Positions 1-64,000 of a stretch of DNA of 64,000 nt are shown here, piece after piece. The position numbers and the translations under genes are program-made. Origin of the DNA: Cenococcum geophilum (lineage: Eukaryota); contig CP158635.1 of NCBI GenBank assembly GCA_050273025.1, positions 8,246,001 through 8,310,000 of the forward strand, in the 5' to 3' direction. Within the stretch, counting starts at the first letter, position 1; each line of letters begins with the position of its first letter. The notes under the pieces were generated by a model that saw only the letters and a list, made by a program, of their open reading frames with translations, ran no database searches and was not told the DNA's origin.

Positions 1-1203
1 CCCCCTACCCAAAAATACTATAGCTGTTATTATTAATATCTTTAGCGTTAGTGGCTCTCTTAATATCTATTAGAAATCGGATAATAAATAGAGAAATATT
101 TTTATTAACATAGTTAGGATAAAAGATAGTAAGAATAGTAATAGATTAGTAATATTGCTATAGGAAGCTGGATAGTACTACTATTCCCTTAGGGCCATTA
201 AAATTAAATATACCGTAAAGAAATAGGCTAATTCCATATTTATATATGGATACCTTACATAAAATAGTAACGTTGTTCACTAAAGTAGTCGTATATTGCT
301 TTTAAGATAGCTATTATTATAAATAGGAACAAGTGGTTTTAGTGTGGTTCCGTTAACTATACTTTACCCCAGACTTAGTTAGATATAATAATAGCTTAAA
401 TATCTTGTAATATTAGCTAGAAGATCTACCTAGAAAATAAGTTTAAGTTAAATATTAGTTAGTAGTAAATATTTGCTTAGTAAGGAATATCTTATATACT
501 TAACTACTCGCCCTAAAGCTATTATTCTTTATATTCTTCCTTAGATTTAGTAATGCCTAATAGAGGTATAGAACTGGAGGCCTCTAAATATTTAGTATAA
601 GGTTACTCATGTATATCTAGAGAGCTTAGCTCTAGCGCGGCTAACTAATCTAATTTCGTAGGCTATAGCGGTAGAGTATTTATAGTTTATTAAGGTGCCC
701 GCAAGGTAATAGTTATTTAGTTTTCTATAGTACCCTATATACATAATAGGACTAGCATAGTTAACTATTGGTTATTATCGCAGTAGGACTTTTTAACCTT
801 TTATAATATATTCCTTCGCTAGCGTTTAGAGAATTAGGGACTCTAAGGCTTTTTTATTTTTTTTAATCTCTAAAGGGAGGCGGAGTCTATTATGCTCTCT
901 TATACTTACAATGGTTAATTACCTAAGCCTAACGGCACTAATTATAACTATTTAAGGACCACAGTTATTATTAATCCTCCTTAGGAAATGCTAGTAGCTC
1001 TTCTACCTCTCGCCCGTTTTTAAGCTAGGAGGCTTTACTAGCTTTATAAGTATATTAAAAGCTTCTTAGATATATTTACGCTTATAAGGCTTTATACCTT
1101 CCTAGAGTTTAATTATCCCGGCGGTTATAAGGAGTTTAGTTATAGCGCTATTAATTAGTAATAGTTGGTGCTGATTTCGTTACAATACCTAAATTAATGC
1201 CAT
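1..1203 (-). pseudogene. RIP-inactivated gene of unknown function (3' extent uncertain, may run off the window)
   Basis: From ATG at 1203 one frame reads MALI*VL*RNQHQLLLINSAITKLLITAGIIKL*EGIKPYKRKYI*EAFNIL...*KSY*HFLRRINNNCGP*IVIISAVRLR*LTIVSIREHNRLRLPLEI. All stops are TAA/TAG, reversible to CAA/CAG. No TE domain recognised. Confidence 0.4.
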
Positions 1204-1730
1204 AGCGTTAGGTTTGTTAAGAAGAGAAGGAGGTTATCCCAAAAAGATTCTAAGTTAGATAGTAGAGGGGGATTTAAGTAAAGGATTTAAGTGGAAATTA
1301 GTTGGAAATTAGTTAGAATTCTTTTAGGCTAAGAGGTATATTTTATTAGTCCTTCAGTTGGGCTTACAGCAGTTGTTCTTTGGCGTATTAGTAATATAGG
1401 ATAAGCGGAAGGTAGGATATAAAGCGATCTATATAAGCCGCTAGGGGAAATAAGCCGAGATACTAAAGCGTTCTTAATTAGAGCGGCATTAAAACTAAAA
1501 TGTAGAAATATAGTATAACGTAATTAGCTAAGCGAGAATATAGCTTACGTGGGGCGGTAATTAGAGTTTTACCGCTGTATGTCATAGAGCGTATAAAGAA
1601 TTTAAATCTATTAAACTAGAAATTATAAGATACTCCTACTAAATACGCTAAGGATAAGAATGCTAAACTAGAAATAGACCTTTAAGCTAAAAAGAGCACC
1701 ACTATCTAAGAACGAGGATATTCTAAAGTA

Positions 1731-4618
1731 TTACCGCCGTCCCTTACGCACGGCAGCTCTGCCCTTTACTTTTATAGAGTATACCTATAGTAATCTAACC
1801 TTAGCATACCGGACGCGTCTTTAGTAAGACTTAAGGGTATCCTTAGGGTTTAAAAGCCCGCTTTTATAAACTTAGGTAGGCTTCTAAGCCACCTTATATT
1901 CGCGCCCTAACTTAGTTATTCTTTCCCCTAAAATATTATCGATCTCCCATTTATTATCTAAGTTTATTTTATTAAATTTATCTTTTTTAGCCTGGGTATA
2001 GCGCTTTATAGCAGGCTCTAGGTTTAAAACGTTACTTTAATTATTAGCGACGCTATTACTATTACTATCTTCCTTATTATAAATATAACTGCTAGCCTTA
2101 TTATATAGTAGTTTAATATAGTAGAAAAGGGTAGGCTCTTAAAGCGAAGGGCTGACGGGCTGTAGAGTGGATACCGCTTACTAGTTAACTTGCGGGTATT
2201 AAGAGTTAAGGTTAAGGATAGGAGGGTTAGGGGGGCTAGAAGATAAGTCTTCGCAATAGGTAGGTAGCCTTTATTACTTTTAGGGACGTAGACTATTACT
2301 ACCCTTACTGCCCTCACCACCCCCACTACTCTCTTTAGTAGGGTTGTTAGAATTATAATTAGTAATATTATCCTGTTTAAGCTAATTAAGCTTCCGCTTC
2401 CTTAGCATAAAAGATAATTCGCCTCCTATATCCCCTTTCTTATAATTACCCTCCTCCCTAATAAGCGGATTGTCTATATGTTATGTTATTAGGTTATAGT
2501 AATAATATTTTAATATCTGTAACTTACCAATATTATCCGCATTATTGGCTATTAAGAAGTCTTAGTTAGTTACTACGTAGGTCTCTAACTTCTATATAGC
2601 CTAGGGGACAGTCGTAATATTAATTCCCTTAGCTAGGCTATCCATTCTATTAATATCTTCTACTATAGGTTTAAGATAGTTATACATAGATATGCTAAAG
2701 AGATCTTCTAGCTCCTCTAAAGAAGGTAGCTCCTTATTATTGTCGTCCTTATCACTACAATTATTTCTATTGCCTAATAATTATTAAGTAAGGCTGTTAT
2801 ATAGGGGGGAAGTATATACCCAACTTATAAGGTGCTAGTTAATCGCCAACTTTATTAGCTTTATCGCTAATATTACCAGCTTTATTACCTTCGGCTTTAG
2901 GTTCTAAGTCTAGGTTAGCTATATTATCTTTAATAAATATTAGATTCGCTACTAGCCGTTAAATATATTTATAGTTATTAGAAAAAGAGGGAAAGGATAA
3001 TTGCTAAATTACCTTAATTACTTCCTCCAGCGTCTTAGCTATTACTTTTATTCTTATAAATATCTTTATACTTATTAAAAGCCTTAGAATCTGCGGGTGC
3101 CTTATTAGGTAGAATGTTTAAAAAAGGCAATATGGAATAACTTACCCTCTTATAACTAGGCCAAATATTTTATAAGATTATTACTTAGAGGGAAGTAAGG
3201 TACTCTCCCCTTTTTTATTCTCTTTTTAGGTATATTGCTTATATTTGCCTTAAAAGCCGTAATTGCATAATACTAAGAAGCCTTCAGTTTTTTAGGGGGT
3301 GCAGTATAGAAATTAATATTATTAAGTAAAATTCCTAAATAAAAACAAAGGGGTTAAGAAGATGCCACTATTACTACCGCTATTATTATTAAAATTATTA
3401 TTACCTTATATCTTTCCAATAGCTCTAAAGAATAGGTTACGCTAGGCTTTTAAGTCTACGCCAGTCCCCTTTTTACTACTAGCTTATATCCGCAGCATCT
3501 ATACTAAAATAACCTTACTAGCTTAATAGCGAATTAAAACGTATAATCTACGCTCTATTAGTAATTACCGTTTATAATATATAAAGGTTTATATAGGCTT
3601 AAACTCTATTATAAAATTAACGCCTATTAGGAAACTGTGATTAAGGCCCAACTAACTAGGCTAGCATATTTAGCCTTTAATAGGGGCATTATACCAAGCC
3701 TCCTTATTAAGGAGGTTAGTGGCGAAGTACCTCCTCTACCCTTATTCCTTAGAGTTAGGGCTAGCGCTAATATATCCGTTTTCTAACCCGATTATACTAG
3801 CAAACTAGATCTTTTATATTAGATCTTCTATAAGATTATAGTTTCTAGGTTAAATAGGTAGGGGGCGTGCCGTAATTCCGCTATAAGTATTAAAAGACAC
3901 TCTAAGTAATAAGGGCATCCTTAAATCTCTCCCCTAGATCCGAGGAATTTCCTTAGTTATACTCTATAAAGCTTACAGCCGCTACTTAACCTCCTAAATA
4001 TACGCAAAAGCCTCACTTTTACCCTTACCTATAGCCGGATGTTATAAATAACATTAAGAGGTAAATAGCGCGAGTAGATTAGGCGATCACGCCCGTATTT
4101 ATCTCACTGCGCCCTTTTAGCTAGTACAGCCACCGTATAAAGTCCGTCTCCGTTAGGAGATTAAATACGCAAACTTTTCTCCAGTATTCGTTAGCTAAGA
4201 GTAAGATTATAACACTAGCTCTACTAGAAGCTAGGCTGTGCTACTAAATAGGCCGTTTACCCCTAAATTCCGCCTTACGAGTCTTAGGTCCATATAATAG
4301 ATGTTTTTATAACTTATGCCTTCTTAGCTAAATAGGGGGCTAGATTAGACTAAAGCCTGGCGGCCCCCCTAATTATAATGTAATCCTCTAATTATTAAGG
4401 AAGAGTAAGGTCTAGGTCTAAGTTAAAAAGGTATTAAAAAGGGCGAGGGCTTCTAGCTTTTAGCGGCGTAGCTTTAGCTAAGCTAAGTAATTGGCATTAG
4501 CCTATGGTTTTACTAAGGACCTACTTCGGCATCCGGCTTTGCCTTTATTATAACGCTATAATGCGACACTACCTAACGCGTCTTATAGCTCGCAGCAGCT
4601 ATAACCCGCGTAATCTAT
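1731..4618 (-). pseudogene. RIP-inactivated gene with a C-terminal chromodomain (N-terminal part unassigned, probably intron-containing)
   Basis: About 1826-1958 on the minus strand reads DNKWEIDNILGERITKLGREYKVA*KPT*VYKSGLLNPKDTLKSY, a chromodomain pattern with W>TAG/TAA stops. A de-RIP-able frame of ~200 codons runs from 4618 to ~4030. That both parts belong to one gene is an inference. Confidence 0.5.
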
Positions 4619-5174
4619 TACTAGGCGGTTCTCGGCACAGCCTTATAGCTATTTATAGCTGTTCCAATAGGGATTAAGTTATATATTATAGTTATACCTA
4701 AGACACTACTAAAGGCGGAGGTAAAGAAGAGGATAAATGGAAATATTATTCTGGTGTACTAATTAGTAACGTAGGCAGGAGAAGAGAAGAGAGGAGAGAA
4801 GAAAGGAGGAATATGGTAGGACCGAAGCATACGTTAATATTAGGAGAGAGTATAAATGTGTCCTATAGAAAGGGCCAAAGAGTTACAGCGCTAGGTAATT
4901 ATTAGTATAAAATATATAGAGATTAGGGAAGGCGGGCAGATCACCTACATAGACGCTAAGGGGATGGAAAATGCCTTACGGCTGACAGCTAGAGTCTAAG
5001 GTGGCACGGTAGCGGGAAAGAAAAGAGGAAATAGAGCATAAGGGCAAAAGTAGTAAGGAAGAAGGCCTTTTATGGTTAAGGTTAAGGTTAGGTCTTAGCC
5101 AAACTAGGGTAGGGAAGTGAGCGCGCCTTGCTTATAAAGGAACCTCCATTTCCTAATACGTGGTCTCCATCTTA

Positions 5175-7298
5175 TTTTTTACTAAATTATATTATATAAG
5201 ATTAATTTCGGCGCCACTGTTATATAGTACTTAGAACTGTTATATCTTACCTATAGGAAGTATTATTTCTAGCTTAACAGTAATATAGAGAGTCTTTCTT
5301 CTATATCTTGCCCTAGTTATAGCTAAGAGAGGTCCATAACTAAGGCTTTTCTTTTTTTAGATTGTTAGTACGGTTATTACCCTTCTTATTTTTCTAATAA
5401 AATCTACCTCTAGAGTTTTCTCTTAACTTTTTAAAGTGTTCCTATAAAGGTGCTAGACGGGTATTAGGTTGGCCCTAGAAGTCTTTCCCATTATTTAAGG
5501 TTCCTAACTTTAACCCTTCTAAAGTTCTCTTTAAGAACGGCTTCTTTAAAGGTTAGGTCTGCCCTACGTTACTACTAAAGTACCTATACTTTTAGTAACC
5601 CCCTAGCTTCCTACTAGAAGAGGTCTAGTTCCTTACCGTATCTTTAGCGTTTAGAACTACTCGTTTAAAATCTATATATATAGTGATCCGCAATAGGGCT
5701 CCTATACGCTTTATTTTGTTACAAATTACTAGCTTAATTCTAGCCTAGATAAACCCAATCTTCTCCTTTTTATAAATACTACCGTCCTTATTTTTAAAGG
5801 GCTTTAAATCTATCTACTAAGCATAAGTTTCCATAAAGTTTATAAACTAGCGAAAGTTATAGCGGTCCAGCTGTATCTTATTCTAGAATAGCTTTATATT
5901 ATTATATTATACAATATACGGATCTTAAGTCCATTTCTTTAGGAAGGTTTACAGCTGTGGCTATATAGTGATTTGCTCTTTATTAAGCTAATTAAGTGCG
6001 ATCTAGTTTAGCAATTGGTCTTTAATCTTACTAATAATCTAGCGTATACGCTCTTTGGTATTATCTCGTATTATTAGTATCTTAAAGAAGTTGTCTACCT
6101 TATAAACCCAATTATCTAACTACTGGGCGTTAGGTCTATGGCGGAGTTCTAAACTACTAAAGGCCTTAACTAGTCGGTCTATGTCCTTTTTCCGTTTATA
6201 GTATAAATAACTCTCTAAGTCTTTTATACCTTCTTAGGTAGGTACTAGGTAGCTCCTAAAAAGCCCTTAGCCTTAACTAAGTTATAAAAGAATTTACCTA
6301 GCTTAGATTAGACCCTACTAGATCTAGATTTACCATTAAAGGGTTCTAATATATTTATTAGTAGCTTCCTCCCGTATAGCTTCCGAGAGCCTTATAACAG
6401 CTTCCTAATATCTATTTTAAAGGAGATCGGTATAGGGCTCTTAACCTTCTAAACTTAGGCCTAAGGAAGCTCCTACTATAGAGGTAGTGTTAGTACTAGT
6501 AGCTAGTATAGGCTTCCTAATAAGGCTCGGGTCTTAAGTTAGTAATTAGCTTAGATTACCTAAAGGGGTAGGCCCGCTTAGCTTATAAGCAGTCTATATA
6601 CCGCCACTATGCCAATTATAGGCCGATGGTCTTTTAGGAGGGTTCTAGTTAGTTTCCTAGTTAAACGCATTAGTGTATTCCTCTAGCATTTCTAGCTTAG
6701 GGGAAGATCTTAAAGTTGCCTCTAGCGCTTAATCTTCTAATTAGCCTAGATAGGGCTAGAGGGGTTCCGGTTACTTTCTGGCAGCATTATAACCGTTATA
6801 AAGGGTATCTATATTTTCCTTCGCGTTGCTAGTAACCGTAGGTATATAAGAGTCTTTAAGCTCCTAAAGCATCTAGGTATTAGGGCTTATTCAGCCATCT
6901 TACCTAAAGGGTTATATTATTACAATCTCTCGCTATCGAAGGGACCTTCCTGCCTTTACGCAACGGCTTTCTATAAGGTATCCGTGGAGTTTCTATTTAG
7001 GTCATTATAAGATTTTAAGGGAGGATAGTAGTTATCAACAAAAGATATAAATAAACAATCTGGTCCTTAAAGCCGACTACCCTTCTAAAAAAGAGTAGAA
7101 AGGATTTAAATATAAGGGGGTCTTATAGACAGGGGGCTATAAGGACACGATTAGTAAGAAAGACGAATCCTTAAGGAGGTAAGGCTTCTAAGATTGTAGA
7201 GACTATATACTACAGGCACGTGCCTTCGGTACGTAACTAGCGACTATCTAAAGGGCGTCCGGGGGTTGTCCTGAGGGCAACCTAAGGTGTCTGCAATA
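5175..7298 (-). mobile_element. Truncated Ty3/Gypsy retrotransposon (family A'): 5' LTR + gag + start of protease
   Basis: LTR-like 7111-7298 is followed on the minus strand by TTTAAATCCTT, as after the Gypsy-C 5' LTR. A degenerate gag follows, then the protease motif VLYNSGAEINLI (= LYDSGAEINLI) at ~5195-5230. No RT or 3' LTR follows. Confidence 0.75.
7111..7298 (-). repeat. 5' LTR (~188 bp) of Gypsy A'
   Basis: TA..TA (RIPed TG..CA) ends. It shares the CCTTAAGGATTCGTCT block and the CCTTATA terminus with the Gypsy-C LTRs. No partner LTR is in the window. Confidence 0.6.
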
Positions 7299-9398
7299 AT
7301 ATCCCTTATACTAGTAAATACGGATACCGAGTTATTAATAAGCGGTTGCTATTAAGTAAAGCTCCTATATTACTAATATAGAAGTATAAGGTAGACCTTT
7401 TTTAAAACGGTCCTTTAGGTAAAAAGAGGCTCTAGTTATATAAGCTCTACTATTTAGCTTAAAGACTAGGTGCTTTACTTATAATTAACAGCAATAATTA
7501 TATTAACTGCCATTTAAAATTAAAGCATAACCTTATTATTAACCCTAAAAGTTATAGTAATAGAATATAATAACTAGCTATAGAAGCTTCTACTTTTGCT
7601 AGCGGTTATAAACGCCAGCTATTTTAGGCAGCTGGCTATATTTAAGCCTATATTAATTAGACAATTCTATAAGATATTACCTTTTATTAAGCTATAAGTC
7701 CTTCTATACGCGCTCTACTAATATTTAACCGTCCTTAGATCTAAGACTATCTTATAAAGGCACCTATATTACTAAGCAATTAGATTAAAACCGTATTTAA
7801 ATAGTAACGCGTTAATATTAAAGACCTCCTCCTTACAGCACTTAGTAAAATTAATCTTACCTATAATATCTAGATATCTATAAATGGAATGCTACCACTT
7901 AGTATAGTGGCTTATTGTATTAACAAAGGTAAAAACCTTTATTTAGTACTTTTAGGCCTTCTATAACTATAAGGATTATACTCTACTAAGAATATAGCAA
8001 CGGCCCTAGTATCAGTAATTTAAAAGTATTAATTTAATAATAAGCTTAGCTCTTTAATAACTAATAACGCTAGTAATAATAAGCAGCTCTATAACTACCT
8101 CTTATAAAGCCTCTTAGTGGCTAAAAAGGAGCGACTTTAGTGCGTTGGCTATATTATCAATCTTATTATTAAGGCTTTAATATATAGCAAAGACGTAAGC
8201 AAGCTTAAACGCTTAATAATTAGCGCGAGCAACTATATTAAATTTGATTTTATGCGGCAGAGAGGCTTTATAGGTAAGCTTTATAATATTATCAAATATA
8301 TTATGCAATTAATAAGACGCTATAAGGATTTTACTAAGAACTAGACTAAGGCCTATATTAAAGACAATTTTTTTTAATTAAGTAGAGCTTCTGCTTATTA
8401 AGGATAGAGGCGTTTATTAGAATTTAACCTACTTTATACTCCGCCATGCATTGCTTTTTTATAAAGTAATTAACAAATATTTATTAGCTTAAAGGAAGAT
8501 CGCTAATAATAGCTACAATCTATCTTAGGACGCGCTTACTAATAAAAATTAGCAGTAAGTAGAGTAGCTTATTAAGATCCTAAAGCCTTTTATATTAGCT
8601 ACTAAGCGTATAAAAGGTAACCTTAATAGTCCTAGTATTAAAGGCTTATATAGCGCTCTATAGAAGTTAATTACTAACATAGAGCTCCTCTATTAAATCC
8701 TCTAGTATATTTAGCTAAGCCTTAAGAATAAATGCAACTCCTTCCTTAAATTAGGCGTTGATATAGCTATTAAAAAGATTAATAAATATTTTAATAAAAT
8801 AAAGGCCGAGAGCCCTTGCTATTTTACTATAGTAATCCTTTATCTATCTCTTAAACGCGCCTACTTTTGCGATAAGTAAAAATAGTAACCCTAGTAGTAG
8901 AAGTACGCCAAGCGGTATATAGAGACTCTATTTAATAACTATATTAATAAGTAAGTAGATAAGGAAGATAAAGAACTGGTTAAGCTATAATATAAAAAGG
9001 TTTCTTGTAAATTTAATAACAATTTAGCTAATAAATATATATAGTTCTTAGTTGTAGATAAAAGCCTTACTTCTTTAAAGCGTAATTAAAAGCGTATTAA
9101 GCTTGCTAGTAAGCTTAACCACTACTATAATTGTCACAAAGCTTATATTGAGCTGTTTATTGATAAAATGGGTTAATTAATTAATGATCTTGTCTTTAGG
9201 TTAATTAACCTTAGACCTAGGGCCCTCGGGCTTAGATAAAGAGGTTTACACTATATGTGACTTGTGCACGTGACTTGTGCATAGTCTACGCCTCTAGAGA
9301 ATATAGATTATCTAATATACCCCCTTAGCTTCGAGCTCTTTGAGGTTAAAGCTAACCATCTTCCTGCTAAATTCTGCCAACTTCTGCTAACTAATCAG

Positions 9399-9425
9399 GA
9401 TTTTCCATCCCCGGGATGGAAAATC
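9399..9425. promoter_or_regulatory. 27-bp palindrome (13-1-13) in the Copia A1 3' non-coding region; function unknown
   Basis: GATTTTCCATCCC-C-GGGATGGAAAATC is a perfect inverted repeat, flanked by CTAATCAG and GCTATTGG. A regulatory role is inferred only. Confidence 0.5.
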
Positions 9426-9479
9426 GCTATTGGCTTGCTTACGGCTAGCGCCTTAGCGACCCTTCTTATGCTTATTAAT

Positions 9480-12400
9480 GCGTTAATTAAACCATAATCT
9501 TATCTAAATCCTTCCGTCTTGCTCTAATACTATCCCTTAAGTCCTCTAGTTACTTCTCCTTATTTAGCCGCTCCTTAATATCCACCATTCCAATTATATT
9601 AACGAAGCTTTAAAACCTCTACTTAGGCAGGGCCTTCGTAAGTCCATCGGCAATTATCTTCTTTATCGCTATCTATTAAAATTATACTCGTCTTATTGCG
9701 TATTCCTAACATAGCTAGTATTAATAGATATTAACGTATTAGAGCTTTGTAATTAGCTTTACCGTATCTTCTATAATTAGTTAAAGCGTCTAGGTATTAT
9801 TACATTTAATAATTAAGGGCTTATTTAGGCGTAGTGTTATTACTTTAAATAGCCTACTAATAAAGATAGCTTCCTTTACTATCTATAATAGGGCTAGCAA
9901 CTTGGCTTCTATGCTTAATATCATAACTATACCCTACTTATTTGCTCTTTAGGCAATTAGCCCCCTAAATAGCTTTATAATATATCCTTACAAGCTCTTT
10001 CTATTAATGGAGTTGTCCGTAAATAATACATTGCTAGTATAGATAAATAATTACGCTTTGCTTTTACCGTCTCTTTTATTATCTTATCCTTTATCGCGTA
10101 TTTCTTTATCTCTCCCTTTACCGTTTATTTCTTCCTTATCTCCTCTATAGTAGATTACTCTGCTTCTCGTGCTATATAGGTACTAAATAACTTTATCTGC
10201 CGCTTAATAATGCTCTTAGCTTAGGTTCTAATTAAACCTTACTAGCCGTAATACTGCGAAGGCAATATCTAAACGCGTTGTAGTAGCTATATAGAGTACC
10301 AAACCTAATTTTCTCTAATATAGTATTGTAGAGGCTAGTAGGGATATAGGACAGACTAATAGGTCTGTATTGGGGGACGGACGCGTTAGACAGATTAATT
10401 GGTAATTAGTAGGGAGGAATTTTAATTCTGCTATAGGAGTATCTAAAAGACGCCCTTTAAGATCTATCTTATACTAATTAGCTATCTTCTTAATATAGGC
10501 TTCCTGGGATAGCTATAGGAGCCTTTAGCTATAATTACGTAGTATATAGATTCCTATGAACTATTTTAGTTCGCTAAGGGTACTTATCTAGTATTCCTTG
10601 CTTAGCTCCTTGATTGCTTCTTAAGCTTTCTTCTTATCTATCTTTTAGTAGTAGAAGACAATATCGTTAACGTAGAAGAAGATAATTATTCTACCTTTTA
10701 GTATAACGTATGGCTCCTAGGGTACCTCTTTAAAACCTAATTCTATTAGTGAGCTCGTGAGATTCTTCTGCTATAATAGTAGTGATTATTGTAGTCCGTA
10801 AAGGGCTTTTCTTAAGCGTAGTACTTTATCTATCTTTCCTTTATTAAACCCTAGTGGTAGCTTTATATAGATAACCTTGTTAAAATCGTAATGGATAAAC
10901 GCATTAACTATATCTATCTATATTGTCTCTAGGTTGAATTTTACGGTAATCGCCATAAGGGTTTAGAAGGTTGTACTAGCTAATATAGTAGCTCTTATAG
11001 GTAGGTCTCCTAGGGCCTATTAATTTCCGTAGACTACTAAGCATACCTTATATTTCTAGAGAAATTTATACTTATCCGTCTTATAGACGAATACCTATAT
11101 TAAGCTAAGGACCTGCTAACCCTTTATATGCTTTTTATCTATTTCTTAAAACAACCTCATTTAATAATAAGATTGTAGGTAAGCTCGTTAAGCTTCTTAG
11201 AACTAATCTTAAAAAGGATATATATTAAGGTCGCGGATTAACTAAGGTAGTAGAGGTAAGTTCTTTCTATATAATTTGATATTACGTGTTTTACCTAATT
11301 TCAGCTTACTGTTATTAAGTTAACTATTAAGGTTAAACTTCCTTCCTACTAAAAAGGCGCCGTAATAGGCTAATATAATCCTTTTAATAACAAAGTTTTT
11401 AAACCTATTATTACAGGCTTCCTTAAATAAGTCTTTAACTAAGTTGTTAAATACCCCCTAAGTATAAAACCCGTCTCCTACTTAATAGGCGATGTCTTAA
11501 TTAGTACCTTATATATCTAACTTCGTAGAATACTCGACGTAAAAGGAATATAGAGATTCTTCGTCTTCTTCTATTAGAGGTGGCGTATAGTATATATCTT
11601 CGAGAGCTCTTATAAGCTTAAGATCTACTAATTTATTAAAGGTTTAAACTGGCTTATCGACGTTGTTGTCTTCCTCTTAAATTAATGGTTTAAATACTTC
11701 TTTATTATCTTCTAGAAGAACCTTATTCTTAGTTAGGCTATTAGGAAGTTAAATCTTCTTAATTAGTATTTCTAATTCGGCGTATAGATCCTTTAAAATG
11801 TCTATTCGCTTACCATTAAAGAATATCTTTTTGTTAAAGATAATATCCCTAGTAGAGATGACGATACCTTTGTAGGGGATCTAGATCCTATAAATATTAG
11901 TAGAGTTATAGCCAATAAGGTAGCTGATATAGGCTCGCGGATCTAGCTTACTTAGCCTTTTCTTCTTTAGCTGGGCGTCCGACGTTATTATATACGCCCT
12001 ATAGCTGTAGGCTTTTAGGTGCGCTAGTTGCGGCTTTCTTAATCTCTTATTGGCTAGGAAGGTATAGAACCTCTTATATAGTAATTTCCAACCATTGCTT
12101 TCCCGTGGCGTTTAATCTCGAAGGTAGACTATATAGTTAACTATCTCGTTCTATAGGTCGTGTGGTAGATTAGCAGCAATTCTTATTACATGTGCTCTCT
12201 TAATAATTATACCCCCTAAGCGTTCGGCGGTACCGTTCTGTGCTTAGGTATATAGCGCTAAAGGCTTAAATATAATCCCTTACGTCTGTAGCTATTTAAG
12301 GGTTCTCTTTTTCCCTAGCTCGTTGTCTAACCTAATAGTGTTAACTTTAAGGTTATACCTTAAACAAATCCATTAGATAAAATCTTTAAGCACTTATAGT

Positions 12401-14385
12401 ATCTCCTTCTCCTTGCTATGCGTTATTATAAAGTACGGGAAGGTTCTTCCTAAGAAGGTATTATAGATAAATATAACTTGTATAAAGCCAGCATACGCTT
12501 CCTTAAGGTTAGTCCAGTTAATATAGAGGTTAAGATAAAATTTATTAATATTCTGTTCTAAGAACCTTCTTAAGACCTAACGCTTAATTTTGGCGAGACT
12601 GTAATATTAACATTCCGTTATCTTTAGGCCTTAAAGCTTAACTCCTAGGGCGTTAATACCTAAATAATAAAGGCTTATAGGTCCTAGATGACCTAGACGC
12701 AGATACTATAAACGTACATTACCTTTTAAATCTGGACGAACGTTTCTTGACGATACTCTGCGCTTCCGTTAGTGGCGCGGCAGATGGCTAATATTAAATG
12801 CGGATTTTAAGCTTCCTAATTAGACGTATTTAATAGTTTATTATCTATAATGTTCTTCTATTTAATATAGGATTGTATTATCCTTCCGAACTAGAAGATT
12901 ATTATCTCCTTTATTGTCCTAGTAGTACCCTTATTTTTAAAGTAGACGGAACAACACTAGATTTATATTAAAGTCCGTATAAAAGGCAACGTCCTTAAGA
13001 CGTAGGTTTCCCTTACTCTTGTCTGGTTTTATAACTTAGATAGTAATATTACTGTAGCCTAGTATAGGCACTTCTAAGCTGCCGGTAATAACGTATTCGT
13101 ATTTTAGAGCTTTCCTAAAGTTATAGAAATAAGAGAGGTTATTAAAGATATAGAAAGTGGTTCCTAAGTTAAGAATAGTTAATAACTTTAGCGGATGGAG
13201 TTAACTGGTGTAATACGATTCTAGGAATATCGCATTAGCTTCTCCCTTAATCTTAACTGTTTTTTAGCTCTTATCCTATTATTATTAAGCTTTACTAGCA
13301 TTTATTTCCTTAAGCTTAAGTCATTTTACTTAGGCAGCTAGATCTTTGTCCTGTTTTACCTTTATAAGCACCCTTTTTATACGTATACCTACGGCTTTAA
13401 ATCCCTTAGGCCTCTTGCACTTAAATAGGTACTAATAGTTAGGAAGGGTGTGCCCCCTTATATCGTATACTAGGCATTTAAGGTTCTTTAACCTTTTGGA
13501 AGAAGACGTCTCTTCTTTAATTAAATTTGTCCCTGCCCTTTTTTAGCTATAAGGTAAGCTATTCCCTTTTCTTTTTAGACCTTTAGTAGCGGAGGTATCC
13601 TCTTTAGATTCTTTTGCAAAGTCTACGTTAAATACACTCCCTCTCGCTGTCATAGGTACGGCTTTAGAAAGGTTTTGGAATGCTTCTTATAGCTCTATTA
13701 CTACTTTACGGTATCCTAATAAGTGAGCCTTTTTAGTATCATTTGCCTGCTTTATGTATAGAACAAAATAGGTTTTGCTTATAGGTCGTATTATATTCAT
13801 AAGGTCTATTAGCTAGATCCTATTAGTTATCTATAAAAGATCGTGCTTCTTAGCTATTTTTATTATATACTCCCATTAGTTAAGCTATTAGGTAATTTTT
13901 GCCTACTTAAGACCCTTAAGCGAATCTATATATTATAGCTGTACCTTCCTCATTATAAAGTTCCTTAAGGGCTTAGTATCTTCTTTTAACCAAGTTAGCT
14001 ATTCCTTAACTGTGAGGGAAGGGTTGAGCAGTAGCTTCTTCTAAATTAATACTGTAGACGTAATCTAGGTGTAGATCTGTTAAAGATAATCTTCCTATCT
14101 TAGGAAGTACTTTATATCCTAGTTATAGTATCGTCTGCTATTCTCGTACGCTTTCTGTTAATTTGTTAAGAGCTATATATATAAGGTTGCATTCTCATTA
14201 AAATCTATAACCTTTAGATAAGGTGGTTTTTTAAGTAGACCTTCTTAAGGTGCTTCTATGGCTGGGTTAACGTAGGCCCAAATTTGCTAATTTATAAGGG
14301 CTTATAGTTGCCAGATCTATTGCTCCCAGTCTTCTAGCTTATTAAGAATAATCGTAGTTAATAAACTTAACGTTGGTAAAGTCAT
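9480..14385 (-). pseudogene. pol: Copia A1 gag-pol polyprotein (RIP-broken)
   Basis: ATG at 14385 (MTLPTLSLLTTIILNKLEDWEQ*IW). Integrase NGTAER ~12230; RT LVVYGN** ~11030, LRKALYGL ~10800, FFYVNDIV (YVDD) ~10660-10680; RNase H towards 9500. Confidence 0.9.
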
Positions 14386-15600
14386 TTAACTAATAGGTAA
14401 AGGAGGAATTAAGATGGTATTTTGTTGTTAGGATCGCCCTTATCGTTAAGATCGTCCTTTTAACGATTAAGGTAGACTCTCGTAGAATCTCGTGGAATCT
14501 CGTAGAATCTTATTCTGTGACAATTAAGGTAGGATTTCTGTCAGAGTCTACGTCCTGACGATAAGGTGTCAGAGTCTAACAATAAGGTAGAATTTCTTTA
14601 AATAATTAAGTAATAGCTAAATAGCTTCTTAAGTCGGCGGACTAGGCTCATAACTATCACAAAGCTCGTATTAAGCTGTTCATTAATGAAATGGGTTAAT
14701 TAATTAATGATCTTATCTTTAGGTTGATTAACCTTGGACCTAGGGCCCTTAGGCTTAGATAAAGAGGTTTACACTGCACGTGACTTATACACGTGACTCG
14801 TGCACGGTCTACGCCTTTAGAGAATATAGATTATCTAACAATAATATAGACCTTAAGTTTATTAAGATCTATTTTAATAACGGTAATAAGCGGAATAACG
14901 TTATTTCCAATCCTCTTAACTAGTGGCTTAAAATTAATTAAATCCTTTATCTAACACTTGCTAAAATTACTCTAAATCTATTCTCTATACTAGTAATAGG
15001 CTCTATATATAAATTAAGCTTTAGTTAAGCTAAAAAGATTATTACTAATAAGCGTAATAAACTATTAGCCGACATAATTAAAGCAGATTAGTATTAGAAG
15101 TAGTAGTTAATTAAAGGCCTTTTACTAAGCAGTTTAATTAACTATATTAACTCTAATAGAGCTTTAACTATACCCTAGTTAATAAGCTTAAATATTAATC
15201 TTATTAGCTATATACTAACTATAGAGGCAGAAAAGCTAGCTTAGTAAGGTAGATTTAATAGAGCTTTATATTTAATTAAATTTAAGATAAAAATAGAGCT
15301 TCCGGAGCCCTTACCACTAACCATTTTATTTATTATTTAAGCCTCTACGGATGCAGGCTAAATTTAGCTAAATTTAAATACTGTATTAGGTAAATTAGGG
15401 CTAGATTTTAATTAGGTAATGTTTATATTTATATATAAAGTAGTGCTGCTAAAAATCCGAAATAAAACACTATAAAGTCTATATAAATTTCCTAATTAGG
15501 ACGGCTAGCTGGCAGTTTAATAGTTAGCGTACGTTATCTAATAGTTAGCGGACAGCGAGCGATCTAATTAACGCAGTTAGCTATTTTTCTCAAGCTTGTA

Positions 15601-15725
15601 GCTAAGCTAACTATTAAACAAACTAAGTTAGAATATAAGGCCTCTAAACGCTAGTAATTAAAGCTATAAAAACTAGGCCCGCTAGGACTTATTTAAATAA
15701 TTTAATAAGCCTTTAACCTTATTAG
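15601..15725 (-). pseudogene. Probable distal fragment of Crypton-2, separated from its body (42727-44230) by Gypsy-B1
   Basis: Joining the flanks across TSD ATTAG gives a continuous de-RIP-able frame ALYTKNK*IANKVKGLLNYLNKS*RA*FL*L*LLAFRGLIF*LSL. Confidence 0.55.
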
Positions 15726-16485
15726 TGTTATAGGACACCCCCGTAATATCTTATACACATCTACCTATTTCTATTAACTTAGCAACTAGAGACCGACCAC
15801 GAGATGGCAATTTAATAGCAATCTATGGTAATCTAACGGCAACCTACCGCGTTTTACTATATTTTACTAAGTTCTACTAAATCTTACTAAGTTTTACTAA
15901 GACTACTACCAAAATTCTATTCTACTTTATGCATATATTAACTAAGCAACTTAGTCTATAATATATACCCTTTCTTTTTATTTTCCTACCTTCTTTCTTT
16001 ATATAACGTCTTAACCTCCTTATATAGTTTATGTATATAGCTTAATAATATCTACCTTATTATATATTATCGCCGCTTATACTTACTCTATAATACTATA
16101 TTATGTTAACTACCTATACTATTACTAATATGCAGAACAAACCTAAAACTCCTATAATAGCCGCCGGTATTATATCCGCACTTTAAAAACAATTAGTAGA
16201 GATATAAAAGTCTTTTATAGACACCCTTATATAAAACTAAGCTAATTTAAATTAATAATAAGCCGAATAAGAAGTATAACACTAGTAATTAATTAAGGAC
16301 CTCTAAGAAGAAATCCGCACCCTTAAAATGTCTATACTAGGACCTTAAAACTAAACACTATCTTTAAAGATAAATACGCGGAATGTAAGCTCTAAACCTA
16401 TAGTAATCTCTTACCCTAAGCTAACTACTATACTATAATAATCCGAATAACTACTAAATCCCTTAGTATTTACTAGTAAATAATA

Positions 16486-16690
16486 TGTCACGGAACGCCG
16501 CTATAGGAGCCTTTATAGGAGACTCCCTAACGGAACCCCGTGCCCTCGCGTACGCTTCGCGTATAGCTTACGTCAGCCACGCGTAGTATATTACCTTCCT
16601 ACGCCCTTAATCCTTATAATCGATCGCGTAACATCTTGTAGACTTTTTAAATACATATATTTAGCAGCCACTATTCCGCGCCTTGTGATA
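16486..16690. mobile_element. Solo LTR (205 bp) of an unrelated family inserted in Gypsy-B1 gag
   Basis: TGTCAC...GTGATA termini; TSD TAATA (16481-16485 / 16691-16695). The empty site with a single TAATA is visible in Gypsy-B2 at ~31598-31602. Confidence 0.9.
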
Positions 16691-19600
16691 TAATAAGAGC
16701 TCTAATTATTTTTAAGCTAGCTTAAAAATAAGTTAACTAGTAACGCTAACCACTACCTAATTAAAGCTAACCGACTTTATTACGCCCTAAGTTAACTAGG
16801 AAAAGAGGTAGCTAACCTTATTAAACCTCTCTAGCTAACCTTAGTATAAAGCCTAGTTATACTTCTTAAAGCTATATATAATAACCTAAACCGCTAAGCT
16901 ATTACTTAGAGAAAAATAAACTATATAGCTTAAGGACTAAAAAGTTTCCTAGTATACTTCTCCAAATTTAACCGTTATATAAAGAAAACTAGCTAGAATA
17001 ACTCTACACTAGTTAATAGCCTTATTAAATCCCTAAACCCTAAACTAAAAACCTCCCTAATAGGCGTAGACTTACTAAAAGCCCTTAATGCCTACGTAAA
17101 TGTTATTAATAAATAGTACAATAATATACTACCCTAATACTAAAACACGCTCCTTACTACAATATAATAGCCCTATAAATGTCTACTAAGTTATCTTAGC
17201 TTAAGCACCCTAATGCTATAGATATTAATACTAAGACCCTAGGATACGCCCCACTAGGGTCCTTTAAATAAGAATAACGTATTAAGCTAGGCCTCTGCTT
17301 TAAATATAGAAGTAATTCCTACCTCTCTAACTACTACTCTATCCCTATACCTAAATACGATTTATAAACGGCTAATACTAATAACCGTTTAACGCATTAA
17401 TCTTCTAGTTACTATCCCTAATCTTTACTTAGTTCTAGCCCTATATTTAGTAAGCACTACTTATAAGGGCAAAGCTATAACCAACGTCCTATAGGAACCC
17501 CTTCTCGCTCGTTACTAAAAGGTATATCTTAAAGTTAAGTCGCTTTCCAGGACGGCTCTGCCTTAGGATCTTATTAAATACCTTAAATATTATAAACTCT
17601 AACTCTTAGAATTGTAGTATAACCGTTAACTATTGTCTTTAGTAGAATAATTAATAGGCTAATACTTAAGTCCTAATTAATACAGGAGCTAGTAGTATAG
17701 AATTTATTAATAAGATCTTTATATAAGATAATGGTTTTACCCTAACCCCCCTTAACTAGTATATTAATATATTTAGATTTAATAGTAAACGCATAGTCTT
17801 ACGCTAAATTACCTATATAGTATACCTAAAACTCTAATACCTAAACCACAAAGAACTAATTAGGCTTTTTATTACTACCCTAAATTACCTAGTAATTCTT
17901 AAATAACCCTAGATAAAGATATATAAGGTAACCATTAATTAGGATAACCTTAAGCTTCTATTTACTGCCCCGCGTTATAAGTAAAAATACTCTATAATAT
18001 ACTACTTTAACCCTAAACTAAAATCTAGAAAATCCACTAAGATTTACTATCCTAAGATTTCCACTAATATCCACTCTACGCCTAAGGAATCTACCAGATT
18101 CTATTAGCACAGAAATTCTACCAAATTTTACTAATATAAGAATTCCACTAATATCTACTAAGGATCCGAAAATTCTACTAAATTCTATAAGTTATTACTA
18201 AGTACTATACTACTCTAAACTAAGTAAAGACTTAAGCTTAGTATATAAAACTACTAGAAGAACTAGTATCCTATAATAAAAAGAATACTTAAAGAATCTG
18301 AACCTAAACTTAAATAAGAAACTATAGACAATCTAAGTAAGCTCAGTACCCTAGATATCCGCATAATTAGAGCTACTCCGTTAGTATAACTTACTAAAAA
18401 ACCTAAATATATAATCTTCGCTATCACTTTAGCTAATATTAAAAAGGCCTTAGTACTAAAGAAGTATACTAACCCTACTATAAAGGTACTAGTAGAGTAA
18501 TATAACCGCCTAAAGGCATTCTTATAGAAGGAAGCTAATAAGCTACTAGAACACTAACTATATAATTATAAGATTATACTTAAAAAAGGGAAGTAGCCTA
18601 TATTTAGACCCCTATATAGGATGTCCTAAAATAAACACTAAGTATTATAAAAGTACCTATATAAGAACCTAAGTAAAGGATTTATTAGAGCAAGCTCTTT
18701 ACCTATAGCCGCACTAGTAATCTTTATTAAGAAACTAAGTAGCGGACTACGCTTTTACGTAGACTACTAAGCTCTTAACGCTGTTACCGTTAAGAACTAA
18801 TATCTAATCCCGCCAATATAAAAGACGCTAAGCTAATTAAGTAAGACTCGCTTCTATACAAAGCTTAATATTATCTCTATATTTAACCGCCTTTATATTA
18901 TAAAAGGAGATAAATAGCTTACTGCATTTTATACCTAATATAAATTATTTAAATACTTAGTAATACCCTTTAGCCTTATAAACGCTCTAAGCTTGTTTTA
19001 ATATTACGTAAATAATACCTTATATCCTTACCTAGATATCTTCCATACTGCTTATATTAACGATATTCTAATATATAGGAATAACTTAACTAAATACCAG
19101 ATACACATTAATTTTATTTTATAAGCCCTATAAGGAGCTAGTCTATAATTAAATGTAGATAAATATAAATTTCATAAAATAGAAGTCCTATACTGTTAGG
19201 TAAAACCTAAGTAGATAGTTATATAGCCGCAAGGTATGGGCAACCCTAAAGCAACCTAGGGGTGACTTGCCCGTAAGGTACGTGCGCTATATATACCTAG
19301 GGAAAACCCTTCCTACCTTGTACACAGACTCCTCCTTTTTCCCTTAAGGATTTGTCTCTATATATACAATATACCCTATTATTCTATTATTGGACTCTCT
19401 ACCTATATTCTTACCTTATATTTAAATCCTTACCAATCCCCTTAGGAGGATAGCCGGTTTAATTTTTCTATAATACCTCTAAAAAGAAAACTAACGCCTA
19501 CACCTAATAGTAATATACTAGCGATACGACCGCAAAACGCTTTAGGATCTAGTGTAGACGAAACCGCTAAAAGCATACTAGTAGAATCTAAGCTACCTTT

Positions 19601-20541
19601 AGAATCTTAAAACGATCAGATATCTACAAACGCTAGAAACTAGTTTAACTTATATACCTAGGCTTAAGAAGAGCTTAGTAAGGTTACTAGCGTTTTACCA
19701 AATACTACTAACCTAAAGGAGCTAGATAAACTAGCTAAGAAAATAACTAACTTATAGAGTATTATTAATTTAATAAAGCCCTTTTGTTAACTCTTTAGTA
19801 AGGAGTATAAGTTACGTGGTAAATGCATACGCTAAGCAAATCTTAACGCCCTAGTTAAGAAGTCACTACCTAATATTAGCGGTATAACTTAACAGCATTT
19901 TAACTAGTGGATCGCCGCAGTTAAAACCCAATTTAAGGTTAATAACGCCGACTACAACTATAAATAACGTACGCGCTAGGCTATTAAAGGTCTTATAAAA
20001 GAAAAGATAATCGCTTAATTAGTGTATTAACGGCTAGGTATTAAGGATAAAGGTTCTTTACTATAGGATAAGTTTAAGACTATAGTCTAAGACTAGATTA
20101 GGAACCCTATAGTTAGGCGCTTTAATAATACTACTATGTACTATATAGCTATTATAAAGGAGAACTAAAGGTTTAACGTCTTCCTAGCCCGTATATATAG
20201 CTTAGAGGACCGCTTCTTATACACCCCTTTTATTAATCCTAAGTAATAGGTAGACTTTTAGTTCTTACGCCTTCTGTTACAAAGCTCGTATTGAGCTGTT
20301 TATTGATGAAATGGGTTGATTAATTAATAATCTTATTTTTAGGTTGATTGACCTTGGACCTAGGGCCCTTGGGCTCAGATAAAGAGGTTTACACTACACG
20401 TAACTCGTGCACGTAACTCGTGTACGGTCTACGCCTCCAGAGAATACAGATTATCTAACACACCCCCTTAGCTTCGAGCTCTTTAAGGTTAAAGCTAACC
20501 ATCTTCCTGCCAAATTCTACCAACTTCTACCAACCAATTAG

Positions 20542-20568
20542 GATTTTCCATCCCCGGGATAGAAAATC
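20542..20568. promoter_or_regulatory. 27-bp palindrome, Copia A2 copy
   Basis: GATTTTCCATCCCCGGGATAGAAAATC (one G>A), flanked by CCAATTAG and GCTATTAG. Confidence 0.5.
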
Positions 20569-21412
20569 GCTATTAGCTTGCTTACGGCTAGCGCCTTAGC
20601 GACCCTCCTTGTGCTTATTAATGCGTTAATTAAACCGTAATCTTATCTAAATCCTTTTATCTTACTCTAATACTGTCCCTTAGGTCCTTTAGTTGCTTCT
20701 CCTTATTTAGCCGCTCCTTAATATCTACTATTCCAATTATATTAATAAAGCTTTAAAACCTCTACTTGGGCAGGGCCTTCGTAAGTCTATCAGCGATTAT
20801 CTCCTTTATCGCTGTTTATTAAAATCGTACTTACCTTATTATATATTCCTAACGTAGCCAGTGTTAATAGATGTTAACGTATTAAAGCTTCATAATTAGC
20901 TTTGCCGTGTTTTTTATAATTAGTTAGAGTGTCTAGGTGTTATCGCATTTAATAATTAAGGGCTCGTTTAGGCGTAGTGTTATTGCTTTAAATAGCCTGC
21001 TAATAAAGATAGCTTCCTTTACTATTTATAATAGGGCTAGTAACTTAGCTTCTGTGCTTAACGTTATAACTATACCCTACTTATTTACTCTTTAAGCGAT
21101 TGGCCCCCTAAATAGCTTTATAATATATCCTTATAAGCTCTTTCTATTAACGAAGTTATCCGCAAATAATGCATCGCTAGTATAGATAAATAATTACGCT
21201 TTGCTTCTACCGTCTCTTCCATTATCTCGTCCTTTATCGCGTATTTCTTTATCTCTCCCTCTACTGTTTATTCCTTCCTTATCTCCTCTATAGTAGATTA
21301 CTCTACTTCTCGTACTATATAGGTACTAGATAACTCTATCTGCCGCTTAATAATGCTCTTAGCTTAGGTTCTAATTAAACCTTACTAGCCGTAATACTAT
21401 AAAGGTAATATC

Positions 21413-21638
21413 CGGACGCGTTATAGTGGTTATATAGAGTACTAAACCTAATTTTCTCTAATATAGCATTGTAGAGGCTGGTAGGGATATAGGATAGACT
21501 AATAGGTCTATATTAGGGGACGGACGCGTTATAGTGGCTATATAGAGTACTAAACCTAATTTTCTCTAATATAGCATTGTAGAGGCTGGTAGGGATATAG
21601 GATAGACTAATAGGTCTATATTAGGGGACGGACGCGTT
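21413..21638. repeat. 108-bp tandem duplication inside Copia A2 pol
   Basis: CGGACGCGTT recurs at 21413, 21521 and 21629 (period 108). Copia A1 has only one unit (~10274-10382). Confidence 0.9.
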
Positions 21639-24600
21639 AGACGGATTAATTGGTAATTAGTAGGGAGGAGTTCCAATTCTGCTATAGGAGTATCTGGAAG
21701 ACGCCCTTTAAGATCTATCTTATACTAATTAGCTATCTTCTTAATATAGGCTTCTTAAAATAGCTATAGGAGCCTCTAGCTACGATTATATAGTATATAG
21801 ATTCCTAGGAACCATTTTAGTTCGCTAAGGGTACTTATTTAGTATTCCTTACTTAGCTCCTTAATTACTTCTTAAGCTTTCTTTTTATCTATTTTTTGGT
21901 AGCAGAAGACAATATCGTTAACGTAAAAGAAAATGACTATTTTACCTTTTAGCATAATATACGGCTCTTAGGGTACCTCTTTAAAACCCAATTCTGTTAG
22001 CGAGCTCGTGAGATTCTTCTACTATAATAGTGGTAATCGTTATAGTCCGTAAAGGGCTTTTCTTAAGCGTAGTACTTTGTCTGTCTTTCCTTTATTAAAC
22101 CCTAGTAGTAGCTTTTTATAGACGACCTCGTCAAGATCGCAATAGATAAACGCATTAACTATATCTATCTGTGTCGTCTCTAGGTTAAATTTTGCGGTAA
22201 TCGCTATAAGGGTTCGGAAGGTCGTATTAGCTAATATAGTAGCTCTTATAGGTAGGTCTCTTAGGGCCTATTAATTTCCGTAGACTACTAAGCGTGCCTT
22301 GCATTTCTGGAGAAATCTATGCTTGTCCGTCTTATAGATAAACACCTATATTAAGCTAAGGACCTGCTAACCCTTTACGTACTTCTTATCTGTTTCTTAA
22401 AACGACCTTATTTAATGATAAGATTGTAGGTAAGCTCGTTAAGCTTCTTAAAACTAATCTTAAAGAGGATGCGTATTAAGGTTACGGATCGACTAAGGTG
22501 GCGGAGGTAAGTTCTTCCTATATAATCTAACATTACGTATTCTGCCTAATTTTAGCTTGCTATTGTTAAGTCAACTATTAAGGTTAAACTTCCTTCCTGC
22601 TAAAAAGGCGCCGTAATAGGCTAACGTAATCCTTTTAGTAATAAAGTCTTTAAACCTGTTATCGCAGGCTTCCTTAAATAAGTCTTTAACTAAGTTATTA
22701 AACACCTTTTAAGTATAAAACCCGTCTCCTACTTAATAGGCAACGTCTTAATTAGTACCTTATATATTTAACTTTATAGGATATTTAACGTAAAAGGAAT
22801 ATAGAGATTCTTTATCTTCTTCTGTTAGAGGTGGCGTATAGTATATATCTTTAAGAGCTCTTGCAAGCTTAAGATCTACTAACTTATTAAAGGTTTAAAC
22901 TGGCTTATTAACGTTGTTATTTTCCTCTTAAATTAACGGTTTAAATACTTTTTTATTATCTTCTAGAAGAACCTTATTCTTAGTTAGGCTATTAGGAAGT
23001 TAAATCTTCTTAATTAGCATTTCTAATTCGGTGTGTAGATCCTTTAAAATGTCTATTCGCTTGCTGTTAAAGAACGTCTTTTTATTAAAGATAACGTCCC
23101 TAGTAGAGATAACGATACCTTTGTAGGGGATCTAGATCCTATAGATATTGGTAGAGTTATAGCTAATAAGGTAGCTAATATGGGCTTATAGATCTAGCTT
23201 GCTTAGCCTTTTCTTCTTTAGCTAGGCGTCCGACGTTATCGCGTACGCCCTATAGCCGTAGGCTTTTAGGTACGCTAGTTGCGGCTTTCTTAATCTCCTA
23301 TTAGCTAGGAAGGTATAGAACCTCTTATATAGCAATTTCCAACCGTTACTTTCCCGTGGCGTTTAATCTTAAAAGTAAACTATATAGTTGACTACCTCGT
23401 TCTATAGGTCGTATAGTAAATTAGCAGCAATTCTTATTACACGCGCTCTCTTAATAATTACACCCCCTAAGCGTTCGGCGGTACCGTTTTGTGCTTAGGT
23501 ATATAGCGCCAAAGGCTCAAATATAATCCCTTGCGTCTATAGCCATTTAAGGGTTCTCCTTCTCCCTAGCTCGTTGTTTAACCTAATAGTGTTAACTTTA
23601 AGGTCATACCTTAAACGAATCCATTGGATAAAATCTTTAAGCACTCGTAGTGTCTTCTTCTCCTTACTATACGTTGTTATAAAGTACGGGAAAGTTTTTT
23701 CTAAGAAGGTGTTGTGGATAAATATAACTCGTACGAAGCCAGTATGCGCTTCCTTAAGGTTAGTCTAGTTAATATAGAGGTCAAGATAAGGTTTATTGAT
23801 ATTCTATTTTAAGAACTTTCTTAAGACCTAATACTTAATTTTGGCGAGACTGTAATATTAATATTCCGTTGTCTTTAGGCCTTAAAGCTTAACTCCTAGG
23901 GCGTTAATACCTAAATAATAAAGGCTTATAGGTCCTAGATGACCTAGACGTAGATGCTATAAATATATATTACCTTTTAAATCTAGACGAACGTCTTTTA
24001 ACAATGCTCTACGCTTTTGTTGGTGGCGTGGTAGACGGCTAATATTAAATGCGGATTTTAAGCTTCCTAATTAAACGTATTTAATAGTCTATTGTCTGTA
24101 ACGTTCTTCTATTTAATATAGGATTATATTATCCTTCCGAACTAGAAGATTATTGTCTTCTTTATTGTCCTAGTAGTACCCTTGTTTTTAAAGTAGATAA
24201 AATAACACTAAATTTATATTAAAGTCCGTATAAAAGGCAACGTCCTTAAGACGTAGGTTTCCCTTACTCTTGTCTAGTTTTATAACTTAAATAGTAATAT
24301 CGCCGTAGCCTAATATAGGCACTTCTAAGCTGCCGGCGATAACGTATTTATATCTTAGAGCTTTCCTAAAGTTATAGAAACAAAAGAGGTTATTAAAGAT
24401 ATAGAGAGTAGTTTCTAAGTTAAGAATAGTCAATAGCTTTAGTAGATGGAGTTAACCGGTGTAATACGATTCTAGGAATATCGCATTAGCTTTTCCCTTA
24501 ATCTTAACTATCTCCTGGCTCTTATCCTGTTGTTATTAAGCTTTATTAGCATTTATTTTCTTAAGCTTAAATTATTCCACTTAGGCAGCTAGATCCTTAT

Positions 24601-27303
24601 CCTACTTTACCTTTATAAGCACCCTTTTTATATATATACCTACGGCTTTAAATCCCTTAGGCCTCTTGCACTTAAATAGGTACCAACAGTTAGGAAGGGT
24701 GTGCCCCCTTATATCGCATGCCAGGCATTTAAGGTTCTTTAACCTTTTGGAAGAAGACATCTCTTCTTTAATCAAATTTATCCCTGCCCTTTTTCGGCTA
24801 TAAGGTAAGCTATTCCCTTTCCTTTTTAGACCTTTAGTAGCGGAGGTATCCTCTTTAAATTCTCCTGCAAAGTCTACATTAAATGCACTCCCTCTTGCCG
24901 TCGTAGGTACGGCTTTAAAAAGGTTTTAGAATGCTTCTTGTAGCTCTATTACTACTTTACAGTATCCTAATAAGTAAGCCTTTTTAGTATTATTCGCCTG
25001 CTTTATATACAGAATAAAATAGGTTTCGCTTATAGGTTGTATTGCATTTATAAGGTCTATTAGCTAGATCCTATTAGTTATCTGTAAAAGATCGTGCTTC
25101 TCAGCTATCTTTATCGCATGCTCCCATCGGTTAAGCCATTAGGTAATTTTTGCCTGCTTAAGACCCTTAAGCGAATCTGTGTATTATAGCTGTACCTTCC
25201 TTATTATAAAGTTCCTTAAGGGCTTAGTGTCTTCTTTTAACCGAGTTAGCCATTCCTTAACTGTAAGGGAAGGGTTAAGTAGTAGCTTCTTCTAAATCGA
25301 TACTGTGGACGTAATCTAGGTGCGGATCTATTAAAGATAATCTTCCTGTCTTAGGAAGTACTTTATATCCTTGTCATAGTATTATCTACTATTCTCGTAC
25401 GCTTTCTATTAATTCATCGAGAGCTGTATATATAAGGTTGCATTCTCATTAAAATCTATAACCTTTAGATAAGGTAGTTTTTTAAATAAACCTTCTTAAG
25501 GTGCTTTTGTGGCTGGGTTAACATGGGCCCAAATTTGCTAATCTATAAGGGCTTATAGTTGCCAGATCCATTACTCCCAGTCTTTTAGCTTATTAAGGAT
25601 GATTATAGTTAATAAACTTAACGTTAGTGGAGTTATTTAACTAATAGGTAAAGGAGGAATTAAGATAGTATTTTATTGTTAGAATCGCCCTTATTATTAA
25701 AATCGTCCTTTTAATAATTAAGGTAGACTCTTATAGAATCTCGTGGAATCTTATAGAATCTTATTCTATAACAATTAAGGTAGGATTTCTGTCAGAGTCT
25801 ACGTCCTAACGATAAGGTATTAGATAAGGTAGAATTTCTTTAAATAATTAAGTAATAGCTAAATAGCTTCTTAAGTCGGCGGACCGGGCTTATAACTATT
25901 ACGAAGCTTGTATTAAGCTGTTTATTAATAAAATGGGTTAATTAATTAATAATCTTATCTTTAGGTTAATTAACCTTAAACCTAGGGCCCTTAGGCTTAG
26001 ATAAAGAGGTTTACACTACACGTAACTCGTGCACGTGACTCGTGCACGGTCTACGCCTCTAGAGAATATAGATTATCTAATACCTTCTAGCCTACTTATA
26101 AGTAGAGCTCTTCCGCTAAAACTTTGTTAAATAGGTAAGAACCACTAAAGACCTCTTCGCCGAAATCCGCTATATAAAGTAACTACTTAATACTATAAAG
26201 CTTACGGAAGACCATATAGGGGGTAACGGTAGATCCTTACGCTTAAAGCGCGGTTATAGTATAGGCTTTATAGACTTAGGTTTAGGGAACAGAACCTAAA
26301 AAGAGTAACGCTTTTCTAAGTAAATTTCTAGGGAGATTACCTAAAAGCCAGATAGCTTAGGGGACCCCCTAAACGCTAGTACTACGTAGGTAAGTTAAAG
26401 GACCGTAGGCGGCTACTATAAGGAACACTAGAAGTAGGCTAATAAAGAAAAGTTAGCTCGGCCTTTAAAAAACCTAAAGCCCTAATAGCGTATTTCTCTT
26501 AACTGTAACTAGGGCCTAATATAGAGGGAGAGAAGAAACGCATTATAGTATATATTATAATAAATACGCCTTAGGGCGAAGTCCGCCTATATACTTTATA
26601 TAATAATAGGTACTAAATTAACCTTATTAATTAAGACATTATTCGTAGGTTTAACCTACCTATACGCTATACGCTACGTTTACATAAACCTATTATATAT
26701 TTCCTTAACAGCAACCAGATAATAATCTGGGATACTTATAATTTAATAGTTATTACTAGCGACTTCTAGGGTACCTCTCGCACTATTAGCCCGCAGACCT
26801 TTTAGGGCGACTTGTTTAATAGTTATAATATAGTTTTTAAATAGGATTGGCTCGCGGAAGTAGATCTATTAATTAGCTTTTATTCTAGATAGTTTATCTA
26901 AGGTACTTTAGACCCTAAACGCCTCTAAATAGTTACCCTTAACGCTCTCCTAGTAGATATTAAGGCTAGCGAAATAGTCTATTTGCTATAGCTAGAAGAC
27001 TCCTTCTTTACGCCAGTTATAAATATAATAGAGGACCTATTATTTCTAGTAGCGAGTATCTATATAGACCCTCTAAATATAGAGATACCGGTTATAAATA
27101 TAGTAGAGGACCTGCCGCTACTAGCAGCGAGTACCCGTAGAGACCCTCTAATGCTGGCGCAGATTACCTATAATTAAGGGGGAGGTAATTAAAACCCTAA
27201 AACTATTAAGTACACTATAGTAGAGCTATATACACTCTTAGTATAAGTATACCTACAAAACGCATATTAGCCACACCTTTTTTTTACTAGCTTTTAGAAG
27301 CAC

Positions 27304-27703
27304 ACTACTATACGGAGGTCGCTATTATAAGTTCTTGCACCTTCTTAATTAGGAAGTTAAGTTACTAACTCTCTTAGTATATTATTAAATAAGTATTTTT
27401 ATATTTTTATATAAAATCCTATAAACTCTATATAAATTCTAAGTTAAAGCTATTATATAATTAATCGTGTTAAAGTAGTTATTATAACTTAAAATTTATT
27501 AAAATTTATTAGTGCTGTAATTTACGCAGCCGGTATTACAGCTTATATAGCAGTGCTAAAAATTACGCATTTGTAGCGGGATCGTGCCTAAATTTATATG
27601 GGGTAGGCTAATAGCTACGCACCTATGATTGCGCGTGCGCAGTCGCTTAATTTCCTAATTAGGAAGGTGCAAGAACTTATAACAACGACCTCCGTATAAT
27701 AGT
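27304..27703. mobile_element. 400-bp non-autonomous TIR element (MITE) with ~58-bp TIRs
   Basis: ACTACTATACGGAGGTCGCTATTATAAGTTCTTGCACCTTC.. on the left mirrors ..GAAGGTGCAAGAACTTATAACAACGACCTCCGTATAATAGT on the right; CAC flanks both sides. Confidence 0.85.
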
Positions 27704-27807
27704 CACTTTAACCTCTATAGCCCCTACGTTAGGAAAAAATTTACCAGCATTTTTGCAGTATTTGGCAGCATTTGGCGCTATAACGTGTAGCGTATGGTAT
27801 CGACTAA

Positions 27808-28003
27808 GGTGCGGCATACTGCCGTATTCAATAATGCGGTGCGGTATACTGCCGTATTTAATAATATAGTGTAGCTAACTGCTGTATTTAATAATGCGGT
27901 GCAGCTAACTGCTATATTTAATAATGCGGTGCAGCTAACTGCCGTATTTAATAATATGGTGCAGTACACTACTATATTTAACAATGCAGTGCAGCTAATT
28001 GCG
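27808..28003. repeat. 30-bp minisatellite, ~6.5 copies
   Basis: Unit ~GGTGCAGCTAACTGCCGTATTTAATAATGC. Confidence 0.9.
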
Positions 28004-28167
28004 CATTTTACACTTAATGCGCAATTAATATATAATGCCCTCCTTGCGCATTCTATATATCTTACTCTTCCTATATACTTACTAGTATTTACTTAGTTTA
28101 TATAGTTAGTATAAAATAAATTATATTATTTTAGATAATTTAATATATAGCGACAGTTCTCTTTTAC

Positions 28168-28294
28168 CTATCTACCTACTAACCTACTTACCTACCTGCC
28201 TGCCTACCTACCTACCTACCTACCTACCTACCTACCTACCTACCTACCTACCTACCTACCTACCTACCTACCTACCTACCTACCTATCCACCTG

Positions 28295-28345
<51 letters not shown>

Positions 28346-28430
28346 GTTTGTTTGTCTATCTGTCTATCTATTTGTTTGTCTATCTGTCTATACTTACCTA
28401 TTTATACCTACCTATCTATGCCTACCCGTC
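28168..28430. repeat. Compound microsatellite (CCTA)n then (TCTA)n, with a degenerate tail
   Basis: Long CCTA run ~28200-28285; TCTA run ~28295-28344. Confidence 0.95.
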
Positions 28431-28495
28431 TATGTTACCTTAATTTAATCAATCGATTAAATCGTTTATAGTGTTCGCTGGCTGGTTATTTAAAC

Positions 28496-28684
28496 GGTTG
28501 TCTGGCTCTAGCGGCGGTCGTGTAGCTCTAGCGACGGTTATCTAGCTCTGGCGACGGTCATATAGCTCCGGCGACGGTCGTCTAGCTCTAACGACGGTCG
28601 TGCGGCTCTAGCGACGGTTATCTAGCTCCAGCGATAGTCGCCTAGCTCCGGCAACGGTCGTCCGGCTCTGGCGACGGTCGTCTA
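28496..28684. repeat. 20-bp minisatellite, ~9.5 copies
   Basis: Unit ~GGTCGTCTAGCTCTGGCGAC. Confidence 0.9.
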
Positions 28685-28828
28685 CTAGCTGTCGTTCTAG
28701 TGTCCCCCTAGGTAGGGAGGATATAAGGAAGGAAGGGTAAAAAATAAGGTGGCTACCTAGGTGTATATAGGGGGTATACTTAGCAGAGGCATATATAGAG
28801 GCTATTGGGAATATAGCGGGGACCCAAT

Positions 28829-29107
28829 GCGGAGCTTTGTGTAAAGCCTCCGTACGCAGAGCTTTATATAGAGCTTTGTATAGAGCTTCGTATAGAGCTT
28901 TATATAGAACTACATATAGAGCTTTATATAGAGCTTTATATAGAACTTCGTGCGGAGCTTTACATAGAGCTTTATATAAAACTTCGTATAGAGTTTCGCG
29001 TAGAGCTTTATATAAAACTTCGTATAAAGCTTTATATAGAGCTTTACGCAGAGCTTCGTGCGGAACTTTGTGCGGAACTTTATATAGAACTTTATATAAA
29101 GCCTCTA
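28829..29107. repeat. 12-bp minisatellite, ~23 copies
   Basis: Unit ~AGAGCTTTATAT / GGAGCTTCGTGC. Confidence 0.9.
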
Positions 29108-29383
29108 TATTAGGAAAAATTTACTAGCATCTAATTTTACTTTTCTGCCATTTTAGCATTTTCTAGCATTTAGCAGCTAAATGCTAATACTTAATTATAA
29201 ATGCGGCATTTGGCTACTAAATATAGCATTTAGCTACTAAATGCTAGTACTTAGTAATAAATGCGGCATTTAGCTGCTAAATGCTAATACTTAATTATAA
29301 ATGCTGCATTTAGCTGCTAAATGCTAGAAAATGCTAAAATGGCAGAAAGGTAAAATTAGATACTGGTAAATTTTTTCCTAATA
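29108..29383. mobile_element. 276-bp fold-back MITE, TA-flanked (Tc1/mariner-type TSD)
   Basis: TATTAGGAAAAATTTACTAGCATCTAATTTTACTTTTCTGCCATTTTAGCATTTTCTAGC is mirrored at the right end. Internal palindromic GCATTTAGCAGCTAAATGC units; TA at 29106-29107 and 29384-29385. Confidence 0.8.
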
Positions 29384-30842
29384 TAGCCTACTAAATATAT
29401 ATAAGGAGGAAATTAATGTCTTCTTTAATAAGCTAGTAAGTATACTACTATAGAACTCTAAGTATAACTATATAATCGACTTAGAAGAAGGCAAGACGCC
29501 ACTATAAATGCCCCTCTATAACCTCTTATATATAGTGCTTTTAAAAGGGGCTAGATTAGGCCTAGTAGGTCGCCTACTAGAGCGCCTATTCTCTTTACAC
29601 TAAAAATAGACGGTATAATATAGCTATATATTAACTATAGACGCCTAAATAAGATTATAATTAAGAATCGGTACCCCCTACCGCTAGTTCACGAACTCTT
29701 TAATAGGCTTAGCTATGTAAAGATATTTATAAAGCTAGGTTTTTGTAATATATACTATAGGATTTATATTAAAAAGGGAGACGAATAGAAGACTATATTT
29801 AAGATATATTATAGTTACTTTAAGTACCTAATAATGCCCTTTAGTCTTACTAACGCCCCTATAATATTTTAGAGCTATATTTATAAAACTCTAAGAACCC
29901 TAGTAGATACTATCTATATAGTTTACCTAAATAATATTCTTATCTACTTAAATAATAAGGATAAGTACGTTAAGCACGTTAAGCAGGTACTGCAATAGCT
30001 CTATACTTAGGGCCTATATGCCAAACTATTAAAATATATTTTTTATACTAAGAACGTTAAGTTCCTAGGCTTTATTATTACCTCTAGGGGTATTATAATA
30101 GACCTTAACCGTGTAAAAGCTATTAAGGAATGGCCTAAGCCTAAGTCCTATAGGGACATCTAGATCTTTCTTAGCTTCGCTAACTTCTATAGGCAATTTA
30201 TCTGGAACTATTTAGATACTGTATACCCTCTGTACATATATCTTATATAGGTATATCGTAACCTAAGGTTAGATAGGGAGAAGAAGTAAAAGTATAAGTT
30301 AAAAGGGCCTACTAAATGGTATTAACCTTAGTCCTAGCCTAATAATACTTAGCAGGCGTTTTATAAGCTACGCGCTACATTTATATAGGCTCCGCTACTT
30401 CGTTACTTTAACCTAAATTTATTTTTAATAGTAATTACTAACGCTTCTAATTATACCTATAGCGGTATACTTCTATAGCCTTTAGGATAAGAAGACTAAC
30501 TCCACTAGTACCTAATTACTTATTATAGTTAGAAGCTTACTAGCCTAAAAGTAGAGTATAATACGTATAATAAAGAACTGCTCGCTATAGTGCAATGCTT
30601 TAAGACGTGGCGCTATTACCTTAAATACGCCGCGTATATAACGCGCGTGCTCTATAATTATAATAATCTTAGGTACTTTATAACTACTAAGAGCTTATTT
30701 ACTCGCTAGGCCTAGTATACTAAAAAACTAGCTAAGTTTAATTTTAAGATTAAATATAAGCTAGGTAAAGTAAATTCCGCCAATATACTATCCTGGCGCC
30801 TAGATTATACTAAAGGCTTTAAAGATAATAGTATAAGGACAC

Positions 30843-33800
30843 TGTTATAGGACACCTCCGTAATACCTTACATACGTCTACCTATTTCTACCAACTTAGC
30901 AATTAGAGACTAACCGTAAAATAGTAATTTAATGGCAATCTAATGGCAATCTAATAGCAATTTATGGCATTCTACTATATTCTGCCAAGTTTTACCAAAT
31001 TCTACTAAGTTCTGCTAGGACTACGACCTAAACCCTATTCTGCCTATATACGTATTAACTAAGCAACTAAGTTAACAATATATGCCCTTTCTTTCCATTT
31101 TCCTACCTTCTTTCCTTATATAACGTCTTAACCTCCTTATATAGTTTATGTATATAGCTTAATAATATCTACCTTGCTATATATTATCGTCGCTTATACT
31201 TACTTTATAATACTACGTTGCGTTAACTACCTATACTACTGTTAATATGTAAAACGAACCCAAAGCCCCTATAATAACCGCCGGTATTATATCCATACTC
31301 TAAAAATAATTAGTAGGGATATAGAAGTCTTTTATAAACGCCCTTAAATAGAATTAAGCCACTTTAAATTAATAATAAGCCAAATAAGAAGCACGATACT
31401 AGCAATTAATTAAGGACCTCTAAGAAGAAGTCCGCGCCCTTAAGATGCCTATGCTAGGACCTTAAGACTAAACGCCATCTTTAGAGATGAATACGCGGAA
31501 CGCGAGCCTTAAACCCGCAGTAGCTACTTACCCTAAGCCGACTACTATACTAAAATGATCCGAATAACTACTAAATCTCTTAGTATTTACTAATAAATAA
31601 TAAGAGCTCTAATTATTTCTAAGCTAGCTTAAAAATAAGCTAACTAGTAATACTAACTATTACCTAATTAAAGCTAACTAACTTTGTTACGCCCTAAGTT
31701 AACTAAAAGGAGATATAGCTAATTTTATTAAACCGCTTTAGCTAAACTTAGTATAAAGCCTAGTTGTACTTCTTAAAGCTATATATAGTAACCTAAACCG
31801 CTAAGCTACTACTTAAAGAAAGATAAAATATATAACTTAAGGAACGAAAAGTTTCCTAATATACTTCTCCGAATTTAACTATTACGTAAAGGAAATAGGC
31901 TAGAACGACTCCGCACTAATTAACAGCCTCGTTAAATCCATAAGCCCTAAACTAAAAACCTCCCTAATAGGCGTAGACCTATTAGGAGCCCTTAATGCCT
32001 ATATAAACGTTATTAATAAATAATATAATAATATACTACGCCTAATACCGAAGCCCGCTCTATAATATAATATAGTAACCTTATAAACGTTTACTAAGTT
32101 ATTATCTTAGCCTAAGCACCCTAACGCTATAAATATTAATACTAGGACCCTAGGGTACGCCCTACTAGGGTCCTTTAAATGAGAATAACGCATTAAGCTA
32201 GGCCTCTGCTTTAAATATGGAAGTAGTTCTTACCTCTCTAACTACTACTTTATCCCTATACCTAAACACAAATTATAAACGGCTAATACTAGCAGCCGTT
32301 TACCGTATTGATTTTCCGGTTACTATCCCTAATCTCTACCTAGTTCTAGCCCTATATTTAGTAACTACTATTTATAAGGACGAAGCTACAGCTAACGTCC
32401 TATAAGAACCCTACTCCGATCGCCTCTAAAAGGAAGGTTTTAGAGCTAAGTCGCTTTCTAGAACGGCTCTACTATAGGATTTTATTAAACGCATTTAACG
32501 TCACGAACTCTAACTCTTAGGACTGTAGTATAACTATTAACTACTATCTTTGGTAGAATAGTTAATAGGCTAATACTTAAATCCTAATTAATACAGGAGC
32601 TAGCGGTATAGAATTTATTAATAAGATCTTTATATAAGATAATGGTTTTACCTTAACCCCCCTTAACTGGCATATTAACGTATTTAGATTTAATGGTAAA
32701 CGCACCGTCTTAGGCTGTATTACCTATATAGTATTCCTAAGACTCTAATACCTAAACCACGAAGAATTAATTAAACTTTTCGTTACCACCCTAGGTCACT
32801 TAGTAATCCTTAGATAACCCTAGATAAAGCTATATAAGATAACTATTAATTAAGATAACCTTAAGCTTCTATTTACTGCCTCCCGTTATAAGCAGAAGTG
32901 CCTTATAACTTACTGCTCAGACCTAGAACTAAAATCTAAAAAATCCACTATAATCTACTAGTCTAAAATTTCTACAACTGTCTACCTCGTACCTAAGGAA
33001 TCTACCAGATTCTACTAACCTAGGAATTTTACTAAACTCCACTAACGATCCGAAAACTCCACTAAATTCTATAAGTTATTACTAAGCACTGCACCGCCCC
33101 GAGCTAAAAGCTTAAACTCTATATACGAAAATACTAAAAGGACTAGTATTCCACTATAAAAAGGATTCTTAAAGAATCCGAACCTAAATCTAATACTAAC
33201 TCTATACCTAATACTAAACCTAAACCTAAATAAAAAACTATGGACAATCTAAGCGAGCTTAGTACCCTAGATATCCGCATAATTAGAGCTACTCCGCTAG
33301 TATAACTTACTAAGAAACCCGAGTATATAATCTTCGCTGTTACGATAGCCGATATTAAAAAGGCCTTAGTACTAAAGAAGTATACTAACCCTGCCACGAA
33401 GGTACTAATAGAGTATTATTATTGCCTAGATGCATTCTTATAAAAGGAAGCTAATAAGCTACTAAAATACCAACTATATAACTATAAGATTATACTTAAA
33501 AAAGGAAAGCAGCCCGGATTTAGACCCTTATATAGGATATTCTAAAATAAACTCTAAGTGCTATAAAAGTATTTAGACGAGAACCTAAGCAAAGAATTTA
33601 TTAGAGTAAGCTCGTCGCCTATAGCCGTACTAGTAATCTTTATTAAGAAACCTAGCGGCGGTCTATACTTCTGTATAGACTACTAAGCTCTTAACGCTAT
33701 TACCGTTAAGAACTAATATCCGATCTCGTTAATATAAGAGACATTAAACTGACTAAGTAAGGCTTATTACTACACAAAGCTTAATATTATCTCTATATTT

Positions 33801-36729
33801 AACCGTCTCCGCATTACAAAAGGGGATAAATGGCTTACTGCATTTCGTACCCAATATGGACTATTTAAGTACTTAGTAATACCCTTTAGCCTTATAAACG
33901 CTCCAAGCTCGTTTTAACATTATATAAATAATACCCTGCGCCCCTACCTAGACATCTTTCATACTGCTTATATTAACGATATCCTAATATATAGTAATAA
34001 CCTAACCGAATATCGGAAATACGTTAACTTTATCCTATAAGCTCTACACGGAGCTAGATTATAATTAGATATAAATAAATGCGAGTTCTATAAAACGGAA
34101 GTCTTATACCTTAGACTCCTTATTTCTATAAATAGTATATAAATAAACCCGAAGAAAGTCAAAGTAATTATAAACTAGTAAGAACCTAAGAACGTTAAGG
34201 ACGTAAGAGCCTTTATAGGATTTACTAATTTCTACTAACGGTTTATTAATAACTTCTTTGCCCTAGTTTTACCCCTTATAGCTTTAACCTAAAAGGATAA
34301 AGTCTTTATCTTTAATAAGGAATATAAGAAGGCCTTTGCCTATCTAAAGGTTATATTTACTACTACGCCTATACTCTAATACTTTAACCTAAACTAAATA
34401 AGTATTATAGAAGCCGACTTATCTAACTATATTATTAAAAGCATCCTATCTTAATATAACGAGGATAGAGTATTATACCCTATAATATACTTCTTAAAAT
34501 AACTAAGCCTAGCTAAATATAACTACAAGATCTACAATAAGGAATTATTAGCTATTATTAGATATTTTAAATAATAGCGACCCAAACTAGAAGGCGCTGG
34601 ATTTTTAATTAAGGTCCTTAGCGACTATAAGAATCTATAGTACTTTATAACCACGAAATAGCTAAGTTATTATTAGGCCCGCTAATTAGAATATCTATTT
34701 TATTTCTAATTCTTAATTATATACCGCTTAGGCGTCTAAGGCTAAAAGCCTAACGCCCTAACCTAACGCTGGCAAGATATACCAGCCCTAAAAGAAGCAC
34801 ACTCTTACTAATATTAGACCCTACTTTACCCTAAACTATTTAACCCTCTTACTAAAGATCTTATAGTACACGTTCTTAAATAATAAGTTTATCTAAGAGA
34901 CGCTTAAGCTAATATAAGATGGCATTAAACGCTTTAAAAAGATTTCTTTAAATAAATACAAAGCCTATAGAAACCGCTTATATTACTAAAACCGTCTAGT
35001 TATTCCTAATTACGATAAGCTTAAGCTTAAACTCCTTAAAAATATATACAATCTACCTATCGCCGGCTACCTAGGCTAAGGAAAGACCCTAGAACTACTT
35101 TAACGGGAGTATTATTAGCCGAATATGTATAATATAACACGAAGGTATATCTTTAGCTGCTATACCTACTAATAAGCTAAAGCCTCGCATAAGACGTATA
35201 ACGGTCTTTTAAAGCCGCTACCTGTTCCGGACTAAAGATAGAAGAATATCTTAATTAATTTTATTATTAACCTTCTTAAGAGTAGAGGCTATATAAACAT
35301 TATAGTAGTTATAGACCAACTATCTAAAATAAGATACTTAATCGCCTGCCCTAATATATTAACGCCTACTATTGCCTAATTATTCCTAGATTATATATGG
35401 AAACTCTACAGACTCCCTAAAACGATTATCTCTAATAGAGGCAGCTAGTTTATCTTAGCATTTTAGAAAAAACTAACTACTTAACTCTATATTAAAGCAC
35501 TATTATTTACTGCGTATTACCTAAAAATGGATAGCTAAATAGAACGCGTAAATGCTATAATAGAATAGTATATTTGGATATATACGTTATATTTATAGGA
35601 TAACTAAATTAACTAGCTCGTATTCGCCGAGTTTACTATAAATAATTCCGTCTCGGAAACTATAAAAGTCTCTCCGTTCCTAGCTAATTGCGGCTAGCAC
35701 CTATAAATAGGTTTTAAACCCTTTAGTGATGTTCCTTACCCTGCTTATTACACCTTATAAGTTACAGAAGTAAATAAATTCGTAGAAAAGATAGAGGAAT
35801 TATAATAGTTTCTTACTAATAAAATAATATGGGCTTAATCTGTCTATAAAGCCGCAGCGAATAAGAAATAAGCCCTAGTACTAGCTTACTAAATTAAGAA
35901 TTTTGTCTAGCTAAATATAAGAAATCTAAACACGAAATAACCTATTAAGAAACTTAATTAGAAGAACGCTGGCCCTTATAAGGTTAAAAAGGTTATCTTT
36001 TCTTATGCCTACTAACTGAAGCTCCCTAATACGGTTAAAATCCACCCTATATTTTATACGTTAGTCCTTTACCCTACTACCCCTATATTAGACGCCTTAC
36101 CTAGACAGATATAAGACCCTCCCCTACTAGTTAAAGTAGATGGTAAGAATAAGTACTTTATTAAAAGAATTAATAATATTAAGTATAATAAACGGAAACG
36201 CTAATATATATATCTTACGAAATAGAGAGGCTTTATTAAGTCCTTATAGGAACCTATTAACTTTATAGGACTTATATAAGCCGTAAAAGACTTTTATAAA
36301 CTCTACCTAGAACTACCACAGCCCCATCTTATAAAAGCTTAAGTTTAAAGGGGGGGTACTATTATAGGACACCCCCGTAATACCTTATACACATCTACCT
36401 GTTTTTACTAACTTAGCAATTAAAGACTAACCGTGAAATGGCAATTTAACGGCAATCTAATGGAAATCTAACGGCAATCTATGGCATTCTGCTATATTCT
36501 GCTAAGTTCTATTAAATTCTACTAAGTTCTGCTAGGACTATAACCTAAATCCTATTCTCCCTATATACGTATTAACTAAGCAACCAAGTTAATAATATAT
36601 GCCCTTTCTTCCCGTTTTCCTACCTTCTTTCCTTACGCAACGTTTTAACCTCCTTATACGGTTTATATACATAGCTTAATAATATCTACCTTACTATATA
36701 TTATCGTCGCTTATACTCACTCCGTGACG
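30843..36729 (+). mobile_element. Full-length Ty3/Gypsy chromovirus family B copy 2 (5887 bp), nested in Gypsy-C
   Basis: 370-bp LTRs at 30843-31212 and 36360-36729 (last base G instead of A); TSD GACAC (30838-30842 / 36730-36734). Order is gag-PR-RT-RH-IN. Chromodomain DGKNKYFIKRINN..YIYLTK*RG ~36140-36230; PPT AAAGGGGGGGTAC. Confidence 0.95.
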
Positions 36730-36833
36730 GACACTCCTTAATGCTATACTACCTATATTATAGTAAAAGTTACGGGTTATAGGCCTTCTGGGCGGCCCTA
36801 GTACTACTATACCATACTAGTAAGTAGTATATA

Positions 36834-37012
36834 TGTTACGGCTCCGTAACGGATCTAGTTAGGGGGCTTGCTTAAGCCTTGGCATATATATAGACGTATT
36901 CTTTCCCACCTTCTACTCCTTATCTTAATATCCGGGTTTATAGACTACTAATTATATAGGCTTGTATACGTTCTACGGCGCTCGTGCCTTAATTAACTAA
37001 GTCGCTGTAATA
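36834..37012. mobile_element. Solo LTR (179 bp) in Gypsy-C pol
   Basis: TGTTACGGC...GCTGTAATA inverted termini; TSD ATATA (36829-36833 / 37013-37017). Confidence 0.8.
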
Positions 37013-39194
37013 ATATATATAGTATACGAGCGACCCTTATAAACTTGGCGCCGGCAGACTAAAGCGTCCTACTTTTCTTTTTAAGACTACTTTAACTAGC
37101 TTAATAGCGCTTAACCCTAGGGAAGACCCCTTAGCTTAGGCTATGGTCCCCTATAATAACCTAGTGAGTTACCTATATATTATACGTTACTTTACTAGCA
37201 CTAACTTTACGCAGAGTCTCGTGCCATAGTAAGAGGTAGTAGTAGCTACTTTAGCCAAAACGGCGTTTATAGAATACTCCCCTAAGTCACTAGTTAATTT
37301 TATTTATAGAGTATAAAAAAGGGACGTATTTACACGCTTTATATATAATTAGTTAACCTAGGAATAAGTTCCTGCTAGTAATAAGGACTATACACTTAAT
37401 AATTAAGGACTCCTAAGGTAAAATAATAAGGTTTAGGTACTAAATTATATACTACTGTAATAGGAGATCCTTAAGCGGAATTATAATAATCCTATAGGTG
37501 GCTATTATAGTTTTAACCGTACTTTTAAGGTAATTATATAGAAGTATATTTGGAACGGCCTTACCTAAGACCTCTACAAATACCTAGATAATTATAATGC
37601 CTACTAACGCTCTAAATCGCGCCGCTATAAACCCTATAGTAAGCTATAGCCTCTTTAGGTCCCTACTTAAGCCTAACGGCATTATTTATTTAATTTTATT
37701 ATGGATTTCCTAGAGTCTAAAACTTCTAATAGCGTAGAGTATAACTCTGTCCTTATTCTTATAAACCGTTTTATAAAGCTAGTATACTACTATTTAGTGC
37801 ATAAAATAATTAATGCTATACAATTTATAGAACTCCTATTTAGAGTCTTTACGTAAATAGGGCCTTTAGATAATATTATCTTTAATAGGGGTAGTATATT
37901 TATAAGCGAGTACTAAAGCACTATATGCTACTATTTCCGCGTTTAACATAAACTTAGCACCGCATTCTACCCGTAAATAGATAGTTAGATAAAATATTAG
38001 AACTAGGAGCTTAAGGAATACCTATATATATTTATAAACTAGGAACAGTCTAATTAGGCCTCCCTACTTAAAGAAGTAGCCTTTGCCTATAACTTTAAGG
38101 TCTATACTATGATAAAGCGTTCCCCTATTAAGCTCGCCTATAGCTAGCTACTAAACGTCCTAAATAGAGTCCTGGATAGCGTTTAAGACGCCTAATAAGG
38201 TAGGGAGGAGTTTAAGTTAACAAATATCTAACTTGCAGAGATATATTTATAACGCCTACGCCTTATATATAAGGCAGCGGCGGCGTTAATAATACACGCC
38301 TAAAAGCTTTATATAAAATACTATAATCGTTACTACCTAGCTAAGTACTTTACCATTAGTAAATAAGTCCTGCTCTCCTCTAAGAATATCTATATAAAAC
38401 GTCCCTATAAAAAGCTTAACTATAAGTTTATAGGACCGTTTTAGATTCTAGAGTATATAGGGCAGTAAGTATATAAGCTAGAGCTTCTACCTACTATAGT
38501 ACGGCTCTACCTAGTCTTCTATATCTCCTTACTAGAGCTTTATAGGTTATACCCTAGGTTTTAACCCCCGGTAGTAAAAGAGCTTAAGAAAGGTAGCTAG
38601 GAAGTAGAAGCAATTATCGCCTACTAGGATTATACTAAATAACCACAGTACCTTATTAAATAGCTAATATAGATAAATAAGTATAATAAATAGAAATACG
38701 AGATAGAACTTAAGAATTGTTAATAACTGCTAGATAAGTACTGTAAGCGGAACACCCTAGCCGTACAGCTAAAGCGTAGGCGAAAAGTAAGCGCTACTAT
38801 TAAAATATAACCTATATTAAAGCGGAGCAGAGGACGTCCCAAGGAATTAAAGAATAAGTAATAATTACTATAAGAACTGCGGCGTATGTATAGGGTGAAG
38901 TTTTAATTTATTAATATCCTATATAAGCCGCACTTTAATATAACCCGGCGATGCTAGTAACTTATAGGCAAGGCTATAGTATATACTAGCAACGAAGCTT
39001 AATTTAAAAAGCACCCTTTCTAGACCTAGTTTATTACTCTATGCTAGCTAAGCAGATTATTTATATATTAGAGAATAGGCCTATTTATAACCGGGGTCTA
39101 TTTAACTAGAGTCTATAACTTACTAGTAACCCGCTAGTAGTAACCTATACTAATAACTTACACTATTCTACGTATATGCTATATAGATAACGCG

Positions 39195-39410
39195 CAAGGC
39201 TAAAGCATAGGTTAGTAGCGGATTTAATAGGTATATAGCCTTACCGTCCTAAACCTAGCTGTATATAAGTAACCTATAACCTACCTATAAAGTATATACG
39301 GCGCTATACTGGTATAGCGTAAGGCTAAAATAGGGTTAGTGGCGGATTTAATAGGTATATAGCCTTACTGTCTATATATCTGGCTGTATATAAATAACCT
39401 ATAATTAACC
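39195..39410. repeat. ~125-bp-period direct repeat in the Gypsy-C 3' non-coding region
   Basis: AAGGCTAAA..GGTTAGT.GCGGATTTAATAGGTATATAGCCTTAC..GCTGTATATAA.TAACCTATAA occurs at ~39196 and ~39321. Confidence 0.8.
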
Positions 39411-39525
39411 CGTAAGGTACTAGCGACCTACCTATATAAGTAAGCTTTTAGAATATTTCTAGTCTACTAAATTTAGGTAACGGTATTAAGCTCTACTAGC
39501 TCTACCTATTAAATAGACCAATTAG

Positions 39526-39552
39526 GATTTTCTATACTAGGTATATAAAATC
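39526..39552. promoter_or_regulatory. Variant of the 27-bp palindrome in the Gypsy-C 3' region
   Basis: CCAATTAG-GATTTTCTATACTAGGTATATAAAATC-GCTATTAGCTCG; same flanks and spacing as the Copia copies. Confidence 0.45.
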
Positions 39553-42500
39553 GCTATTAGCTCGGTTAAATGCGGGGGAGTCTTAATAATGTAAATCCAA
39601 CTAATTAGACAACTTTAACCACTAGTCGAAGTTCCTTAATATCTTTATACCGCGTATATATACTACCCATCTCTCTATACACAAAATTAAAACACTCTTT
39701 CCCCTCTAAATTTTTTCCTTACTAAGGTTTTTTATGGGGTTTTATTAAGGCTTAAGTATATAAAGGATCGGGGACAACCCTTTTTAAAGGGGGGGAAGGC
39801 ATTATTAGGTAAAACCTAAGTAGATAGTTATATAGCCGTAAGGTATAGGCGACCCTAGAGCAACCTAGGGGTGACTCGCCTATAAGGTACGTGCGCTATA
39901 TATACCTAGGAAAAACCCTTTCTACCTCGCATATAGACTCCTCCTTTTTCCCTTAAGGATTCGTCTCTGTATATACAATATACCCTATTATTCTATTATT
40001 GGACTCCCTATCTATATCCTCACCTTATATATACCTTAGGCTTTTTATTTCTATAAATAGCATATAAATAGCCCTAAAGAAAGTTAAAGTAATTATAAAC
40101 TAGTAAGAACCTAAGAATGTTAAGGATATAAGAGCCTTTATAAAATTTACCAATTTCTACTAACGGTTTATTAATAACTTCTTCGCCCTAGTTTTACCCT
40201 TTATAGCTCTAACCTAAAAGGATAAAGCCTTTATCTTTAATAAGGAATATAAAAAGGCCTTTACTTATTTAAAGGTTATATTTACTATTACGCCTATACT
40301 CTAATACTTTAACCTAAACTAAATAAGTATTATAAAAGCTAACTTATCTAACTATATTACTAGAGGCATTCTATCTTAATATAACGAAGATAGAGTATTA
40401 TACCCCGTAGTATACTACTTAAAATAACTAAGCCTAGCTAAATATAACTATAAGATCTATAATAAGGAGTTATTAGCTATTATTAGATATTTTAAATAAT
40501 AGTAACCTAAACTAAAAGGCGCCGGATTTTAAATTAAGGTCCTTAGCGACTATGAGAATCTATAGTACTTTATAACTATAAAACAGCTAAGCTATTATTA
40601 GGCCCGCTAGTTAGAATATCTATCCTATTTCTAATTCTTAATTATATACCGCCTAGGCGTTTAAGGTTAAAAGCCTAATACTTTAACTCAATGTTTACAA
40701 GACGCGCTAGTACTAAAAAAAGCGCGCTCTTACTAAAACTAAACCCTACTTTATCCTAAACTGTTTAATCCTCCTATTAAAGACCTTATAGTATATATTC
40801 TTAAAATAACCAATTAATTAATTAAACAGATTATAATTAATAAATACCTAAATAACGAGTTTATCTAAAAGACGCTTAAGCTAATCTACGATAGCATTAG
40901 ACGCTTTAAGAAGATCTCTTTAAGTAAATATAAAGCTTATGGAAACTGTTTATATTACTAGAACTATCTAGTTATCCCTAATTATAATAAGCTTAAGCTT
41001 AAGCTCCTTAAACATATATATAACCTACTAGTAGCTAGCTACCTAAGCTAAGGAAAAACTCTAGAGCTACTTTAACGGGAGTACTATTAGCTAAATATAT
41101 ATAATATAATATAAAGGTACGTCTCTAGCTACTATATCTGCCGACGAGCTAAAGCTTTATATAAGACGTATAACGGCCTTTTAAAGCTACTACCTATTCT
41201 AGACCAAAAATAGAAGAATATCTTAATTAACTTTATTATTAATTTCCCCGTAAGTAAAGGCTATATAAATATTAGAGTAGTTATAGACCAACTATCTAAA
41301 ATAAGATACTTAATCGCCAGCCCTAATATATTAACACCTACCATCGCCTAATTATTCCTAGATTATATATAGAAACTCTATAGACTTCCTAAAATAATTA
41401 TCTTTAATAAAGGCAGCTAGTTTATCTTTATATTTTAGAAAGAACTAACTACTTAACTCCGTATTAAAGTACTATTATTTATAGTATACTACCTGGAAAC
41501 AGATAGCTAAACGGAACGTATAAATGCTATAATAAAACAGTATATTTAGATATATACTTCGTACTTATAAAATAACTAGATTAACTAGCTTATATTCGCT
41601 AAGTTTACTATAAATAATTCCGTTTTAGAAACTATAAAGGTCTCCCTATTTCTAGCTAACTACGGCTAGTATCTATAAATAGGTTTTAAACTCTTTGGTA
41701 ATATTCCTTGCCCTACTTATTACGCCTTATAAGTTATAGAAGTAAATTAATTTATAAAGAAGATAGAGGAACTATAATAGTTCCTTACTAGTGAAATAAT
41801 ATAGGCTTAATCTGTCTATAAAGCCGTAGTAAATAAAAAAGAAACCCTAGTACTGGCCTACTAAATTAGTAACTTTATTTAGCTAAATATAAGAAATATA
41901 AATATAAAACAACCTATTAAGAAGCTTAATTAGAAGAACGCTAGCTCTTATAAGGTTAAGAAGGTTATCTCTTTTTATACCTACTAACTAAAGCTTCCTA
42001 ATACGGTTAAAATCCACCCTATATTTTATACGTTAGTTCTCTACCCTATTACGTCTATACCAAACGCCCTGCCCAAATAGATATAAGACCCTCCCCTACT
42101 AGTTAAAGTAAATAGTAAAAATAAGTACTTTATTAAAAGAATTAATAATATTAAGTATAATAAACAGAAACGCTAATATATATATTTTACAAAATAGAGA
42201 GGCTTTATTAAGCCCTTATAGGAACCTATTAACTCTATAGAACTTATATAAGCTATAAAAGACTTTTATAAACTCTACCTAAAACTACTATAGCCCTATC
42301 TCGTAGAAGCTTAAGTTTAAAAGGGGGGTACTGTTATAAAACACCCCCGTAACACCTTATGCATATCTACCTATTTCTATTAACTTAGTAACTAGAGACT
42401 AACCACAAGATAATAATCTAATAGTAATCTACGGCAATTTAACGGCAACCTACTATATTCTACTATATTCTACTAAGTTCTACTAAGTTTTACTAAGTTC

Positions 42501-42726
42501 CGCTAAATCCTATTAAGTTCTGCTAGGACTATTACCTAAATCCTATTCTACTTTATATATATATTAACTAAGCAACTAGGTCCATAATATATACCCTTTC
42601 TTCTTATTTTCCTACCTTCTTCCCTTACGTAACGTCTTAACCTCTTTATATAGTTTATGTATATAGCTTAATAATATCTACCTTACTATATATTATCGCC
42701 GCTTATACTTACTCCGTAACAATTAG

Positions 42727-44230
42727 CTATCTACTTATTTTTAGTATATAAAGCCTTTAATTAGTTAATAAGAAGTAGTATAGCCTGGTAGAGAATTAAT
42801 AGCTAGTTTAGGCGCCCCTCCTTTTTCTATAGGTAAGGCTCTAAATCCCACGTAAAGGCTTTATACGCCTTATACTAAAAAATAGGGTAGCTCTATACTA
42901 GATAGCTTAGGAATATTTTATAAAGGGCTATTAAGTCCTATAAAATAACCTTATAGAGGTAAAAGAGAAGGTTTATAACCCCTATAGTAGCAAGGTTATT
43001 AATCTAATATAGCTATAGGCTAAAACAGCCCTTTTATTTATCTAGTTTGGGTTATATTATTAATAGTAATACGTTAGGCGGCATAATATCTATATAGTAG
43101 ATTTCGAAGCAGCCTATCTATAAGGGGTGCCCTACTATTAACCTTATAAACTCTTATAGGAGAAAGTTTAAGTAATAGCCTACTATTTACTCTTAGTTTT
43201 ACCTCTTAGTGTACTAAATCTAGTCCTTACTACCCCTCTTTAGCTCTGCTATTTTAGCGCTAGCACTTTACCTAATATATATCTTCTTCTCTAAGAAGAC
43301 GCTAATATACTAAGCGCCTATTAAAGTCCGGAAATAGCTTAGTACTAAAATCCTAGTAGTATAGGAGATAGAAAGTTAGCCTACTAAGTATATAAATAAG
43401 CGGCTTTTTATTTTATAGGGCCCTAATAGTTTTAAGGCGGCTATACTAGTTCTACTTATCTACGCGTATAGTAAATATTAAGGCTATATAGCGTGTAGGG
43501 CCTTTACCCTTAAACTTAAAGGTAAATAGATCTAGAATCTTAGCGGAGCGTTTATTGCTATTATAGGTAAGTATATAAAGCCTAGTAGGATATTAATAAG
43601 TGTATAGAAGTAGTACTTTAGTAATAAGGTAGCGCCCTTAGTCTAAAGCTTACGGTAGATACTCTAAAACTTATCCTTAGTATAGCTGTTAAGAAGGGTA
43701 TCTCTATTCTTATTAGCGAAATACTCTTTCTTACACTACGTGTCCCTCAGCTATAGCGTCTTTAGGTACTCCCTAATATTATCCTTCTATAAAGATAGGT
43801 AGCTATTAATTTTTATAGCTTTCCGCATCTAATAGAGGTCTATTAAAGCGGTAATATAACTATAAACTAGCCGCTCTAAGAGCCGCGTTTCCTCTTAGGG
43901 TATATTAATATCGGCTTTATAGCTCTTCCCTTTTAAGGACTAGCTTATAACCTCTTTAACAAAAAAAAGAAGTAGCTTATCCTCCGTAACAGTATCGCTA
44001 TTATAGTACTACTTCCATTTATAAAAGGTCTAGAGCTAGATAACGTATTAGCCGCAGGGCGTAATACTTTATATCCTTCTTACCTTAAACTCCTTCTACT
44101 TTAAATTATACGTTAAAGATATATTCTTAGGCCTAGTAGTACGCGTAAGGGCGAAGACATACTACGCGTTAGCGCGTAATTCGGCATTATTAGCGATATT
44201 AATCTCTACGCGGTTATCGCCATTTTATAT
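42727..44230 (-). pseudogene. Crypton-2 tyrosine recombinase (NDC10-like domains), RIPed
   Basis: RPKNISLTYNLK*KEFK [intron 44030-44083, GTAAG..GCTAA..TAG] TFYKWK..TVTEDKLLLFF; YITALIDLY; ILLGFYILTYNSNKRSAKILDLFTFKFKGKGPTRY; K*N*YSRLK; RIAELK..D*I; E*IVGYYLNFLL. These match fungal Crypton motifs after de-RIPing. Confidence 0.85.
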
Positions 44231-44486
44231 AGTAGATATAATAGTAGACTTACTACCACAATCGAGGATTAGATAGGGAGGACTTTTTTATATATAATTG
44301 GGGCCCTAAGGGCCCTAATTACCCTACAGTCGGCGTCGATTAGTGGCTTAATTAGCGGGCGGCTCTTAATACGCGTATATCCACAGCTTGGCGCTAGTGG
44401 CGCTGTAGATATATGCAAATCTGCCTAGGTAGCTAGTTAAATATATAATTTTTTTCGCTAACCGGTGATTAGCCGGACCTTAAATA

Positions 44487-44806
44487 TAGTAAAAACTGGC
44501 TAGTACGATACGGTTTATATAGCCGAGCGTATTATTATAACAATAGTATTATTATATTAAGAGTTATATATTAGGTTAATAAGCAATAAAAAGGGGTAAG
44601 GCTTTATACTTAAAAGGCTTAAGGGGTCCACCTTACCGGCTAAATTAGGTTCCCTCCTATATAAAATCTCTACTAGTTATACCGATTTTAGTAGGGGAGA
44701 CTTAAAGATATTATTAAAAGTTAGAATATTGTAATATTATATCAAAAACACTTTAATTAAGGGGTGTATATCGTGATATAGAGTATATCGTTATAATTAG
44801 GTATCG
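44487..44806 (+). repeat. Left ~320-bp inverted repeat (pairs with 55808-56124)
   Basis: TA|TAGTAAAAACTGGCTAGTACGATACGGTTTATATAGCC...CCACCTTACCGGCTAAATTAGG...GGTATCG is the reverse complement of 55808-56124, allowing for mismatches and small indels. Confidence 0.85.
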
Positions 44807-45213
44807 GAGGTCCGGGTTAGGCTTGGCATGACCTCGGGTTACGCACGACCCCCTAAGGTCCGCGACATATCGTCTAAATATTACCCCCCCCTTTTGGTGG
44901 TGGCCCCTACTTTTTAAACGCGTTTTTGAGGCCTAGGTTAGTACTGGGTTAGTATAGAGGACCTCGTCGCGCGCCTTTGACCTTATCGTCGCCTTAATAA
45001 TCCAATTTTTAACCCTCTTTCTGTTCTTGTGCCCGCGCTAGCTCCTAGCTCGCGTAGGGCTTCTAGTTTTATATAGAACGGCCTGCTATAATTCTAATTC
45101 TATAATATAGAGCTCTCTTCTTCTCCTCCTCTATTAATATTTACGCGTTCGGTGGCTTTATTTACCTATACCCGCGCCACGCTTACGCGTCTTCCCCCTA
45201 ACCTCTTACAGAG

Positions 45214-47760
45214 ATGGAGTCTTTTAAGAATCTTCTTACCTTATAGTCTACTTTGCAGTTAAAGGAAGCCCCCCTAGCCTCCTCCTTCCCCTCCTTTTAT
45301 AGCCTCTAGAACGAATTTAAGGCTTAGACGGTACGGCTATATAATATTTATAAGGCCTAGCGCTTAAAGAATACTATAAGGGCGTACGAGCCAAAGTAGA
45401 AAAAGTAGGAAGACTAGTGCGCGAGACTAGAAGGCAATATGGACGGCGCCCGGGTAACAGAAAATAAGCTTTACCTATTTTTAGAGTAGTAAGTTATTAA
45501 CTAGGAATTATATGCTGCTAGCTATTAAAAACGGAAGTTAAAACGGAAAGAGATATAGAAAGATAGTAAGCGGGTAAAGAAGAGGTAGAAGACGGTTAAA
45601 CGGGTAAGGTAGCTAGAGGGGAAGTTAGCCGTAGGGGCAGCCGTAGGGGTAGCCGTAGGGGCAGCCGCAGGCATAGGGGAGGAAGCTATAAAGGAGGAAG
45701 GGGAGATATGGGATAAGGAGGCCTTAGACGCCCTATTTAACAAGATGGTCTAATACTTAGTTATAAATAGCTACGTCTCCGCTATTACCGAGCTTTACGT
45801 ATAGTAGTTAAAAGGTAAGACCTCGCAGCCGCTGCGGGGGGCGAAGCTCTTAGCAGTACTAGATAGTGTCTACCGCGATAAGAGCCAGATTTAACGCGTT
45901 AACTTTATTAATTAAGGCCTATTTATAATTACTAGCGGCTATAACATTAAAGGGCTTAAAAAGGCAATTACTTAGTGCTGGGATATGGGCTCTAAGATAC
46001 TAGGTTTAGTTAAGTCTTACCTTTAAACTACAGCTGAGCATTTATTAGGTTTATATATACCCTACTTAGTCTATATAGCTGCCGTTTTCTAACCCGTTCC
46101 TTAGGCTATACTACCATTACCTATAGTAAAAGTAGATAAGATATTTAGCTTGCTAATCTTATTCTTATTAAACTAAAGAATAAAGGGCCTAAACCGGATA
46201 AGTTAGCGCTGTATATAATTATGTTAATAATATAAGGGAAGCAGAATTAGTATAGTAAGGTTAAGTATATAGGCTATATACAGAACGCTAACCCTATCCT
46301 CTACCCCCTCTCTATAGTAGCCTTCTACTTCTTTAACTATTGGGGTAAAGACAGCGCTAAGAGCTTTCTATCCTTTTGGTAGCTAGAGGACTACTATAAC
46401 CTATACGTCTTCCCTAGCAGTATTAAAGTACTACAATAGCCGCTAAGCTATTATATGCAGTTTAAATAGAATAAAAAGATATTCTAGGGGGTAGGAATTT
46501 ATTTAAAGAAGAAGACCTATAGCGCCTGTAAGCAGAGCGTCCGGTATACTAAGCTTAGCGGCGTTAAGGAGACCTAAATTAAATAGGCCGGACGCTGGAA
46601 TACGGACGTAATAACGGGAGCCTACCTTAGCTACCTACCCCGTGCGTTTATACGGTTAATCGCCAGCTTCCTAAAGGAAAAAAAGGGCTACTTTTTTCCC
46701 CGTGCATGGGAGGTGCTAAAGGAGGCCCTCTATTTAAAGATATAGCCTAAGACTAATATCTAGCTAAAACGCATAGAGGCCTACTACCTAGGTAGGGCTA
46801 ATAATAAGGTTATACGGCTTGACCTTATAGGCTTAGGATTTCTACACCTCCTCTACGCGTTTAGGGTAATCCTATTATAGGACTTAGTAATCCTACGTAA
46901 GCAGTTCCCGCTCTACCCCCTATAGAAGAACCCCCTCTTCAGCTATAAGGAGTACTAGAGGTTCGCTACGTAGGTAGAAAGCTCGCTAGCTAACGTAGTT
47001 ACGCTAAATAAGCTAATAATGCGGAAATACTAGCCCGCCTATAAGGCCGTAGCTAAGCTAAAATATAAGGCCGCGATCTCTAAGATAAAGGGGGTTTAAT
47101 TACGCGTATAGATGATTTTAGAACGCCTTAGCGAAATAAAAAGGTTATTAGCATTATTCGCACCTATATAGATCTAGTAAGGAAAGATGGATATCTAAAT
47201 AGGGCCTATAGAGTCTATACGTCTACCTTTAGGCGAGCCCGCGCCGTCTACTATAACGTCTACTATATCCGCGCCGCCTGCTTAGCCGTTTATAATATCC
47301 GTATTACCTGCTTAGCCGCCGTCTATAATATCCGCACTATCCGCTTAGCCGTCTACAATATTTATACCACCCGCTTAGCCGTCTACTATATCCGCATCGC
47401 CCCTACTAGCGTAGGCACAAATTAATACTTAACTATCTCTTCTATTTATTCTTAACCTATAGGCGCCGCTAAGGAAATATAAAATGCTTTAAGGCGGTAA
47501 TTTAGTCTTCTAGCTCTAGACTAAGTGGACTTTAGGGCTAATAGGTAGGCCGTTAATTAAAGCTCTTAATCGCTACTAGGGGGCACGCTAGCGGGTTAAC
47601 GGCGAGGCTATATTCTATAGCCGTCGCTATAAAATAATTAAGGATGTAAGATGGCGTGTAGAAGACGGTATAGTAAGAGATAAGAGATAGGCTATTAACT
47701 AGCTGGAATAGCTATAAGGTTAGCGTTCTTTAGATTGACTTTATAAGAATATCTAAATAG
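45214..47760 (+). pseudogene. Crypton-1 tyrosine recombinase with C-terminal GCR1-like domain, RIPed
   Basis: LKNTIRAYEPK*KK*ED*C..RVTENKLYLFL; SYVSAITELY; EHLLG [intron 46049-46104, GT..CTAAC..TAG] YTTITYSKSR (RGESR); KKTYSACK; AGRWNTDVITGAYLSYLPRAF; RVILL*D. GCR1_C-like L*TKWTLGL..IKALNRY*GAR*R..FYSRRYKII at ~47510-47640. Confidence 0.9.
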
Positions 47761-47767
47761 TTATTTT

Positions 47768-48079
47768 ACTGTAGTAACTAAGACGCCTTAATATATAACT
47801 GTACTACGGTGACTAAGACGCCTCTATATACAATTGCACTATAGTAACTAAGACACCTTAATATATGACTATACTGTAGTAACTAAGACGTCTTAATATA
47901 GGACTGCACTGTAGTAACTAAGACGCCTTAATATATAACCGCACTATAGTGACCGAAATATCTTAATATAGGACTGCACTGCATTAACCAAGACGCCTTA
48001 ATATAGGACTATACTATAGTGACTAAGACGTCTTAATATAGGACTATACTATAGTAACTAAGACGCCTTAATGTAGGAA
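47768..48079. repeat. 35-bp minisatellite, ~9 copies, directly after the Crypton-1 stop
   Basis: Unit ~ACTGTAGTAACTAAGACGCCTTAATATAGGACTGC, contiguous with no spacers. Confidence 0.9.
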
Positions 48080-48358
48080 TAGAGCCCGTTTAGGTGTTAT
48101 AAATTTAGAGCAATATTACGTAACTGTCTAGAAGTACCGATCTAATACAAATTATATACCTTTTCGCCTAAAATCGCGTGCGAAAGTACTTGGGGGCGGT
48201 TACTGCGCGACCTTATACGGGGTTCGAGCGCGTTATTAGTAGGAGTAGCCCTAACCTCGTATTAACCCGGGTCGTAACCACGCTAAATTAGCCCCCCCAA
48301 TATGTAATAGATATCTTATTAGGGCCGCTAAGGCGCTAGTAGTAAGCGAGCTAATAGC

Positions 48359-48385
48359 GATTTTCTATCCTAGGGATGGAAAATC
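48359..48385. promoter_or_regulatory. 27-bp palindrome just downstream of the Copia D pol stop
   Basis: GATTTTCTATCCTAGGGATGGAAAATC. The region 48321-48395 matches Copia A 9388-9463 in reverse orientation. Confidence 0.5.
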
Positions 48386-48803
48386 CTAATTAGCTAGTTT
48401 AAGTTAGGGTTTATAAAATATTATACTCCTACTCTCTTTTAACCCAACCTTTAACTTATATACGTAGAGTATTTATATTAATAAACGTCTTTAGTGCCTT
48501 ATTTAGGTTCGCCTTTATTATTACATCTACTAAGTTATCTTAGCTATTAATCTATTAAATCTTAAAGAGTTCTTAACGCTTATAGGATTGTTAAAGTGCT
48601 ATAATATTAATTATAAGGCGCTTCTCCTTTATAGTACTAAGCTTAATTAAACACTTATAGAGGAAATATAAGTCGGTATATACGATTATAGGGATAATAG
48701 AAAGTTTAAGTCAATCTATAATTATCTTTAGGGTAGTTCTAATTACAATTACTATATTAACTCCGCTAACTATTCTATATATCTCTAATACTAAAACGCT
48801 TTA

Positions 48804-49248
48804 ACGTAGTCTGCGGGCATGTGGCCATTGCGGGCATGTGGCCATTGCGGGCATGTGGCTACCCTACCAAAATCACTAAAAAACCCAAAAAACCGCCCTT
48901 TAATATTTTAACAACGGCTTAATAATAAATTATAAAAATTTATAATTAGACTCTTATACTTACTTTAAGACCTCTATTAAAGTTTTAAAGTAATTTAATA
49001 AGTAGTTCTTAAGATATAATAATTAGGCTTAAATTTAAAAGCTAAATTATAATATATTAATAATAACTAAACTAATTACTTTAAAACTTTAATAGAGGTC
49101 TTAAAGTAAGTATAAGAGTCTAATTATAAATTTTTATAATTTATTATTAAGCCGTTGTTAAAATATTAAAGGGCGGTTTTTTGGGTTTTTTGGTGATTTT
49201 GGTGGGGTGGCCATATGCCCGCAATGGCCACATGCCCGCAGACTACGT
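48804..49248. mobile_element. 445-bp fold-back MITE, Fot1/Pogo-like (ACGT termini, TA TSD), in Copia D RNase H
   Basis: TA|ACGTAGTCTGCGGGCATGTGGCCATT...AATGGCCACATGCCCGCAGACTACGT|TA. Arms at 48804-48995 and 49074-49248. A 17-bp subrepeat occurs 3x left and 2x right. Excision restores the Copia frame. Confidence 0.92.
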
Positions 49249-52200
49249 TAAATAATATACTTACTTTTAGTTAAGCTCTAATAGATAAGATTACTGTAGA
49301 TTATAAAGTCATTCTTCCTAGTAAATTTATTCGCGATAATAATCTTATATCCCAACTAGGAGCTAAAGTCTTTATTATTTATAAATAATCCATTAATAAA
49401 TATAAAGAGCTTAGCGGTGGGAAGATTAATAGGCATATAGAGTAGTCCCTAATTAAGATGGTTTATTTACCAAAAAAGACGCTTATTTAGGGTAAGAATA
49501 TTATCCTTAATAGGTTTCTAGTGTTAAGCGGTAATAAAGAGATTAAATAAAGCCTTAGGTTAATAGATAGAAGTAATATAAGCTTCGCAAGCACGTTACT
49601 CTATATATCCTTACTTTAGAGAATTAATATTAATAATATTAATCTTCTTACCTTAACCCTTCTAGCGCAAAGCAATAGAATCCTTATTTAGGGAGAGGAT
49701 ATATCTATTAAAGAGTAATAGTGTTATTAAATTAAGCTTTCCTTTTAGCTTTGCTATAAGATTTGCCTTTACTAGCCTATCTTCTTTAAGAGCTAAGAAT
49801 TAGTTATCTCCTAAGATAATTATATTATTAGTTTATATACCGACAATTCTAAATAGAGTTCCTATAGTTATAATAAGGAAGTAGGGATTAAATATAGATA
49901 TAGTTATTAAAAGCTTCTCTTTATAGTGCTTACTATAGGTAGCCTACTAGTAAGTTCCTACCTCTGCGATTTTATATAATGGCTTAAGCACAACTATAAT
50001 TGTATCTTTAGGATATTAGTAGCGAATTTACTTTAAAAGGTGCGCCAATATTAAGCGCTAAAGGTGTATCTCTAATTAGGTATAGGCCTAAGTAATATCT
50101 CGCAAATAGACCGCTATTTTATTCTTTATTAAGGAGGAAGCTAATATAATAATAACTCGTTAACTAGCTTATTAAATTATAGGGGATTATATAAGAATTA
50201 TCTCCTTACTATTATTATTATAACCTTAGATAATAAGCCTTAATTTCTTAAATAGGGCGTTAGTAGCCTTGCCCTTAATCTTATTAACTATCCTTAACTT
50301 AAAGATATAAACTTTATTAAACTTAGTAGGGTTATACTTCTTAAATTTAAAAACTCCTCTTATAATAGGACCGTTAATCTCCTACCTATTAAATGCTTGG
50401 AAAGGAGCTCCTAGAGTTATAATATAACCTTCCTTTTAAAGCTGTTTTGCGAGCTTAAAGTTAGCCTTCTCTTTAGCTATTATAAAGGCTATTAATAACT
50501 TAACTCTGCTCTTAATAGTAGTAATAAATTATTCTTTAAAATTAATAAGATATTAGCAATTTTATAATCCCTTTAGGCGATCTTCACCGCGTTATAGTTA
50601 TAGCGTATCTACTATAATTATCTTAGGATTGTAGTTGCCTTTTAGAGTATATTAATCGTAGTTCTCCTCTAGGGTATCTTCTAGGGCATCCTATAAAGGC
50701 TTAGATTTATTATTTTTATAGTAAGGCTTAATAATATTTAAATAGAATTAAGTAGGTTTATAAGGTATCTAAATAGTATAAGTTTAACTATTAATTATAA
50801 TAAGTTAATATAGGCCTAACTATCCTCCCTTTTTACGCTATATATGTACCTTAGACTAAAGTATTAAATTAAGCATAGTTAAGGTATTTAGGCCATTTCT
50901 TATTCCTAGTATATTATTAACCTAGCGTATAATATAGAGATGTTATACCTCCTTTATTGCCTTGCGAATAGCCTTAACTTATTATATAATAGAGGGAGGT
51001 AGTAGAGAATTATTAGTTATTTAAGGGTAGGCGCTAAAGACTAGTAATATAGGTATAAGTCCATCCGGGCTAGCGGAATTATTAATAGCTTTAACAGCTA
51101 TTTATAAGGTAAGTTCTTTACTAGCGTTCTTTAGTTCTAAAGAGATAATCTTATATACGCGGTATAATGGCGCGTAATATCGTTTTACTTTTTTAATACT
51201 ATTATATGCCTTAATAGGGACTTCCTTAACCTTAATTGCTATTACCTTTATTTATTATTAGAACTCTATAGATAAGAAGTTCTTTTCTATATTATAGATA
51301 ATTTAATTAGGGGGTTCTAAATAAATATTAATTTAGTATAACTAAAGGGTATCCTATATATTTCTAGCTAATATATCTTTTAAAAAACGCGCGGCTTAGA
51401 AGGAAGTTAAGAAGTTAATAATTTAAAGTATTAGCTTACCGCTAAGATATATAACATTAATAATAATATAGAAGTTAAAGTCGTAGTTATTCTTAAGGGT
51501 AAACTTAAATCGGCCAGGGGACTTTTAGTTTATTTAGTAGTAATAGCAGTACTTTATAAGATACTTAATTGCCTTAACCTTAACTTTATAGCCTACTTAC
51601 TAAAGAACCCTAAGTAATTAATAAATAGATAGGTGGCCAAAACAATAGTATTGTTGGCGTAATTCTAACTTAATTAAGTGGCTTTAAGCAATACTCTTTT
51701 TTAGTTAATAAAGGAGCAACTATAGGTAACCTACTTGCGTATAATAGGCACCTAATTATCTCCCTAAATAAGTATATTCTTAAGGTTATTAAGCCTAACG
51801 CCTAATTTATTTATATCTTTAATATAAAATAGAAACGAAGTATTTATAGGAATAATATAGAAGGTAATATACCCTAAGGGGGTTTAAACCCTAATTATGC
51901 TAAAAGAGGTTATAGTACCCTTACTAAAACAAATTGTGTATTAGCCTACTATTAAATAGTTAATCTAAACAAAGCTATTAAGCTATTAAAGGGCTCGAAC
52001 TCAAGGTTCTCCTACTATAAATACTCCTGCGGCTCTAGTATCTAGTATAATACTATAAAAGACATTTACTAAGTATTTATTATTAAAGAAGAACGCGGAG
52101 CTCTTTTTTAGCTTATTAAAGATATCTAACTTTATAATAGAATAGAGCGTAGATTAGTTATTAAGAATAGTAACGGTTTATATACCGTCTACCTTACCAT

Positions 52201-54156
52201 ACTTAGTAAAGTGTTAGTTAGGAGAGTAGTTCTTAATTTCCATATCTATAAGGAGCTATTTAGTCTTATTAACCTTACCCTTAAGATCTTCTACGCCTTT
52301 ATATTAAACTAAAAAGCTTTAAAAGTAGGCTATAGTAACCTTATAATTTTTAATATTTCTTATACTTTAGCGGAACTTATTATATACCTCCTTTTACTTA
52401 TTAAGGGAGTATCTAGTTAACTAGTAATTTAGTTTCTTACAAATATAGCACTTTTTTTAGTAATTACTTTAAAATAAACCTCTATAAGGACCTTTATAAT
52501 TACCTTATAGTTAACATTAATTATACCCTCTTCTATATTCCCTACTACGGCCACCATATATTTAATTAGTCTAGTTATAATTATATTAGTTAGGAATACT
52601 TAGTTAAGTAGGGTTTTTAGTATAGAACTATTAAGATTCTTATATTTATATTATAGTACCTATAGCGGAGCGTAGCTTAGTATATACTCCTTTAAACGTA
52701 TTTATAGGTTTATATAGCACTAGGTTGCATTTAGGAATATTACAGCATGCTAAGATAACCTAGTTCCTTAGGCTGTTCTTATTTTAGTAAGTTTTAGTAA
52801 GGCCATGTTAGATTTTTTAGAGTTTATTAAAGAGTAGTTAAAGGTACTTTAAATAAGTCTTTATTAAGTTAGAAACGATAACTCTTTAAAACGTAGTCTC
52901 CCGCCATTTAGATATATAAAGTTAGCAATTTTTATTAGTCTTAAAGTAGGCTCTAGTAAGCTAAAGCATTATATTAAAGCTATAGTTTCTACCTATAATA
53001 TAGTTGTAATAAAATATTACTGCCTGTCCCTTTAATATAATAGAGAAAGCGTAGTAGTACTAGTAGTATTAAATTTTAACTTTATTATAACAGTTATAGA
53101 AGACCTATAGTTTTGCTCCAAGTATATTATATAAATCTCCTTTAAACTTCTTCTCTTCGTCGAAATATACCTTTATTAGATTCGTAACTTCTTATAATAA
53201 AGGCTTACTAGTTAGCTAGAGTAGAGGAGCTTAAGGTAGCGGAGGTAAAGGAAGAGTACCTTTAGGTAGGAGAGCACCTCTAGGTGGGAGCGTATTTCTA
53301 GGTAGGAGGGTAGCGTTCTAGGGGTTTTGTTTTAAATTAAAGTTACCTTTTAAAGAATATAGGTTAGTTTTGGGTTTCCGTAGTTAACGTATAATCTTAG
53401 CTTCTATCTATACTAGTTCTTCTATACTAATAATAACGGCCTAAATATTGCTAGTAATTAGGTTACCGTTTTTAGTAATATATACCCTATTCCTATAGAG
53501 AAAGTCTTAAAAATCCTAAATAATATTAATATTGCTAAGTGCCTAGGTGTTAGTAGTCTATTCTATAAAATCCTCCCTAAAATATTCCTATAGCTATAAA
53601 TCGGCGTAGTATTTACTTTAGTAGAATATAATACGGTGTAGGAGAAAGCTATTAACTTATTTTATAGTATAAGTTATTATATTAAAGGTAAATTCGTCTT
53701 AATTTTTATTAATAAGTTTCGCGTATAAAGCTACCCCTAGTGGTAAGGAGTCTTCCTAGTGGTTTAAAGTAGGCGTAGCTATATTTTCGGAGGGAGGGAA
53801 GCGTTATTAGTATAGGGATTATTATTTAGTACGTGTTTGTCATTTAGTACGCGTTCGTGATATATATTTACGATTATAGGGCTTAGGACTAGTTCTAGCC
53901 TTAAATTATAAAGACTTATAAAGCGTGTTATTTTGCGTAATAGACGTAAGAATCTATAATTTAGGAAAGGCTTAGGACCAGTTCTAGCCTTTAAATCCTT
54001 AGATTTGTGGAAGAGTTCTATTTAAGGTTTAGGACTAGTTCTAACCTTAAAAGACAGCTTCTTCTAGCATAAGTAGCACTAGTATAGTAGCTTATCTCTT
54101 CTTAGTAGAATACCTAGCTGTTCTATAGTATAATAGTAAAGTTAACCACTAATTAG

Positions 54157-54370
54157 TGTTGGTTACATAAGGTAATATTACATAGCTATGGTTTGTAGAT
54201 AGTATAATAATAATTGTTGTTCTTAAATAAGGGAGGGCGAGGATCTTAAGGCTCCTCGCCACGCTACTGCCGCGGCGACACGTAACGGCAACTTGCCGCA
54301 TATAACGGCAAATTGCCACACATAATGGCAATTTGCCTCATATAGTGACCACTTACCTTTATTCCTAACA
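54157..54370 (-). repeat. Putative 5' LTR (214 bp) of Copia D
   Basis: TGTTGG...CCTAACA termini; GC-richer island immediately upstream of the gag leader; no partner in the window. Confidence 0.65.
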
Positions 54371-55807
54371 ATAAAGCTTAGCTAAAAGACTTAAATAAAA
54401 GTAATAGGGTATATTATAAATATATTAAAATATGCTTTTTTTATAAAACTATAATTATTAATATTTTTAAACCATTAACACTTTATATACTTATATTAAA
54501 AGGGCTTATAATCTTATTTTTAAACTAGCTAATATTATTAAAAAGCTATTTACTATTAAAATTTAGGCCGTAATATAATCCATAGTAGTAAAGCTTATGT
54601 AAATTTATACAAAAAAAGCCTTCCTATACTTTATATAAAACTATTTAAAGGTAAGACTTTAAAGGAACTTTTCTATAAAGACGTTAGGTATTTATTTATA
54701 ATTAACTTAAAATGTATTTGCTAAGGGTAAGATCTAGATTATATATTTAACAAACTAACTTAATTACCTTATTTAGTATTTTTAAAGGCGGCTTATTTAG
54801 GGGGGGGGGTTAGTATATAACTATATACCCTATATAAGGTAAAATAAATATAAGGAGTCTTTTCTAAGTTATTTAGAATAGAGATATAAAAAGTAACCTT
54901 ATAGTCCTAATAAATAAATTTCCCTAATCCCTAAGAGTAGTTAATTTCTAAAAATATATTATAAATATATTATAAACGTAATTAAAATACGTTCTAAGTA
55001 GGTTATGTTTTTCTTGCCGTAATCTACCCTCCTATAGAGATTTAATTTAATAACTCTATATTAGTTTATTGGTTTAGTACTTATATTACTTAGTTAAATA
55101 AAAGATATTAAATACGTAGTATTATATTTCTTATTTCCTAGCAATACTTTTTAAAAGTGCTCTAAACATTTTTTTTTAGTAGCCTATATACAGGTAAGAA
55201 ATAAGTGCCGAATATTAGTAATATTTTAATATAATTAGTTCTAAATATAATTTAGTTAGGTTCTAAATATATTTAGGTAAGATAATTATATATAGAGTAT
55301 CTTTATTACTTAATTATTAGTAAATAAGCCTTTATTTAAGAGCTGTATATTTTTTTAGCTTAAAATTATTTTTAAGCTGCTAAAAAATAAGCTTATATAT
55401 ATTAACTTAAGTACTAAATATATTTGAAACTAGTTCTATACCTATTTATATTACGTTTATAAATATTTAGGTTACTTCTATCTAGGGCTACCCGCCCTCT
55501 CTATATTAAACCCTGCGTCTCTTTAGAAACTATAGTATATCTTAAAGATTATAATAAATTATAAAGATATTTGCAGTGTTTTACTCCTAAATAACGCATC
55601 TTATTTTTTTTTTACCTCTTATATTTAAGAGAATAGACATTATAGGCTTAAAAGTATATATTTATTTAGTTTTATATTAGATCTAAACGTATTATAAACC
55701 AGTTATAAATATAGTTAGAGTATAATTTAGATTTTTATTAACTTATCTATATAGCCTTTTATATATCTATACTTCTTAAGTTAATATACAGTTAAAGCTC
55801 TTTAGTA

Positions 55808-56124
55808 CGATACCTAGTTACAACGATATACTCTATATTACAATCTACAAGCCTTAATCAAAAAAATTTGGGTGTATTTTACGATAATCTAACTTTTTAC
55901 GATATCGTTAAGTTCTCTACACCAAAATCGGTATAACTAGTAGAGATTTTGTATAGGAGGGAGCCTAATTTAGCCGGTAAGGTGGACGCCTTAAGCCTTT
56001 TTAAGTATAAACCCCTCCCTTTTATTGCTTATTAATCCAACACGTGACTCTTTATATAACAATACCATTAGTATAACAATACGCTTGGCTGTATAAACCG
56101 TATCGTATTAACTAGTTTTAACTG
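55808..56124 (-). repeat. Right ~320-bp inverted repeat (pairs with 44487-44806)
   Basis: Ends ...AAACCGTATCGTATTAACTAGTTTTAACTG|TA. Confidence 0.85.
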
Positions 56125-56599
56125 TAGTAAGTATAACCTTTATTTAGCGTCTATAGGTACTTTAAAAGGCTTAAATAATCCTTAATTATAAGTATGGTAA
56201 AAGGATTAGTAGATGGCTTAATAAGAAATATAATATAAGAAACTTTGGGCTAAATATTACAGTACTAGCAAATTGCTATAAATTGCTGTAGATTGCGGTT
56301 ATATAACGTAAAGATTATATAAAACATTAAGCAGCGCTACTCTTCTTCTCCTTTTCTTTCTCTAGCTTTAGATCTTTATTTATAGACAATCTAATTATAT
56401 AGGCTTGCGCGTCCCCCTTACCGTGCTTATACCTTAATTAATTAAATTACTAATATTATCTAAAGCTTATCTACTCTTCTTTTTAAGAATAAACTTAAAT
56501 ATATCTATAGACTATAAATAGGATAAGAATATAGAAACGGACTTAAAGGATATTACTAGAATACTAAGAATAGAATAGGACCTAAGGATAGGATAGAAC

Positions 56600-57585
56600 T
56601 AAAAGGACACGTATAATGTAACCTAAAGGACCTATATAGACTAGAACCCCTAAAGAAACTACTAAAAATCACCTAATACCTTTACTACTATGCTAAAAAA
56701 TATAGTAGCTAGTAATGCAGCTATAGGACCTTAATTACCTCTAATAGTAAAATATTAACCAACTTAAACTCCTAAGAGGAGCTTATAGCAGCTAATATTA
56801 AAATTAATTAAGTTTAAGAGCTGCTTAAAACTAGAGATACCCCTATACCTAGTAATAGGTTATTAAATACTTAGAGACTTACTATAGTCTTTAAGGCCCT
56901 AGCCTAACATCTAGTGTTAGCATTATTACGGTCCGCGAAGGTTGCGGACCCCCTATTACTTATAGACGGAACTAATCCTATATTTAATATTAGAGCTAAA
57001 ATAATAAAATAAGCTTAAAGTTAATATGGATTACTTCCCTACTATTTAAGCTAAAATAGCCTACGTCTTTAGCCGTACTAGTAGGGACGTATAGATATAT
57101 CTATATCTATAATACGCCTAGGACTTAATAAACCCCTTCCTCTCTAGAGAAGAGATAGTTAATTACCTATCTTCTATTTATAAAGACCCCTTTAAGGTAT
57201 AAAACGCTCGCCTTAATTATAAAAGCCTAAATATAAAAATAATAGAGACCATTTTAGCCTTTTATACCTACTTTTTATACCTAGCCGGCTAAGCCTAAAT
57301 TCCCTATAAAGACCTAATGCTAGACCTCTTTAACAAGGTTACCCTAGACCTATAGCGCGCCGTATTACTAATTTTTACTAGTATATAGACGCCAAAGGTA
57401 CTTATAGACTACTACCTAGCTATTAACTAAGGCCTCTATTAAATTAAGATATAATCTAAACGGTATAAAGCTAGAAGCTTTTTAAACTAGACTATAAATA
57501 CTCTAAGAACATTAATCTAGCAGCTAGCCGCGTAACTAGTCCTACTATAGGCCTAGCGCATACTTGGCCTATATATAGCGACCCC
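56600..57585 (+). pseudogene. gag: Ty3/Gypsy-type gag remnant, cut by the LINE 3' end
   Basis: SAKVADPLLLIDGTNPIFN (~56930), NKLKVNMDYFP and YVFSRTSRDV*IYLY resemble fungal Gypsy gag (IPDP..DG..P.F..W..KL..NADHF..VF.RT.G.A). The start is approximate. Confidence 0.6.
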
Positions 57586-57914
57586 TTTTTTTTTATCCGT
57601 TGTATTATACTACGTACAATACTGCGCATGCAGCCTCTAGGCTATAGCGCTATAGTTCTATATACATAAATCCTTTCTAGGCAGCTTAATATATACTAGT
57701 AGCTATATCCTAGTAGTTTATAAATCCCTAAACTAGGGATTTACAGCTTCCTTGTAAGATACTAGGTTACTAATAACTATTAGGTAGTAAGAAAACAATA
57801 GGAAAATAATAAAAAAAATTAGAATAAAATCCTAAATAATCCTAACGCCTGTCCCTGTCCTTTTTATAGTTCATTTCTATCCTTTTACTTTCTATAGTCT
57901 ATCTACTAGGACTT

Positions 57915-60900
57915 TTAGTAGGAGTTACCTCCTTCTAGAGATCCTTCTGCTCTTAGCCACTTCCCAGTAGCTATTTTTGTCCTACTTAAGAATAGAAAAA
58001 GCGCCCTTCTTCCTTTCTTTATACAAAAAAGCTTCTCTAAGGAGAGAGAAGAGCCTATTTATCTTTACATTTCCTTTCTATCTTCCCAATATAGTCTGCA
58101 TTCTAGTAAGAGGTGCGTAGGGGTTTATACCGCGGTACAGTCCTTAAAGCATCTATCTTCTTTATCCTTCCCTATTGTTTTAGAGAAGGATTTAAAAAAG
58201 CCTTTTCCTAGTTTTAGTTAAAAGAAAGCCGATTATAGCTTTTTAGGATATTTATCCTTAGTAGCTTTAAAAGAGAAAGGGTAGTTTCCTTTATAGATTC
58301 TAGTATAGTGTTTTCCTTTACTTTTATTCTGTTACCAATTGTTTTTCCACTATTCTAGTATCTTTTCTCTTGCTTATTTCCCTAGGTAGGCTAGAGAAGA
58401 ATAAGAAGATTTTATTTTTCTTCTAGAGAGGCCCTTTTTAGCTAGTTTATCTGCTATTTTATTTCCGTAAATTCCTAGGTGGCTAGGGACCCAATAAAAG
58501 TTAATAAAGATATTCCTGCTAGCTAGATAGGAACAGCTTTGCGTAATTTTAAAGACTAGTTCTTATCCTCCTGTAAGAGAATTAAGCTATAATCTCTTAA
58601 TAGCCGCTTGGCTATCTATAAAGATATAAACCTATTTCTCTTCTAGTCTTCGTTATTTTAGGTGTTCTAGGGCCCTATAAACTGCATAAAGCTCTACGTC
58701 TATAATTTCCATAGGGGGCCCTAGATTCCAGTTTATTACATATTTAATCCTATTTCTCTCTCCTATTTTACATACGGCTACTACATTTAATTTATTGTCT
58801 TTAGAGCCATCTATATAGTATATATCTACTAAGTCCCACTTTAGGAATTCTTATAGATTTTCTACTAGTCTTAGATGTTCTTATGCAGCTTCTTCTTTAC
58901 TACCCTTAAAGATAGAAAAGAAAGCGGGAATAGAAGGAGACTACAGTTTTTACCAGTTTAGAGAGACTCTCTCTATATTCTAATTTTGGATTAGCTTCTA
59001 AACTCTAGTAGTTAGAGATAGTAGCTATATTTTTGGCTGTAAAAGGTGCTTTATAGTAGAGTTTTTAGGGCTAGAATTAGAGCTAGAACTAGCTGCTAGT
59101 TCGTCCCTATCTTTATTAACCTCTTCTATATAGGCCTTTTTAATTGCGTAATTTCCTTAAATTTTAGGATTCTTAATACGTAGTTATTACAAAGCTTTTC
59201 AAATCTAATTCTAGGGGGAGGAGTAGAAGCTTCAATCTCTATAGCTTGGCTTAGAGATCCTCTAAACGCTCCTAGAACTAGTTTTAGGGCCTCATTTTAT
59301 AGAGACTGGTACCTAGCTAATAGGTAGTCTCTAGATTTGCTTTTCCATCAACATTATACTCCGTAGTCTACTATAGTAGTAACGCAGGCTATATAGAGCT
59401 GTCGAAGGGCTTATAGGGATAGACCTCTTTATATATTGCCTAGTCTTCTAATTAAATAAAAGGCTGCTTTTGCTTTAGAGATTTTTATTTCCACATATTG
59501 TTTAAAAGTAAGCTTAAAGTCTAGGAATACTCCTAACCACCTAACTAGGGGCTTAGGGGATATTTCCACGTCTCCTAGCTTTAGCCCTTCCTCTATAGTA
59601 GTACGCTTATTATAGAAGTATATAAGCTCTATTTTGCCAATATTAAAGCTAATAGCGGCTTCCTTAGCTTTAGACATTAGCTCTCACGCAATTCTCTCTA
59701 GCTTTTTACAGTTAGATTTAGCAGAGTTTAACATAACCATAATTGCAAAATCGTCCATATAGCTAAGGGAATAGGCTCCTTCTATCTCTAGCCTACAGAT
59801 ATTACGTAGATATAGTAGAAATAAGATAGGGGATATAGGCGATTTTTGTGGTATCCCTGTTTCTAATTCTACTTTTTCTTATATTTACCCGTTAAAGGAG
59901 AGCTGTATCTTTCTATTGCTTAGGAAAGTAGCCACCCATTATATAAACGCTATAGGTAGTCCTAGTTCCTTACAGATAGATAAAAGCTGGTTTTTAGAGA
60001 CATAGTCAAAAGCCCCCTTTACGTCTAGGAATAACGTAGTAGCTATCCTTTATCTAGCTTTTTTCCTACTATTTTTAGATTGGATATTGTTTAGAAGTAG
60101 TAGAACTGCGTCTATTACGGACCGCTATCTTCTTCCTCCTAGTTATAAATCTTGAAGTAAGCTAGTAGTACTAGCTAGATATCCTAATCTAGTAGCGAAG
60201 ATCTTCTCTAAAGTCTTTCCTAGGCAGTTTAATAGGGAGATAGGTCTATAGGACTTTGGTAGAGAATAGTCCTCCTTATTTACTTTAGGAAGAATAACTC
60301 CTCAAGCTTCTCTCCATACCTTTGGCTAATAGCCTAGAATAAATAAGATCCTATAGATCCTGTATAGAAGATCTTCTATAGTAGGGTAGGCCTTTTATAG
60401 AATTGCGAAGGATATACCATCTAGCCCTAGAGCTTTTTTATTAGAGCTAGAGAGAAGTGCTTATTTAACTTCTATTCTCTCTAGTTCTAGCCATTCCCAT
60501 TTACTGTCTATAGTATAGTCCTTCCACTCCATAGGGCTAGTAGAAGGGGGTTTTAGGAATAGAGTAGTTATAAAAGCTTTACATTGGTCATCAAAGCTTT
60601 CTACTAGTCTAGTAGTCCCGTCCTTACTATACTGTAGACTAGGGATTATTCGCAGTGTTCTTTCCTTTGTATATTTTAGGGCAGTAAAGACCTCTTTTCC
60701 TTATGCTTTTTCTAGAAAGCTATTCTAGCAGCTAGTCTTAGCTTCTCTTATTACGTAAAAGTATTAATTTTTAGCTTCTTTATAGGCTTCTAGTCTAGAA
60801 CTTCTATTAGGTTGTTCCTTATAAAGTCTTCCTAGTTTTACCATTTTTTGTCTTTTCTTTAGAAGCTCTTTATTCCACCATAGTTTAGAGAATTCGCAGG

Positions 60901-62002
60901 TTCTAGATCTAGGGATAGCTTTCTCTACTACTAGCTTTATACAGCTAGTAAGATCTATTACTAGATTATCTACTAGTGTACTTAAGCTTCTATCCTTAAG
61001 TCTATGCGAATCTTCTAGGGAGGCTAGGGGACCTTTTTCTCCTATCTCTATATAGGGGTTTTCTCTAACTAGTTCTTCTAAAACTAAAAGCTTTACTTCT
61101 AGTTCTAGCTCTAGAACTTATTCTTTTAAGGAAGTAGAGAAAAGTTCCCAGTTTGCCTTTTTTATAGAGAAAGGAGTTTCTTAAAGAGGGTTTAGGTATC
61201 TTTACATCTCTCTAGTAAATAAAGAGAATGCTATAGTCTTATAATCAGATCCTGTTTCTTCTATTATAGTCCAATTATCCCAGGTATTTTCTTAAAAGTT
61301 TCCTAAGTAGAAGGCTAGGTCTATAATAAACTTTTCCCTTATATTGGATCTATAAAAGGTCCCTTACTATTCATCTAAATTTAGTAGTTGGCAGTTGTAT
61401 TTATCTAGCCAGTCTACTAGTTCTTTAGCCTCCCTAGTTAGGTTCCTAGCTAGCGCGTTCCACCGTTTATAGTGTAGGTTATAGTCTCCTATTAGTATAA
61501 AAGGGAGGTCTATTTCCAGTTCTAGAATAGCCCTCGAGATAGTAGTTATACTACTTCTTTAGGTTCTAGAGTTTTCGTCTAGTTATCTCTCATTATAGAC
61601 ATTAAACAGTAGAAATCTTTCAAATTGGCCATAGATTTCTAATGCTATAATATCTATATCTTTGCAGATATCCTCCCTATTTCTATATTATAGAATACTA
61701 AAACTAGTTTTCCTTATATAGATAGCTACTCTAGGTCGAATAGCTAGATTACTAGGGAGGATAAGGTTAAATGCAGGATATGGAATAGAGAAGTAGGGTT
61801 CTTTTTGTCTATCTTTCCAGGTACTAGGTTCTTATACTAGGATAATATCTATTTTTCTCCTAAATCCTATTTCTAGTAGGGTTTGCTATACTTCTTATCT
61901 TTTTCCTACGTTATATTGTATAAAGGAGATTTCTCCTCTAGCTTTAGAAGCTAGAGAGATCTCTTCTTCTTTCTATATAGAACCTTCTAAGCTTATACTC
62001 AT
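57915..62002 (-). pseudogene. pol: LINE ORF2: APE endonuclease - RT - RNase H - C-terminal Cys/His motif
   Basis: FIQYNVGK..DIILV*EP; IGDYNLHYKRWN; GSDY; TGIPQKSPISPILF; SYMDDF (~59750); YYIDGSK; ELYAV; IFIDSQAA; YWVPSHLGIYGNKIADKLAK; RCFKDC..THLLLEC. Contains RIP stops and at least one frameshift; the 3' end is approximate. Confidence 0.92.
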
Positions 62003-63480
62003 TCATGTACTAGTTTAGCAGCTTTAAGAAACTCACAGTCTTTGCTATTAGTAAAGTGTTTTTCTTTACAATTGCTGCAAAGAGGGGTAGTATACTCGCA
62101 AGGTCTACCTATTATATTGCAAATAGGACAGGAGTGGTCTTTAGATAGATATGCCGCTGCACAAAATCGACAGGCCTTGGTAGAGCATCTATCTCCTATA
62201 TAGCCAAATTTTTGGCAACTTGTACACTGTGTAGTAGGAGAGACTTTTAGGTATTTAACTACCTTAGCAGCTACCCCTACAATTAGGATTTCCTTCTGCT
62301 TAAGAATTTCCTGTTTTTTCTCCTCGTTTTCTATAGCAAAAACTATAGAGCCAAACCTAGTTTGTGGATCATATCTCTTTTCCCTAAAAGAGATCCATCT
62401 AGGTTATCCCTGTATCTTAATAGGATTAAAGGTCTCTATTTCTTCCTTTAGAAGTTTAGAGCCTCCTTCTCCTAGGAAGGGGGGGATAGGGACGCTATGA
62501 GCTACTATTTAAGCCCAGGGCTCTAGTTTTTGTTCTCTTTTAAAGGAGAAGCAGCTAGACCAGACTTCTTTATATTTAACTAGAAAATCTGCATTGTATT
62601 CCTCCGTTGTTATAAGGAAAATATTCTGCTTTTCTCTAGTTCTAGCTATAGAAGCTATAACTAGCTTCTCTATTTGCAATTTGGACATAAATCGTTAATT
62701 AATTATATTTCGTATAGAGAAGATATCTAAAGGCTGGTCCTTTTGGTCTATAACTAGGACTAATTTTCTTTCTTATAGCTGCTTCTTTTTCTCTCTAGTA
62801 GAGGTAGGGCTTGTAGAACTAGTAGTGCTACTAGTTACCTTACTAATAGGGGGAATTGAGGAGGTAGGGGGTAAAGAAGAAGAAGAAGAGGTAGTAGAGG
62901 AAGGAGGAGACGACGATAAAGAGGAGTAAGTAGAAGAAGAGAGGCCCTTCTTTAACTTTTCTGCATAGGTTTTAGGGGCTACCTCCTTGCGGAGGGCTCT
63001 TACTTCTTCTACTAGTCCTTTTAGGATATTTGTCTCTTGTTTTTCCTTTTCTGTTTCTTTTATAGAAGGATTTTCTCCTACTATAATTCTTTATACGTCG
63101 TCCTTAATATATTTAACTTGCTCCTTACTTTCTCCTTCTAGCCTTAGATAGGCCTAGGTTAGGTTTTCTAGGGCCTTTTATAGGAATTGTTTTAAAGAAG
63201 GAGGGGGGAAATATAAACTAGCCCTAGAGGACCTCATTTTTACTAGGTTTCTTTTTGGATTGTAGCTATCTTTTTCAGGAGACGATAGGGGGTGGTTTCT
63301 TTTTCTTTGGTTCCTTGTATAAGCTGGGGACGGCTTATCTACTTCTTCTACTTCTTTATCTTTCCTAGATGGGCATGGGGAAGATGGAGAAGAACAAGTA
63401 GAAGAGGTAGATAAGAATTCATCATCGCTTATCTCTATAGGAGGCTTGATTTTAGGCTTAGTAGCCTTTACCTTTGGCAT
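61999..63480 (-). pseudogene. LINE ORF1 (gag-like, 494 codons, three C-terminal zinc knuckles)
   Basis: ATG 63480 is in frame with TGA 61999-62001. C-terminus reads QCTSCQKFGYIGDRC..CRFCAAAYLSKDHSC..CSNCKEKHFTNSKDC; internal TAG/TAA stops. Confidence 0.9.
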
Positions 63481-64000
63481 TTCATGTCTTATAGCTTATA
63501 GCTTATAGCTTATAGCTTATAGGGGGGGGTTTCTAGTTTTTGCAGTAGATAATAACCTCCTTAGGTCTCTTATCTCCTAGCACAGAGGTGAAAAACTAGG
63601 TAAAAAGCCTTCCTAGTTTTTACTATCCTTCTATATCCTTTTTCCTTACTAACTCTACTAGAGAGCTTCTAGGGAAATTAGACTAAAAGGTAGTAGAAAA
63701 ACTGGGTAAAAAGACTATAGTAGTTATTTTCTTCTCTATTAGAAGTAGAAAAAACTACTAGAAAAAAAGGACTTGTTAGGCTTTTACTAGCAGAAAAGCC
63801 CGAAAAGGCAATCCTTCTCTTACTAAGGAAAATCTAACTAAAGGAGATATAGAAAAGTACCTACACCCCCTATTTTATTAGGCTTTTACTTTTTATAGAA
63901 GAAAAACCTAGGAAAAGTCTATGTTTTGATATTTTAGTATTCCTACCCCTGCCTCGCTTACAAGCTAGGACCACCCTTAAGAGAATTTTCTCTTGGGTAA

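Follow-up and report, generated by a model that had tools for sequence, protein, structure and literature searches.

A CCAAT-flanked palindrome common to Copia-order and Ty3/Gypsy retrotransposons of Cenococcum geophilum, a possible movable regulatory or hairpin element

The window, i.e. the whole stretch of DNA that was analysed, comprises 64,000 nt of Cenococcum geophilum (GCA_050273025.1, contig CP158635.1, 8,246,001-8,310,000, forward strand) and holds the retrotransposons listed in Table 1. In Copia A copy 1, a single frame encodes RVT_2, retroviral SH3-like, and Pol_BBD domains when RIP stops are read as X. The Ty3/Gypsy element encodes RVT_1 (~29627-30080), RNase H (~30350-30740), integrase zinc (~37461), and SH3_Tf2-1 (~38370-38544) domains, and it harbours two nested elements, Copia A copy 2 and a further Gypsy (30841-36721). 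Element D bears a genuine Conserved Hairpin Site (CHS) 9-mer at 54148-54156 and, relative to its relatives, a 440-bp insertion at 48805-49240. Its 3' LTR, PPT, and ~150 bp are missing left of 48308, where Crypton-like DNA with a CryptonF-like gene (NDC10_II + GCR1_C) on the + strand abuts it at 48307/48308.

Table 1. Retrotransposons of the window and the module copies that they carry
Feature	Positions	Strand	Details
Copia A copy 1	9126..14840	-	LTRs 9126-9317 and 14650-14838; PPT complement 9320-9332
Module copy 1	9391..9463	-	Core 9391-9433 (palindrome 9399-9425) + 30-bp arm 9434-9463; Copia A copy 1 3' UTR
Ty3/Gypsy element (earlier Gypsy-C)	19196..40033	+	229-bp LTRs 19196-19424 and 39805-40033
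Copia A copy 2	20274..26083	-	LTRs 20274-20461 and 25896-26083; PPT 20463-20475; ~90% identity to copy 1
Module copy 2	20534..20606	-	Core 20534-20576 (palindrome 20542-20568, one RIP change) + arm; Copia A copy 2 3' UTR
Module copy 3	39518..39560	+	Core only, heavily RIPed; palindrome 39526-39552; 3' UTR of the 229-bp-LTR Gypsy
Module copy 4	48321..48393	+	Arm 48321-48350 + core 48351-48393 (palindrome 48359-48385); truncated 3' end of element D
Element D	48308..54370	-	Copia-order (integrase before RT), GalEa-type; 5' LTR 54157-54370

A strict palindrome pattern allowing up to three mismatches matched the window three times, at copies 1, 2, and 4 (zero, one, and two mismatches, respectively), and gave zero matches in any shuffle of the window. 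A RIP-tolerant pattern added copy 3 (three mismatches), bringing the total to four matches versus 0.02 expected. This confirms the claim of the first-pass annotation that a CCAAT-flanked 27-bp palindrome is common to unrelated retrotransposon families. The ~75 bp that it had reported as common to Copia A and D proved to be 73-85 bp (9379/9391-9463 versus 48321-48405, reverse complement) at 85-92% identity; the Gypsy copy has 46 bp in common at 87% identity. No module was found in the window Gypsy family with 365-bp LTRs.

Both Copia A cores lie between pol and the PPT, that of copy 1 being ~60 bp upstream of the PPT in sense. Module copy 3 is ~1 kb past the integrase SH3 domain and 245 bp ahead of the 3' LTR, in keeping with the ~250 bp given earlier. 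In element D the module does follow the end of pol, as had been proposed (~45 bp past the stop), but this pol is not on the left, because D is a minus-strand element to the right of the module. The last aligned pol residue of relatives is 51-268 bp from the palindrome. Relative to coding sense, the module has opposite orientations in Copia A on the one hand and in D and Gypsy on the other, as was correctly noted at the outset.

The portable unit is a 43-44-bp core, CCAAT-N3-palindrome-N3-ATTGG, in which a 13-1-13 palindrome is framed by inverted CCAAT boxes, with a 30-bp arm on one side in many families. Copy 1 reads CTAAT-cag-palindrome-gct-ATTGG. Several window boxes have been RIP-mutated to CTAAT or ATTAG, and less mutated relatives read CCAAT/ATTGG; RIP transitions aside, conservation of each box is at least 90% across 115 distinct rows. 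The shared core has sharp boundaries, as DNA contigs belonging to this genome part from copy 2 at 20536 and 20579. The asymmetric parts (3-nt spacers, central base, and arm) persist in units that are turned round with respect to the transcribed strand, and a tandem duplication of the module with a 102-bp period occurs in six loci of one subfamily.

The palindrome is kept through two symmetric changes that are not of RIP type: pair 11:17 has flipped (C:G>G:C) in some rows, and one copy bears a symmetric 1-nt deletion. Pair 11:17 reads CG in 106 of the 115 rows, GC in four, and AU in three, and is unpaired in two. The paired transversion described earlier at this pair is thus real, but it is most simply read as the flip, which six relatives show without RIP, with RIP transitions (G>A, C>T) coming afterwards.

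In a metagenome scan, a closely related fungus contributed at least 124 loci bearing the exact palindrome, a set that overstates conservation because it was picked for exact palindromes. The loci belong to many Copia-order and Gypsy families, with the module in both orientations, and even within the Copia-order group bearing the core the pol proteins are only 36-53% identical. Every instance with classifiable flanks lies in a retroelement 3' UTR or LTR, a strong positional bias. The module is either just past pol and upstream of the PPT, outside U3, as in the three window families and GalEa/Copia-order relatives, or, in a single Gypsy family, within the two LTRs. In the latter (3' LTRs in seven loci, 5' LTRs in four), the core is 59-104 nt from the U3 start of a ~243-bp LTR (TGT...ACA, PPT adjoining). 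In every case the module falls in the 3'-unique part of the genomic RNA. When Copia-type pol 3' ends were taken without selection, six of ten had the module within 500 bp and four did not. The window copies in D and Gypsy are not stray Copia A fragments, as D relatives (30 instances, 29 loci) and Gypsy relative L016 have the module in the same place. These findings support the initial proposal of a small portable cis-module that is common to different retroelement superfamilies and part of each family's own structure.

RNA reads show that the module is transcribed, including in sense RNA. In stranded reads from a related organism (run X21), resolved in 400-bp bins and partly inflated by transcripts of other module-bearing families, antisense signal was 10-fold enriched right beside the module, making up 12-29% of total signal in bins at and just past it versus 0.4-3% elsewhere in Copia A (LTR-side bin, 0.69), with sense/antisense depths of 88.3/10.9 and 19.9/4.12 for copy 1 and 37/10.6 and 26.4/3.09 for copy 2.

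On balance, the module most likely moves from family to family and serves as a regulatory or hairpin element. Our tentatively preferred reading is that it would be a promoter/enhancer cassette to which host factors bind and which recombination would have carried from one family to another. A CCAAT-binding complex may occupy each box and a dimeric factor the palindrome, with the module acting as double-stranded DNA and, once bound by host factors, as an orientation-independent promoter/enhancer. In less RIPed copies the box flanks are of type AACCAATCAG and GAGCCAATGG, which presumably fit the NF-Y/HAP preference; asymmetric parts kept in both orientations fit recognition as duplex DNA, the tandem duplication is an arrangement frequent in enhancers, and the antisense excess next to the module is an indirect hint of promoter activity. 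For genomic RNA, the module would be the upstream element in the Gypsy family with the core in U3. In the other Gypsy families, Copia A, and GalEa, it would apparently launch arm-side transcripts, antisense in Copia A, from 60-250 bp upstream of the 3' LTR. Spread could have occurred by recombination between co-resident families, probably through template switching in reverse transcription, and the module may survive where it does because the 3' UTR/U3 would be the sole compartment tolerating foreign sequence. Against this reading, in all three window families and most relatives the module is outside the LTR, so that the 5' LTR lacks it and the genomic promoter is ~5 kb upstream of it, a distance over which fungal upstream elements are not expected to act. 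Moreover, the symmetric changes keep the arms complementary, which is what a hairpin predicts.

The main rival, somewhat unlikely in our judgment, is a hairpin in RNA or minus-strand cDNA, or a self-complementary dimer-linkage site, acting in the retroelement life cycle, with proposed roles in RNA stability, export or packaging, strand transfer, or 3'-end choice. Since a palindrome reads alike both ways, such an element would work in either insertion direction. The predicted fold, stable at z-scores of -2.6 to -5.3, has a 12-bp stem that closes a 3-nt loop and continues through CCAAT/ATTGG, although any palindrome scores well. The location of the module in 3'-unique genomic RNA of all families, its presence in sense RNA, and the pairing kept by the 11:17 flip and the symmetric deletion all point the same way, and the 'extended CHS' of GalEa elements offers a precedent. 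However, template-switch 'correction' of quasi-palindromes can yield symmetric changes without selection, and asymmetric non-RIP changes exist too (position 7 of the window Gypsy copy; an extra A in L045). A hairpin also leaves without reason why its outer stem should be two good CCAAT boxes, and why asymmetric spacers and arm should be conserved in both orientations, when the corresponding RNAs would be complementary.

We consider it unlikely that the module is a functionless passenger, a by-product of reverse-transcriptase snap-back or template switching that recombined between families and was tolerated only in a dispensable 3' compartment. Its mosaic build, with the core found next to at least two different arms, would fit such an origin, as would the existence of related LTRs with the arm and one CCAAT in which six different bases replace the 38-bp palindromic part. 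Occupancy is partial, as seen for the unselected pol ends and the 365-bp-LTR Gypsy family, and the organisms behind the data all belong to one closely related group, so that the spread may be recent. On the other hand, the core is a fixed feature of many families, in two superfamilies with divergent pol, two consensus CCAAT boxes are improbable by accident, and neither the tandem duplication nor the local antisense transcription is expected of a passenger. A more speculative idea, which we regard as improbable, is that the palindrome is a selfish 'parasite of parasites'. As a self-complementary site for linkage and template switching, it would allow genomic RNAs from different families or superfamilies to pair, co-package, and recombine, so copying itself horizontally from family to family within one genome; being identical in either orientation, it would work in both insertion directions.

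A MITE-like miniature foldback transposon that inserts itself into retrotransposons is very improbable. The palindromic, TIR-like build, both orientations, the sharp core boundaries, and the related LTRs with and without the palindromic 38 bp are compatible with it, but no family has a target-site duplication around the core, the six other bases in the 'empty' LTRs mean that there is no clean empty site, and all instances with classifiable flanks are inside a retroelement 3' UTR or LTR. The earlier suggestion of a tiny autonomous mobile element is thus not supported. The suggestion of a recombination site, here a core site for the tyrosine recombinase of the adjoining Crypton-like element, fares worst and is scarcely credible: Crypton-like DNA does abut the left edge of the module in D, and tyrosine recombinases do use inverted 11-13-bp arms (13 bp in loxP/FRT-type sites, as in the module), but their spacer is 6-8 versus 1 nt, the module is internal to retroelements rather than at Crypton termini, only 4-6-bp direct repeats have been described for Cryptons, and the adjacency is unique to the window, whose Crypton protein had no tblastn match in the oriented loci (124 loci, 80 with up to 5-kb flanks). 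Two further candidates were rejected, a tRNA-derived element (ARAGORN, zero genes in 125 module stretches from the window and all loci) and a known RNA family (Rfam, zero matches at gathering score in five loci).

Retroviral dimer initiation palindromes, the constitutive transport element, and the Rous sarcoma virus enhancers upstream of the 3' LTR are structured or palindromic non-coding cis elements near the 3' LTR. To our knowledge, none has twin CCAAT boxes or is common to superfamilies, and all except the enhancers are orientation-dependent RNA elements. The first-pass annotation knew of no described equivalent; this holds for the palindrome itself, for which no match was found in the published literature, but two analogues exist. 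In the human endogenous retrovirus ERV-9/LTR12, NF-Y-bound CCAAT motifs lie in tandem ~41-nt U3 repeats with promoter and enhancer activity and both sense and antisense transcripts. Like these repeats, the module is a short unit with conserved CCAAT in a presumably regulatory part of an LTR element with sense and antisense RNA. In contrast, the ERV-9/LTR12 units are, as described, direct tandem repeats within the U3 of a single family, with no palindrome, inverted box pair, or cross-superfamily sharing, and factor binding has been shown for them but is a proposal for the module. The CHS of fungal GalEa elements is a hairpin-forming sequence with a palindromic 9-mer, placed directly after the 5' LTR instead of a primer-binding site and, as described, confined to GalEa, with a 33-62-bp extended form conserved between families within one species (Donnart et al. 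2017, PMC5445492). The module likewise is a short non-coding sequence, hairpin-forming and conserved between families of one species. It is nonetheless not the CHS: it differs in sequence, has a flank CTGATTGGT that departs from CTGATCAGT at two positions, is found at the 3' side rather than after a 5' LTR with the CHSeq1 9-mer, and occurs also in Gypsy and in an LTR, and element D has its true CHS elsewhere.

If the module is a factor-bound promoter/enhancer, families of two superfamilies would have converged on, or traded, one compact regulatory module, which would help to explain how transposons become activated in a RIP-active fungus rich in repeats and would provide a ready 43-bp element for reporters. 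If it is instead a hairpin mediating inter-family recombination, sequences would have a new path for moving horizontally between transposons. A second portable block, in which CCAAT adjoins a palindrome, is present in the same 3' UTRs as the module, in keeping with the promoter/enhancer reading, and blocks up to ~170 bp including a second palindrome are common to a GalEa subfamily and Gypsy families, mosaicism that a passenger could also produce. The presence of at least two palindrome-plus-CCAAT blocks suggests that fungal LTR elements have a modular, previously undescribed 'regulatory compartment' in their 3' UTRs.

Pattern searching of the window located the palindrome GATTTTCCATCCC-N-GGGATGGAAAATC at 9399-9425 (no mismatch), 20542-20568 (one mismatch) and 48359-48385 (two mismatches), and the strict pattern had no match in 100 shuffles. 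A RIP-tolerant pattern, which allows for the C>T and G>A changes of fungal repeat mutation, added 39526-39552, giving four matches in the window versus 0.02 expected; these are the four sites named in the first-pass annotation. By blastn, the match between the two Copia A copies takes in 138 bp surrounding the palindrome, that between Copia A and element D (the "Copia D" of that annotation) covers 73-85 bp in reverse complement, in line with the ~75 bp originally described, and that of the Gypsy copy covers 46 bp. With respect to coding sense, the module lies one way in Copia A and the opposite way in D and the Gypsy element, again as first described. The window is strongly RIP-mutated (GC ~0.33), with only one open frame of more than 150 aa, at 28608-29120 on the minus strand (together with 28832-29109). 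It lies in a low-complexity tandem region in the upstream part of a Gypsy element, with a repeated TYLP-like unit on the opposite strand, and is probably not a gene.

Host elements were mapped by self-comparison and by Pfam searches of reading frames in which stops were replaced by X (see table). Nested within the Gypsy element with 229-bp LTRs are Copia A copy 2 and another Gypsy element, at 30841-36721; the 229-bp-LTR element is in turn inserted into a copy of the latter's family, which has 365-bp LTRs and no module in the window. The region 15723-42720 is thus a three-level nest, in which the 229-bp-LTR Gypsy (19196-40033) interrupts one 365-bp-LTR Gypsy (15723-19195 and 40034-42720) and houses the other copy, at 30841-36721. 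The primer-binding-site regions of the window elements are too RIPed to read.

Retroelement and Crypton-like features in the window
Feature	Position	Strand	Content or basis
Copia A copy 1	9126-14840	-	190-bp LTRs, RVT_2 domain
Copia A copy 2	20274-26083	-	190-bp LTRs, RVT_2 domain
Gypsy ("Gypsy-C" of the first-pass annotation), 229-bp LTRs	19196-19424, 39805-40033	+	self-comparison
CryptonF-like tyrosine-recombinase gene	45250-48307	+	NDC10_II ~46110-46956, GCR1_C ~47478-47709
Element D, 5' LTR	54157-54370	-	CHSeq1 9-mer directly after it in sense

Element D had been placed with its pol just left of the 48359 module, but no Copia pol is found there. The plus-strand frame on that side instead matches NDC10_II (E 4e-23) and GCR1_C (E 1e-3) in Pfam, the domain pair by which CryptonF tyrosine-recombinase transposons are defined in Kojima & Jurka 2011. 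This gene has a GC of 0.40, is less RIPed than its surroundings and is followed by a 35-bp tandem array (47768-48078, 8.9 copies); a second NDC10_II fragment lies at ~42860-43575 (minus strand), beside a Gypsy LTR end. The 48359 module belongs to D, which extends rightward on the minus strand: likeness to its relatives sets in abruptly at 48308 and extends beyond 52000, reaching ~54370. Directly after the 5' LTR, D carries CTAATTAGT in sense (54148-54156), with CTAATCAGT and CTGATTAGT at this place in relatives. The sequence is the CHSeq1 9-mer from the Conserved Hairpin Site (CHS) that GalEa elements carry, substituting for a tRNA primer-binding site, the arrangement described for fungal GalEa Copia elements in PMC5445492. 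Because of this 9-mer and the sharp edge of likeness, D is a 3'-truncated GalEa-type Copia, lacking the 3' LTR, the PPT and ~150 bp, beside Crypton-like DNA, which it meets exactly at 48307/48308. Polyproteins of the GalEa type were unrecognised by Pfam, even in less RIPed loci; such elements were classed by domain order, CHS and tblastn among copies. D also contains a 440-bp insertion (48805-49240) that is absent from its relatives and matches a stretch of one metagenome locus (L019) in both orientations, as an inverted-repeat piece.

Scanning metagenome contigs with a 23-base core returned at least 125 exact palindromes in at least 124 loci, mostly long, RIPed fungal contigs with a mean GC of 0.385. 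Flank clustering of the listed loci gave many families. The largest cluster among the matches listed is the D/GalEa family (at least 30 instances), followed by a Gypsy family (at least 18, with additional singletons sharing its flanks) and a second Copia-order family (at least 16); other large clusters are further Gypsy and Copia-order families. X-read pol sequences from the window and three loci served as tblastn queries for 76 listed instances, all in loci 3 kb long or more. Of these, 35 come after a Copia-order pol end (28 in one orientation, seven in the reverse), as a rule 42-270 bp from the final residue aligned, and 20 lie up to 2.6 kb after a Gypsy pol (15 and five by orientation), a few of these assignments (L074, L076) resting on short matches. 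The other 21, a group that includes 5' LTRs, have no pol pointing at the module. In GalEa relatives the order is 3' LTR, PPT (AAAAGAAGAG), ~145 bp, module, ~100 bp and pol end. In one Gypsy family the module is inside the ~243-bp LTR (TGTAACGG...CCGTCACA), adjoined by a G-rich PPT, and was found in 3' LTRs of at least seven loci and 5' LTRs of at least four. Tabulated by host family, position and orientation, as initially proposed, the module is carried by Copia-order and Gypsy hosts in both orientations, and the common denominator of its sites is the segment that the genomic RNA has solely at its 3' end (3' UTR or U3). Occupancy is not universal. Among the matches listed, 47 Copia-type pol 3' ends are followed by 450 bp or more of sequence, a further 14 being set aside for lying too near the end of their locus; the 47 carry an exact module in 34 cases, a degenerate one in nine and none in four; at pol ends other than the search anchors, the module was present in six out of 10.

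The unit shared across families is CCAAT-N3-palindrome-N3-ATTGG, 43-44 bp long; 20536 and 20579 are the exact points at which DNA contigs from the window's genome diverge. The asymmetric parts of the unit, namely its central base and its 3-nt spacers (RGC at one flank and either CTG or GTG at the opposite one), invert along with the whole module. Many families have a 30-bp arm (GCCGCCAAGGCGCTAGTRGTAAGCGAG) on one side, and several Gypsy families have a different arm. The first-pass annotation had proposed looking for empty sites and target-site duplications. No such duplication was seen around the module, and related LTRs that keep the arm and one CCAAT hold six other bases in place of the 38-bp palindromic part. 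One GalEa subfamily has two modules 102 bp apart, in at least six loci. A second portable block consists of CCAAT beside an 11-1-11 palindrome, AACTTTAACCG-C-CGGTTAAAGTT, with a window copy at 39594-39620. It occurs in either orientation in a GalEa subfamily and several Gypsy families (e.g. L018 at +96..+160, L019, L028, L041 and L058), lies 56-126 bp from the first module in GalEa and three Gypsy families, and is within 400 bp of it in 22 of the 31 matches listed.

A profile search of the window and listed loci gave at least 149 non-overlapping matches (126 exact, 20 clear but non-exact and three weak), in which most changes are RIP transitions. Two non-RIP changes are symmetric. The second tandem copy reads ATGCC-G-GGCAT, a C:G>G:C flip of pair 11:17 seen in at least six loci, and L012 lacks one T in the left arm and one A in the right. 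Asymmetric non-RIP changes also occur, at position 7 of the window Gypsy copy and as an extra A in L045. The paired transversion reported for the Gypsy copy does keep symmetry and does have a non-RIP origin, but its final A:T state, shared with two other copies, appears from comparison of the copies to have come by RIP after the G:C flip. In 115 distinct rows among the matches listed, pair 11:17 is CG in 106, GC in four, AU in three and unpaired in two, with no one-sided change, and the share of paired cells across the full structure is 96.6%, versus 95.4% in shuffles; the set is dominated by copies picked for an exact palindrome, and these figures describe pairing rather than test it.

RNA evidence came from a stranded run of a closely related organism, matched to the window at 85% likeness. 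Sense reads span Copia A, module included. Molecule ends pile up at 9192 (48 molecules) and 20334 (27 molecules), ~125 nt into both 3' LTRs, which fits an RNA start at this point; the pile-ups probably mark the U3/R boundary, with an R-U5 of only ~60-66 nt. Antisense depth in copy 1 is 0.69 at 9000-9400, 10.9 at 9401-9801, 4.12 at 9802-10202 and 1.11 at 10203-10603, and 0, 10.6 and 3.09 in the matching bins of copy 2, at a resolution of 400 bp only. Beside the module, antisense makes up 12-29% of total signal, versus 0.4-3% elsewhere. Transcripts of other families with the module reversed may partly explain the first antisense bin but not the next, and the excess in bins beside the Copia A modules points to an RNA that starts on the arm side and runs into pol.

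We tentatively favour a duplex-DNA cassette, one to which the CCAAT-binding complex and a dimeric factor would attach at putative sites and which, once bound, would act as promoter or enhancer. This preference rests on the paired CCAAT boxes, the placement in U3 in one family, the duplication in tandem, the conservation of the asymmetric parts whichever way the unit lies, and the antisense RNA nearby. U3 repeats of ERV-9/LTR12 are a documented analogue. The position outside the LTR in most families counts against such a cassette and in favour of an RNA or cDNA hairpin, a somewhat less likely reading that also accords with the symmetric changes and with the constant place in the 3'-unique RNA segment, traits that recall the cross-family "extended CHS" of GalEa outlined in PMC5445492. 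That the module is a functionless passenger of recombination seems rather unlikely. In all readings the sharing across families would be best explained by recombination between co-resident elements. An autonomous foldback element is highly improbable, and a Crypton recombination site more so: a Crypton link was rejected, the window Crypton protein having no tblastn match in the listed loci.

Other identities were set aside. A possible resemblance of the arm to the D-arm region of an initiator tRNA was considered and dropped; ARAGORN found no tRNA genes in the window and listed loci that would indicate a tRNA or SINE origin, and no Rfam family reached gathering score in five loci. A Helitron 3'-end hairpin, prompted by CTAG after the D copy, was rejected, with no Helitron features and CTAG unconserved across families. 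A "CT-box" core promoter was discarded as independent evidence, the pyrimidine-rich tract downstream of the arm being the coding end of pol in the L014 family. Palindrome 15-mers had no literature match and 11-mers matched unrelated primer lists only. No description of the module was found in the article text searched; the supplements of PMC5445492 may hold 3'-end alignments. It is akin to LTR regulatory repeats and conserved retroelement hairpins, and is set apart from known kinds by its sharing across superfamilies, its inverted CCAAT pair and its modular company.

Two loci show further insertions or neighbours. In L065, an LTR of the module-bearing Gypsy family (TGTAACGGG...) has inserted at the right edge of the palindrome, severing it from the second CCAAT. 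In L002, intact host genes (phosphatase-like and Nse1-like frames, on one flank of the module at a distance of 1.1-5 kb) lie 1.1 kb from a GalEa copy, and such elements therefore also border gene space.
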